Shown: positions 1 through 64,000 of the stretch, piece after piece
Numbering within the stretch: the first letter of the stretch is position 1
Layout: every line of letters starts with the position of its first letter
DNA from: Eledone cirrhosa
Lineage: Eukaryota
NCBI GenBank assembly: GCA_964016885.1
Contig: OZ024741.1
Coordinates: forward strand, 174,468,001-174,532,000
Direction of reading: 5' to 3'
DNA: 64,000 nucleotides
Translations under genes and position numbers: made by a program
Notes under the pieces: generated by a model
The model's input: the letters and a program-made list of their open reading frames with translations, nothing else
Told to the model about the DNA's origin: nothing
Databases searched by the model: none

Positions 1-3000
1 ACTGACACCCTAGTTCTACAATGGAGTATAGCTCCCACATCTGGAGTGATGTTACTGTTACACAAACTGACACCCTAGATCTACAATGGGGTATAGCTCC
101 CACATCTGGAGTGATGTTACTGTTACACACACTGACACCCTAGACCTACAATGCGCTATAGCTCCCACATCTGGAGTGATGTTACTGTTACACAAACTGA
201 CACCCTAGATCTACAATGGGGTATAGCTCCCACATCTGGAGTGATGTTACTGTTACACAAACTGACACCCTAGATCTACAATGGGGTATAGCTCCCACAT
301 CTGGAGTGATGTTACTGTTACACAAACTGAGAACCTAGATCTACAATGGGGTATAGCTCCCACATCTGGAGTGATGTTACTGTTACACAAACTGACACCC
401 TAGACCTACAATGGGGTATAGCTCCCACATCTGGAGTGATGTTACTGTTACACAAACTGACACCCTAGTTCTACAATGGGGTATAGCTCCCACATCTGGA
501 GTGATGTTACTGTTACACAAACTGACACCCTAGATCTACAATGGGGTATAGCTCCCACATCTGGAGTGCTGTTACTGTTACACAAACTGACACCCTAGAT
601 CTACAATGGGGTATAGCTCCCACATCTGGAGTGATGTTACTGTTACACAAACTGACACCCTAGACCTACAATGGGCTATAGCTCCCACATCTGGAGTGAT
701 GTTACTGTTACACAAACTGACACCCTAGATCTACAATGGGGTATAGCTCCCACATCTGGAGTGATGTTACTGTTACACAAACTGACACCCTAGATCTACA
801 ATGGGGTATAGCTCCCACATCTGGAGTGATGTTACTGTTACACAAACTGAGAACCTATATCTACAATGGGCTATAGCTCCCACATCTGGAGTGATGTTAC
901 TGTTACACAAACTGACACCCTAGACCTACAATGGGCTATAGCTCCCACATCTGGAGTGATGTTACTGTTACACAAACTGACACCCTAGTTCTACAATGGG
1001 GTATAGCTCCCACGTCTGGAGTGATGTTACTGTTACACAAACTGACACCCTAGATCTACAATGGGGTATAGCTCCCACATCTGGAGTGATGTTACTGTTA
1101 CACAAACTGACACCCTAGTTCTACAATGGAGTATAGCTCCCACATCTGGAGTGATGTTACTGTTACACAAACTGACACCCTAGATCTACAATGGGGTATA
1201 GCTCCCACATCTGGACTGATGTTACTATTACACAAGCTGACACCCTAGACCTACAATGGGGTATAGCTCCCACATCTGGAGTGATGTTACTGTTACACAA
1301 ACTGACACCCTAGATCTACAATGGGGTATAGCTCCCACATCTGGAGTGATGTTACTGTTACACAAACTGACACCCTAGTTCTACAATGGGGTATAGCTCC
1401 CACATCTGGAGTGATGTTACTGTTACACAAACTGACACCCTAGATCTACAATGGGGTATAGCTCCCACTTCTGGAGTGATGTTACTGTTACACAACCTGA
1501 CACCCTAGATCTACAATGGGGTATAGCTCCCACATCTGGAGTGATGTTACTGTTACACAAACTGACACCCTAGACCTACAATGGGGTATAGCTCCCACTT
1601 CTGGAGTGATGTTACTGTTACACAAACTGACACCCTAGACCTACAATGGGGTATAGCTCCCACATCTGGAGTGATGTTACTGTTACACAAACTGACACCC
1701 TAGACCTACAATGGGGTATAGCTCCCACATCTGGAGTGATGTTACTGTTACACAAACTGACACCCTAGACCTACAATGGGGTATAGCTCCCACATCTGGA
1801 GTGATGTTACTGTTACACAAACTGACACCCTAGACCTACAATGGGGTATAGCTCCCACTTCTGGAGTGATGTTACTGTTACACAAACTGACACCCTAGAC
1901 CTACAATGGGGTATAGCTCCCACATCTGGAGTGATGTTACTGTTACACAAACTGACACCCTAGACCTACAATGGGGTATAGCTCCCACTTCTGGAGTGAT
2001 GTTACTGTTACACAAACTGACACCCTAGACCTACAATGGGGTATAGCTCCCACATCTGGAGTGATGTTACTGTTACACAAACTGACACCCTACATCTACA
2101 ATGGGCTATAGCTCCCACATCTGGAGTGATGTTACTGTTACACAAACTGACACCCCAGATCTACAATGGGCTATAGCTCCCACATCTGGAGTGATGTTAC
2201 TGTTACACAAACTGACACCCTAGACCTACAATGGGCTATAGCTCCCACATCTGGAGTCATGTTACTGTTACACAAACTGACACCCTAGTTCTACAATGGG
2301 GTATAGCTCCCACATCTGGAGTGATGTTACTGTTACACAAACTGACACCCTAGATCTACAATGGGGTATAGCTCCCACATCTGGAGTGATGTTACTGTTA
2401 CACAAACTGAGAACCTAGATCTACAATGGGGTATAGCTCCCACATCTGGAGTGATGTTACTGTTACACAAACTGACACCCTAGACCTACAATGGGGTATA
2501 GCTCCCACATCTGGAGTGATGTTACTGTTACACAAACTGACACCCTAGTTCTACAATGGGGTATAGCTCCCACATCTGGAGTGATGTTACTGTTACACAA
2601 ACTGACACCCTAGTTCTACAATGGGGTATAGCTCCCACATCTGGAGTGATGTTACTGTTACACAAACTGACACCCTAGATCTACAATGGGGTATAGCTCC
2701 CACTTCTGGAGTGATGTTACTGTTACACAACCTGACACCCTAGATCTACAATGGGGTATAGCTCCCACATCTGGAGTGATGTTACTGTTACACAAACTGA
2801 CACCCTAGACCTACAATGGGGTATAGCTCCCACTTCTGGAGTGATGTTACTGTTACACAAACTGACACCCTAGACCTACAATGGGGTATAGCTCCCACAT
2901 CTGGAGTGATGTTACTGTTACACAAACTGACACCCTAGACCTACAATGGGGTATAGCTCCCACATCTGGAGTGATGTTACTGTTACACAAACTGACACCC

Positions 3001-5661
3001 TAGACCTACAATGGGGTATAGCTCCCACATCTGGAGTGATGTTACTGTTACACAAACTGACACCCTAGACCTACAATGGGGTATAGCTCCCACTTCTGGA
3101 GTGATGTTACTGTTACACAAACTGACACCCTAGACCTACAATGGGGTATAGCTCCCACATCTGGAGTGATGTTACTGTTACACAAACTGACACCCTAGAC
3201 CTACAATGGGGTATAGCTCCCACTTCTGGAGTGATGTTACTGTTACACAAACTGACACCCTAGACCTACAATGGGGTATAGCTCCCACATCTGGAGTGAT
3301 GTTACTGTTACACAAACTGACACCCTACATCTACAATGGGCTATAGCTCCCACATCTGGAGTGATGTTACTGTTACACAAACTGACACCCCAGATCTACA
3401 ATGGGCTATAGCTCCCACATCTGGAGTGATGTTACTGTTACACAAACTGACACCCTAGACCTACAATGGGCTATAGCTCCCACATCTGGAGTCATGTTAC
3501 TGTTACACAAACTGACACCCTAGTTCTACAATGGGGTATAGCTCCCACATCTGGAGTGATGTTACTGTTACACAAACTGACACCCTAGATCTACAATGGG
3601 GTATAGCTCCCACATCTGGAGTGATGTTACTGTTACACAAACTGAGAACCTAGATCTACAATGGGGTATAGCTCCCACATCTGGAGTGATGTTACTGTTA
3701 CACAAACTGACACCCTAGACCTACAATGGGGTATAGCTCCCACATCTGGAGTGATGTTACTGTTACACAAACTGACACCCTAGTTCTACAATGGGGTATA
3801 GCTCCCACATCTGGAGTGATGTTACTGTTACACAAACTGACACCCTAGATCTACAATGGGGTATAGCTCCCACATCTGGAGTGATGTTACTGTTACACAA
3901 ACTGACACCCTAGACCTACAATGGGCTATAGCTCCCACATCTGGAGTGATGTTACTGTTACACAAACTGACACCCTAGATCTACAATGGGGTATAGCTCC
4001 CACATCTGGAGTGATGCTACTGTTACACAAACTGACACCCTAGATCTACAATGGGGTATAGCTCCGACATCTGGAGTGATGTTACTGTTACACAAACTGA
4101 GAACCTATATCTACAATGGGCTATAGCTCCCACATCTGGAGTGATGTTACTGTTACACAAACTGACACCCTAGACCTACAATGGGCTATAGCTCCCACAT
4201 CTGGAGTGATGTTACTGTTACACAAACTGACACCCTAGTTCTACAATGGGGTATAGCTCCCACGTCTGGAGTGATGTTACTGTTACACAAACTGACACCC
4301 TAGATCTACAATGGGGTATAGCTCCCACATCTGGAGTGATGTTACTGTTACACAAACTGACACCCTAGTTCTACAATGGAGTATAGCTCCCACATCTGGA
4401 GTGATGTTACTGTTACACAAACTGACACCCTAGATCTACAATGGGGTATAGCTCCCACATCTGGACTGATGTTACTATTACACAAGCTGACACCCTAGAC
4501 CTACAATGGGGTATAGCTCCCACATCTGGAGTGATGTTACTGTTACACAAACTGACACCCTAGATCTACAATGGGGTATAGCTCCCACATCTGGAGTGAT
4601 GTTACTGTTACACAAACTGACACCCTAGTTCTACAATGGGGTATAGCTCCCACATCTGGAGTGATGTTACTGTTACACAAACTGACACCCTAGATCTACA
4701 ATGGGGTATAGCTCCCACATCTGGAGTGATGTTACTGTTACACAAACTGACACCCTAGATCTACAATGGGCTATAGGTCCCACATCTGGAGTGATGTTAC
4801 TGTTACACAAACTGACACCCTAGACCTACAATGGGGTATAGCTCCCACTTCTGGAGTGATGTTACTGTTACACAACCTGACACCCTAGATCTACAATGGG
4901 GTATAGCTCCCACATCTGGAGTGATGTTACTGTTACACAAACTGACACCCTAGATCTACAATGGGGTATAGCTCCCACTTCTGGAGTGATGTTACTGTTA
5001 CACAAACTGACACCCTAGACCTACAATGGGGTATAGCTCCCACATCTGGAGTGATGTTACTGTTACACAAACTGACACCCTAGACCTACAATGGGGTATA
5101 GCTCCCACATCTGGAGTGATGTTACTGTTACACAAACTGACACCCTAGACCTACAATGGGGTATAGCTCCCACATCTGGAGTGATGTTACTGTTACACAA
5201 ACTGACACCCTAGACCTACAATGGGGTATAGCTCCCACTTCTGGAGTGATGTTACTGTTACACAAACTGACACCCTAGACCTACAATGGGGTATAGCTCC
5301 CACATCTGGAGTGATGTTACTGTTACACAAACTGACACCCTAGACCTACAATGGGGTATAGCTCCCACTTCTGGAGTGATGTTACTGTTACACAAACTGA
5401 CACCCTAGACCTACAATGGGGTATAGCTCCCACATCTGGAGTGATGTTACTGTTACACAAACTGACACCCTAGATCTACAATGGGGTATAGCTCCCACAT
5501 CTGGAGTGATGTTACTGTTACACAAACTGACACCCTAGACCTACAATGGGGTATAGCTCCCACTTCTGGAGTGATGTTACTGTTACACAAACTGACACCC
5601 TAGACCTACAATGGGGTATAGCTCCCACTTCTGGAGTGATGTTAATGTTACACAAATTGAC
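1..5661. repeat. 65-bp tandem minisatellite, 87 full copies in window (runs off left edge), LINE-ORF2-derived
   Basis: Unit ACTGACACCCTAGATCTACAATGGGGTATAGCTCCCACATCTGGAGTGATGTTACTGTTACACAA starts at 1, 66, 131 ... 5591 with only point variants. Confidence 0.98.
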
Positions 5662-6078
5662 AGATTTGACTCCATCCAAAGAAATTCCACCCAATTAACT
5701 ATGATGAAGTCACCCAAATCACACTCCAGGATCAGGTTCATAGGTGTCTATTTTTGATGTCTCTTCTATGATTACCACAATGGACCCTTTTGCTGTTACT
5801 ACAATGGGTTCTACTCTTCAGAACCGGTCTCTCTCATGCTATTACCCTTGTCACTCTTTCTCCCATTACCCATATTTTGTGTCCAACCCTACAGGCAACA
5901 TAGCCACTACACTGGTCTTTCCTTGTCAATATGTTGTTTTTTTGGAATTCTTTTCCTACAGCAATTGACTTGCAACAATTTAAGTGGAACATTAATGGCA
6001 TTAATTTCACTGGTCTTGGACAGCTTGCTAAAGCCATGGGGACACATCATTCATCCTGAATAAATTAATAAAAAAAAA
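5656..6078 (+). mobile_element. Degenerate 3' end of a CR1/L2/Jockey-group LINE (ORF2 C-terminus, 3' UTR, A-rich tail)
   Basis: Frameshifted translations FDSIQRNSTQL, LFYDYHNG and FWNSFPTAIDLQQFKWNIN resemble the LDxIQRRA / LFYRY / LWNSLP..FK motifs of these LINEs. Ends in TAAATTAATAAAAAAAAA. Confidence 0.7.
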
Positions 6079-6257
6079 CATTTGAATATATGTTACAGCA
6101 TTTATCATTGCAGTCAGTTTACCTTTCATCCTTACAGGATCAATAAAATAAAGCGCCAGTAACGCACTGGAATCGATTTAATCGACTTTCCCTTCCCCCA
6201 AATTACTGGCCTTGTGCCTATACTAGAAGTCATTATTATTGCAGTCAGTGGATTGCA

Positions 6258-6447
6258 GGCGGTGGATTGGCAGTATCGGTAGAGGGTCGGACGCCATGCT
6301 TTCCAGCATAGTTACGTCCCTTTACGATCTGAGTTCAAATCCCGCCGAGGTTGACTTTGTCTTTCATCCTTACGGGGTCGATAAAATAAAGTACCAGTAA
6401 TGTACTGGGTATTTGCTGGCCTTGTGCCTAAAGTAGAAACAATTATT
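6258..6447 (+). mobile_element. tRNA-derived SINE, family A (Meta-domain-like core)
   Basis: A box TGGCAGTATCGG, B box GTTCAAATCC, core CTTTCATCCTTACGGGGTCGATAAAATAAAGTACCAG, (ATT)n tail. Partial or old copies nearby at ~6118-6240 and ~6650-6790, and many more in the window. Confidence 0.85.
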
Positions 6448-6455
6448 ACTGCAGT

Positions 6456-6622
6456 CAGTGGCAGATTTACCATTGTGCTTAGGTGTGCTTAAGCACTGGA
6501 CCCCACTGGCCAGGAAAAGCCCATCTTCCTGCCAAAAAGATTTTTTACCACCTTCAGGGCCCAAATAAGGGGCCTCATAACTTAACTAGCACAGAGCCTC
6601 ATTTGCCCTAAATCTGACACTG
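6456..6622. mobile_element. hAT-type MITE, copy 1
   Basis: TIRs CAGTGGCAGATTTA / TAAATCTGACACTG; imperfect 8-bp flanks (xxTGCAGT); homologous to 6961-7336. Confidence 0.65.
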
Positions 6623-6960
6623 GTTGCAGTATTTAGTTATAGCTTCTGAGTACAAATCCCACTGAGGTTAGATTTGCCTTTCATCTTTCTAGAGTTGATA
6701 AAATAAATATCAGTTAACAACTGTGGTCAATATAATTGACTTTCCCCATTCTTCAAATTGCTGGCTTTGTGCCAATGCTAGAAGGAATTATATTAAAATA
6801 TATATTTTTAATAACTGTAATCTTTGCTGCATGTATCTGGTTTAAAATACATACACCATATCCCTGCATGCCACATGAGGTGACTATATGGGTTAGCACT
6901 ATGAAGGGCACCTGGCCATAAAACATTACCTCAAAACAGACGCCATGAGGTCTCTGCAAG

Positions 6961-7336
6961 CCGTGCAGGGTTTACCACTGTGCTTAAGCACAGGGCCCCA
7001 TTGGCCAGGGGGGTGCCCATCTTCCTTCTTCTTTTCTTCGCACACTTATTCGTGTGTCGTGGGGGCAGAGTCTTCAAACACTAACTCCAATGGATCCTGT
7101 CAGAAGCAACCATCTCCAACTAATCTGGCTGGATCCCCAAGAGTGACCAACCAAGTTTATGGATGTTATCCAACTATCTTGCTTCAGGTCTACCCCTGGG
7201 TCTCCTACTTGTTGGTTTCACCTGTAAAATCTGTCCATCTTCCTGCCCCCCAAATTTTTTACTTCCTTCAGGGCCCAAGTAAGGGACCTCATAACTTAAC
7301 TAGCACAGGGCCTCATTTGTCCTAAATCTGGCACTG
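6961..7336. mobile_element. hAT-type MITE, copy 2, with a nested RTE fragment
   Basis: Perfect 8-bp TSD TCTGCAAG at 6953-6960 and 7337-7344; 3' TIR TAAATCTGGCACTG. Confidence 0.75.
7027..7234 (-). mobile_element. 5'-truncated RTE-type LINE 3' fragment (family also at 15545-15905 and 25840-26100)
   Basis: 10-bp TSD CCATCTTCCT at 7017-7026 and 7235-7244; shares TCTCCAACTGATCCGGCTGGATCCCCAAG-like sequence with the other two copies. Confidence 0.7.
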
Positions 7337-7733
7337 TCTGCAAGGCTAACCTCTGCTCTAAGAAGGAAAGATTAGTTTTAGAAAGTGTGAAAAAGAAAAA
7401 GAAGTCGCAATCTCTCCTAAAAGTTTTGAATTTGCAAAATATAATATATTCCTACTACTCCAAATTTATTGAATTATTTTAAGTGACTACAGTAAAACAT
7501 GTGCTGCAAAAAACAGTACATATTTTAACAAGGCAGTGCATAGATAGAATAGGAATTATTTGTTTATATAGCTGTCTTCTTGTGGAGGAGGAATTAGTTA
7601 CCTGGTTTGCTTTGGTCTGAGTTGTTTAGGAAATAAAAAAAATAAATACTTGTGCTCTGAATGAAAGATGTATATTTAAACTCTGTAATTGTACACACAC
7701 ACATATATGTGTGTGTATATATATATATATGCT

Positions 7734-7810
7734 CAGTGTCCCCCAAAAATGTATACACGCTTCAACTGCATTCTAATGAATATATGTATACATTTTTTGG
7801 GGACACCCTG
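7734..7810. mobile_element. Miniature Tc1/mariner-type MITE
   Basis: Inverted repeats GTGTCCCCCAAAAATGTATACA / TGTATACATTTTTTGGGGACACCCTG in TA-rich context; CAGGGTG-type terminus. Confidence 0.5.
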
Positions 7811-7989
7811 TGTGTATATATATATATGTATATACATATATATATATATATATATAATAATATATATATACATGCACACACACACATATATATATATGCA
7901 TATGCGCACACTTATATATATTTATACTTAATTCTGCCTTCTATGTTGAAATTTCCCCTTCCTCTCCTAACTGATCATTCTTCTAAAGC

Positions 7990-8243
7990 TCGCTCTCTCT
8001 CTCTCTCTATCTCCTACTCTCACGCTCTCTCTCTCTCTCTCTCTCTTTGACTTATCCTCTCTTTCTTTCTCTCTAAATATTATGGTCTGGCCTATAATCT
8101 CAGCACGGAGAGAATCACGTTTCGCAGCAGAGGTAACGTTGCGATCACGTGACACCTCTGTCGGTGGGAGTGAGAATTTGAGATGTCATCGCCATGCGTG
8201 TTGCTTTGGCTTGCTGTGTGTCGTCGTAGTTTGGTTCTTTACT
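7990..8243 (+). promoter_or_regulatory. Probable promoter / 5' UTR: (CT)n tract followed by a CpG-rich patch with an E-box
   Basis: Local CpG enrichment at 8100-8230 in CpG-poor DNA; ATCACGTGAC at ~8144-8153; lies directly upstream of the long exon. Confidence 0.4.
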
Positions 8244-9592
8244 ATGACCCAGACACTCTCTCACATTGGCAATGTAGTAGTGTTTGAGGCATCTGGCGAC
8301 AACTGGTCGCACCAACAACAACAACAACACGACAATGGCAACAGCAGCAGCAGTTCACTGTGCTCTGTCGAAACGACGACTACGGCCTCTGGAGGAAGCG
8401 GTTCAGGTTTGGGTCTACATCATCAACAACAATTTCAACCTAACACTATCACTAATGTTACTGCTGCCAGTCTTACTAGTATTTCACAGCAATCAAAGCC
8501 CACTTCGAGTTCCCTTACAGATGCTTTCACTTCGACAACTGCTACTACTACTACTATCATCCCATCGAGTGCCCTGTCTACTCAATCTTCCTTTGGCGCT
8601 GTTCCTCTGTCTACTGCTATTGATGTTGCCCACGCTACGATCACCGCTTCCCTGGCTAACACCAACACCACCACTAACAACAATACCACTACCAACAACA
8701 ACACAACCAACACTGGAAACTTCCCTCCTTTCATTAACACTGCCACCACAACCATTAACACTATCAACAACATCAACAATAACAGTACGGTTATCCCGAC
8801 TTCTTGTGTTGCTGCCTCTAATAACTCCAACACTTCGACTTTGCATCAAGTAGAACCTGCTACTGTTGTCCCATATTCCTCTGGACATCGCTTATTGTTA
8901 TTATTACAACAACAACAGCAAGAACAACAGCAACAACAAACGTCAACGGCGATCGCCGCCAGCCCATCATTAGCTACGACAACGACAGCTTTGTTATCTC
9001 CTCGGTTGTTATTGTCGCCAGTTCGTTCATCTTCCTTGTCATTGTCTTCATTGAATTCATCCGGGAAAAAAATCGACAGCAATAGTAAGTTAGTGAAGAA
9101 ATCAGCCAACTTGCTTTTACCTTCATCATCATCATCGACTTGCACATTATCGCCACCCTCATTACCATTATTATCTTCTGGTTCCACTTCTGTTTGTTCT
9201 TCATCATCGTCATCATCTTACACCATTGTCTCTTCTTCCTTATTGTCGTCTTCTTCATCGTCCTCCTCCTCCTCTTCATCATCGTCGTCATCCTCGACGT
9301 CGTTATCTCACCGGACAGCCCGATCCCCGTCCACCACCTATGATAATAATAACAACAACTCCAGTGCTAACAACAACAGTACTGGCAGCCAACATACAAT
9401 TCTGCCCCTATCTCCCAGGAGTGACCCTTCTCGTAAATGCCGCGGATCGGTTGATTCCAGGGGTCCCCCCACTAACTCAGGTGAGACTACAACCACCGAA
9501 GAGGGACAACAGCGTATCTCCGCGACTTGCGGAGAGACAGCTGGCAAGGAACGTCTTTCAAAGATCGAAGAGAATATTGAATCATCTATCAG
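8244..9592 (+). CDS. Probable first coding exon of an unidentified gene; disordered Ser/Thr/Gln/Asn-rich N-terminus
   Basis: 504-codon open frame (8082-9596) with higher GC/CpG and codon-type homopolymer runs. It ends ...EENIESSIR at AG|GTAATT (phase 2), followed by AT-rich DNA. Start is uncertain (ATG 8082 or 8244). No recognisable domain and no downstream exon identified. Confidence 0.7.
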
Positions 9593-11055
9593 GTAATTTG
9601 TTTTTAATGTATTTTATCTTGTCTTTTCAAATTATTTTTTAACCTGTATTTATTTCGAACCGTGTTATATAATGATCCGAACAATTTCTTGTGTGTGTGG
9701 GAGGGAGGGGGGGGTTTATATCATTATACCCGTGTCATAGATGTGTATTATGGAGTTCTCAGGTGGGGTTACCAGGGAAAACGATTAATTTACGTCGGTT
9801 TTGAAAGCCGTATTCGTCCAATACACATTTTATAAAATCACAGGAAAAACAAATTTCGCCTTTAAAATTCTAACCAAACCAATCAACTAACTACTCTTAA
9901 AATTAAAAGAAAATTACTGTAATAGTAAAAAGTACCTATTTTTTCTGATAGAGTTGTTTTATAGTTTTTGTTGGGCGGTGAGATTGGCAGAAACGGTAGA
10001 GTGTCGGACAAGTGCTTTGTAGTATTTGGTTCCGTGACATTACGTTTTGCTTCAAAGCCCATCGTAGTCGATAAGAACGTGCACTGGAGTTCGGTGAAAT
10101 CGACAATACTCAGACCCGGTCTTGCATCGTTTAAATTTGATTAAAGAACCTGAACACAAAACACTGCATACGCAGTGGATCCTTGTTTATTTATATTCAA
10201 ACTATCATCCATTGCTTTGTAGTGTTTTATTAACTGTCAGATTAAAAATGCCGATATGGTATATTACACTGGTTTTGTTTGATTTCGCAGACAACAGTAT
10301 GGGTCGTGTTTAATTATTGCAATGATAACATTATCTCAGAATTTAAAATTATAACCCCTTGTAAAGATATTTCATGGCGGTGAATTGACAAGAGTCGTTA
10401 GAACTTTGGATAGAATGCTTTACGTTATTCGTTCCTGCTCTCTGCTCCCTGAGTTCAAAACCCGTCTAAATCAACTTTGCCTTCCATCGTTTGGAGGTTG
10501 ATAAAAAAAAAAAGTACCAGTTCAGTACTGAGGTTGATTCTTCCTCAATATCTCTCACTTATTCTCTGTTACTCTTTCTCTCTTCTTTGGAAAAAATCGG
10601 CTGTATTCAGACCTGAAGAGAGGATGGGCTCAACTAGGTTTAAAATGTCACTACAGCGCCCCTACGACTTCACCAGGAGTTACTTGTTCATACATACAAG
10701 ACACAGATATTTCCATTCATTATCATCTCTTGTCCTTCATTATCCTTTCCAAGGCATTCTTTGCCTTGTTATTTATTTCTCTTATTTATTTTTCTTCCTA
10801 AGAAAGCATCATTATGTTGATCTGAGTTTTTAATGTTGCAAACTAAATCTGTCTATTTCGTCATGGTATTCTTGGCGATTCAAACTTCATCTTTTGGTCT
10901 GCTGTTAATGAAAACTCAACTGTTTTATATGGTCAAATGAAATAAAAACATTCTGTGAGAACTGAGCTTCTATTCCGACACGTAATTTACTGTTTAGTAC
11001 TGAGGCTTATTTGTGTTGTTATTAATGTCGGCCCTTGTGGCCAATAAATGAAACA

Positions 11056-11057
<2 letters not shown>

Positions 11058-11108
<51 letters not shown>

Positions 11109-11350
11109 CATTCTTATTTTCTTTCATTATTGTTTCTGAGATATATGCCGAGTGTCTTCCTGACACCTAGGGCAAATAAATTCACAGTGTGCATTTGGTA
11201 AGCTAGTTAATACAGCACATTGATTATAATTTAAAAAAAAAAAACAGTATACATATATACACATGTGCATATGCATATGTAAATACAAGGAGGGATATCA
11301 ATCTTACAGAGATAGTGCTCTTCTCAATACGTGTGCAATTATTATTATTA
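11058..11350 (-). mobile_element. R4/Dong-like RLE LINE 3' end in a (TAA)n tract
   Basis: Minus strand reads AHVLRRALSL*; 3' UTR motif GCCGAGTGTxTTCCxxACACC is shared with 47800-48350; (TTA)n on both sides. Confidence 0.6.
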
Positions 11351-12569
11351 AATAAAGAAATCATTATTATAATAATAATAATGATTTCTTTATATCCGGT
11401 TTCACTTTCAAAATGTAATTCATTCCAACAGTTTTTAAATCTTAATAGAAGTTGCTGGCTGGCTGCCTGGCTGGATGGCTTACTATTGTAATGACAAAAA
11501 AATATAATGAGCAAATTGTAGTATGGACATAGCCTCAATCAAATGACTGAAACCAATAGAAGACTAAGTGTGTGGAGTATTATTTTGTTTATAATTAAAA
11601 ATATGTATCCTCGATATTTATTTAACTCAAGTGTGATTGTCAGTTGTTTGACATTTCTTATAAGTTACAACTGTCACCTAGATATATGTATGTGTGTGTG
11701 TGTATGTATGTATATATATATATATGTATATATATAATACACGCGTATGTGTAAATAGGATTGCATTTTTTCTGTATGTAATAATGAAAGTAGGTCCACA
11801 ACCGCATGTATATTACTGCGAATGTGCGTGTGTACGTATGTGTGTCGCATCTGTGCTCCATGCATTTATTTGTTGATGTACTTATATCGATGCATCTCTT
11901 TACGAGTCATATGTGCGTACACGTTTCAGTCTGTAAACGTCGTATCTGTGTGTGTATACAGGTTTAACATGCAAACAATACAATGTACACACATACATGC
12001 ATGCATTGCATGCATACATATATTGTAATAGCTAATGTGTGTATTCGTTTGATAGTTGAGAAAGGAGCATGCCGTGCTGCCTGCCATACACACACACAAC
12101 GTTATTTCCCTATCTGTTCAGATTAACCCAACTGCCAAAGAAGGATTCCAATAATCGATCGGCATAGAATCTTTCATAGCTAATATACTATACATCTTCT
12201 GTTTATTTACCGTTTTCTTTCTTTGTCACCTGCTTTCTCTTTTTTCCTTCCTCCACTCTTCACTATCACCGAGCCTAGCCAGACCTGATTAAAGGGATCA
12301 ACCGTACATTTGTAGAACATTTGCAGCATGCACTGCTCTCTTTCTCTCTCTCTCTCTCATACTATAGTGCACACACATATATACGTATGTGTGTGTGTGT
12401 ATTGAATATTGCATGTATATCCAATACTTCATTACAACCGAGATGTGATGATAGGTCCATGTTGCTAGGATTAGGCTATTAAACTGTCTCACCTACTCCA
12501 TTATTTGACGTATGTATACATGTGTATGAGCAATATATACATGTATATGCATGCGTTTAGTATTGATTC

Positions 12570-12754
12570 ACGAGAATAAATACTCAGTACCATAGTTGAG
12601 ATTCATACTTTTATTAAGGTCGAGTCAGTGTCCTGTCACTCTGGAGTTTCGCCTGTGTCCACGAGGTCATTGAACAGTCATGACTGTCTGATGACCTCGT
12701 CGACACACTGGCGAAACTCCAGAGTAACAGGACACTGACTCGATCTTAATAAAA
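12570..12754. mobile_element. Penelope-like pLTR remnant; fold-back palindrome with a degenerate hammerhead motif
   Basis: Imperfect inverted repeat 12609-12754; + strand CTGT-CTGATGA-...-GAAA-CTC-CA-GAG-TA-ACAG (12684-12730). Confidence 0.6.
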
Positions 12755-12755
12755 C

Positions 12756-12789
<34 letters not shown>

Positions 12790-12828
12790 ATCATTTAACG
12801 TGTGTTTTCCTTGATAGCAAGAGCTGAA

Positions 12829-12885
<57 letters not shown>

Positions 12886-12886
<1 letters not shown>

Positions 12887-13066
12887 CGAAGGAAATGTGG
12901 TAAGGAACCAGGTGGACCATAACGCACCAAAGTACTCAATACTTAGGGTAGTAGAGTGGGTAATAGGAACCAGTAAGACCCCGACGGCTGAGCTCAAGCC
13001 GTTTCGACGGCGAATTAGCCGTCGAAACGGCTTGAGCTCAGCCGTCGGGGTCTTACTGGTTCCTAT
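12886..13066 (-). mobile_element. Penelope-like pLTR remnant between (TA)n tracts with a perfect 49-bp-arm hairpin
   Basis: Arms 12963-13011 and 13018-13066 are exact reverse complements and contain GAAA-CGGC..GCCG-TC; TTGAGTAC tail motif on the minus strand. Confidence 0.6.
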
Positions 13067-13074
13067 ATATATAT

Positions 13075-13205
13075 CCCTGATGATTTCTCACGAATGAAAC
13101 AATTCTAGTCCTGTAGAAGCTCCTCTATATTAAAACTTGTATACTCTGCTATGTAATGAGTACCTTACTTACTGTGGTTACCTCTGATTCAACCGGGAAT
13201 AACTT
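13075..13205 (+). mobile_element. 5'-truncated pLTR-like remnant with a hammerhead core
   Basis: CTGATGA (13077) ... GAAAC (13096) ... GTC (13108) ... TGAGTAC ... (TA)n; the 5' strand of stem I is missing. Confidence 0.45.
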
Positions 13206-13869
13206 ATATATATATATGTATTCGGTTAAATGTACACACACACACACATATATATGTGTGTGTGTGTACATTTAACTGAATACAATACAGACAGACTATA
13301 TATATACATGCATTCGGATGTGCACACGTATATGCGTATGTACGTATATATTAGAATAAATTAGTTTGTATTGATTTTTTATTATTTCTTACATTCCTAT
13401 AAATGTGAAATCCTTGTAGTAAATTAGAGATGAAATATAAAATGTTAGGTATGTTAGTGTTTTTTTCTTTCTTTTGTGATTAATACACACACTGTACACA
13501 ATAATTTCATTATAATTATTATTATTATACGCACACACACACATATATATATTCACGCACATATATATATATATAAATATTTATGCATACACACACACAC
13601 ACACATATATATACATAGATATATAATGTATGACTCCATTTGCGCCACATGGTGGCTAAACAACACGCAGAAGTGTCTGTGTTTGTTTTTTCTTCAGTGA
13701 ATACCAACAACGATGTCAACCTCAGCCTCATTCCCTGTCTTCTGCTCTTCCACACTTTTTCAACCAACGTACAACACCACCATCACCACCACCCTCTTAG
13801 CTTTCCCCACAACTACAATAAATTCTAGGCATTGAAAAATGACGTCAAAATCAATTCTCCCAGTGTTTT

Positions 13870-14338
13870 CCTTTCTCTCTTTCTCTCTCACATGTCTCTC
13901 TTTATCACGCTTTCCCTATTACATGTCTCTCTCTCATATGTCTCTCTTTATCTCTCTCTCTCCTGTTACATATCTTTTTATCTCTCTCTCTTTCCCTATT
14001 ACATGTCTCTCTCTCCCTCTCACATGTCTCTTTTTACCCCCCTCTCTCTCACATGTCTCTCATTATCTCTCTCTCTCACACGTCTCTCTTTATCTCTCTC
14101 TCCCTGTTACATGTCTCTCTTTATCTCACCCTGTCTCTCTCTCTTACATGTCTCTATATCTCACCCTGTCTATCTCTCTCTCTCTCTCCTCTTTTTTTCT
14201 CCACATCTGTTTCTGTCTCTTTGATTTATATACTCTCATATACACATTCTTTCTCTCTCTATCACGTCTGTTTATTTTTCTCTCTCCATTACATTTGTTT
14301 TTGTCTTTCTCTGATTTATACATATACATTTTCTCTTA

Positions 14339-14415
<77 letters not shown>
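13870..14415. repeat. Degenerate CT-rich repeat (ACATGTCTCTC motif) ending in pure (CT)n
   Basis: Recurrent ACATGTCTCTCT units; (CT)n at ~14341-14415. Confidence 0.8.
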
Positions 14416-14417
<2 letters not shown>

Positions 14418-15047
14418 ATTTATCTATCTACATCATCATTGAACTTCCATTTTCCCTGCTACCAATTCCACCACATATCTGCTTCTCTTTCTTTTTTCTC
14501 ATCACATCTGTTTCTGTCCGATTTACTATATCTCTCTCACTTTCTACCCCCTCCCTTATTACCTCTACCGACATCTCTTTTTCTCCACCTTCTCTCTTTC
14601 CTCTACCTCCTATATCCTGGTGTCCTTAAGAGAGAACTATCTCTTCTTCTTCTTCTTCGTCTGGCTTTTTCATATAACAACAATACCAATCAAAACAAAC
14701 AATAATAGAACAACTTCTGTGATTATATATATGTGTGTGTATATATATTTCCCTCCACTAACACCATCATCGCCACCACACCCTTTCTCTAGGTCCCAAT
14801 CAATATATTCACCATCATGGCACTTAGTTTTGTCATTGTTATGATAATTATGGCACGATATCTTTGAATTATTTTTTATTTCCCCCTTTTTTTTCTCCAT
14901 CTTAAATGTTGTGGTCTTTTTCTTCTTTTCGTTTGTCCACTCAATCTTTATGTTATCTCGCATTTTTTATTCTCTCTCTGTCTCTCCATTTCCCTTTCTC
15001 TATTCGATATCTCTCCCGAAAAATCTGCCATGATTTGCGTGTGTGTG

Positions 15048-15078
<31 letters not shown>

Positions 15079-15544
15079 ATGTGTGTATGTATGTTGCCAG
15101 TGCTCCTGAATGTGTTTTCTATAAGGTTAAATACTTCATATCGATTTTAGGTTGAAGAAAGGATTCGTTCAGATGTGTCTTGTTTGACAGCTTCTGTTGA
15201 CTTTATTTTTTTTTCTTTAGAATTGTTGTGGTTGTTGTTGCAATCTTTAACTCTTTTGTTACAGCATTTCCAATGAAATACACTATCGATGTCTTTCAAT
15301 TAATTATAAAAATATTCAAGAATCTGAAGGGTTTTAGTAATATAATAACCTCTTATTAATGTCGAAATTAGGAATATAACTTAAAATTTTTGATACTAAA
15401 CTACTCCTGGTTCTATGTATAAAAACTGATTGTTTTTAAATATTTTATCTAAAAACCTTTCTTTATAATTTTATGTAAGAACCTTTAAGGTTCTGAACTC
15501 CAACTTAATAACGAGAAATTTATATTACAAAATCCCTCCAAATT

Positions 15545-15905
15545 CTTCAGCTGCTGCTTTGCCCACTTTTTCCTGGGATGGTGGTGGGGGGCAGAATCCA
15601 CAAACACTCCTTTCAGCGGGTCCTGTCAGAAGCAACCTTCTCCAACTGATCCGGCTGGACCCCCAAGCATGACCAGCCTAACGCTGAGTTTTTTGCTGGC
15701 TGGTTTTGCATGTAAAATCTACCCAGCAATTCTTTCCCAAGACATTCTAACCAAATACTTATAGTATCGGAGCTGTAATCTCTCAATTTGGAGAAGTAGT
15801 GGCTTTACCTGAAGTGACTCTCTAATCTCCAAGCTACACACTCTATCAGGTAACGTTACTCCAAAGACCCTTTGGATGAACCCCATTTCGGCTGCTTGTA
15901 TTCGT
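15545..15905 (-). mobile_element. RTE-clade LINE 3' fragment
   Basis: Translation IQAAEMGFIQRVFGVTLPDRVCSLEIRESLQVKPLLLQIERLQLRYYKYLVRM is a typical RTE post-RT region (xQLRWxGHxxRM). Confidence 0.8.
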
Positions 15906-15980
15906 GATTGTATTCTTAAATTCTTCATTATTTTTTAAATGTTTTGAAAATCAGGGAGTGCCTTTCATTAGAAATATGAT

Positions 15981-16167
15981 AATTGTTTCTACTTTAGGCA
16001 CAAGGCCAGCAATTACCCAGTGCATTACTGGTACTTTATTTTATCGACCCCGTAAGGATGAAAGGCAAAGTCAACCTCGGCGGGATTTGAACTCAGATCG
16101 TAAAGGGACATATAACTATGCTGGAAAGCATGGCGTCCGACCCTCTACCGATACTGCCAATCCACCG
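15981..16167 (-). mobile_element. SINE family A, young copy
   Basis: Near-identical reverse complement of 6258-6447 and of the 53635-54012 units. Confidence 0.85.
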
Positions 16168-16920
16168 TATGATAATGAAATGGTTTAAGAAAGAGTTTTG
16201 TGTTGTTTCTTACTTAAAATTTTGACTTTAACCTTTTCATTACAATATTTCTATTAAGACACTACCTATGATTTTCAAATCATTTTGCAAATAATGGAAA
16301 ATTTGGAGAGATTTAGTAATATAGCTAACTTCCACATTATTTATCCAATGTTTGGAACAAAACATATCACGGGTTATTACAGGAAATTATGATTGAAGTT
16401 CTTTAGATAAGATATAAACTAGCTCAAAATCATACCTAAAAAATTAAATTGTTTTTGTTTTCAATTTTGTCATTTTGAATAAGTATATTTTAGTTGATGG
16501 TGGTATTTAACCAGTTTGATCAAACATGCCCTTACTAAAAATGTTATCTCTGTAACATTCTCTCTGTAGTTTAAGGCATCAGCTAAACATGAACAGTTGC
16601 CTGATCTTGCAAGATGGTTCAAGAATTATAGGAAATATGTCAGGACTTTCTCTATTAGAACAATTTTGCTAAATTGAGACAAATGGATGATTCTATTGAA
16701 ATTCCATTGAAAATGTGCATAATTTTCAAGTTCTGTTTTTTCCTCCATTCAGTTCTCATTTCTCTGAAGAAGTATGTAGTTCATAATGTTACAATTAATT
16801 CCTTTTCCCCTTATCCAAAGTTTTAACCCAATAACTTCAATTTTTATTACATACAACTCTTTTTGTGCTTTCATTCTCACTCTATATATATGTGTGCGTG
16901 TCTCCCTCTCTCTCTCTCCC

Positions 16921-17002
<82 letters not shown>

Positions 17003-18711
17003 GTGATTTTGACATGAAGGGCAGAATTGCTACCATTTTCCAGTGTGTCATTAGCTGTGAATAACAATCTACTGGGGAACAATGCAAAGGAGAAAGAACA
17101 ACAACAAAATTACCACAGGGTCTATAAAAAATTACATACAGGAAGGTTTTAAGACTTGGGCAAACAATGCAGACATGTATTGATGTTGGGCCACATGTAT
17201 TACTTAGTCAAAGAAATCAATATTTTCATTGAAAAGAAATCACTGAAAGCTGAAGGAGACATTTTAACACATCTTCCTCTTTATATTCCTCACACTTACT
17301 GTGGTTCTTACAATGACATGATTTAACTTAATTATCTGGAGAAAATAAATATAAAGTAACTCAATGAAATATTTGGCTACAACCTCCTTTATTGGACAAA
17401 TTTCATTTTTTTTTATCATTCATGAAAGAAAAATAAAAGTGAATATGTTATTTTGAAGAAATTTTATTTATTAATTAATTCCTCAATTTCAATATTTCTC
17501 AGCTTGTTCCATTTAATAGAGGTGTATATGAAGATATATATAATATGTTTATGGATAAAGTCATGCTATGAATTTTTTAACACAGATCATGTCAGATATC
17601 TCTATAGCCGTGTGAGAATGTCAGACGTGTTTCTTGATTTTTTATCAAACATTGGTTACATTTACTCACTCAGTACTGAGACAAGAATAAGCTATAGCTT
17701 ATATACTTTTTGATTTAAAACATCTGCTGGTGAGGCTCATTTGCATATAGTATGAGCTTGACTAGCTAGTAGTAGCACTAACATAGCGTGATTTATAATA
17801 GTGGTGTATATGAAAGCATATACGCTATATATTTAGTGTAATAAACATATCTAAGTCTTGCTATGAATGTTTTAACATTGATCATATCACAACTATCTCA
17901 GTAGCCATGTGAGAATGCCAGACATGTGTTTCTGGATTTTTATCTGTCATCAGTGACATAGTTCGAAATGATGATGATGATGATGTTGACAATTTCATTT
18001 TTTTTTAAATTTCTCATGAAAGAAAAATATTATATATATGGTATTTTGAAGAAATTTTTATTAATTAATCCCTCTATTTCCATATTTCTCAACTTTTTCC
18101 ATTTAGTTCCATTTTTCACTGTTTTTCACATCTCTTGGGTTTTATGCTTGCATTATTCTTGAGGTCAAAGATGGTGCATTAGCAGTATTTGTCTGGCTCT
18201 TTACATTCTGAGTTCAAATCCTGTAGAGTCAGCTTTGCCTTTCGTCTTTCCAGGGTCAATAATAAAATAAGTATCAGTCACATACTGGGGTCAGTATAAT
18301 CGACAGTCCCTCCACCTTGTGCCTAAATTAGAAGTCCTTATTCTTGATAGATGTCCCAGTTTTTAGAATAAATACACTGTATCCCTGCCTGTTGTAGGAG
18401 GTGACTAAAAGGAAGAGCATCTGGCTATAAAACATTGTCTCAAAAGATCCCCACCCAACCTATGCCATCATGCAAAAGTGGACACAAAAACCATGATCAT
18501 CATCATAATCATAATGTAGGTTATCTGTCAGTTTTCATCTCCTAGAGACGGGTTTCTTGCTCAGAGAATATCTTATTTCACAAGCGATTGTTTGGTATTG
18601 CTGATTTCATTGTAGAGTTTTTCAGGCAGTTATTTTGTTATGTTTCCATGTGTACATATATAATTGGTAAAAGAAATGTGAATGTCATAGCATCATTGTG
18701 TTGTGTTTTTA

Positions 18712-19180
18712 TGTGTACATGGGTATCTGTATAAACGGTTATGGTGCATGTGTACATATGTATGTATATAAACAGTTACAGTACATATGTACATATTTAT
18801 GTATAAAAACGGTACATGTGTATGTATATAAATGGTTATAATACATGTGAACATATGTATGTATATACATGTGCACATATGTATGTATATAAATGGTTAT
18901 GGTACATGTATACATATGTATGTATATACATGGTTAAGGTACATGTCATCATCATCATCATCGTTTAACGTCCATCTTCCACGCTAGCATGGGTTAGACG
19001 GGAGTTGTCCCATTTGAGGCAAGGTTGGTCGGGTGACCGCGTCTCGCTCATATAGGACTATCTGGCAGGTTTTCTACGGCTGGATGCCCTTCTTAACACC
19101 AACCACATTTACAGTGTGTATGTATATAAACGATTATAGTACATGTGTATGTCTATAAACAGTTATGGTAGATGTGTATG
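18712..19180. repeat. Degenerate ~40-bp repeat (GGTTATGGTACATGT..ATGTATGTATATAAA) interrupted by an RTE 3'-end fragment (18946-19115, minus)
   Basis: Recurring motif that resumes at 20445-20510 after the RTE insertion. Confidence 0.6.
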
Positions 19181-19181
19181 T

Positions 19182-20445
19182 ATCATCATCATCATCATCA
19201 CCGTTTTACGTCCGTTCTTCCACGCTAACATGGGTTAGATGGGTTGTCCTGTTGTGGGCAGTGTCTGGTCGGCTGACCATGCCTTGCTCATACAGGAACT
19301 GATTTGGCTTGATTTCTACAGCTGGATGCCCTTCCTAACACCAACCTCATTTACAGTGAGTGCTGGGTGCTTTTTCGTGGTGCCTACACGTCCACTTTAC
19401 AGTGTGGGCTGGGTGCTTTTTTGCCGTGGCACCCCCACGACCACCTTGCGGTGGGGGGTGTGGGGGCATATTGTCTATATGCTTCAGCTTGTACCCATGG
19501 GAGGTCGGGTACTCTGTATTACTGCGTGACGCCAGAGGTCACGGTCGTGTGTCATTGCCTTTGAGAGGTGTAATTGGGTAAGGTCGGCTTTTATCACCTC
19601 ATCCCAGGTCATCTTGGGTCTCCCCACTCCGCGGTTTCCATCGACTTCTAGTGCTCTGCACCTTTTTATGCAGCTGTCATCCTTCATACGCATCACATGT
19701 CCATACCAGCGCAACCGCCTCTCCTGCACACAGCATTTGATTCCTCTTATGCTCAGTCTCTCTCTCAATTCATTTATGCTTTGTTGTTCACGTATATTAC
19801 TGTTACACATCCATCGGAGCATGCAGGCTTCGTTCCTCTCTAATCTACGTAAGTCTTCCACCTTCAGCGCCCAGGTCACACTACCATGCAACGTCGTTGT
19901 TCGGATACACGCATCATACCGTCTGCCTTTCATTCTGAGGGAGAAGCCTTTTGCAGCTAGCAGTGGTAGTAGTTCCCTAAACTTCTTCCATCCCATTCTT
20001 ACCCTAGTTATTGTACTTTCTGAACACCTACCTCCGCTGCTAATTCGGTCACCTAGGTAGCAGAAGCTGTCTACTGTTTCTACAGAGCCCTCCCAGAGAT
20101 TGGTGGTACTTGTTTCCTGTGGCTGTTTGCTGTCCCAGCACAGCTGCTGCATGTGAAGCCTACATTCTTAATTAAGCTTCCCGAGATCCCGCTACATCTC
20201 TTGTGTACCCATTGTTTACATTTGGGGCAGAGAATGGAGTTCCTACCTACACCTTTCCTACATACTGAGCAAGGCCATTTCCCTGAGGGGATCTGGGTTC
20301 TGTTTTCTCGTCTACTTACAAGGACCTTAGTCTTTGTCATGTTGACTTTGAGACCCTTTCTTTCTAGTCCCTGCTTCCAAGTTTGGAATTTATTCTCTAG
20401 TTCTACCATAGATTCAGCTATAAGTGCAAGGTCATCAGCATATAC
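19182..20445 (-). mobile_element. 5'-truncated RTE-like LINE: RT C-terminal half with an embedded C4HC3 finger, 3' UTR, (GAT)n tail
   Basis: YADDLALIAES at ~20442, GLKVNMTKTK, CSVC..CPKC..HKRC..CSSC, frameshift near 20100, FCYLGD, RRLRWYGHVMRM, GRPKMTW. Confidence 0.92.
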
Positions 20446-20739
20446 GGTTATGGTACATATGTATGTGTATATAAATGGTTACAGTACATATAAACAGCAA
20501 TGGTACATGAGATGGTGAATGTCAGGGAAGACTCATAATAAAGAAATAAGCTATTATCTGTATTATATGTATTGTACTTGATTTCTCACTTGTAAATCTA
20601 CACACACACACACCTATAGAAAGCAAAAGAGACATATAAATATATATAATCAATTATATGTATATACATACATATATTTAAACAATACAGGTATATATGT
20701 ATATATAATATAAGGAAGCCTTGGAGTGGGGAGACCCAA

Positions 20740-21054
20740 GAAGACCGAAGCATATAGACAGTATGTCCCCACCCGCCTCCCACTATAAAGTGGTTGTGTA
20801 GGTGTCACGACAAAAAAAAGCACCCAGTCCACACTGTAAAGTGGTCGTGTAGGTGCCACGATAAAAAAGCCCCCAGTACTCACTGTAAATGAGGTTGGTG
20901 TTAGGAAGGGCATCCAGCTGTAGAAATCAAGCCAGAATCGGTTCTTTATGAGCAAGGCTTGGTCACGTGACCTGACCACAAAAGGACAACTCGTCTAACA
21001 CATGCTAGCATGGAAGAATGGATGTGAAACGGTGATAATGAGGATGATGATGAT
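20740..21054 (+). mobile_element. RTE 3'-UTR fragment
   Basis: AAAAGCACCCAG..CACTGTAAAGTGG repeats, GGTTGGTGTTAGGAAGGGCATCCAGCTGTAGAAA, (GAT)n tail; matches 19182-19460. Confidence 0.8.
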
Positions 21055-21072
21055 TGTGTGTGTGTGTGTGTG

Positions 21073-21417
21073 AAGGTGCATGGCTTAGTGGTTAGAGTGT
21101 TGGATTCACAATAATGAGGTTGTGAATTTGAATCCCAGAACAGGCAATGTGTTGTGTACTTGAGCAAGACACTTTATTTCATGTTACTCCAGTTCATTCA
21201 GATGTAGAAATGAGTTGCGGTGTCACTGGTGCCAAACTTTATCAGCCTTTGTCTTTCCCTTGGACATCTTTGATGATGTGGAGAGAGGAGACTAGCATGT
21301 AAGGCTGGCTGCTGGTCTTTCACAAAAAAGAAAACACCTTGCCCAGGTTTGTGTCCTGGAGAAGTCCTTTCTAAGTGCCAATTCCATGGTCATTCGTGAC
21401 CGAAGAGGGTCTTTACT

Positions 21418-21420
<3 letters not shown>
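21073..21420 (+). mobile_element. tRNA/CORE-type SINE (family B) with a different tail
   Basis: A box TGGCTTAGTGG, B-box-like GAATTTGAATCC, CORE-like CTTGAGCAAGACACTTTATTTC..CTCCAGTT. Confidence 0.7.
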
Positions 21421-21477
<57 letters not shown>

Positions 21478-21542
21478 ACACTATGTACCATTGATTCCTG
21501 CATTTGTTTGTTTGGCATTTTGAACTATATATATATACATAT

Positions 21543-21875
21543 GGAGGCACATGGCTTAGTGGTTAGAGCATTGGCCTTGCAATCGAAAGGTTGTGAGTTC
21601 AATTCTCAGATTGGGTGATGTGTTGTTTCCTTGGGCAAGACACTTTATTTCACATTGCTCCAGTTTACTCAGCTGTAGAAATGAGATGATAGGACTGGGG
21701 TCCCTATCATTCCACTGCAAAGTGGTCATGGAGGTGCCATGGCAAAAAAGCACCCAGCACTCACTGTAAATGAGGTTGGTGTTAGGAAGGGCATCCAGCT
21801 GTAGAAATCAAGCCAGAATCAGTTCCCATCCCACCCTTGCAAGCAGGGAAAAAGCGGACGTAAAAATGAAATGAA
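21543..21875 (+). mobile_element. Composite SINE: tRNA head + CORE-like domain + RTE-derived tail
   Basis: Near-identical to 26809-27152; tail matches the 3' UTR of the RTE at 19182. Confidence 0.85.
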
Positions 21876-24800
21876 AAAAATGAAATGATATATTATTCCC
21901 AAAGTTTCAACATACAGAATTTTGCAAAACAAATACACACACACACCACATACATATATACACACCATACATTTATTAAAACAATAAAATATATAATACA
22001 TAGACACAAAAAAATATATGAGTATATATAATGTATATATATGCATAGACATAATAAAATGTATATATTTATGTGTGTCTATACATATATATACAAGGAG
22101 AGTGGACATTAAATGATGATGATATATATTCTAATTGTATGTGCTTATTATGTTTGTATTATGTGTGTATATATTATGTGTGTATATATTATTTCATGTA
22201 TGTGTATATTTACATGTTTTCTATCTTATGCTGTGTTTATACAGGCTTTTTAATATTGAATCTTGCTATGAAATAGCTGTGTTGTTATGTAACCTAAGTC
22301 AAATCTATTTGCACAGGGAACTAGCCAATAGATGGCTGCTTGTTGATCCAGAAATTCAATACCTTAGATATGATTTAGTTGTTGTTTTGTCCTAGATCAG
22401 TTTGATTCAGCAGAACCTTAAATCAAACATTCCAGCCATCACCATCTTGTCTTATTTTTTCAAACATAATGTATCTTCAATAGCGCTTTGCAAATTTTTC
22501 CCATTGGTAGGCAAAACATTTTTCAAAATTAAAATATTTTTATGTCATATTAAGTTTTATTAGTGACACAAAATTAACAAAATGAAAAATTGCATATCTT
22601 GTGTCAGTAATCACATGTTTAATTATACACAAAGTTGTCAGATCTCAGATATATTCTTCACAGTCAAATCATCATCAGCATCATTTTTATGTTCACTTTT
22701 CTATTGCAGGCATGAGTTGGATTGGATGTTTTGAGGCAATGTTTTTACAGCCAAGTACCTTTCCTGACATTAACCCTTTTAGCCCCTTCTTACAATGCAC
22801 AGTGATATGAAGTACCTATTCTAAACCAGATATATAAATATTCATAAAAATTAATCAAATTTCAATTAGTTTTGTGGACACACATAGAGTTTCATGAGTG
22901 CAGGGTGTGGTTTGAGGGAGATTTAGAAGCTATTTACAGCATGTTGAATGAATATGTTGAGGCTCCTACTTTAGATCAAGATATAATTTAGTTCTTGTTC
23001 TAAATACATATTTTGGTCACTTTAGGTTGTCAATCTTAGCTGAATCTTACTTACTGTTTTCATTCTCAAATGTAACAAGTTCAACAGTTGACATTGGTTT
23101 AACCCCTTTGATACTAATCCAACCAAAACTGCCCCTGGTTCAATGGAAGAAAAGGGTTCTAGTTTAAATTAAAACTTCCCAACATAATTTGATATCAAAA
23201 AGACCTTTTGGTAAAGGTTAGAAATACTATCTTAACGTTTCTAACATAGACACATGACCAGTAATTTAAGGGGAGGGGAAATAGATTAAATCGACCCCAT
23301 TACTTCATTGATACTTAATTTTATCAAACTTGGAAAGATAAAAGGCAAAGCTGGTCTCAGTTGGATTTGACCTCAGAACATAAAGAGCCATAACTAGATG
23401 CTACAAAGTATTTTGTCTGATGTTTTAATGATTCCACCAATCCACCAACCTCTACTATCTTAATGATGAAATAATGAATAATTTCTTTAAATCCCTTCAA
23501 ATTATTCATTAATTAATAGAAAAACAGTGTATGTCATTAGAAATATGGTTAGGAAAGGTTTAATTTTTTTCTCCTTTTCTGTCTACAGAGAGAAATTACA
23601 AAATGACAGTAGTTTGATTTTAGTGTATCATGTCTCTTCTGGATATGTTTCACAGAGCTTACAAGCTGAATCTCTCCTCTTTTGGAATTATTAATGACAT
23701 CTGTATGACATGCAAGAATATAAACACACATATATGACAGGGTTCACCTATTTAGGCCACGGTTGATCTGGGGCTAAACAAACCAACCACAACTATTTCT
23801 CTATCATTAATACCATGTTGTATTATAGGAAAACATAGATTTTAGCCATCACTACATGTTTAAACAAATTAAGATTACATCTCATAGTGGTGCCATGAGA
23901 AAACAAACTCCAGTACATGCTGTAAAGTGGTTGATGTTAGGAAGGGCATCCATCTGTAGAGACCTTGCCAAAATGGGATATATGAGCAAGACAGTCATCT
24001 GTCCTGTCTCTCTAGCCTCAGAATGTGACAGCTCATGCAAGTATAGAAAATGGACATAAAATGGTGATGAGAATGATGATAATAAATACATTGGACAGTT
24101 GTAAAGGCTCTCTTTTGTTTATACAACCTCCTGTGAATAGAAAGAGACGGATCAGCTGGTCAATAGTTTCAATTGTCTTTACACTTTCTTTAGTAACCAT
24201 TTACCCACTTTAACTAATCACTTGTATTTAAAGCAACTATCATGAACATTGATTGGTGCTTATTGTTAATGATAGGCAGGATCATGACACCATCTGCTGC
24301 AGATTTTGAAAACCTGTATGCCTATAAGTTAGCTCATTGATGGTCTTATGAGAGAATTCATTATGAATGAAAGTCAGACGTTAGCATGTAGGTGGGTGTT
24401 ATTGTCTTGTTCTGGGTAGTTAGTATGTAGCCTGAAAGTGATGCATGGGAAAGCCAATAAAGGAGTTGTGTAATATTCAACCTTTTCACAATCTGATTCT
24501 CATAAAATATGTTGAATGTGTTTCAATAAATTTTGAAAATAATAAAGAATTCTGAAGAATTTAGCAAAATAACTTTTTTCATTAAGTTGGTGTAAAAAAC
24601 AGTCCTTACATAAAATTATGATGGAAGGTTTTAATTTAGATGTAAACACTTTAAAAGGGACAGTTTTATCACAGAATCAAAGGCAGTTTCAAACAAGTTG
24701 CTATCAAAAGGGTTATAGTCACCATAATTAAATTGAGATTAAATGAATTTAAACTTCAGCAGGATTTGAACTTAGAGTGCAGAAAGCCAAAACAAAAATA

Positions 24801-25399
24801 TGTTTGAAGATTTTAATTTAAATAGGAACTCTTTCAAATAAGTGCCTTTTTTTCATAGAACTGGAACAATTTTTGGCTGTGTTGGTATCAAAAGGACTAG
24901 ATAGGACCTTTTTAAAATTGGTGGTTTTGTTTCATAGAACCAAATTTGCTTTTGGCTAGGTTGAAGCAGCCATATTTACCAAGAATGCCAGTAAAAGGTT
25001 GTGTAAATTACATGTAAATATCACAACTGAGGGAATTGACAGCTTGTTGACCTGTCAATCAATAAGGTTGACATGTAAAATGCCACCACTGCCAGTGGTG
25101 GTCATAGTGGGGATACTCTGTCACATTACTTTATAGACATTGTATGTGTGTGTGAGAGAGAGAGAGAGTGAGATATGATGTGTTGTTCTCTGTCAACAGT
25201 AGAGCAGACAGGGTGTTTATATAATGATAGCTGCTTCATTAGTTTTTCAGTGCAAGTGGTGGTGGGGGGTTAAACTGTAACATAGGTTGTAGTTTTTGAG
25301 AGGATGGTTTTGTAAAACTGACTTTTGCTTGATAGGGTTATCCTTATCATCATCATTTTAAGCCTTTCTTTCTATGATACACACACATGCATGTTTATA

Positions 25400-25830
25400 C
25401 ATAGTGCCATAATAAAATGCATTCAGCCCACTCTGTAACATGGCAGTGCTAATTCTATGATAAAATACACTCTGTAAAGTGGTAGTGCTGGTGCCATGAT
25501 AAAATGCACCCAGCCCACTCTGTAACATGGATGTGCTAATTCTATGATAAAATGCACCCATAACACTCTGTAAAGTGGTAGTGCTGGTGCCATGATAAAA
25601 TGCACCCAGCCCACTCTGTAACATGGCAGTGCTAGTTCTATGATAAAATGCACCCAGCCAAAGTAGTAGTGCTGGTGCCATGATAAAATGTAGCTTGTAC
25701 TCTCCGTAATGTAGTTGGCATTAGGAAGGGCATCCAACCATAGAAACCGTGCTGAAATAGAACCTATGAGCAGGACGTGACAGCCTGCCCAATGTATGCG
25801 AGCATGTAAAACAATGACTGTGATGTATGT
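25400..25830 (+). repeat. RTE-3'UTR-type element with ~6 tandem ~47-bp internal units
   Basis: Repeated ATAAAATGCACCCAGCCCACTCTGTAA..GTGCT..ATG followed by GTTGGCATTAGGAAGGGCATCC. Confidence 0.7.
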
Positions 25831-25839
25831 ATATACATC

Positions 25840-26100
25840 TTTTCTTCGTTCACTTATTCCTGAGGGAGTCATGGGGGTAGAGTCCTCAAACACTCTCTCC
25901 AACGAGTCCTGTCAAAAGCAATCATCTCCAACTGATCCGGCTGGATCCCCAAGCATGACCAACCAAGCTCATGGATGTTATCCAACCATCTTGCTTGTAG
26001 TCTACCCTTGGGTCTCCTAACTGTTGGTTTCACTTGTAAAATCTGTCCTGAGACATTCTAACCACATGCCCATAGTATCAGAGCTGTGATCTCTCAATTT
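25840..26100 (-). mobile_element. RTE-clade LINE 3' fragment
   Basis: Homologous to 7027-7234 and 15545-15800. Confidence 0.7.
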
Positions 26101-26310
26101 GAAATGCAGTTTCTTGCAATTCCAAGTTTTGACAACTGTTGTGAACAACCAGTGAATGAAACTTGTATTACAAGTAACTGTTTGTATAAATATTAAATAA
26201 AATAAATTATCACTCTACTCAATGTGTACAGGTTTGTCATCAGATGTTAGCAACCTGTAAAACAGCTACCAGCATATTTCTTACAATAATTACATTATGA
26301 TATATACATG

Positions 26311-26374
<64 letters not shown>

Positions 26375-26466
26375 TATATGTAAAAGGTAAACAGAAATAA
26401 CAACACAATCGGTACAGTATATGGAAGGGATATATTAGGTTAATGCTTGATATAGCAAGAAGAGGG

Positions 26467-26502
26467 TCTTAACGTTTCAGACGCTAGTTCTTCATCAGAA
26501 GA
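26467..26502 (-). ncRNA. Minimal type I hammerhead ribozyme motif in a ~230-bp insert (26380-26612) between (TA)n tracts
   Basis: Minus strand TCTT-CTGATGA-AGA(ACTAGCG)TCT-GAAA-CG-TT-AAGA: stems I and II pair; loop-less palindromic stem III. Confidence 0.65.
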
Positions 26503-26611
26503 AAGAATGAGAAATAAGATAGATTGAGGGGACGGGCGGGATGGAATTGGAAAAAATGTCTCTAGATAAAAATAATAGGTTGACATCTCTTGCAAAACTG
26601 TTGGTGCTGGC

Positions 26612-26663
<52 letters not shown>

Positions 26664-26748
26664 ACACACATACATATACATATATATATATATACATACA
26701 TATATATACTGTATATATATATAATGTGTATGTGTATATATATAAATG

Positions 26749-26808
<60 letters not shown>

Positions 26809-26810
<2 letters not shown>

Positions 26811-27152
26811 GAGGCACATGGCTTAGTGGTTAGAGCATTGGCCTTGCAATCGAAAGGTTGTGAGTTCAATTCTCAGACCGGGTGGTGTGTTGTTTCCTTG
26901 AGCAAGACACTTTATTTCACATTGCTCCAGTTTACTCAGCTGTAGAAATGAGATGCTAGGGACTGAGGTCCTTATCATTCCACTGCAAAGTGGTCGTGTA
27001 GGTGCCACGGCAAAAAAGCACCCAGCACTCACTGTAAATGAGGTTGGTGTTAGGAAGGGCATCCAGCTGTAGAAATCAAGCCAGTATCAGTTCCCGTCCC
27101 ACCCTTGCAAGCAGGGAAAAGCGGACGTAAAATGAAATGATGATGATGATGA
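26809..27152 (+). mobile_element. Composite tRNA/CORE/RTE-tail SINE, second copy
   Basis: Near-identical to 21543-21875; (GAT)n tail. Confidence 0.85.
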
Positions 27153-27170
27153 TATATATATATATATATA

Positions 27171-27489
27171 TATTATTCAAAATATTAATAAATGGAGAGA
27201 TTCACGTAATCAAAATATATGTTTTATTATATATATTTCGGAGGTATTGTGCTGTTTTTTCAGTACATCCTCATCAGATAAAATACCTGATGAGGACGTA
27301 CTGAAAAAACAGCACAGTACCTCCGAAATATATATAATAAAACATATATTTTGATTACGTGAATCTCTCCATTTATTAAAATTTTGAATAATATTAATAA
27401 CTCCAGAAAACTTCCTTGTTGAGTGCTTTTATTCTATTGTAAAACTATATTCATTGAATAATCAATGAACCTTGTTTAACATTTGGTCA
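27171..27489. mobile_element. Hammerhead-bearing fold-back element (PLE pLTR-like) in (TA)n
   Basis: 107-bp arms 27171-27277 / 27287-27393. Minus strand TTTTAT-CTGATGA-long stem II-GAAA-TATATA-TA-ATAAAA. TTGTTGAGTGCTTT tail. Confidence 0.75.
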
Positions 27490-27876
27490 TATATATATAT
27501 ATATAAAATGTGTATATATATACACACACACATACACAAAAACTGAGCTTCTTTTACAGTCTCTAAATTCACTTACTAAACCCACTTACAAGACATTGGT
27601 TAGTGTTCATATAGTGGCAAAAGAACTCAAAACCATATGGTTGCAAAGCAAACTTTTTAACCACACATCCATACCTGCCAGTACCTTAACACAGACATGC
27701 CTATTCTTAGTAATATATAATTTTACATTGTAATTAGAGAGAAATAAATTTTAAAAAAATTTCAGATTAAAAACAAATCTGTAAAATGTTGAAGAATGAG
27801 AGGAAAAGATGCTCTTTGACATTATTAAGATATATTCTAAGACAAACTGACAAATGTCTTCTATTTTTTTATTTTT

Positions 27877-27915
<39 letters not shown>

Positions 27916-28939
27916 CTGCTTTTGTTCTTGTCTAGTGCTTTAAATCCTGTTAATTATCGAGAGGTGATTTTAGAGTTTCTATCTGTTTTATTTAATTTTA
28001 TTCATTTATATATGTATAATAGTAACAGTAGTAGTAGTAATAGTGGTAGTGGTGGTGGTGGTGGTGGTGGTGGTGGTAGTAGTAGGTGGCGGTGGTGGCA
28101 GCGGCAGTAGAAGTGGTGGTGATGACAACCAGAATATGGTGGTTCACTAGAAGCTCGGATGAAATTATTGAAAACATGATGTTAATGATGATGATGATGA
28201 TGATATCATGGTGCACTTGAAGTTTGCAAGCTGTGGAAAACCTAATAGTGGATGATGATAATGGTGATAATAATAATTTCAAATTTAGGCACAAGGCCAG
28301 CAAATTTGGGGGAAGGGCAATGTTGATTAAATGAAGCCCAGTACATCACTGGTACTTCATTTTATTGACATTGGAAGGATGAAAGGCAAAGTTGACCTTG
28401 ACAGGATTTGAACTCACAATATAAAGAGTCAAAACAAATACCACAATGACATTTTATCTAATGCTTTAACAATTCTGCACGTGGGCTCCCATTTGCTCAT
28501 AATAGTGAGAAATGGCGGAAGCAGGAGTGACAGAAGCAACGACAGTGGGAGCTTGGTTCCTTTGTGTTCAGATCTGATGTATATGTTTCATAGACACACA
28601 CTAATATTGTCTATTGTAGTCATTATTAATCCTGCCGAGGTTGACTTTGCCTTTCATCCTTACGGGGTCGATAAAATAAAGTACCAGTAATGCACTGGGT
28701 AATTGCTGGCCTTGTGTCTAAAGTAGAAACACTTATTACTATAATTATTATTTTTGATATTAATGTGTGACTATAGAACATTCTGCCAATCCACCACCCT
28801 ATTTTATGTACTGCTCTACCAATTTTGCCAGTTTATGCTGTAGTTTCAATGAGGTATTAGTGGTTGGGATTTGATTTCTATCTTTTATTTGATGAACTAA
28901 GTCTAAAGTCTGTCTTAAGCCAAAAGGCTCATTAGGTTT

Positions 28940-29185
28940 GGTGCTTATCCTTGTTTCATGGCATGAAGTGACTGAGAGTACAAGACTTCCCCCTGAACAG
29001 GACGCCAGTCCATTGCAGGTTAAACCCCCAGCTATTACTGGTACTCATTTTCAGCTAAGTATACTAGAGCAACATGAAATGAAGTGTTTTGCTCAAGAAT
29101 ACAACAGGCAACCCAGCCCAGGAATCGAACCCACAGCATTATGATTATATGTCCAACACCCTTACCACTAGGCTACATGCCTCCA
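28940..29185 (-). mobile_element. tRNA/CORE-type SINE (old)
   Basis: Minus strand GGAGGCATGTAGCCTAGTGGTAAGG...GGTTCGATTCC...CTTGAGCAAAACACTTCATTTC. Confidence 0.6.
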
Positions 29186-29934
29186 CTTCGATGCTTTGGG
29201 ATTGCTGGCTTAGGATGACCCTGGCCTCATTGAGCAAGAGCAAGAAGAAGAAGAATTTGATGAACACTAGTATCATCTCTCCATAGAGCCAATCACTGGT
29301 TCACTGTATTTCCAGTGTCAAGTGTGTGTGTATGCTGTGGTAGTATATGAATGGTAGAATAAATAGAATAGAAAGTGTTTTTCAAAGTTGTGTTTATCTA
29401 GTAAATGATTACATCTGAGATCATGTTTTGAAACTAAAGTAGTTACATCATGGAAGAGTCATTTTAGTCATTAAAAAAAAAGCAAACAAAAAGAACTCAA
29501 ATCCCACAAACTGGTAACTTCACTTTATATTTATCAATTACTTCTTGGTGTCAAAATTTTCATCACAAAAAGTGTGGCGAAAATTTTAACACCCAGAAAT
29601 AAATGGTAGGTGTGAAATAAAGTTAATAGTTTTTCTCTGTTTTTTCAGTGGCTAAAATGACTCTTCCAGGATGTAATTGACAAAGTATTTTTTAAAATAA
29701 AATCATTGCTTTGTATTTGTGCTGATGTGTATTGACAAAAGATATGCACACACATCACACACACATAGACACACACACACACACACATACACACAACACA
29801 CACACATACACACAACACACACAGGAGTAAAAGTGAAAAAGGTAAACAGATTGTTCCAGTTATTAAATCAATGGACTAACCTATGTTTTAAAACAATGTG
29901 CAAGTAGCAGACCATTCTACAGTCACATATACAT

Positions 29935-30148
29935 TTAACCCATAAGCATTTATGTTACTCTATATTTACTATTATATTTTCACGGTAAAGGCTTTATTTC
30001 ACATAATTATCTCATATTGAATCTATGAGATTTTGATGTTATTTATTTTGAGAACAATACGTTAACATCAGTATGAGTGGCCAGTTTGAAGAGAAAGCGG
30101 TGAGAGAATACTGGTTGGATATGGCCAGTTTAAATGCTAAAGGGTTAA
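29935..30148. mobile_element. piggyBac-type MITE (family P1)
   Basis: TTAA-CCCATAAGCATTTA ... TAAATGCTAAAGGG-TTAA; homologues at 38005, 43772 and ~61520-61647. Confidence 0.75.
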
Positions 30149-30589
30149 CAAAATTCTCAGCGAGATTCACTGCAATAAAGCTGGCTATGTGAATTCAGCA
30201 TGATACAGCTGGCCCTTTCAATTGCACATAAAATTTTTCTGGTGGGCTTTCCAAACATTTTCTGTTTAGCTATTTCAATTTACAAGGGCTTATGTTGACC
30301 CAAGGCCATGGTAAATGACACTGACCCAAAATGCAACACAGTGGAACTGAACCTAGGACCTTATGATTATGAAGCAAACTTCTTAAACATTCAATTTTGC
30401 TATGTCTATTATTCATCAATTATTCATAAAGATAAATAGACATCCATTGGTGTCAATGATATGTATTCTAGCTATTCATTTGATAAAACAGCCTACTTGT
30501 TAAATAATATGTAGTGTAATTCTCAGGGAGATTTAGTGTGACTAGCTTGCTCCTTTGAAATATAAATGCAGTTCATCTGATGGGCTTTC

Positions 30590-30750
30590 CAAACAGCTTC
30601 CATTTAAACAATTTCATTCACAAGGCTTTGATTGACCCAAGGCTTTGGTAAAAGACACTTGCCCAAGATACTGAACAGTGGGACTGAAGCCAGAACTCTA
30701 GATAGAAGCTTATGATTATTAAGCAGTCTTCTTAAGCATTCAGCTATGCT
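30590..30750 (-). mobile_element. tRNA/CORE-type SINE (family C), old
   Basis: CACAAGGCTTTG..AAGACACTTGCCCAAG..AGTGGGACTGAA; related copies at ~27555-27672, 30250-30390, 37880-38004, 52600-52740 and 59585-59715. Confidence 0.6.
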
Positions 30751-33700
30751 ACTGTGTTCATTATTAATAGTAACTGTTGGGGTAGTGGATTGGCAGAACC
30801 ATTAGAGCATCAGGCAAATTGCTTAGCAGCATTTACTTTGGCTTTTTACATTCTGTGTTCAAATCCTGCCAAGAATAACTTTACCTTTCATCCTTCTAGG
30901 GGTTGTTAATAAAATAAAGTACTAGTCAAGTCCCAGGGTTGATTTAATCAGCTTTCTATTCCCCTAAATAGGTGGCCTTGTGTCTGAATTGGAAAGAATT
31001 ATTAATAGTAACTGAGAAGCAATCAAGCTGGCTCTAATCACTCAATCCAGAATAGATTATCTGTCACCACCACTCCTAACCATCCTCCCTGTTAACCTTG
31101 CTGTTAACAAAAGTAACTAGTAACTGGTGTGTCAGAGGTATATTAAGGTTTAGTTGATGTTAAGTGTTGTTACTATGGTAATAAGCTATGTACAGAAAAC
31201 CAGCCAATGACGGCCTATCTTACTTTTAGACATCAGTTTTTTCATCATTTTCCTTCCTCTTTTTTTTCTCTTTTTTGTTCTTTTTCCTTTTTTTTTCCAT
31301 ATCCCTTATTTCTTTATATCTTTCTACCTCAATTTCCTAATTTCTTTTTATATTCCTTTCTTTCGTTCTTTTCCTTTGCATTTCTTCCTATATTCCTTTC
31401 TTTCATTCTTTTCCTTTGCATTTCTTGATCTCTGCTTTTCCTTCTTTTCTTTCTCTCTGTGTACTTCTTTATCTCTGTCTTTGTCCTTCATTCCTTCTTT
31501 CTATTTCCTTCCTTTTTTTTGTCCTATTTTGTCTTTGTTCTTTTCTGTATTCATTTGTTTCTTTCTTCCTGTCTAACCTCTCTCTCCTTCTCTTCACCCC
31601 CTTCCATCCCTCCTCTGTCTGGTTGCCATTTTATTCCAGTATATTTCACTTCAGCAATATCTAATGATCATTATGAAATTCTCTATTCTCAATTACTGTT
31701 CGTTTTATTTATTTATTGATCGATTTATTTTTATTTTTCCATAAATATTTTATCCTCCAGCACTGATTAAACTATTGTCACACACTACTGCTATTAAAAC
31801 CAAAATATCACAAGTGCAAAGAAATAGGGATTAAATAACTGAACTGACCCTGCAACAGGGTTTACAATCTATATTAATTAATTGAATTAGTTTGCTACTG
31901 ATATTGCTGCTGTTGTTGTTATGGCTCACACACACCTGCATAGGTGTAGCCACCCTCCTGTGAGGCTACATCTCATAGGATGTTTCTTGGATATCTTAAT
32001 GTGTTTGTAAGAGTTTGATAAAAAGGTTTGGCACCAGGAAGAGCATCCAGCAATAAAACGTCTCAAAAAGTACCCCCATGATGAGTACAAAACCTGTTAT
32101 GTGGCCTGCAAAACTAACCCTTGCTTTAACCTTTATATTACCATATATCTAATGAAATGCACTGCTTGTTGTTGTTGTTGTTACTCTAGTCCTCTGAAGT
32201 CACCATTTTTCCCAGTTATTAGAAGTGGGAAGTAGGATTTTAAATCAGAACAGACACGGCAAGGCATCCTGTCTGACACTCTAACAATTCTGTCAAGCCA
32301 CCACTCTGGACCGGTACTTTATTTATTGACCCTAAAAAGGATGAAAGGCAAAGCTGACCTCTGAACTCAGAGCACAGACATCTAGAACATGCCAAAAAGT
32401 ATTTTATCCAATGCTCTAATGATTCTTATGTCTCCCATAAACAATATTTACTGCAGTGTAACAGTTCGACAGAGTGCCAGGCAACTTGTACTATACTTAT
32501 AGGAAAGCACGGGTTCACATCAAGAAAGCATCAGGCATCTGAAAATCTGCTAGAAAAAAGATCTTGTCAAACCCATGCAACCATGGAAAAATGGACATAA
32601 AATTGATTATGATGACAGTGCTGGTGGTGATAATAGCGATGAAAAAGTTAGTTATTTCAATAAATTCTTTTAAATATTTGATTACTTTCAAGATTAATTC
32701 AAACAAATACAATTCTGGACTGATCTAATCAATCAGAACTGACCTGGGGCTAAATAACAATAATGGCTGTTTTCCACAAGGCTGGTACAAAATGTCATGG
32801 AACTTTCCACAATTTTTTATGGAAGAAGTGTCAAAAAGATATTTTAATGTTCCGGTTAACTTCCTTGTTATGTTTGGAGGTTCTGCCTTAACTAGATTTC
32901 ACATAAGATTTTCGTTCAAAAGATAATTGTTTCTGGCATATAGTTCTATAAGTGAGAAATTCAGGAACATAAAATATCTTTCTAGATATTAGTTTTCATG
33001 TAAAACTAAAGAAAACTATGTATTTAGACATGAGTTATGATATTGTCTAAATTGACACTACCAAACTAGATTTCAGTTGTGTGCATATTGTGTGTACATA
33101 TATATGTATATGTATGTGTATATATGTATATATATGTATATGTGTGTGTCTATATATATATATGATGATGATATATATTTATATATATGTATGCATGTAT
33201 ATGTATTATGTATATGCATGTGTATACATACAGACATTTGAGAATTCCTTTAATCTTATCTTATTCTACAGCATTAAAAACTTTAGAGATGATATAGGAA
33301 TACAGAAACCAGAATAATGTTGAAAAAAATCAATGAAATGATTCAAATAAAATCAGTGTTAACATAACAATAACAAGATGGCTTGTTTGATAGAATAATG
33401 TCTCATCACATATTTAACTGATCAAATTAATATTAAAGCTATGTTATTTTACATTGTGTTGTGATGGGGTTTTTTTCTTCTTCACGTGAGTGAATTGTGT
33501 AAAAATTAACAGGATTAGAATTAACTATTGTTTTTGCTTCATGTTTCAACTTCCATTGTTCTTCAACATACACTAACTTCTCTCTTATACATCTTTGTAA
33601 TTTATGAATTACCTCCATTACCATATTTCTAATGAAATATACTGCCTATAATTTTCACATAATTTGGAAAGGTTTAGTAATTTAACTAATTTTCTTATTA

Positions 33701-34895
33701 TGAAGATGGTGTTTCTTACGTAAAATTATGATGGAAGGTGAAATATAAACACTTCAATCCTTTTGTTACCATGTTCCTAATGAAAGTTACTCTTTTACCT
33801 GTTCCAGCCATCTGGCTGAGGCCATGCTGGGGCAGATTATTATTTTAAATAATTTGGAAAATATTCAAGAATTTGGAAGGGTTTAGTAAAATAACTAATT
33901 TCCTCATTATCAAGCTGGTGTTTGAAACAACTTAACAAAGGTTCTTACATAAAATTATGCATTTTAATTACCAAAGGTATTTCAACCGTGACTGTCCGTT
34001 CAGTTTGTGCATCTACAACTACAATGTCAAAGATGTTCCTCTGTCTATGATTTCAGTGATTCTCGCTGCTATTTCTAGTAAGTAAAGTGGCTGCAGATAG
34101 CCCTCCTCCCATTGCATCAACTTGCTTGCTCAAATAAAATTTGTGGTGGATTTTCTGGACAATGCTATTAAACAGTTTACATCGTTGTATACCTCCGAAT
34201 TATGTGGCCTAGTGGTTAGGGTATTGAACTGATGATCATAAGTTAGTGGGTTCAATTTCTGGACAGGGTGTCATGTGTTCTTGAGCAAGATGCTTCATTT
34301 CACATTGCTTTTCCTGATAGACACCTGAGAAACTTATAATGAGATGCAGCTCCATTAGAAGCCAGCTAAACGTACATGGATGTGAGCTGTAAAATTTCAT
34401 TTTTTCCATTTCATGTCTAGGATCCATGTCTTTTAAGATTGAAACAGCTTACAATGAGAATTTTAATAACTATGCAAGCATAGTTTTAATTTTAAAATTT
34501 CATGTTGGGAGGAACTAGTATGTTTTCCAGAGAAATATAAAAAGGTAAAGAATAATATATATGTTGTTTTATTAAATGTTTATTTATTTCCAATTTTTCT
34601 TGTCATCATTTTACTGATTTCATTCTCAAATAGATAGTCTTATTTCGATGAAGCAGAATGTAATTTATTTTGTGCAGAAAACAGTGGGTGAGGTATGGGT
34701 TTTAATAAACGATAAAGTAAAAATTTTTCAATTGAATTTTAACATCATCTGTCATTTGGGTGGTTTTGGCAGAGTTCATTTTGTTGTAAGCATTTGAACC
34801 ATATCTCCAGTTTGAGGATAATTTAATACCCCCACCAATTTTGGAGGCCTTGAAAATAATTATGGACTCTGCCCTTCTTCCTCTAAAAAAGCCAT

Positions 34896-35173
34896 TAACT
34901 CTTTTGTTCCCATATTTCTAATGAAATACACTGCTTACATGTATCAATTGATTTTGAAAACTTGAAGAATTTAATGAAATAACTAATCTTTTCATTATTA
35001 AGCTGATGAATAAAGAAACCATTATTAAGCTGATGCTTGAAATATTACTTAATAAAAATTTCTTAAATAAAATTATGATGGAAAGTTTTAATATAAGTAT
35101 GAACATTTTAAAATGAGCAGTTGTGTATCATAAAACTGAAGTAGTTTCAGGCGGTTTAGTATCAAAAGGGTTA
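34896..35173. mobile_element. piggyBac-type MITE (family P2), AT-rich
   Basis: TTAACTCTTTTGTT..CATATTTCTAATGAAATACACT ... AAATTATGATGGAAxGTTTT ... TATCAAAAGGGTTAA. Relatives at ~15247, 16228, 23098, 24520-24715, 33620-33960, 35496-35740, 43470-44054 and 44549-45170. Confidence 0.65.
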
Positions 35174-36190
35174 AAACATTAACATTGAAAAAGTCAGTGA
35201 AATGTTGTTCAGTTGATAAAACTCCTATATTTGGTTGCTACAATGGACAGATAACACAGATGCTTGATTTTTTTGGAAATAGATTCTGCTTTATTTATTT
35301 ATTTATTCCTTTATTTTTACTGTTAATTTGGTTATAAAACACTTGAAGCAATAAAAGCAAAGTCTAGATTTCCTTGCCAATAAATAATAAAAGGAAAAAG
35401 AGAAGTAACATTTTAAAAAATCCAACAATTCTGGTCAACTTCAATTAATTATTTTATGTGTTAATAATGTAGATATACTTTGTCTAGTGGCCACTTTAAC
35501 CCTTTTGTTACCATATTTCTAATAAAAAATACTGCCTATAATTTTGAAATCATTTTGAAAATACTCTAGAATTTGGAGGGATTTACTAACATTCCCATTG
35601 TTAAGCTTGTGTCTGGTACATAACAAAGGGTCCTTCATAAAATTATGATGGAAGGTTTTTAGATAAAGATAAACATTTAAAAATAAACAGCTTAGTATTG
35701 TAGAACCAATGGTGGTATCAGGTAATTTAACAAGGTTAACATTGTTATCTTAGATTTATATTTTTAATATCTTCTTGTTGGTGTTGTTGCTTAGGCTTAG
35801 ATCAACCCTAATTGAATAGACCTATGATCAAAAGTATTTTTGTTGTGATCATTCATTTTTTTACTCAGTGTATCTAGGACTACATTATTTAATGTGTTCA
35901 TTCCCTTTTTAAAATGTTAGAGCGTGATTTGGCTGATATTTTTAGCAGGTCAAGTGGTCATCTGGCAGCTTCCTTATTTGCTCATATCTTTGTTTATTTT
36001 TACAACACCAAGTCAACATTAAAACAATATGCATTTCTCAGATTGTTATTCTAAGTTTGTGATATACTGTGAATAATGTATGATTCTGCATATTTATACT
36101 TGTGTGTTTGTGGTCAGAATCAGTAATGATAAAATGTGACTACACATGAAATAATATACAAGCTTATATACCCACTTATTTAGTAGTTAT

Positions 36191-36226
<36 letters not shown>

Positions 36227-36227
<1 letters not shown>

Positions 36228-36933
36228 CATCATCATCATCATCATCATCATCAACGTTTAACGTCCGTGTTCCACGCTTGCATGGGTTTGGACGGGGGTT
36301 TTCCCACTTGAGGCAAGAGTGATTGTCTTGCTCGCATAGGACTGTCTGGCAGGTTTTCTACAGTTGGATGCCCTTCCTAACACCAACCACATTTACAGTT
36401 GGGGGCTGGGAGGTTTTTACCGTGTTGCCTACACGGCCACATTACAGCGTGGACTGTGTGTTTTTTTTGTCGTGACACCTACACGATCTCATTTGTTTCG
36501 GCCTGGATGGTGTGGCACCAACATAACTTTACATAGAAGGGGGCGGTGTGGATGTGGTGGGGGTGGTGGGACGGGGTGTATTTTGTTAGAGATGCCTACT
36601 GACTTAGTAGGTTTTACTATGTATTTAGGTAAGGCGGGTCTTCTCTATTACTGAGTACCGCCAAAGGTCTCGGTCCAGTGACATTGTCTTGGAGAGGTGT
36701 AAGTGTGTGAGGTCGGAGTTTATCAGCTCGTCCCAGGTTTTTCTAGGTCTGCCTATTCCGTGGCTACCGTCTATCTTTATTGCCCTGCACTTTGTTATAC
36801 AGCTATCGACTTTCATGCGCATCACGTGTCCATACCAACGTAGCCTTCTCTCGAGTAAACAACATCTGATCCCTCTTATTTCTAATTTTTTCTTTAGTTC
36901 GTTTATGCTTTGCCGTTCACGTATATTACTATT

Positions 36934-36937
<4 letters not shown>
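36227..36937 (-). mobile_element. 5'-truncated RTE-like LINE (second subfamily) between (TA)n tracts
   Basis: MCNSNIRERQSINEL..ERRLRWYGHVMRM..GRPRKTW, 3' UTR, (GAT)n tail; 3'-end copies at 55372-55423 and 63890-63997. Confidence 0.9.
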
Positions 36938-36999
<62 letters not shown>

Positions 37000-38004
37000 T
37001 AGACAATATATATATATATATAAATAATAGACAAACAACTTCATCTTAATTACCAATAAGTGGACTGAGGGTCAGCTTCACCTCTTATGAAAACACTCAA
37101 GAGACCTCCTGGGAGATACAACCTCATAAAAGGATGGCTGAACCTATCCAAGTGTGAACCCATAATAAGAACAACAATAACAAAACATCTCCATTGCCAG
37201 TTATGACCAGATAGCAGTTATCTTGAGCCAGTTCTACTTTTAGAATGAGGTGCAGGGGTATGGTGGTGTTGGCAAAACAGCTTTAAATACTTCAGACATT
37301 CCTACAGAATACTAGAACCAACAAGCTGTATATCTCTTCAAACTTTCTAACAATTAAACTAGTACAAACTGTTACTTAGGCATTACATAACCAGCTTGAT
37401 CAATAAAGTATTTTAATATTCTCAGTAACTATTCATCAACATCAACATCATTTCCTTGTCCATCTCCACTCCCATCCTCCTACTCCATGCTAACATGGGA
37501 TGGATGAGACTTTTTGAGGCAGAATTCTATGGTCGGATGCCCTTCCCAACACCAGTGCCCCCTCCCTCTGCTCCTTTTTTTAAAAGTAAGGTACTGATCA
37601 TCGCATATTGAACTGATTGACTGTGAGACATAGACCTCACCACCTGTGTCAAAGGTGGTCTGAAGACACAGACAGATATGCACACATACACACACACACA
37701 TACAAGCACCACACACATGTAAAGGTGAAAAAAGTGAATGGAGTGTTCCAGCTGTTTGATTAATGGAACAGCCTGCATAATAAATCATTCCACAGGCATG
37801 CAATTCTCAGGGAGGTTCAGTGCAACAAAGCTGCCTCTCTCTGTCTTACACACACACAGACATGAGACAGTCTTGTGTACATTTTGTGTCTACCAGATTC
37901 ATTCACAAGATATTGGTTAGTCTGAAGCTATAGTAGAAGACATTTGACCAAAGTTCCATACAGTAGAAAAGAACTTGAAACCACATGGTTGTGAAGCGAA
38001 CTTC

Positions 38005-38219
38005 TTAACCCTTTAGCATTTAAACCGGCCCTATCCAGCCAGAATTATCTCACCTCTTTCTATTCAAACCAGCTGTAGCCGACCGCTCATATCGATGTTA
38101 AGGTATTGTTCTTAAAATAAATAACATCAAAATCTCATTACTTCAATGTTATGTGAGATAAAGCCTTTACCATGAAAAAACAACAGTAAATATAGAGTAA
38201 TGTAAATGTTAAAGGTTAA
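38005..38219. mobile_element. piggyBac-type MITE P1 nested in a family C SINE
   Basis: TTAA at both ends; TIR CCCTTTAGCATTTA; host SINE sequence continues across the TTAA. Confidence 0.8.
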
Positions 38220-39169
38220 TCATGCAGCCATATTGAATTCATATTCTGTATAAATGTTCCTAGTCAGTCAAAAGTCTGCGCAGTTCTTGAAATTTAAACA
38301 TTTGTACAAATGGTTGCTGCATGTGTGTGTAAACCTGAATGGTCCTTTCTTTATTAATATCTCCTGCCTTTGTTGTTCTTTGTTACTTTATAGCAGCAAG
38401 TTGAATTTAGCCTATGCCACCTTTCAGTAGCAAGAATTAGTTATTTTAAGGTTTTGATTATGAATGAACACAACACAGCACCACACCACTGTTGACTCGT
38501 AAATAAATTAAATCTTCTTGGACCACCCTTATTTAATAAGGGTCTTCTCTTCTGTTTCTCAGATCAGTGGAAATTTTCTTAGGCCTCAATGGATATCTGA
38601 CAATCTGCTAGTTATTAATGATCCTAAAATGTAAACACACACTTACATAGACAAATATAAATTCACATACATACACACACTCAAACACATAAGAATATAT
38701 AAGCACACACGCATAAATACACACGCATAAACACACACTCACAAACACATGCAAACAGACATAAATGCAAACACAAGCATATACGCACATGCACACATAT
38801 AAGCACAAACACACACATACACTCACGAATATTCCCTATGAACTGCTCCCAGAATTCAACTAACCTATTATTCCCAACATAGAGACTTACTGCTACTACT
38901 ACCTCTCCCCTCAACTACTACTTCTACCACTATTATTATCACCAACCCCACCTATTCCACCACCACCAACCCCTTTACTACTACTACTACTACTGCCACC
39001 ACTACTACTACTACTACCACCACCACCACTACTACTACCACCACCACCATCGCTACTACTACTACTACTACTTGCCTGAATCATATGCATTGATGAACTA
39101 CAGTGACTCTAGTGTGATAATGATCATAGATTTGCTAACTTAATCTCATCCTTCATCGTGTCAGTTTCC

Positions 39170-40970
39170 CAGCTTCATCTAAATTACACCAGTTACTAAC
39201 TATTACACTAGCTACTAACTATTACACAGCTTCATCTAAATTACACCAGTTACTAACTATTACACAGCTTCATCTAAATTACACCAGTTACTAACTATTA
39301 CACAGCTTCATCTAAATTACACCAACTACTAACTATTACACATCTTCATCTAAATTACACCAGTTACTAACTATTACACATCTTCATCTAAATTACACCA
39401 GCTACTAACTATTACACAGCTTCATCTAAATTACACCAGTTACTAACTATTACACAGCTTCATCTAAATTACACCAGTTACTAACTATTACACATCTTCA
39501 TCTAAATTACACCAGTTACTAACTATTACACATCTTCAGCTAAATTACACCAACTACTAACTATTACACATCTTCATCTAAATTACACCAGTTACTAACT
39601 ATTACACATCTTCAGCTAAATTACACCAGTTACTAACTATTACACAGCTTCATCTAAATTACACCAGTTACTAACTATTACACAGCTTCATCTAAATTAC
39701 ACCAGCTACTAACTATTACACAGCTTCATCTAAATTACACCAGTTACTAACTATTACACAGCTTCATCTAAATTACACCAACTACTAACTATTACACATA
39801 TTCATCTAAATTACACCAACTACTAACTATTACACAGCTTCATCTAAATTACACCAACTACTAACTATTACACAGCTTCATCTAAATTACACCAGTTACT
39901 AACTATTACACAGCTTCATCTAAATTACACCAGCTACGAACTATTACACATCTTCATCTAAATTACACCAGCTACTAACTATTACACAGCTTCATCTAAA
40001 TTACACCAGCTACTAACTATTACACAGCTTCATCTAAATTACACCAACTACTAACTATTACATAGCTTCATCTAAATTACACCAACTACTAACTATTACA
40101 CAGCTTCATCTAAATTACACCAGCTACTAACTATTACACAGCTTCATCTAAATTACACCAGTTACTAACTATTACACATCTTCATCTAAATTACACCAGC
40201 TACTAACTATTACACAGCTTCATCTAAATTACACCAGTTACTAACTATTACACAGCTTTGTTTAAATTACACTAGTTACTAACTATTACACAGCTTCAGC
40301 TAAATTACACCAGCTACTAACTATTACACAGCTTTGTTTAAATTACACCAGCTACTAACTATTACACATCTTCATCTAAATTACACCAGCTACTAACTAT
40401 TACACAGCTTTGTTTAAATTACACCAGTTACTAACTATTACACAGCTTTGTTTAAATTACACCAGCTACTAACTATTACACAGCTTTGTTTAAATTACAC
40501 CAGCTACTAACTATTACACATCTTCATCTAAATTACACCAGCTACTAACTATTACACATCTTCATCTAAATTACACCAGCTACTAACTATTACACATCTT
40601 CATCTAAATTACACCAGCTACTAACTATTACACAGCTTTGTTTAAATTACACCAGTTACTAACTATTACACAGCTTTGTTTAAATTACACCAGCTACTAA
40701 CTATTACACATCTTCATCTAAATTACACCAGCTACTAACTATTACACATCTTCATCTAAATTACACCAGCTACTAACTATTACACATCTTCATCTAAATT
40801 ACACCAGCTACTAACTATTACACAGCTTTGTTTAAATCACACCAGTTACTAACTATTACATAGCTTTGTTTAAATTACACCAGCTACTAACTATTACACA
40901 TCTTCATCTAAATTACACCAGTTACTAACTATTACATAGCTTTGTTTAAATTACACCAGTTACTAACTAT
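39170..40970. repeat. 38-bp tandem minisatellite, ~47 copies
   Basis: Unit CAGCTTCATCTAAATTACACCAGTTACTAACTATTACA; period 38 (e.g. 39241 to 39279). Confidence 0.97.
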
Positions 40971-40975
40971 TTTTA

Positions 40976-41585
40976 TTGGCAGTATCGGTAGAGGGTCGGA
41001 CGCCATGTTGCATGCAAAGAGTTACGACCCTTTATGATCTGAGTTCAAATGCCACCGAGGTTAACTTTGTCTTTCATCCTTATGGGGTCAATAAAATAAA
41101 GTACCAGTAGTACACTAGGATAATTGCTGGCCTTGTGCCAAAAGTAGAAACAATTATTACTAGGGTGGTGGATTGGCAGTATCGGTAGAGCGCCAGACAC
41201 CATGCTTTGCAGCTTAGAATTACGGCCTTTTATGATCTGAGTTCAAATCCCGCCGAGGTTAACTTTGCCTTTCATCCTTATGGGTCGATAAAATAAAGCA
41301 CCAGTAATGCACTGGGGACGATTTAATCGACTTTCTCTTCCCCTTCAAATTGCTGGCCTTGTGCCTAAAGTGGAAACAATTATTACTAGAGTGGTGGATT
41401 GGCAATATTGGTAGAGCGTCAGACACCATGCCTTGCAGCATAGAGTTATGGCCCTTTACGTTCTCAGTTCAAATCCTGCCAAGGTTAACTTTGCCTTTCA
41501 TCCTTACGAGGTCGATAAAATAAAGCACCAGTAATGCACTGGGGTAATTGCTGGCCTTGTACCAAAAGTAGAAACATTTATTACT
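40976..41585 (+). mobile_element. Three head-to-tail SINE family A copies
   Basis: Heads at ~40976, ~41165 and ~41391, each ending AAGT(A/G)GAAACA(A/T)TTATTACTAG. Confidence 0.85.
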
Positions 41586-42304
41586 AGGGATCAGTACATT
41601 CTGCCTCTAACAGCCTTTTCATTTTCTTGGAACATTTTACCATTTGTCACTCTGAATGTAATACTTCTATAATTACCTTATGTATGTGTGTGTATATACA
41701 CACATAACTATATATATATTGAAATATGTATTTGAAACATTAACTGGTGTGTATAGTGTATAAATATATATATGTGTGTGATGTTGACAGATATATTGAA
41801 GTATGAAGAGCCTGTGAGTGCATCGGTGAAACTCCAAAGCAACAAGACTCATCACTTAGCAACAATAAAGAATATATATATAATTTAGGGATTGTAACAT
41901 CAAGTTACTGTAGGTTCCCCAAAGTGAGCACTCAGTGCATAGTCTCCAGTATGTATTTTGGGGTTGTACTAAGCAGAGTGTAATACTTATATATATCATC
42001 ATCATCATCGTTTAACATCTATCTTTTATATATATGTGTGTGTGTGTGTCTGAAGACATGTAACCTCATTCCTAGAGTGTTGGACTCGTGATCATAAGGT
42101 TAGGGTTTCTATTCAACTGGGTGATCCATTTTATTCTTGAGCAAAATGTCTCTTTTTACATCACTTTTCATGATAGGATTGGGGTCCCCCTATCAATAAA
42201 GAACACAAGAGACCTCCTATGAGATACAAGCAACCAGCTAAACCTGCATAGGTCTGAACTGTAAATTTCATTCTTTTTCATATATGTATAGGCATCAGCT
42301 TATC

Positions 42305-42500
42305 GGCATCATCACCATTTTACTTCCATTTTTCCATGCTTACATAGGCTGGATGGGTCTTCTCCAGTGCAGTTTCCCTCCATTTCTTGCATTCCTTCTG
42401 TGAGGTGCAGTAATTCAAGATGAGCTCTCATCACCTCCAGCCAGGTTTTTCTTAGTCTTCTTCTGTAGCTTCTTTCTATGGGGATCTTCCAGCACTTATT
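42305..42500 (-). mobile_element. Decayed RTE C-terminal / 3' fragment
   Basis: NKCWKIPIE..RRLRKTWLEVMRAHL parallels the GRPRKTW region; (GAT)n-like tail. Confidence 0.55.
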
Positions 42501-43771
42501 CACTCATGATCACCCACATACATTAAGCATCCATACATATACAGATACACATGCACTCACTAACAAACACACATGCACACCAGCACTAGAGAGGTTTTCA
42601 AGCCCTCCATGACTCTGAATAGCCCTCACTACTCTATGTTGTTGCCTTTTGATCACCAACCACTTTACAGAGTATACTAAATGTATTTTATTGTGTCACC
42701 AAAACTGGAGAGGTTGTCTGATCCTCTAACAGACTAATGAGTCTTCATTACTCCATATACTCTCCTTTTTGTTCTTTCAAAGAGTGTGAATAGAAGGGAA
42801 GAGATGACATGAGGTAGAACGGGAGAGAGTATAACTGAGAATGTGAGAGGCCAACAGAGTGTAAGGCTAAGAAAGAAAGAAATGATGGAGGAAAATTTAC
42901 TACAAGGTCACTTAGTTTATAAGAAAGTTAAATGAGATTGCTTGATAGTCTCGCCTTTCTCAGGGGCATTGGTGAACTAATTCAAGTGAATTTGGCTTCA
43001 ATCTGGAATTGACAGTGAAACACAGCATCGGTTCATTGGGAACATAATAAACATAACAATAAGATTTCTGGTCAGACTAACAGAGTTTGAAGTAAAGAAC
43101 TAAACCATATCATTGTTTATGACAGATTTCATTTCTTCTGCTTCTTTTTATTCTTTTTATTCTTCAAAGTGTCTCACATTTCAAACACAGAAACTAATTC
43201 TATCAATGGCAATATTATATATCATCTAAACTGCTGACATTTCCACTCACCATCACCCCTTCTACTTATTCTCTATACACTGAAACTTTCTAAACAACAA
43301 TGTCTGTCATTTTTATCTTTTGTAATAGATATACAATTTTTATTTATTATTTAGAATCTAAACTCTTTCATCCTATTTTTACATAAATACTCTTTAAACA
43401 TATCACTTTTTTTTTTACATAAATATTCTATATAAATTCATTCATCCCATTTTAAAAAATTTTACTTAGGCTTTTGTCACCATATTTGTTATGAAATATA
43501 CTATATATGTTTGTCAAATATTTTTGAATATAATCAAGAATTTAAAGGGCTTTAGTTATATAACTAACTTTCTCATTATTTAGCTGGTCTTTGGATCATA
43601 ATTTAACAGAGGTTCTTACATAGAATTATGATAGAAACCCTTTTGTTACTATATTTCTAATGAAAAACACCCTAAGATTTTCAATTAATTTTGAAAATAA
43701 TCAAGAATTTAAAAATATATATCAGTATTAGACTAGTGTTTGGAACATAACTTAAAGGTTCTTTAAACACT

Positions 43772-44000
43772 TTAACCCGTTAGCATTTAAACCAGCCATA
43801 AACGGCCAGAATTCTCTCACCTTTTTCTGTTCAAACCTTCTGTAACTGACCACTCATATGGATGTTAAAGTATTGTTCTCAAAATAAATAACATCAAATT
43901 CTCATAGATTCGAAATTATGTGATACAATTATGTGAGATAAAGGCTTTACCACGAAAATACTACAGAATATATAGAGTAATGTAAATGCTAAAGGATTAA
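43772..44000. mobile_element. piggyBac-type MITE P1 nested in a P2 MITE
   Basis: TTAA-CCCGTTAGCATTTA ... TAAATGCTAAAGGA-TTAA. Confidence 0.75.
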
Positions 44001-47000
44001 AACAAACAGTAGAAACAAGAGCAGTGTCAGTTAGTTTGATATCAAAAGGGTTAAATTGATTCATCTTAATTTGTATTTAAATATTCTTTAATGAAACTCA
44101 TCAGAGAAATGCTGTCCATTTCGATGTTGTCTCGGAAATAAAAGTTGAATTGGTTTACTGTTTGAAAGAAAAAAAAAAAGAAAAAACGAAAACTGATTTA
44201 GTTATCAGAGTGAATGAATAGATAGATGGATGGAAAGATAGAAAATATATTTAGGAGTTCAGTTAAATGTTATTTGAAGCAGTGTCCTCTAAAGACAAAG
44301 AAAAAAATAAATAGCTTGAGCAGCTTTATGTTGGTGGACTCTAGAGAATTCTCACCTTATGTTTACCAACAATGGAAAAATCAATATTAAAATACTGAGG
44401 ATGGCTGATAGATTGTATTAAGATCAAAAGATACTTTGGGTCTTGGCTAGCCTATTTTTGTAACAGAATTCTTTTTTAAATGATTTACTCCATTTTTCTG
44501 TCTGTTTGCTTCTGGAATTACGAGGTAGTAGAATAGCTGGCTATATGGTTAACCCTTTCATGATTACATTTCTCATGAAATACATTGATTGTATTTTAAT
44601 TAATTTGGAAAATAATCAAGAAATTTGAAGCTTTTAGCAAAATATGGTTTTCATAAAAAAGTTTTTACATGAAATTATACTGGAGGGATTTAATTTAGAT
44701 ATGAACACTTTAAAATGGACAGTTTTATCACAGAACCAGGAGTGGTTTCAGGTGGGCTGGTATTGAAATGGTTAATCTTTTCATAACCATATTTTTAATA
44801 AAACTCACTCCTTGCAGTTTTCAAATAATTTTGAAAATAATCAAGAATTCAGAAAGATTTAGTAATATAACTAGCTTTTTCTGTAATGATTTAGCAGAAT
44901 ATATCTAAAAACGAGTTTGTTAATTCAAATGTTTATAGTATCTTTACTAGTGGACAAATCGTTGTGGAAATATGCAGTTAAGGAAAAACTTTAATTTTTA
45001 ATATGATGCAGTCATGGTGTTGTACTGTATTCCTCAAGATTATCTTGCCAATGCAGTTTCATACTGTACAGGGTGTTAAGAGTTCTTCAATAAAATTATG
45101 ATAGAAGGTTTTTAGATAAATATAAACTTAAAACAAACAGTTTTCATGTTGTCTGGTATCAAAATAGTTAAAGTGCTGGATTGTTTTTAATATACTAGAA
45201 TGTTATCCATCATATGCCAGGTTATTTTGGGCGTATCCTTTGGGTAAAATCAGGTAAACTGATTATAATTAAAATTTTTTTAAATTTTATGGTGTTTATA
45301 TAAAATAATGAAATGAATACTAATTCTAAAATAAAGATAGTTATTAACTTAAAAATAAGATTAAATCTTTCGCTCTGATCGATCGACAAGATCTCAGACC
45401 TCATTCGCTTGCCGAGTGGAGTGGACCTTATCAAATCAAACCAAGGAAACAATGTTTCCATTGGTCTTTCCTTTGCTGATACTATCTAATGGTTGCAACC
45501 CTTGGCAGAAAGAGCAATGTGAAATAATGTGTCTTGCTCAAGGACACAAAGCATCACCTGGCCCGAGAATTGAACTTGCAACCTCATGATTGTAAATCCA
45601 TCTCTCTAAACCACGCGCCTTTACCAAGATTAAATAAAATAAATAAATAGATAACATTATAATTCACTGCAACTGTATTTGGTTAAAATGATCCATATTA
45701 TTGCTCACATCCAAACACTACAAATATAGTATTAAAAAAAGCTGCACATCGAGAAAAAAAAGAAAAAAAAATTGAAATGGAACATTTATTTTGTTAGATA
45801 GAAAAGATGTGCAGGAAGAGAATTCCAGTGGTATAATATTCTTTGGAGGAAAGAATGAGCAAAGTAGTTAGGTGCACAAAGCTGAGAGGATCGGGGGCTG
45901 AACAATTATTGATGAGAAGAGAGACCAGTGAGAGGTAGGAGTATCTGATTGGAAGTGGCACAAGATGGATCGATTCAAAGAGCAGAGGCCATTGTAGCAA
46001 GCAGTAGAAAAAGGCAGAGAGAGGAGATAGAACATTTGTGGACCAGAGGCTTGAATGTGTCAATCAGACAAGTAACCCTTCTCTGGATATAGCAACACCA
46101 TTCTACATGTTAAATACTTGTCTACTTTTTCTTGAGATTTGGATATGATTCTTTTTCTTATATATATCGAAATATATTTGTGCATTAATTCAAATATCTA
46201 TAATTGTTATTGGGGAAAAAATATTTTTTATCATCCTGAAGCAGTAGCTGTGTTTAGTTGAAGTCTAGTTGCTAAACTGTTAATTAATTTTTCATTCTTA
46301 TTATTTTTCTTTTGTATTTCAACATTTTATTTAATCTAAGTCAATGACGGTATAGATACACACACCCTATCTGTTAATCATTGTGCTTTAGACAAGAAAT
46401 TTATCTAACCAAGAGATAGTAGTAGTAGAGTAGTGATATTAATCCTGGTGGTGGTAGCAGTAGTAGTAGAGCTGGTAATTATTATTATTATTATTAGTAG
46501 TAGTAGTAGTAGTAGTAGTAAATTACATTTAAGATTACCAAACAATTGTCAACAAATAGTGTATTTAATTAAAAGCAATTGTAATGAGAATAAAAGCAGC
46601 TTTTAATTTGGAGAACAGATGGTTTCTAAACAGGATATTGTTTTTTGTTGTTGTTGTTCTAAGTATCAATTTCTTATTTAGACACAAAACAAGTATAGTT
46701 AAAGCATGTCATCACCAATATATTACTGCTACATATTTCTGCCAAGAGTTGTGACGATAGTATCAGCAATGGAAAGACCAATGGAAACAGTTTCCTTGTT
46801 CTAATCTGACAATTGGCTCATTTTCTTCCTTTCTTTATATAAGCCAACAAGGAAGCCTCAATGCAGTGTCTTGAGCAGCTAGAAATAGCTGCCAAATCTC
46901 CCTCATATCAACCCTACCAATAATAAAAAAAAAAGGATAGACATACTGGAGAATATAGTCATAGATATGAAAAAAAGATATGATGGTATGGTCATGTCTG

Positions 47001-47299
47001 GAATGTCTCTGACCATTTGTCTGCTTTATTAAGTTTGGCCTTGGGTCATAAACAACAAAAACTGCTACTTATTTTATCAAGCTTGTTTTTATTTTATATT
47101 TTACTGTTTAGTCTGGAAAGAAGGGCAGCACCCATTGACTCATACCAAGGCCTTTGACACTGGTGGGTAGATGGGAAGAAGATAATGTGTATATGTGCAT
47201 GTGTGTGTGTGTCCCTTCCGTTAACACTGTTTGTACAGCTGATGTCATATCCTGCAGCTCAGCTGTTCAATGTGCAAGACCAGTACCTTATTTAAAAAT

Positions 47300-47487
47300 A
47301 ATTGTTTCTACTTTTGGCACAAGGCCAGTAATTACCCAGTACATTACTGGTACTTTATTTTATCGACCCCGTAAGGATGAAAGGCAAAGTTAACCTCGGT
47401 GGGATTTGAACTCAGAATGGCAAGGGCCGTAACTCTATGCGTCAAAGCATGGCGTCCGACGCCTCTACCGATACTGCCAATCCACCA
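47300..47487 (-). mobile_element. SINE family A
   Basis: Reverse-complement match to family A; flanked by the direct repeat ACCTTATTTAAAAATAAT (TSD). A + strand copy follows at 47595-47790. Confidence 0.85.
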
Positions 47488-47799
47488 ACCTTATTTAAAA
47501 ATAATGATTAGTATCAGGATAGGCATCTGTCTGTGGGAAAATCTCAAAAGTCAGTTGTTGTAAAAATAGTGATTATTATTATTATTACTGTTGAGGGCAG
47601 TAGATTGGCAGAATCAGTAGAGTGTCATACACCATGCTTTGCAGCATAGAGTTCAAATCCCACCGAGGTTAGCTTTGCTTTTCATCCTTATGGGGTCGAT
47701 AAAATAAAGTACCAGTAATGCACTGGAGTCAGTTTAATCAACTTTCCCTTCCCTTCAAATTGCTGGCCTTTGCCTAAAGTAAAAACAATTATTATTATT

Positions 47800-48350
47800 A
47801 CTGTTGTTAGTGTTGTGTTTTTCCTCTTCCCTCAGTTTTGTTTCCATTTCTTGCCGAGTGTTTTCCCAACACCAAGGCAAGAGAAACTCATTGCATACAT
47901 TGACAAACCAGAAAAATAAACACACTAGATTGTTCATGTCATACACTTTATGCAGTTACAAGTATATTATTTGCTTTGTACATGTGCACAATATCTGTTT
48001 AAAATCATATTTACAACAGAATGATAATTATCTACTGACTCTGTAAATAAATGAGCACTCTTATATGATTGATTTGAATCAATCATATAAGAGTGCTCGA
48101 TTATTTACAACTTACATAATTATGAGCTATAATCAAATAAAGTAAAGTAAATAAATGTCGAGAGAAGATTATCATTTTCACAGCAATAGTGCTCTTCTCA
48201 ATACATCTGCTGTCCCAGTTAAAACAATTTTTTGCACTTCTTGCAGAGATAGTAAACGGGTTCATTCCCAAATAATTTTTCTTCTCTTTTTGATCATTCC
48301 TTGTGCTCCTACAATCACTGGTATTGTAACTGCTTTGAGATATCACATTT
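47800..48350 (-). mobile_element. R4/Dong-like RLE LINE C-terminus and 3' UTR in (TAA)n
   Basis: Minus strand LKAVTIPVIVGAQGMIKK..*..LQEVQKIVLTGTADVLRRALL matches the PVVIGALG / LQKxVLLGTAxILR terminus of RLE LINEs. Confidence 0.75.
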
Positions 48351-49909
48351 TTTTCAATTATTATTATCATAATTATTATTTATGAATTCAAATCTCTCCA
48401 AGGATAACTTTGCCTTTCGAGGTCAATAAAATAAAGTACCAGTAAAGTACTGAGGTTGATGTAATTGACTTTGCCTTTCATCCTTGAAGTTGATAAAATA
48501 AAGTACCAGTCAAATATGATGGTTGAATTTCTCCTCTCCAAAATTGCTGGCCTTGTGACTAAATTAGGAAACATTATTATTATTATTTAAATAAAGTACC
48601 AGTAATGTACTGGGTAATTGCTGGCCTTGTGCCAAAAAGTAGAAACAATTATTATTATTATTTATTTATTCAAATTTCGCCAATGTCAACTTTGCCTTTG
48701 CTTGTTCAAGAATCAATACGATAAAGAACCAGTCAGGTACTGGAGTCAATTGACTTTCCTCTCCTTACCAAAATTGCCTAAATTAGAAACCATTATTATT
48801 ATTATCATCATCATCATTATTATTATTGTTATTAAATTAAACAAAAATTAGAAGTGTTAAAGAACACCTTTAGCCATTATTTTTTCTAGAATCAATTTCT
48901 GATGTAAATAAATATAAACAAATGGAATAATGTTTAACCCATTAAAGTGTAATGTTTAATTTTCATTTTATAATTAATTACAATTAAATAACAAGAAAAA
49001 TAAACACAGTATAAATGAAAAAGTCAATAAATGTATGATTATATACTAGTCTAGATGATATGTGGACAGCATTTAACATTGAAATAAATACTATATATTC
49101 TATAATTTTCTGAATGCCAGGTTTTTGATTCACTAAAGTGGTTGCCAAGCTTTTCTTTACTAAGGACCTTGTTCGTTTAATTGAATTTCCACACCTACCA
49201 TGAACCGCCAGGAGGACTGTGATGAGTTGGGAAACACTGCATAATGGGTTAAGTTAGTGTTAATATATTAATTACAGAGCACATTAATAACCTAACTAGA
49301 AATAAATAAATAGTGAAGAAAAAACAATTAGTCAATGACTAAGATTATTTTCGTTTTTTCAACAAGTACAGGTAACAGCTCCATACATATTTCTGCCTTA
49401 TTCTGTGCTCATCAGCAATGTCTGTTTCTGTGTGTATGTCTGCTTTTCTTTGATTACAGAATGAATATTAGATGTTGAAACTTGGGATCTCAGGGAATAA
49501 ATGGATTCAAGAAAAGTTTTAGATTAGGTTTTTCCCATTACTCTAAAATTATAAAGTTTACTCACATGTAACATCTACCATGATTTATAATTCAAAATGA
49601 AATCTCTATTCACTTTACATTTCTTATAATTCTTAGCTATTTAAACCCTGGCCTCCTGCCATATGTGCAGTACCCAATCCTAGACATTCACAAGAAAATC
49701 ATTAAAAAGATGATATTCATCAATTAAACATAAAAAACAATAAAAAAAATGTTGGTAAATGTATGAACTTGACAAATATTATGGCAATACCTTTCCAGAG
49801 AATTCAGGTTAAAGCAATGATGTAAAACAATCTAAGATTTGTGTAGAAATTTGTGTAAATAACAGTTATAAACAGATTATAAGTGTGGTAGAATAGAATA
49901 CAAGGATAG

Positions 49910-51981
49910 TGGGATATAGTGAAACACTGTTGGTACTGGAGTACTGGAATGGTGGGATATAGTCACACATTGTTGGTACTGGAGTACTGGGATGGTGGGA
50001 TATTGTCACATATTGTTGGTACTGGAGTACTGGGATGGTGGGATATAGTCACATATTGTTGGTACTGGGATGGTGGGATATAGTCACACATTGTTGGTAC
50101 TGGAGTACTGGGATGGTGGGATATAGTCACAAATTGTTGGTACTGGAATACTGGGATGGTGGGATATAGTCACATATTGTTGGTACTGGAATACTGGGAT
50201 GGTGGGATATAGTCACACATTGTTGGTACTGGAATACTGGGATGGTGGGATATAGTCACATATTGTTGGTACTGGAATACTGGGATGGTGGGATATAGTC
50301 ACATATTGTTGGTACTGGAGTACTGGGATGGTGGGATATAGTCACACATTGTTGGTACTGGAATACTGGGATGGTGGGATATAGTCACACATTGTTGGTA
50401 CTGGAATACTGGGATGGTGGGATATAGTCACAAATTGTTGGTACTGGAATACTGGGATGGTGGGATATAGTCACACATTGTTGGTACTGGAGTACTGGGA
50501 TGGTGGGATATAGTCACATATTGTTGGTACTGGAGTACTGGGATGGTGGGATATAGTCACATATTGTTGGTACTGGAGTACTGGGATGGTGGGATATAGT
50601 CACATATTGTTGGTACTGGAATACTGGGATGGTGGGATATAGTCACACATTGTTGGTACTGGAGTACTGGATGGTGGGATATAGTCACATATTGTTGGTA
50701 CTGGAATACTGGGATGGTGGGATATAGTCACACATTGTTGGTACTGGAGTACTGGGATGGTGGGATATAGTCACATATTGTTGGTACTGGAATACTGGGA
50801 TGGTGGGATATAGTCACATATTGTTGGTACTGGAGTACTGGGATGGTGGGATATAGTCACACATTGTTGGTACTGGAATACTGGGATGGTGGGATATAGT
50901 CACACATTGTTGGTACTGGAATACTGGGATGGTGGGATATAGTCACAAATTGTTGGTACTGGAATACTGGGATGGTGGGATATAGTCACACATTGTTGGT
51001 ACTGGAGTACTGGGATGGTGGGATATAGTCACATATTGTTGGTACTGGAGTACTGGGATGGTGGGATATAGTCACATATTGTTGGTACTGGAGTACTGGG
51101 ATGGTGGGATATAGTCACATATTGTTGGTACTGGAATACTGGGATGGTGGGATATAGTCACAAATTGTTGGTACTGGAGTACTGGATGGTGGGATATAGT
51201 CACATATTGTTGGTACTGGAATACTGGGATGGTGGGATATAGTCACACATTGTTGGTACTGGAGTACTGGGATGGTGGGATATAGTCACATATTGTTGGT
51301 ACTGGAATACTGGGATGGTGGGATATAGTCACAAATTGTTGGTACTGGAGTACTGGGATGGTGGGATATAGTCACATATTGTTGGTACTGGAATACTGGG
51401 ATGGTGGGATATAGTCACACATTGTTGGTACTGGAGTACTGGGATGGTGGGATATAGTCACATATTGTTGGTACTGGAATACTGGGATGGTGGGATATAG
51501 TCACAAATTGTTGGTACTGGAGTACTGGATGGTGGGATATAGTCACATATTGTTGGTACTGGAGTACTGGGATGGTGGGATATAGTCACATATTGTTGGT
51601 ACTGGAATACTGGGATGGTGGGATATAGTCACATATTGTTGGTACTGGAATACTGGGATGGTGGGATATAGTCACATATTGTTGGTACTGGAGTACTGGG
51701 ATGGTGGGATATAGTCACATATTGTTGGTACTGGAATACTGGGATGGTGGGATATAGTCACATATTGTTGGTACTGGAATACTGGGATGGTGGGATATAG
51801 TCACATATTGTTGGTACTGGAATACTGGGATGGTGGGATATAGTCACACATTGTTGGTACTGGAATACTGGGATGGTGGGATATAGTCACATATTGTTGG
51901 TACTGGAATACTGGGATGGTGGGATATAGTCACACATTGTTGGTACTGGAGTACTGGGATGGTGGGATATAGTCACATTGT
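49910..51981. repeat. 43-bp tandem minisatellite, ~48 copies
   Basis: Unit GGAGTACTGGGATGGTGGGATATAGTCACATATTGTTGGTACT; period 43 (49981 to 50024). Confidence 0.97.
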
Positions 51982-53634
51982 TCAGAGTATGGTAGATGCC
52001 TGATGGAGGTGAGATATAGTGAAACATTGCTATCGGAATACCAAGATGGTGTATTTAGAGCATTTATTATGCTGGCACTGAATATATCTGTAATCGAAGT
52101 AATGGTGTGATCATCCCAAGAATTTCTCTGTTTTCATCAGATATAGCAACTAAATTCAAGAGACAACAGATTGTATTTTGCCATGTAAATGAACAAACCT
52201 CAACACCAGTAATGAATTTAAAATGCAAGCCCCTATATCTTTATGCAGTTTAGTTGTAAAGGGGCTATTTAAAAATAAAAAGTAAAAGTAAGTCAAATAT
52301 AGGATACGTCATCATCATCACATCTGCTTTCCCATGCTGGCATGGGTTGGACGAGACTTAATGAGGCAAGTTTTTAGTCAGATACCTCTCTTGACACTAA
52401 CGTATGCTTCATTTATCAGTATGGTATATATACCACTCATTTTCTTTTTACTGCTATGCTACAGGATGTATTGTTTATGTGGGATATGAACAAATGTCAC
52501 TGGCGGCTACTTTAAATGTCGTCGGTTTGAAGACACATGTGGTAAACTGATACACACATCAACACATCATTCAACTGGAGGGGGGGGGGGGGCTTCCTTA
52601 CAGTTTCTATCTACTAGATCCATTCACAAGGCATTAGTCAACCTGATGCTGTAATAAAAGAAACCTGCTTAGGTGCTGCATTGTGGGATGGAACCCAAAC
52701 TCATATGGTTGTAAAGTAAACTTTTTAACCACACAGCCATGAAAATTGTTAGTAAGAAACATTATATTAATCATTGTCACAATGTGTCAGAGAACATTAA
52801 TACTTAACTCTTTCATATTCTGTTTGATAACATTAATGAGAACTGTAACAGACAGCATCTTGTTAATGTGTACACAGTGTATCATCTTCTGACTGTGCAC
52901 TGAGCCAAATTTATATAACATTACGTTATCAATTCAGACAGCACTGGTTATTGACTTCTGATGTATAGATAAATCAAACAATACTGTCACCAACACTCTC
53001 CATTACCAGAAAGAAAATGATTTTATTATTAGCCTCATACGAGATGTGGTGGATTGGCAGAATCATCAGAGCATTGGACAAAATGCTGTGTGGTATTTGT
53101 TCCGGCTCCTTGCATTCTCAGTTCAAATCGCAACGAGGTCAGTTTTGCCTTCCATCGTTCCAAGGTTGATAAATAAAGTACCAGTCAAGTACTAGGGTTG
53201 ATATAAATCAACTTTCCCCTCTCTCTCAATTGCTACCCCTGTGCCAAAATTACTAACCTGTATTAATCTCATTTCTATTCTTTTTCAAGTGAGGGAGCTT
53301 GCTAGAAAGTTCACACTCTTGATAATACTTAACTAAGGATAGCTACATGAACTTTTTTTCATTTAACATTTATTCAAATTGAAATTCTGTTATGCTTCAG
53401 TTGTAATATTCGTCTCACATACATTTGCACACAACTTGTCGTTTCTGCTTCATTTAACATTATCAGTACAAACTAATCATTCATCAGAGTTCGTTAAATT
53501 CATGACACAGTTACTAAATCAAATTTATCCAAGGCAGGATTTTATCATTAAACTATAAAAACTCCACTTGAGAAATTCAAAAGTTTTTCAACATTTTTCA
53601 TCATAATTTTTTGATCGTTATTATTTTATATTCA

Positions 53635-54012
53635 CGGTGGATTGGCAGTATCGGTAGAGGGTCGAACGCCATGCTTTCCAGCATAGTTACGTCCCTTTAC
53701 GATGTGAGTTCAAATCCCGCCGAGGTTAACTTTGCCTTTCATCCTTACGGGGTCGATAAAATAAAGTACCAGTAATGCACTGGGTAATTGCTGGCCTTGT
53801 GCCTAAAGTAGAAACAATTATGTAGGGCGGTAGATTGGCAGTATCAGTAGAGGGTCGGACGCCATGCTTTCCAGCATAGTTACGTCCCTTTACGATCTGA
53901 GTTCAAATCCCGCCGAGGTTGACTTTGCCTTTCATCCTTACGGGGTCGATAAAATAAAGTACCAGTAATTAACTGGGTAATTGCTGGCCTTGTGCCTAAA
54001 GTAGAAACAATT
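53635..54012 (+). mobile_element. Tandem dimer of SINE family A with a single TSD
   Basis: Two near-identical units; TTATTATTTTATATTCAC at 53618-53635 and 54011-54028. Confidence 0.85.
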
Positions 54013-55279
54013 ATTATTTTATATTCACTTTCCATGTTGGCATGGGTTTGATGGGTTGATATAGTTCTATTGAGTTCATATTCAAAGTTACTGTCCTCCT
54101 AGATAGGTTGGATGACATGCATCTCTCTTGAGTATTCCAATTTTGGCTTAGTTTCTATGGCTGGGTATCCTTTGTAACACCAACTGCTTTACAAAGTGTA
54201 CATGGTGCATTTTATGGTGGTACCAGCATTAAGGCAGTTGTCATGTCCTTGCTAAGTGTAAAGAACCTTCTCTACTCTACATTGTCTCTATTCAATTACC
54301 AACACTGGGGAATTTACCTTGGCTCATACATCACAAAAGTGTCCTCTCCACAGTCATATGCATTATTTTCATTATTTTACGTCTGATTTTTCATATTGGC
54401 ATGGGTTAGCTGGTTGTTATCATTCATCTCAGTAAGCATTATCTAGCAACAGAAACAAAACCCCGGTCATTTTTGTTGTTCTGTATGTATTACAGTGTGA
54501 ATTAGGTGTGTATTCTAAAAGACAATGTGGTCAGATAATAGCCAGGCATACCTGAAACTGTTGCATTTGTCTTGTGAAGCACTGGGGCAGAATCAGTTTC
54601 AATCGGTACAACACTTACATACTTTTGGCCATCTAAGAAGTTGATTTGCTTTTCACATATCATCATCATTATAACCTTGTTTCTCTGTCTAGAGTTATAT
54701 TTAATATTCATAACATGTAAAATACCATCATCATCATCATTTAATATCCATTTTCCCTGCCAAAAAGGGTTGGACAGGTCATCATGACCAAGTCAGTACT
54801 TCAGTGGAGCTACTGACTTCCAAATTGGGCAGGTGCTGGTGTCTCATTTTTGTGAGTTCTTGCACTTTATTCAGTGTTCAGATGGGCTGAGGGCCTGCAT
54901 CTCACGTACATATGTTCCCACACTCTAATGAGTACTGAGATGAGCTGAGGACAAGCATCTATTTTACATGTTCCTACACTCTCCAAAGTGTTCAGACAGC
55001 AGAGGTGCCCCTGCACTTCACTTACAAAACATGTAAAATATGTTTCAAAACATATTTAATCATACACCATGGCATTCCACTGAAAGTAATTCACACCTTA
55101 GTGTTATCAGTTAAGCATTTTCATTTATTTACCTAACTTGCATTCCTTCACCAACCTGGTATTATATGGTGTAATAAATACATCAAATTATGACAGATCA
55201 CAATATCTACATCAGCATTTATATATGTTTGTGTGTGTATATATATATATATATATATACACATACATGTGTGGGTATA

Positions 55280-55316
<37 letters not shown>

Positions 55317-55323
55317 GGATAGA

Positions 55324-55356
<33 letters not shown>

Positions 55357-57718
55357 GTATGTGTGTATATATCATCATCAACGTTTAACGTCCGTGTTCC
55401 ACGCTTGCATGGGTTTGGACGGGATATATATATATATACAGAGAGATACATTTATAGACACTGTAACTATTATGAACAAGCTATTCTAATATATGTAATA
55501 ATAAATCTCCTAAAAATAAAAATATGACAGCTTCCTACCATAATCAGTTAAATTTGAGAAGTTTAACATCAGATAATATAATATATATCAAAGAAAATAT
55601 TATAACTAAATTATAGTGAAATCACATTTGAATGACTATAAATAGAATTTACTGTGAATTTATTCATCTACTTAGTGAACGCTATTATTAATAGTAGCCA
55701 TCTCACATTGTTATTGTCTGTTCCTTGCAGACTGAAGAGATGTTTCATGCCCACTGAATAGTATCGGGTATATTAACTGAGGAGAGGAGGGACAGAGGTC
55801 AAGTTGCACCAACTTTCAATGGAACTTGACCAATTTTTACTGCAATGCTTGGTGTGACAAAAACAAAACAAGTAGAAAAATAGAAAAGAAAAAATCCTAC
55901 CAACAATGATAGTGCATATATCATTATCATTACCATCATCATCATCATCGGGGCTGTGGATTGGTAGAATCGTTAAAGTGTTGGACAAAATACTTTTGTC
56001 ATTTAGTTATGGCCTCTTACATTCTTAGTTCAAATCTCACCAAAGTCAACTTTGCCTTTCATCCCTTCCCCTAAATTTGTAAGCCTTGTGTCTATGCTGG
56101 AAACCATTATCATCATCATCATACTTTTATGTTCATTTTCCATGCTGTCATGGCTTTGATAACTTATTGTAGTCTGATATTACATAGGTCAGGTCATCAA
56201 GGTTTGTGCATTCATTCCATTTTTGGCATGGTTTCTGCTGATCGAATGCCTTTCCTTATACCAACTAAAATCTACTGGGTACATTGTATTGTGGCATTAA
56301 CACTATATATATATATATAAACCCCACTAAAATGATTTCACAGCACTACTCCTAGCATAAGCCTACAGACCTCCTTTTACAGTGTAATGCAAATTGTTGT
56401 TCCTTAATCCAATATCAGGTCCTACAATTTTCTATATATCCTTACAAAATACCTATAAATATATGAATTCAACATGTGGTTCCCTTCTTTTCCATTCTTG
56501 CATCCACACACATACTTGTCACAGTACCTAGGAATGTGTAAAAAAAAAAAAGCTGAAATGTAATAGGATTTCCACTAGCCAAGCAGATTTCTTTTCATAT
56601 GTAGCTGTCTACACTTCTGAAAACCTATCGCTATTGTATTTATAGTCTAAATCCCATTAAATTTTGTTAATTCTCCACATATAGCATAAACTGTTACTTG
56701 AGCATGAAAATTTCTAGATTCTTAAAACTAAAATCTACTGTGTTTACGTTTACTGTATGTTTATATCTCATAATTTTGAAGCTCAACAAAATGTGATCAA
56801 TAAGTACTGGGGTTGATATCATTGACTAAATACCTTCAAGGCAATGTCTCACCATGGCCACAGTCTAATTACTGAAGCCAGTAAAAGAATAAAAGAATAT
56901 ATACGCATGGTTGTAGTGCTGGTGCCACAAGAAAAGCACCCAACTCACTCTGTAAGGTGGTTGTGCTGTTTCCATGACAAAAGCACCCAATCCAACCTGT
57001 AAGGTAATACTGGTGCCACGAAAAAAGCTCCCAGTACACACTGTATAGTGGTTGGCATTAGGAAAGGCATCCGGCTGTAGAAAACCAAGCCAAAAACAGA
57101 TCACATAAGCAAGATGTGGTCTCCTGACCTGTCTTGCATCAGTACATGACAACCTGGGCGGGATTTGAACGCAGAACGTAAAGGTTTGTAACTCTATACT
57201 GCAAACCATATTATCCGACGCTCTACCGATTCTGCCAATCCACCGCCTAATAATAATAATAATAATAATAATTTCTTTCTTTATTTATTTATTTATTCAT
57301 AAATAAATAAATAATAAAGAAATAAAGAAAGAAACCATTATTATTTATTTATTTATAATAATAATAATAATAATAATAGCAAAAATTATGATAATACTTC
57401 TACCACCATCACCATCAATACACCAGCTGTTAAAGGCTCTCTTCCAACCAATTCAAATAGCTGCCTGGAATTTCTTTTATTAGAACCTAGGTATGGGCAG
57501 CAGCTAGGGCGTGGTAGTTTATATCTTTGGTGGAGGGGGTTGGAATATTGACAACCAGGAAATCTTCATGAGTCTGGGCAATAGCTAGGGTGTGGTAATT
57601 TTGGCTTTGATGGTGGTGGTGGTGGTGGTGGTGGTGGTGGAGGTGGCAAGAGGGGTGGTTGGAATATTGACTAATGGATACTACCAAATATTAGGTACAG
57701 TCCTTTCTTGGTGATAAA

Positions 57719-57962
57719 ATGATCATCACTGCCACCAACACCTCCACCATCATTATCAATATCATTACCATCATCATCACCACCATCTTCACTACCCCAT
57801 CATCTCCATCACCACCACACCATCATCCTCATCATCATTACCACCACCCCCATCACTATCCCCATCATCTCTACCATCATCATTATCACCACAACACCCA
57901 TCATCACCCACCACCACCACCCTCATTCTTGTCACCACCACTTCCATCACCATCACCATCAC
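57719..57962. repeat. Degenerate (CAT/CAC)n trinucleotide tract
   Basis: Low-complexity CAT/CAC runs; similar tracts at 28020-28120 and 38910-39072. Confidence 0.8.
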
Positions 57963-58427
57963 GTTAATGACTATGATGACAGTTGTCATGAGCTATGAAC
58001 CATGTAGTAAAATGTCTGTTGGTTCCAGTTGCCAAGATTCCAACCCAGATGTTTCCCAGCTGATACCAATATGGACCGGAATGAGCCAGATGACTAACAT
58101 TAGGAACATCTGTTGCAATCTCCTGCCAGCCTGCTGCACATTCTTGTTTTTGTTTACAACCAAAGCAACAACGCCATTCTCTCTCTCTCTCTCTCCCTCC
58201 TCTCTCTCTGTTTCTCATTCTCTTTCCTCCCTCTCTGTCTCTATCTCCCTTTCTCCCCTCCCTCTCCCTTTCTCTCTCCCTCTTTTTTCTCCTACTTTCT
58301 TTCTCCCCCCTCCCTTTCTTTGTTTATTTCTTCACCCACTTTCAGAAAAAAGGCAAGAACCCAACGTTAAATTCTTCACTCTACATGACAATTGAATTTA
58401 CAAACAAAACTCTTTTATAAACTCTTT

Positions 58428-58464
<37 letters not shown>

Positions 58465-58612
58465 TGGGTTTTAAATATATACACCACATCCTATCCCCCC
58501 CCCCCCTCATTTTTTCCCAATCTCATATATCCATCTTGCTTTATTTTTCATATGTTGATTTAGCACTTCACTGCTCGCAAGTGTTTTTTAAGCTTCATAT
58601 CATGTTTCCCTA

Positions 58613-58679
58613 TTTTATCTGATGAGAACGCAAGTATCATCCCATGATGATATTTGTTTTTGAAATGCGCATAGTGGAG
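58613..58679 (+). ncRNA. Type I hammerhead ribozyme motif with extended stem II
   Basis: TTTTAT-CTGATGA-GAACGCAAGTATCATC(CCAT)GATGATATTTGTTTTT-GAAA-TGCGCA-TA-GTGGAG. Stem I is mostly G-U. Lies in a ~250-bp insert between TA/TG and TA tracts. Confidence 0.65.
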
Positions 58680-58740
58680 TACTTGGAACTCTTTTAACCA
58701 TCTTTTGATCTTATATTATATATATATGTATATATATATG

Positions 58741-58771
<31 letters not shown>

Positions 58772-58840
58772 GTATATATATATATATGTATATATATATG
58801 TATATATATATGTATATATATATATATATATCCCCCCCCC

Positions 58841-59114
58841 CCACTGCAAGGTGGTCGTGGAGGTGCCACGGCAAAAAAGCACCCAGCCCACACTGTAAAG
58901 TGGACGTGTAGGCGCCACGAAAAAGCACCCATCACTCACTGTAAATGAGGTTGGTGTTAGGAAGGGCATCCAGCTGTAGAAATCAAGCCAAATCAGTTCC
59001 TGTATGACCAAGGCATGGTCAGCCGACCAGACACTGCCCACAACAGGACAACCCGTCTAACCCATGCTAGCGTGGAAGAACGGACGTAAAACGGTGATGA
59101 TGATGATGATGATG
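58841..59114 (+). mobile_element. RTE 3'-UTR fragment, nearly identical to 19182-19455
   Basis: Direct sequence match on the opposite strand; (GAT)n tail. Confidence 0.85.
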
Positions 59115-59543
59115 ACATCCCTGTCTAACATTGATGAGATAGAGGTGCCACTGAAATATATCATCATCATCATCGTCATCATTGTCATTCACTTTTCCAT
59201 GCTGGTATATATATATTGGACAAGATGTTTTGAGACAATGTTTTGCAACCGGATGCCTTTCCTGATACCAAACATTTTAGTCACCTCTTATGACATACAA
59301 GGATATGATGTACCTATTCTTGTTAGATTAAAATAGATAAACATGACATTTGGCCATCTACTTGAAAACATCTGAGGCTTTCCTGCCTTGCTAAGAGAGA
59401 ACATGATTGAGAACTGTTTCAGTATTCTAGCCCTAGATATATTATAATACTGGTACAATACCAATCTATGGACTGGTATTTCTTTTTATCTGGATATAAT
59501 TATGGGCAGAAACTTGAACACACACACACACACTCTCTCTCTC

Positions 59544-59579
<36 letters not shown>

Positions 59580-62500
59580 CTGCATAGTTTCTGCCTCCAA
59601 ATGCATTCATAAGACATTGGTCAGTCCGAGGCTGTTGGAGAAAACACTTGTCCAAGGTATCATGCAGTAGGATAGAACCAGCAACTAGGTTACTGTGAAA
59701 CAAACTTCTGAACTAGACTGTGTCTCAATGACCACAGATTATTTGTATTTCCTCTTTCAGACTCTCCTAGTCATATTTAACTAAAGTAGATTTAGTTTTT
59801 GGCTTGTATCTCGCAATTATGAGAGCAGACAGGTCTCATGTTATGTTATGGACATTTTGTTTTCTCTATAATGTAGTCTTTAAGTGTCATATTTCTTGGT
59901 TGTAATACGTTGGGCTCATCTGATGGCTACTATATCAGATAGAAAGAAAAAATAACAAAACATACTTTTTTTTCCATTGAAGAGACTGGAGTTGAGAAAA
60001 ACTCAATAACATGAAGTTAACAGTCTGGTAAACATGTACTTAAATTATTCATCTAAAAGAGCTAGATGAGTTGTTTAGTTGCTGAGATGATGAAAGCGTC
60101 ATACTACTGCTTGCTGCTGCTGCTGTTGTTATTTGGCTCCAGGTCAACCCTGATTGAGCAGACATATGATTTAAAGGCACTCTATTTATGACCATCTCTC
60201 CTTTTGGGATGTGTTTAGCATTGCGTTATTTCGTTTGTGCTTCCCTTTCTTTAAAGATAGTAGGATGAGATTTGAAGAAGATTTGGCTGCTATTTTTAGC
60301 AGATCGAACAGCTTCGTAGAGACTCCCTCAGGGGTACAGGGACAACTATTTTGTACAGAAAAGTGTTGGTTGTCATGAATGGTGGTGTAGCAGCATTATT
60401 GTCCACTGGTTGTCATCAACAGCAGCAGCATCATTAACATCAGTTTTACCTGCTGCTAATAATTGGATGGTTTGTCACAGACCAAGTCAGTACTTAAAGC
60501 CACTGATCTCTCAGATGGACTGAGACCCATCTCACTTACATATGTTCCTGCACTCTACAAAGTGAGAAACACCATGCAATTGTGGCGCTAGCAATAGGGG
60601 TGGGGGTGGGGGTCGCCATATCTTTAACACAACTGAAAGTCCTCTCAACCCATTTTGACATGGTTTCTACTGCTGGATGCTCTTCATATCACCAACCATT
60701 TTACAGTGTTCTGGGTGTGTTTTATTATGGCACCAGAAAAGGTAAAAAGGATTCTCTAGAAATGGAGAGTGACAGAGTTCTTAGTTTGGATCTAATCAGT
60801 TATGGTAGTAAAAAGAACCTTAACAAAGTTAATGCAAGCCAAATCTAGATTAAACAAAATGCAGTTTAGGTTTGATGCAGCAAATGGAACCTCAGATGCC
60901 ATATTTAATGAGACAACTGCAGAAGGCCTTAACTAAGTCAATTTATTAATGTAGTCTAGTTTCCACTGAGAGAGTTAGGTCTAGAGCAATGTTTCCCAAC
61001 ATTTTTTACTATCAATAACCCCTTTTATTAGAATTAATGTCTCCCCTTGCTGCAATTCCCCCCTCCCCTTGCGCCCCGCCCAGATTGTTTTATGGTGAAA
61101 ATAATGATCAAAAGAGAGAAATCTTTATACTTAAAGAAGAATGGATACTCAATTGCATGTATATATTATATTTTTAATAAAGTACATGAAATTTTGAGCT
61201 TAGCTTAAAAATACCCAGTATTAAGGCACGGTCTTTCATAAGAATATGGCCAGGAAAGGGTTGGAGTACCAGATACGAAAAAGTAGTCTGGAATCAAAAG
61301 GCTTCAATTGCAAAGTTTAAATGACCTTGTTAGTAACAGAGAATATAAATTCCCAGTGCCATCTGAGAAGTGGCTTTGCTATTTATAACAGAAGGAAGGA
61401 GATAGAAACTCAACAATGCTTTGTACTCAAAGTCAACTATAGATATACATATGGTGGAATGTATAGTAGACTGGTAGTAGATAAATAAATGAGGAGACAT
61501 GAAATCATCATCACTGTTTTACCCTTTAACGTATTGTTCACAAAATGACTAATATGAAAATCTCATAGATTCAATATTATGTGAGATAAAGCCTTTACCA
61601 TGAAAATACAATAGTAAATATAGAGTAATGTAAATGCTAAAGGGTTGAAGTCTATTTTCTTTATGTGCATGGGTTAGATGGACTGTTATGTTATGTTATG
61701 ATACTAGAGAGATCAAGCGACCACGCCTTGCTCATGTAATCCATTTTGGGCTTTGATTTCTCTAGCTGAATGCCCTCCCTAATGCCAACCACATTTCATT
61801 ATGTACTGGGAGTTTTTATAGTGAAACCAGCACTACCACCTTGCAGGGTGGACTGTGTGCTTTTTGTTGTTGTACCAATATGACTACCTTATTGAGTGAA
61901 CTGGGTGATTTTTACTGGTCTCAGTAATTAGACGCTGGCCCTGCTGAAGCTTTGACTTATATAGATGATCATATCGATTCCAATACATGTATGTACTGTA
62001 TATATCAAATTTACAGACCTCACCGGATCAAGGTGTGACATGGCCAACTATGGCCAGACTTGCCTCCCTGCGTGGACGGCTCGTCTAACTCATGCAAGCA
62101 TGGAAAAATGGACGCTAAACAGTGTTGCTGCTGATGATGATGATACATATGTGTGTGTGTGTGTGTGTGTGAAAAGTAAATGGAAAAAACACAGTAGCTG
62201 ATGAAGTACAATAAAAAATATATATTAGTTTCATGCTTAATACAGTAGGAAAAGTCTTAACATTTATAAGCTCATCATATAAGGACAGTTTAGCAGCTGG
62301 TGGAATCTCTTTGTAGACTGGTAAATAAACAAGAAATCAGACATAGAACTATACTTTATGCTTATATATATATATTTTATATACTTTATAAAACTCCTTT
62401 TTCAATATTTGTTTCTATTTTTGGCACAAGGCCAGCAGTTACCCAGTGCATTACCGGTACTTTATTTTATCAACCCCATAAGGAAGAAAGGCAAAGTTAA

Positions 62501-62701
62501 CCTCGGCATCAATAATGTCACTTTGACTGATCAACAAAGAAAAAAGAAAAACAGATTGTTTAAATATATTTCTGTGCTGTTTCCAATCCTACTTTTTTTC
62601 TATAACCTCTGTTTTGTATAGAAACTTACTTCCTTTTCAAATATATATATATATATAAAATAATAATAATGAAATTATTGTGTACAGTGCTCAGGTGCAC
62701 T

Positions 62702-62736
<35 letters not shown>

Positions 62737-62738
62737 CG

Positions 62739-63111
62739 ATATTAACAAATGGAAACTATATTTATAAAACCATATTTATTTCATTATACATATTTCAAGG
62801 ACACCAAGTTAAATTATGGTGTGCTTTCATCAGATAAAATATAATATAGAGCAGTTTTATAAATAAATATTGACATACCCTTAAAGAATGCGACCATTTC
62901 TGTTGGAAGCTCCCGGATAGTGATTATATTTTATCTGATGAAAGCACACCATAATTTAACTTGGTGTCCTTGAAATATGTATAATGAAATAAATATGCTT
63001 TTATAAATATAGTTTCCATTTGTTAATATATCATATTTTTACTCCAATAATTTGTTGAGTGCTTTGTTATAAAAATATTTGCATGTTGGATCCCAACAAT
63101 TTAAATAGAAC

Positions 63112-63114
<3 letters not shown>
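62739..63114. mobile_element. Hammerhead-bearing fold-back element (PLE pLTR-like) in (TA)n
   Basis: Arms 62739-62845 / 62923-63029 (one mismatch seen) with a 77-bp spacer. + strand TTTTAT-CTGATGA-AAGCACACCA(10 nt)TGGTGTCCTT-GAAA-TATGTA-TA-ATGAAA. TTGTTGAGTGCTTT tail. Confidence 0.8.
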
Positions 63115-63149
<35 letters not shown>

Positions 63150-63152
<3 letters not shown>

Positions 63153-63352
63153 AATGGAAGTAGAGCATATTCGAAGCTCGAGCCGCAGCTAAGCCGACGA
63201 ATGCATTCAGAAGTGCAGCCAAGCACTCAATAAGGTATAAAACCTTAGAGTAATAACATACAGTTTAAAGGGCTTTGCAAATTGAAGATAGCGACCGGTA
63301 ATTCAGCCGCGGGGACCATAGCAACGAAAGAACTGACTCGCGAGAAAAAATA
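63150..63352 (-). mobile_element. CpG-rich pLTR-tail-like insert between (TA)n tracts
   Basis: Minus strand TATTGAGTGCTT ~70 nt before (TA)n, as in the hammerhead elements; no hammerhead core seen. Confidence 0.4.
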
Positions 63353-63506
63353 CATACATATATATATATATGTATCTATGTATATGTATGTATATATATG
63401 TATGTATATGTATGTATATATATATGTATGTATATGTATGTATATATATGTATGTATATGTATGTATATATATGTATGTATATGTATATATGTGTGTGTG
63501 TATGTG

Positions 63507-63538
<32 letters not shown>

Positions 63539-63544
63539 CACGTG

Positions 63545-63586
<42 letters not shown>

Positions 63587-63596
63587 AGTGCACGTG

Positions 63597-63629
<33 letters not shown>

Positions 63630-63630
<1 letters not shown>

Positions 63631-63827
63631 GCAAAAAGCTCCCAGCACACACTGTCAATGTGGTTGGCATGAGGAAGGGCATCCAGCTGTAGCAAACCAG
63701 CCAGAATCTCTCCTATAGGAGCAAGACACAGTCACCCGACCCAACTTGCCTCTAATTGGGACAAACCCGTCTAATCCATGCTAGCATGGAAGATAGATGT
63801 TAATCTGCGATGATGATGATGATGATG

Positions 63828-63884
<57 letters not shown>

Positions 63885-63997
63885 CATCAGTCCTATGCGA
63901 GCAAGACAATCACTCTTGCCTCAAGTGGGACTACCCCCGTCCAAACCCATGCAAGCGTGGAACACGGACGTTAAACGTTGATGATGATGATGATGAT
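63630..63997 (+). mobile_element. Two RTE 3'-end fragments (63630-63828, 63890-63997)
   Basis: Match 18946-19115 and 36227-36345 respectively; (GAT)n tails. Confidence 0.8.
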
Positions 63998-64000
63998 AAC

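Follow-up and report, generated by a model that had tools for sequence, protein, structure and literature searches.

Hammerhead ribozymes in Penelope-like elements (PLEs) are already known (PMC4209133, PMC8557442), and the closest described relatives of the inserts analysed here form the Hydra clade (Craig et al. 2021, PMC8557442), which includes the octopus element Hydra-1_Obim. Our families share with this clade a C-terminal GIY-YIG endonuclease (EN), RWK and DKT motifs, a CxCX5C linker, insertion into (TA)n, a hammerhead located close to the 3′ end, truncation at the 5′ end, inverted copies and a tail at one end. That paper reports few families, whereas we count at least six, which differ further in their 0.9-1.8 kb 3′ UTRs, tails of ~75-95 nt, U3-A8 and CAGAAGA core variants, and twin hairpins. 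For the Poseidon element PAc of Anolis, an in vitro study (Frangieh et al. 2024, PMC11167929) describes internal initiation at two sites bracketing the tail, a requirement for RNA 3′ of the start sites, extension of both strands, and a hammerhead whose cleavage is dispensable; an AT-rich target and two putative internal start sites bracketing the tail are what our Hydra families have in common with PAc as described there.

We analysed a 64,000-nt window of the Eledone cirrhosa genome (GCA_964016885.1, contig OZ024741.1, positions 174,468,001 to 174,532,000), in which an original prediction had placed seven, and possibly eight, short non-coding hammerhead elements of PLE or retrozyme-like type. 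All eight inserts lie at the predicted positions (Table 1), and every one represents a separate multicopy family (73-3815 first-look candidates per family in a genome search), in line with the diversity that had been proposed. The inserts derive from Penelope-like elements by 5′ truncation: what remains in (TA)n is the pLTR end, in some cases together with a tail. Their predicted pLTR origin is supported by linked reverse transcriptase (RT) and EN frames elsewhere in the genome, and tblastn with six PLE proteins found no PLE coding sequence in the window, agreeing with the earlier statement that no RT/GIY-YIG ORF is recognisable there. Bracketing by (TA)n holds for most inserts, while 12570 has (CA)n on one side. 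The proposed rate of about one insert per 9 kb likely describes local clustering, because 33/118 other loci hold a second such family within 3.2 kb.

Table 1. Coordinates of the inserts, hammerheads and hairpins in the window.
Feature	Position	Strand	Description
12570 insert	12560..12756	both	head-to-head inverted pLTR end; - arm long, + arm short
12570 degenerate tail hairpin	12581-12602		on long - arm
12570 hammerhead	12684-12730	+	C.C at stem II base; - strand core mutated
12886 insert	12886..13066	-	fold-back, long - arm and short + arm
12886 hairpin 1	12957-12932	-	
13075 insert	13075..13206	+	Hydra-clade long end
13075 hairpin 1	13143-13163	+	
26380 insert	26381..26612	-	Neptune-type PLE end; minimal hammerhead 26467-26502
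27171 insert	27172..27490	both	Hydra-clade fold-back
27171 short arm	27222-27283	-	full hammerhead
27171 long arm	27287; 27400-27426	+	core, stem I 5′ strand cut off; hairpin 1
58465 insert	58470..58716	+	Hydra-clade short end, stopping just ahead of hairpin 1
58465 hammerhead	58613-58679	+	four A-to-G changes in stem I 3′ strand
62739 insert	62737..63117	both	Hydra-clade inverted insertion
62739 short arm	62779-62839	-	hammerhead
62739 long arm	62929-62989; 63041-63062	+	hammerhead; hairpin 1
63150 insert	63151..63352	-	part A of a ~610-nt non-coding unit, A-B-(TA)n-A; hammerhead absent
63150 hairpin 1	63251-63223	-	
Strict hammerhead matches	58619+, 62935+, 62833-, 27277-, 26498-		type I descriptor

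A type I hammerhead descriptor matched the window five times, always inside a named insert. Comparison with dinucleotide-shuffled sequence, the check proposed alongside the prediction, placed this count well above control (mean 0.08, maximum 1, 60 local shuffles). Core, stem I, stem II, the A15.1-U16.1 pair and H17 of a minimal type I hammerhead are present in the five strict matches and, by eye, at 12688+; the ribozyme is incomplete in 12886, 13075 and 27287+. The predicted order of CTGATGA, stem II, GAAA, short or palindromic stem III and UH applies to 6/8 inserts, failing in 12886 and 63150; 12886 had been correctly described as lacking CTGATGA, with only the GAAA half of the core there. 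The 5′ half of its core is gone, and in a longer copy the core is of the U3-A8 variant and stem III has 6 bp; 13075 lacks stem I because it is truncated at the hammerhead core. CTGATGA itself falls inside the inserts in 8/21 occurrences, and Rfam returned no hammerhead family among the 150 window matches listed of 160 (E<=5). A short stem I, a long stem II, a stem III that is palindromic or missing, the U3-A8 variant, opposite-strand pairs 100-700 bp apart and mostly solo truncated copies are all shared with hammerhead-bearing elements already described, from which the hammerheads here show no essential difference; they are themselves ordinary.

The TGAGT(G/A)C motif, which had been assigned to most inserts, is present in five of the eight (12886, 13075, 27171, 62739, 63150); 12570 has a degenerate form, and 26380 and 58465 have none. 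The motif forms the 3′ strand of a bulged hairpin (five window matches, versus a shuffle mean of 0.63 and maximum of 3). Two copies of this hairpin, spaced by 55-74 nt, lie in the interval from the hammerhead to the start codon. The prediction had noted that PLEs often leave inverted pLTRs, and head-to-head pairs do occur in many genomic copies and in four inserts (12570, 12886, 27171, 62739), where they had been overlooked. Further inverted repeats in the window, at 47336, 28337, 15918 and 29443, were rejected as PLE ends.

Five families adjoin Hydra-clade RT/GIY-YIG frames (12886, 13075, 27171, 58465, 62739), a sixth is next to a Neptune-type frame, and the last two are an old, unlinked family and a non-coding tandem. 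RT and/or EN lie upstream of the pLTR in the 27171 (both frames ~1.4 kb away, L086), 58465 (EN 0.9-1.1 kb away in 5/15 loci) and 62739 families (L136, with EN 1.8 kb away and the same as in L087), and an ORF start lies directly downstream in 12886 (L120, through hairpin 2 into a Hydra-type start), 13075 (L299, likewise a Hydra-type start) and 62739 (L087, past hairpin 2), the frames being broken or partial wherever seen. We assign them to Hydra on motifs and on 29 homologues without informative names. Compared with section 11 of PMC8557442, the linked frames carry RW[KR], DKT, TMG..YRDD, CxCX5C and CxxC/CxH; RWK and DKT are present in the 12886, 13075 and 62739 families, and the CxCX5C linker with C-terminal CxxC and CxH and no CCHH, judged by eye, in the 27171, 58465 and 62739 families. 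Naiad elements have an N-terminal EN and no canonical hammerhead; here EN follows RT and hammerheads are present, and Naiad and Nematis were rejected for the RT, which Craig's files place in Hydra. Pfam gave only sub-threshold GIY-YIG matches on the frames, and a ComR_TPR match is spurious. Long ends are followed by a microsatellite in 17/18, 22/23, 16/17, 34/35 and 10/11 copies. Targeting of microsatellites, for which Neptune had been named as an example, is supported as (TA)n targeting; the main clade is Hydra, and 26380 alone is Neptune-type. That family, known here from the C-terminal part of RT and EN alone, has an EN frame shortly upstream in 3/15 loci (weak Pfam GIY-YIG, E 0.016, under cut-off) and shares with Neptune a C-terminal EN, a CX2-5CxxC linker resembling by eye that of Neptune1_Nv (Craig Fig. 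S2 text), CCHH, a minimal hammerhead and the microsatellite target. The 12570 family is old (71-94% identity to other copies), without an RT/EN frame in 15 loci, and the layout of its hammerhead is similar to that of Hydra entries in Craig File S2; its degenerate hairpin would also fit that clade. The 12886 family is young (up to 99% identity).

We found no earlier published description of the hairpin pair, and the word 'hairpin' does not occur in the main text of PMC8557442. Among metagenome Hydra ORF starts chosen without reference to the motif, 35/37 have the hairpin, 25 of them twice, and two lack it; inside the ORF it occurs in 0/37. Across 78 marine metagenome Hydra loci, hairpin matches outside matched spans number 35 in sense and 2 in antisense. 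The first inner pair forms in 51 of 52 distinct metagenome hairpins (31 C-G, 19 U-A), compensatory pairs occur, and the 2-nt bulge always begins with U; the covariation shuffles ignore relatedness between sequences. The outer pair is G-C in metagenome loci; most families in the Eledone cirrhosa genome have A-U. Hairpin 2 was not seen for the 27171 and 58465 families because no run-through copy was found (none in a pattern search for 27171, none seen for 58465), and the single useful copy for 13075, the second in L299 from a search yielding for the most part (TC)n neighbours, contains just a short variant of the hairpin with no bulge at position 2. By eye, the motif is absent or degenerate in Hydra-1_Obim and Hydra-1_Crog of Craig's files; an 8-mer search of these files found the hairpin in Hydra entries and one Naiad entry, the remaining matches being unrelated, and we therefore limit the hairpin claim to Hydra.

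Genomic copies mostly stop 2-6 nt ahead of hairpin 1 or hairpin 2, although under the strict classification of ends many copies stayed unassigned. End peaks lie 4 nt before hairpin 1 and 3 nt before hairpin 2 in the 62739 family, 5 nt before hairpin 1 in the 27171 and 12886 families, and also 3 nt before hairpin 2 in the latter; 5/12 metagenome end comparisons stop 16-36 nt short, probably because of divergence. The 101 inverted insertions, 14 of them unresolved, comprise 84 long+short, 2 long+long and 1 short+short pairs among the 87 resolved, a count in which four families were searched with tail-bearing queries that guarantee one long end; the one family with a tail-less query gave 17 long+short and 0 short+short pairs. 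The 26380 Neptune-type family has no tail hairpin and a single kind of end. In the 63150 family, whose other copies have a part B that opens with a long-looped hairpin 2, none of 33 copies has an end in TA at hairpin 1, and inverted arms were not observed.

From family identity, RT/EN links, the covarying hairpin pair, the two sharply defined end positions and the one-long-one-short rule, we propose, at a probability of roughly 0.6, that the Hydra-family inserts are truncated PLE ends whose two bulged hairpins are RNA signals that likely place the starts of reverse transcription; two such starts likely create the PLE tail. To supply the hairpins, element RNA would have to extend past its 3′ terminus and into the pLTR that follows; an RT/EN protein, probably a dimer, would bind both and nick both strands of the (TA)n target; and each nicked end would anneal to a short run of UA lying 5′ of one hairpin and would prime at that point. 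The hairpin in use would stay uncopied, so that the tail would equal the hairpin spacing, fold-backs would be two aborted cDNAs joined head to head, and the hammerhead would be a passenger, copied along. A more specific version, in which the pair would load an RT/endonuclease with two heads in Hydra elements across marine animals, with priming by each head on one (TA)n strand a few bases upstream of its hairpin, is tentative, at somewhat below even odds.

End positions are also compatible with a motif that works in DNA, where the GIY-YIG EN would recognise it in the pLTR or cDNA and cut a few bases upstream, the ends arising from resolution and not initiation. Craig et al. (PMC8557442) derive the tail from EN-mediated resolution, the D. 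virilis Penelope EN required the tail in DNA (as cited in PMC11167929), and three outer A.C pairs would be G.T on the opposite strand. The fixed 2-nt 3′ bulge and compensatory inner pairs nevertheless fit a folded single strand, and the Poseidon element, in PMC11167929, initiates internally at both tail boundaries on RNA; the wobble pairs are too few to distinguish RNA from DNA, and we regard action in DNA as unlikely. Less probable still is a role of the hairpins in expression (internal promoter, translation or RNA stability), with ends set solely by nearby TA-rich microhomology. Hairpin 2 does lie mostly 12-43 nt before the ATG, sequence at both end sites is UA-rich, and the 63150 family ignores hairpin 1; yet pLTRs contain many other TA-rich spots, and ends peak at two places, 2-6 nt before the hairpins, in unrelated sequences, and the non-coding 63150 unit retains the two hairpins, its end lying 4-8 nt ahead of hairpin 2.

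That the inserts are dedicated non-LTR retrozyme-like hammerhead retroelements, self-cleaving, circularising and spreading as short units, we consider very improbable. The hammerhead is conserved within each family, one fold-back junction is common to 14/14 top 12886 loci, a non-coding tandem unit exists, and PLE pLTRs are a source of animal retrozymes (10.64898/2026.07.22.740005). The retrozyme-like status originally suggested was nonetheless not upheld, because 5′ ends differ between copies and longer ones enter RT/EN frames; for the most part, the inserts represent coding elements reduced to a truncated end. In the loci seen, no tandem array was present in which every unit has a complete type I hammerhead, and in fold-back copies the ribozyme is predicted to be sequestered by pairing. 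The only clearly non-coding tandem unit, 63150, resembles MRC1 of Chlamydomonas (PMC8557442) and non-LTR retrozymes (10.64898/2026.07.22.740005) as a short partial-tandem unit with a PLE-type end, but differs in lacking a hammerhead (Rfam found nothing above chance in it), containing internal (TA)n and keeping the Hydra hairpin pair. Most hammerhead copies in the window are damaged or locked in fold-backs and are unlikely to cleave, while two families with a 4-6 bp stem III could be candidates for monomer activity in full-length RNA. Genome-wide, we found no A-to-G strand bias (0.0054 vs 0.0059).

PLEs are the sister group of telomerase RT, and their internal start choice, tails and inversions have so far been addressed with a single in vitro system. 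With a short, conserved cis motif from which both ends can be predicted, the start-site question becomes directly testable, and a young family with open 709-aa frames in this genome provides material for a test of the hairpins' role. The motif also offers an easy marker by which Hydra elements, and the non-coding passengers that go with them, can be located and delimited. If true, two-headed loading on the hairpin pair would account for the tail, the one-long-one-short ends, the need for tandem pLTRs and the mobilisation of non-coding units that keep only the hairpins, and would amount to a telomerase-like fixing of template position through RNA structure.

All eight inserts of the original prediction, each of which lends its start coordinate to a family (see the table), were located in the window, and a hammerhead descriptor matched five times, always within inserts, against a mean of 0.08 in 60 shuffles. 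The proposed order of hammerhead elements was borne out in six of the eight inserts; the core is incomplete in 12886 and lacking in 63150, and stem I is missing in 13075 and the + arm of 27171. Four inserts (12570, 12886, 27171, 62739) are head-to-head inverted repeats, in which the ribozyme is predicted to be buried in long hairpins. Every insert retrieved a family of its own from the 3.0-Gb host genome; 40 candidates were scored and 14-20 fetched per search, and first-look candidates are not copy numbers. We consider the family identity of the inserts close to certain. On the 3′ side copies stop sharply at (TA)n, and their 5′ ends vary. Of 118 loci outside the window, 33 had a second of these families at most 3.2 kb away, so the families cluster, as expected if every insertion lands in, and leaves behind, TA repeats. 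The fold-back junction of 12886 was identical in all 14 top loci (L088-L101), and further junctions recur too; either a hairpin subfamily is copied as a unit or the joining point is a preferred one.

Positions and genome-search results for features of the window
Feature	Window position (strand)	First-look candidates	Ends or description
Insert 12570	from 12570	73	
Insert 12886	from 12886	771	End peak 5 nt before hairpin 1 (12 copies)
12886 fold-back junction	12963-13066		
Insert 13075	from 13075	2471	5 nt before hairpin 1 in 4/9, others a few bases earlier
Insert 26380	from 26380	3815	
Insert 27171	from 27171	1717	End peak 5 nt before hairpin 1 (12 copies)
Insert 58465	from 58465	532	End peak at hairpin 1 (12 copies; BLAST extension)
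58465 copy compared with its family	58538-58679 (+)		
Insert 62739	from 62739	1026	Two end peaks: hairpin 1, 4 nt ahead of it (10 copies); hairpin 2, 3 nt ahead of it (21)
Insert 63150	from 63150	2851	
Tandem array	1-5662		65-bp unit x 87, 96% matches
Tandem array	39202-40971		38-bp unit x 47, 94%
Open frame	7971-9599 (+)		541 codons, low-complexity, Ser/Thr/Asn/Gln-rich
LINE-like fragments	19484-20478 (-); 36625-36937		Resemble what we take to be an RTE-type RT C-terminus
MITE-like inverted repeat	29443-29676		
Common short interspersed repeat	47336-47726; 28337-28699		Head-to-head pairs

The hammerhead descriptor had no match in either tandem array, and the open frame is possibly the first coding exon of a host gene. 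In the 58465 copy, eight of nine differences from the family's commonest letter are A-to-G. Six of these changes are unique to the copy or almost so, and four lie close together in the 3′ strand of stem I of its hammerhead; this single copy looks like A-to-I editing of RNA prior to insertion, and no A-to-G bias was seen family-wide.

No Penelope-like element (PLE) coding sequence was found anywhere in the 64,000 nt, as the original prediction had stated, and its expectation of PLE frames beside longer copies was confirmed outside the window for six families. One 27171 locus (L086) carries RT and EN frames ~1.4 kb upstream; for 58465, five of the 15 loci have an EN frame, which lies 0.9-1.1 kb upstream; in 62739 an ORF directly follows the terminal repeat (pLTR) at L087, and at L136 the pLTR lies 1.8 kb after an EN matching that of the L087 element. 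Run-through copies, which continue past the usual end, reach ORF starts in 12886 (L120) and 13075 (L299). Frames linked to these five families carry features of the Hydra clade as given in the consulted sections of PMC8557442, and 26380 has a C-terminal EN with a Neptune-type linker (3/15 loci). The 12570 family is old and without a link to an RT/EN frame. A longer 12886 copy has a complete hammerhead with a U3-A8 core, a variant described in the consulted part of PMC4209133. A Hydra N-terminal query gave 12012 first-look candidates, and a young Hydra family outside the window (L282-L287, e.g. G000:C2:269883187 onward) has open 709-aa frames in 6/6 fetched copies, selected for long open frames, and a hammerhead-like fold with the core CAGAAGA.

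Between hammerhead and start codon, TGAGTRC base-pairs with RCTC upstream to form a hairpin that holds a 2-nt bulge and a variable stem-loop and can occur twice. Measured against natural copies, ends flanked by TA form two peaks in five families. Exact matching placed modal gaps at 2-6 nt; two cases had second modes, at 7 and 8 nt, and many copies fell into no class. Among 101 inverted pairs from five Hydra families, 84 joined a long end to a short one that stops before hairpin 1, two were long+long, one short+short and 14 not assigned; a tail-less 58465 query gave 17 long+short and no short+short pairs. Run-through copies show hairpin 2 in 62739, 12886, 63150 and the young Hydra family, and in 13075 only a short variant of it; a 27171 run-through search gave 0 matches, and hairpin 2 was not seen for 58465 either. 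The Neptune-type 26380 family has a single end, without hairpin. Against the end rule, 63150 has hairpin 1, yet 0/33 copies stop there in TA. No inverted arm was seen in this family, and 63150 itself forms part A of the non-coding unit A-B-(TA)n-A. Of 16 loci fetched with B, 15 have some of A ahead of it; after B, A comes within ~60 nt in 11 loci, lies beyond a nested insert in three and is missing in two. Part B (L123, L126, L138-L153) contains words that we take to be A-box- and B-box-like; an Rfam search gave no tRNA match.

Conservation of the hairpins was examined in 78 Hydra loci from metagenomes, drawn from the best 80 of 262 relatives. A strict descriptor matched 35 times in sense versus twice in antisense outside matched spans, and ten times in sense inside them, nearly always where the pLTR breaks into the span. 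Anchored on the outer words alone, at least one hairpin occurred in 39 of 57 hammerhead segments and two in 22, spaced 55-74 nt apart. Among 52 distinct hairpins the first inner pair forms in 51 (31 C-G, 19 U-A), and the bulge reads UU in 37, UC in 11 and UA in 4. Inner pairs 1-3 come to 122 in all, versus 83 ± 5 in partner shuffles, which ignore relatedness. Two hairpins lay within 190 nt of 25 of 37 ORF starts selected by protein motif alone, one in 10 and none in 2 (controls: 0/37 inside the ORF, 4/37 antisense). In 12 metagenome end comparisons, four stop 0-3 nt before a hairpin, three at a contig end and five without an assignable end. By eye, in the portions consulted of the Craig files (PMC8557442), the motif occurs in Hydra-2_Amil, Hydra-1_Ajap (twice) and Hydra-2_Ajap, is degenerate in Hydra-1_Crog and was not seen in the ends of Hydra-1_Obim. 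The Naiad entry just before Naiad_Obim in File S1 has an exact match to the bulged hairpin, by chance, as a nested Hydra piece or through wider use.

For PAc, the Poseidon element of Anolis, the consulted sections of PMC11167929 describe in vitro reverse transcription beginning at two internal sites bounding the tail, a requirement for RNA 3′ of both, cutting and extension of both strands, and hammerhead cleavage dispensable for transposition. By analogy, the two Hydra hairpins would be 3′ signals like those needed by PAc, one protein head sitting on each, and each nicked (TA)n strand would serve as primer at the UA stretch immediately upstream of the hairpin. We give this start-site mechanism a probability of about 55-60%; two-hairpin priming would explain why the tail has the length it does, why long ends pair with short ones and why a read-through pLTR is needed. 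Competing accounts are that the motif is recognised in DNA, to be set beside the inner-pair excess over shuffles; that the hairpins, found near ORF starts, serve expression; and that the inserts spread like retrozymes, beside which stand the PLE frames of their longer relatives. For PLE inversions, self-priming on an antisense template has also been proposed (PMC3846280, as far as its consulted text goes) and may apply here.

Earlier papers already describe hammerheads in pLTRs, the Hydra clade and its (TA)n targets in an octopus, inverted pLTR pairs of which one carries the tail, and non-autonomous PLEs (10.64898/2026.07.22.740005, consulted in part). Searches of the open literature, mostly at the level of listings, and word searches within individual papers turned up no account of the twin hairpin; the PAc figures or sequence file (PMC11167929) may show a related structure. 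The elements are known, and their twin-hairpin cis motif, apparently undescribed, puts an open mechanistic question within reach of testing.

Follow-up and report, generated by a model that had tools for sequence, protein, structure and literature searches.

Hammerhead motifs with a long stem II mismatched at pair 4, at the ends of likely Penelope-like elements in Eledone cirrhosa

We identified five copies of a hammerhead motif at three insertion sites (A, B, and C) in the analysed window, a stretch of 64,000 nucleotides of the Eledone cirrhosa genome (assembly GCA_964016885.1, contig OZ024741.1). They are probably type I hammerheads that combine a palindromic stem III with a long stem II mismatched at pair 4, situated at what are likely the pseudo-LTR ends of Penelope-like elements (PLEs), and they are predicted to cut after AUA only as dimers paired through the palindrome. 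The core, C3 U4 G5 A6 N7 G8 A9, G12 A13 A14 A15.1, and U16.1 H17 by the criteria in the accessible text of Perreault 2011 (PMC3088659), is intact in 5/5 copies, which keep all eleven fixed positions despite three divergent stems. Helices I, II, and III close this core, with helix I open, in four of the five copies, the exception being B(+). Every copy has a palindromic stem III of the dimer type, 8 nt long, perfect in B and C and containing G-U in A. Pair 4 of stem II is pyrimidine-pyrimidine in all five copies, representing three independent insertions.

At site A, the plus-strand copy A(+) spans 62927-62991. The flank TATTTTAT precedes CTGATGA at 62935 (core CUGAUGA, 62935-62941), which is followed by a 10-pair stem II (62942-62951/62962-62971) with a C.C mismatch at pair 4 (62945 and 62968), GAAA (62972-62975), the 8-nt palindrome of stem III (62975-62982), and H17 at 62983. 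Stem I is formed by 62927-62934 and 62984-62991, the 3' strand after H17 pairing with the U-rich 5' flank at eight of eight positions. The A(+) arm (62923-63114, plus strand) is a 5'-truncated copy of the repeat end and bears a 3' tail (~63042-63114) that enters (TA)n and is absent from the A(-) arm. The latter (62737-62922, minus strand) is an inverted copy with longer native upstream sequence and ends in (TA)n. Its hammerhead (62777-62841, minus strand; C3 at 62833, pair 4 at 62823/62800, H17 at 62785) corresponds, 62833(-) to 62935(+), to that of A(+) without a difference across the 65-nt motif. The 77-nt spacer at site A is the native upstream sequence of the A(-) arm and lengthens stem I of A(-) to ~26 pairs, interrupted by bulges of 1 and 5 nt; with this extended stem I, A(-) has a folding z-score of -2.88 (0/200 shuffles). 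Short-unit folding z-scores range from -1.45 to -2.38. The U-rich 5' strand of stem I (62927-62934, 27278-27285, and 58611-58618) is identical across the three families, the 3' strand varying among purines, and the conservation of the 5' strand exceeds the needs of pairing.

Insertion B (27165-27488) consists of head-to-head inverted arms at 27165-27280 and 27284-27399. Hammerhead B(-) (27220-27285, minus strand; CTGATGA at 27277, H17 at 27228) retains the full 5' strand of stem I and has U.C at pair 4 (27267/27243); its pair 8 is mismatched as well (C.A). Its counterpart B(+) (27279-27344, plus strand; 27287(+), the partner of 27277(-)) has C.C at pair 4 (27297/27321), with the remaining nine pairs of stem II intact. 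B(+) is unable to form stem I because it is truncated at the core; A.C at 1.1-2.1 follows the truncation. Hammerhead C is a single copy (58611-58681, plus strand; CTGATGA at 58619, H17 at 58673) with a 16-pair stem II, C.U at pair 4 (58629/58658), and a palindrome that pairs at 8/8 positions, and its site sits between microsatellite runs. A sequence-only reading of the window had described three copies starting TTTTAT-CTGATGA. The arrangement that it saw, with CTGATGA at 62935(+), 58619(+), and 27277(-), each after TATTTTAT and before stem II, GAAA, a 6-mer, and TA, holds, and the number becomes five copies at three sites. The copy that it placed at 27222-27283 turned out to be two B copies spliced together, TTTTAT coming from B(-) and the quoted perfect stem II from B(+). 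The pyrimidine-pyrimidine pair 4 that it reported is borne out at 62945/62968, 58629/58658, 27297/27321, and 27267/27243, as is the conserved position of the mismatch, in 5/5 copies.

The same reading regarded the stem II sequences as unrelated. A and B contradict this: 7/10 of their stem II pairs differ, every one by transitions on both sides, and the chance of such a pattern for unrelated changes is ~0.0005. Judging from their sequences, the two stems appear to be homologous and to have changed by the usual G-U route. A and B are kin and not independent, because the changes are all transitions and the tail motifs are in common. Across four distinct rows, both partners differ at 5/7 of the aligned stem II pairs, and pair 4 stays open in 4/4. 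The covariation score of 0.451 was reached by 1/500 shuffles and the count of pairs with two-sided changes by 53/500, a test that is weak alone because the structure was derived from these very sequences. Of the earlier argument from compensatory change to selection, the compensatory change in stem II and the fixed position of the mismatch are supported, across three related families.

Public reads give a broader view of family A. Reads from four of the eleven listed runs (X1, X5, X6, and X9) were aligned to A(-), 62738-62922, at 80% likeness, with matches from 5,403 contigs in X1, 27,639 reads in X9, 45 contigs in X5, and 2 contigs in X6. Family A is high-copy, and read depth on A(-) drops toward the 5' side. 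Both pair-4 bases of A(-) are G on the plus strand. The changes of G at a level of at least 2% in X1 (five G>A, one G>C, and two G>T) were all assigned to positions other than pair 4; because the pair-4 bases are invariant in X1 at this level, C.C is the state of family A and not a decay of the window copy. The pair-repairing G>C class was also assigned elsewhere in X9 and X5. A further 29 rows were tallied without a position and include, for X9, two places with G>A and four with G>T, and for X5 a single G>T. Low variation alone does not show selection at pair 4, because X1 has similarly little change at pairs 3, 8, and 9. The change map comprises 30 of the 40 listed rows, the other 10, upstream of 62868, being left out. 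Loop II and the bulges of stem I account for most of the listed changes and indels. The core has a single listed change, in the free position 7, and one-sided changes in the stem mostly retain pairing via G-U. A frequent change makes the A palindrome perfect (37% of X1 depth), and pair 1 would be disrupted by a U>C change at 62797 that 20% of the first-mate-minus reads of X9 carry.

The rates of change are per-site tallies, without read-level linkage between stem II pairs. In X9 first-mate-plus reads, the two sides are similar at pair 2 (15.5% and 22.0%) and at pair 6 (54.1% and 49.5%). The sides are unequal in X1 (26.8% vs 0.7% at pair 2 and 29.3% vs 2.2% at pair 6) and in X5 (59% vs 24% and 76% vs 27%), where the commoner change, alone, disrupts the pair. 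This imbalance may be explained by divergent contigs not aligning across the loop. Two X9 stacks, inspected by eye, have stems of ~13-14 pairs with C.C at pair 4, G-C at pair 2, and U-A at pair 6. In the stack of 10,073 reads, which ends at a restriction site, the stem has ~14 pairs; pair 4 is C.C, pair 6 U-A, and pair 7 G-U, the left side of pairs 1-3 being taken from three X1 contigs (G-C at pair 2). The stack of 5,375 reads covers the complete left arm, which keeps its register with the core and has G, C, and U at pairs 2, 4, and 6, respectively; in this stack, pair 8 is an A.A mismatch and core position 7 is A. Each RAD stack may be a single locus and was counted as one stem.

Selection is likely to keep the pair-4 mismatch. 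The mismatch could instead be neutral, having arisen once in the ancestor of families A-C of PLE-type hammerheads and persisted through transition-biased change at no cost from the weaker stem, an explanation that we consider possible but somewhat unlikely. It is in line with the 7/7 changed pairs of A and B that differ by transitions alone, with their common tail motifs, and with the C-to-U drift at pair 4 in B(-) and C. Single published PLE hammerheads also have pair-4 mismatches, U.U in Clonorchis(2) and C.A in S. purpuratus(1), which are not a family rule. Transitions by themselves leave a pyrimidine-pyrimidine pair as such, and its crude chance at an unconstrained site is 0.06; for C opposite a pyrimidine, the crude chance is 0.005. 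Against neutrality, a single transversion would repair pair 4, and this change is not found at 2% in three runs. The loops of A and B are unrelated in sequence, but the left position 4 of stem II is C in A, B(+), and C, and apart from pair 4 every stem II pair is intact in these copies.

The predicted energetics point to dimers. Stem III would be unfavourable in a monomer (+4.7 kcal/mol), whereas the palindrome duplex is predicted to be favourable (-2.2, -3.2, and -10.5 kcal/mol for A, B, and C, respectively), so that helix III is predicted to be stable only as a dimer duplex. For copy C, the predicted dimer is a double hammerhead with stem III and a swapped stem I; the dimer predicted for copy A contained no active form. 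Cleavage as dimers is the established mode of such motifs (PMC4209133 and the accessible part of PMC6765202), and AUA is listed among natural cleavage triplets in the available portion of PMC1636495. In tandem transcripts of a master element, two hammerheads would form an 8-pair stem III in trans and cleave, the predicted cut after AUA requiring two copies paired via the palindrome. The cut sites predicted earlier, after 62983 and 58673, coincide with H17 as positioned by sequence. The window copies themselves are probably inactive relics, because each inverted pair has its motifs on opposite strands; in the predicted fold of B(-), the core is buried in the inverted repeat.

What the mismatch might do is suggested by the geometry of the ribozyme. 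In the active fold, as described in the accessible text of PMC6155905, helices I and II lie side by side and touch away from the core. Since both helices are long here and no conserved partner loop is visible, the role that we tentatively prefer for the mismatch is that it might be a narrow flexible joint where helix II meets helix I, letting the long helices pack without canonical loop-loop contacts. For the tertiary contact suggested in the earlier reading, the obvious partner would be the 5-nt bulge of the extended stem I; this bulge is highly variable in the reads, and a canonical loop-loop contact there is therefore disfavoured. A broader and more doubtful extension is a lineage-wide hammerhead subclass, in which long helices would dock via C.C at 10.4-11.4 and the U-rich helix I strand, replacing the loop-loop contact and setting the rate of retroelement RNA cleavage.

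Selection could also act on the mismatch as a mark and not as an RNA-RNA contact, either recognised by the element's own RT-endonuclease or breaking the duplex and so evading double-stranded-RNA enzymes; we judge this unlikely. Recognition by a protein was considered because the Poseidon hammerhead of Anolis cleaves only with its protein, according to the accessible text of PMC11167929, and the lack of a visible conserved partner loop and the strongly variable 5-nt stem I bulge would fit it. For a duplex-breaking mark, however, a fixed position beside the core would be unnecessary.

The repeat bearing the hammerheads at its ends is likely a Penelope-like element. Because no PLE open reading frame (ORF) or motif lies in the window, this identity is inferred from layout. 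The PLE insertion footprint, as the accessible part of bioRxiv 2021.04.23.441226 describes it, combines an inverted copy that is truncated at its 5' side, a one-ended tail, and a microsatellite bias. In insertions A and B, the arms (119 and 116 nt, 95% complementary) form inverted pairs placed head to head. One arm halts at a common motif, followed by (TA)n, and the other has a further tail of ~73-89 nt, both tails having a motif in common; in B, the tail occurs on the plus arm only (to ~27488), with (TA)n on both sides. The inverted 5'-truncated copy beside the pseudo-LTR is thus found at 2/3 sites (A and B), and the one-ended tails of these sites, ~73-89 nt, are longer than the 30-40 bp in the available description of PLEs. 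All three sites have (TA)n at their ends, as expected from a microsatellite insertion bias. A further ~200-nt element at 63150-63355 (minus strand), between (TA)n runs and adjoining the tail of A, has the A/B end motif before (TA)n and the tail motif in reversed order, without a CUGANGA core; it is possibly another PLE-type end.

Neither the ORF list nor a motif scan of the 64-kb window found an ORF or remnant of a PLE reverse transcriptase or GIY-YIG domain, the copies being short. The window does contain broken LINE reverse-transcriptase fragments at 19484-20478 and 36625-37071 (both minus strand), with RVT_1 and PHD matches within 20083-20478, and we take these fragments to be RTE-like. An ORF of 541 codons (7971-9596, plus strand), of low complexity and with abundant Q, T, S, and N, matched no Pfam family, and a 65-bp tandem satellite of at least 86 units, ~96% alike, extends from 1 to ~5850.

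Of the four hallmarks of minimal PLE hammerheads (Cervera 2014), two are missing or patchy in the window copies. The larger-than-usual helix II is present, with 10, 10, and 16 pairs vs the published 7-8, and so is the palindromic 15.2-16.2 with loop 3. The extra nucleotide between A9 and 10.1 is absent in 5/5 copies, as it is in 2/56 published representatives (PMC4209133). G10.1-C11.1 is G-C in B only, being G-U in C and A-U in A; A10.1-U11.1 occurs in 3/56 of PMC4209133. A shifted register of stem II that supplies an extra nucleotide after A9 was rejected, as it disrupts pairing (by eye).

The repeats might be short non-autonomous units, similar to retrozymes and moved by PLE machinery, instead of truncated ends of autonomous PLEs. 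No ORF adjoins any copy, and animal retrozymes have been proposed, in the accessible text of preprint 10.64898/2026.07.22.740005, to be derivatives of PLE pseudo-LTRs and often monomers. A rare backward joint from 62885 to 62756 (depth 7 in X1 and 2 reads in X9) could be a short head-to-tail family A unit elsewhere in the genome. We nevertheless hold such an origin to be improbable: head-to-tail tandem units, each with a hammerhead, were not found in the window, depth declines steadily toward the 5' side, as under truncation, and canonical retrozyme hammerheads have a 4-bp helix II. Truncated ends of PLEs remain the reading that we prefer.

The loose pattern CTGATGA-N10-40-GAAA has 13 matches in the window against 1.49 expected, a number reached in 0/100 shuffles. 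Four of the 13 passed the stem II filter, and the fifth copy, B(-), was missed by it because of its extra mismatch; the other eight fall outside the hammerhead family. One match, at 13077-13099, has poor stems and follows a near-perfect GC-rich palindrome (12945-13100, arms of ~55 bp) near TA runs; another palindrome, at 13216-13285, has (CA)n/(TG)n at its centre. With a model made from the five copies, no sixth copy was found in the window, the next match scoring 19.9 bits. By pattern scan, 2 and 4 loci in viral contigs, 14 in metagenomes, and none in prokaryote genomes were obtained, none of them related; the best of these 20 outside loci scored 26.4 bits, where the window copies score 63-85, and a proper stem II was absent from the six alignments examined. 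Among the Rfam covariance models, no hammerhead family appeared in the 23 matches for A, the 4 for C, or the 150 of 184 matches listed for the window. The microRNA models of Rfam that matched at A do so through the inverted repeat, far below gathering scores, and were discarded. It is very improbable that these are chance matches, or DNA palindromes lacking ribozyme function, since the absence of an Rfam hammerhead match for A or C, the 8/13 loose matches outside the family, and the modest short-unit z-scores are set against eleven fixed core positions intact in 5/5 copies with three divergent stems and read variation that spares the core save position 7.

Canonical metazoan type I traits are not seen in these hammerheads: helix II has 10-16 pairs vs 4 bp, and loop II and the stem I bulge are variable. 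For the pseudo-LTR hammerheads of metazoan PLEs, Cervera and De la Pena (2014, PMC4209133) had described a helix II "larger than usual", so that the contrast drawn earlier, in which minimal PLE hammerheads have a short stem II, was overstated; what stands is 10-16 pairs here vs at most 8 bp in their 56 representatives, as counted by eye in machine-read text. The copies share type I topology and an intact core with the small palindromic helix III hammerheads of that study (Aedes, D. willistoni, M. japonicus, and S. kowalevskii(2)). They also resemble its PLE hammerheads in a palindromic helix III implying dimers, a U-rich 5' flank, a helix II beyond canonical length, nearby opposite-strand copies, mostly solo truncated occurrence, and covarying families within one genome. 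They differ in the fixed pyrimidine-pyrimidine pair 4, any pair-4 mismatch occurring in 2/56 representatives (U.U and C.A) and C.C in 0/56 (by eye), and in the helix I of family A, where a long extension adds to the 8 pairs, with no ORF seen here.

Similarities extend to other groups, as far as the accessible texts describe them. The small-stem-III variants of Lunse, Weinberg and Breaker, as summarised in PMC6765202, are likewise a PLE-associated type with a short palindromic stem III and dimer cleavage, and non-LTR animal retrozymes (PMC7229834; preprint 10.64898/2026.07.22.740005) have a type I hammerhead in short non-coding repeats. In axolotl, the HHR_Amex2 family shares a U.U mismatch at the helix II base (PMC7229834). 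Chrysovirus type I hammerheads (PMC13725137) also have a long helix II with a conserved irregularity halfway along it and no clear loop-loop contact, but theirs is a bulged A in a 6-bp stem, with a long stable helix III, activity as monomers, and a location in viral UTRs. The accessible part of the Octopus vulgaris repeat annotation paper (PMC13282606) does not mention hammerheads. A conserved pair-4 mismatch was not found described in the literature searched, where the variants of Lunse et al., compared via a review summary only, may include it. The fixed mismatch is a real feature at the level of the family, and the arrangement of element and hammerhead is of a known kind.

According to the accessible literature, PLE hammerheads cleave poorly in vitro and are said to be devoid of tertiary contacts, and what they contribute to transposition is an open question. 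A family-wide fixed mismatch beside the core offers a precise handle on whether these ribozymes have a hidden tertiary or protein contact. If the mismatch does not matter, the copies described here would be one more PLE hammerhead family missed by Rfam, of value for annotation only; if it does, they would represent an additional way to stabilise the hammerhead fold.
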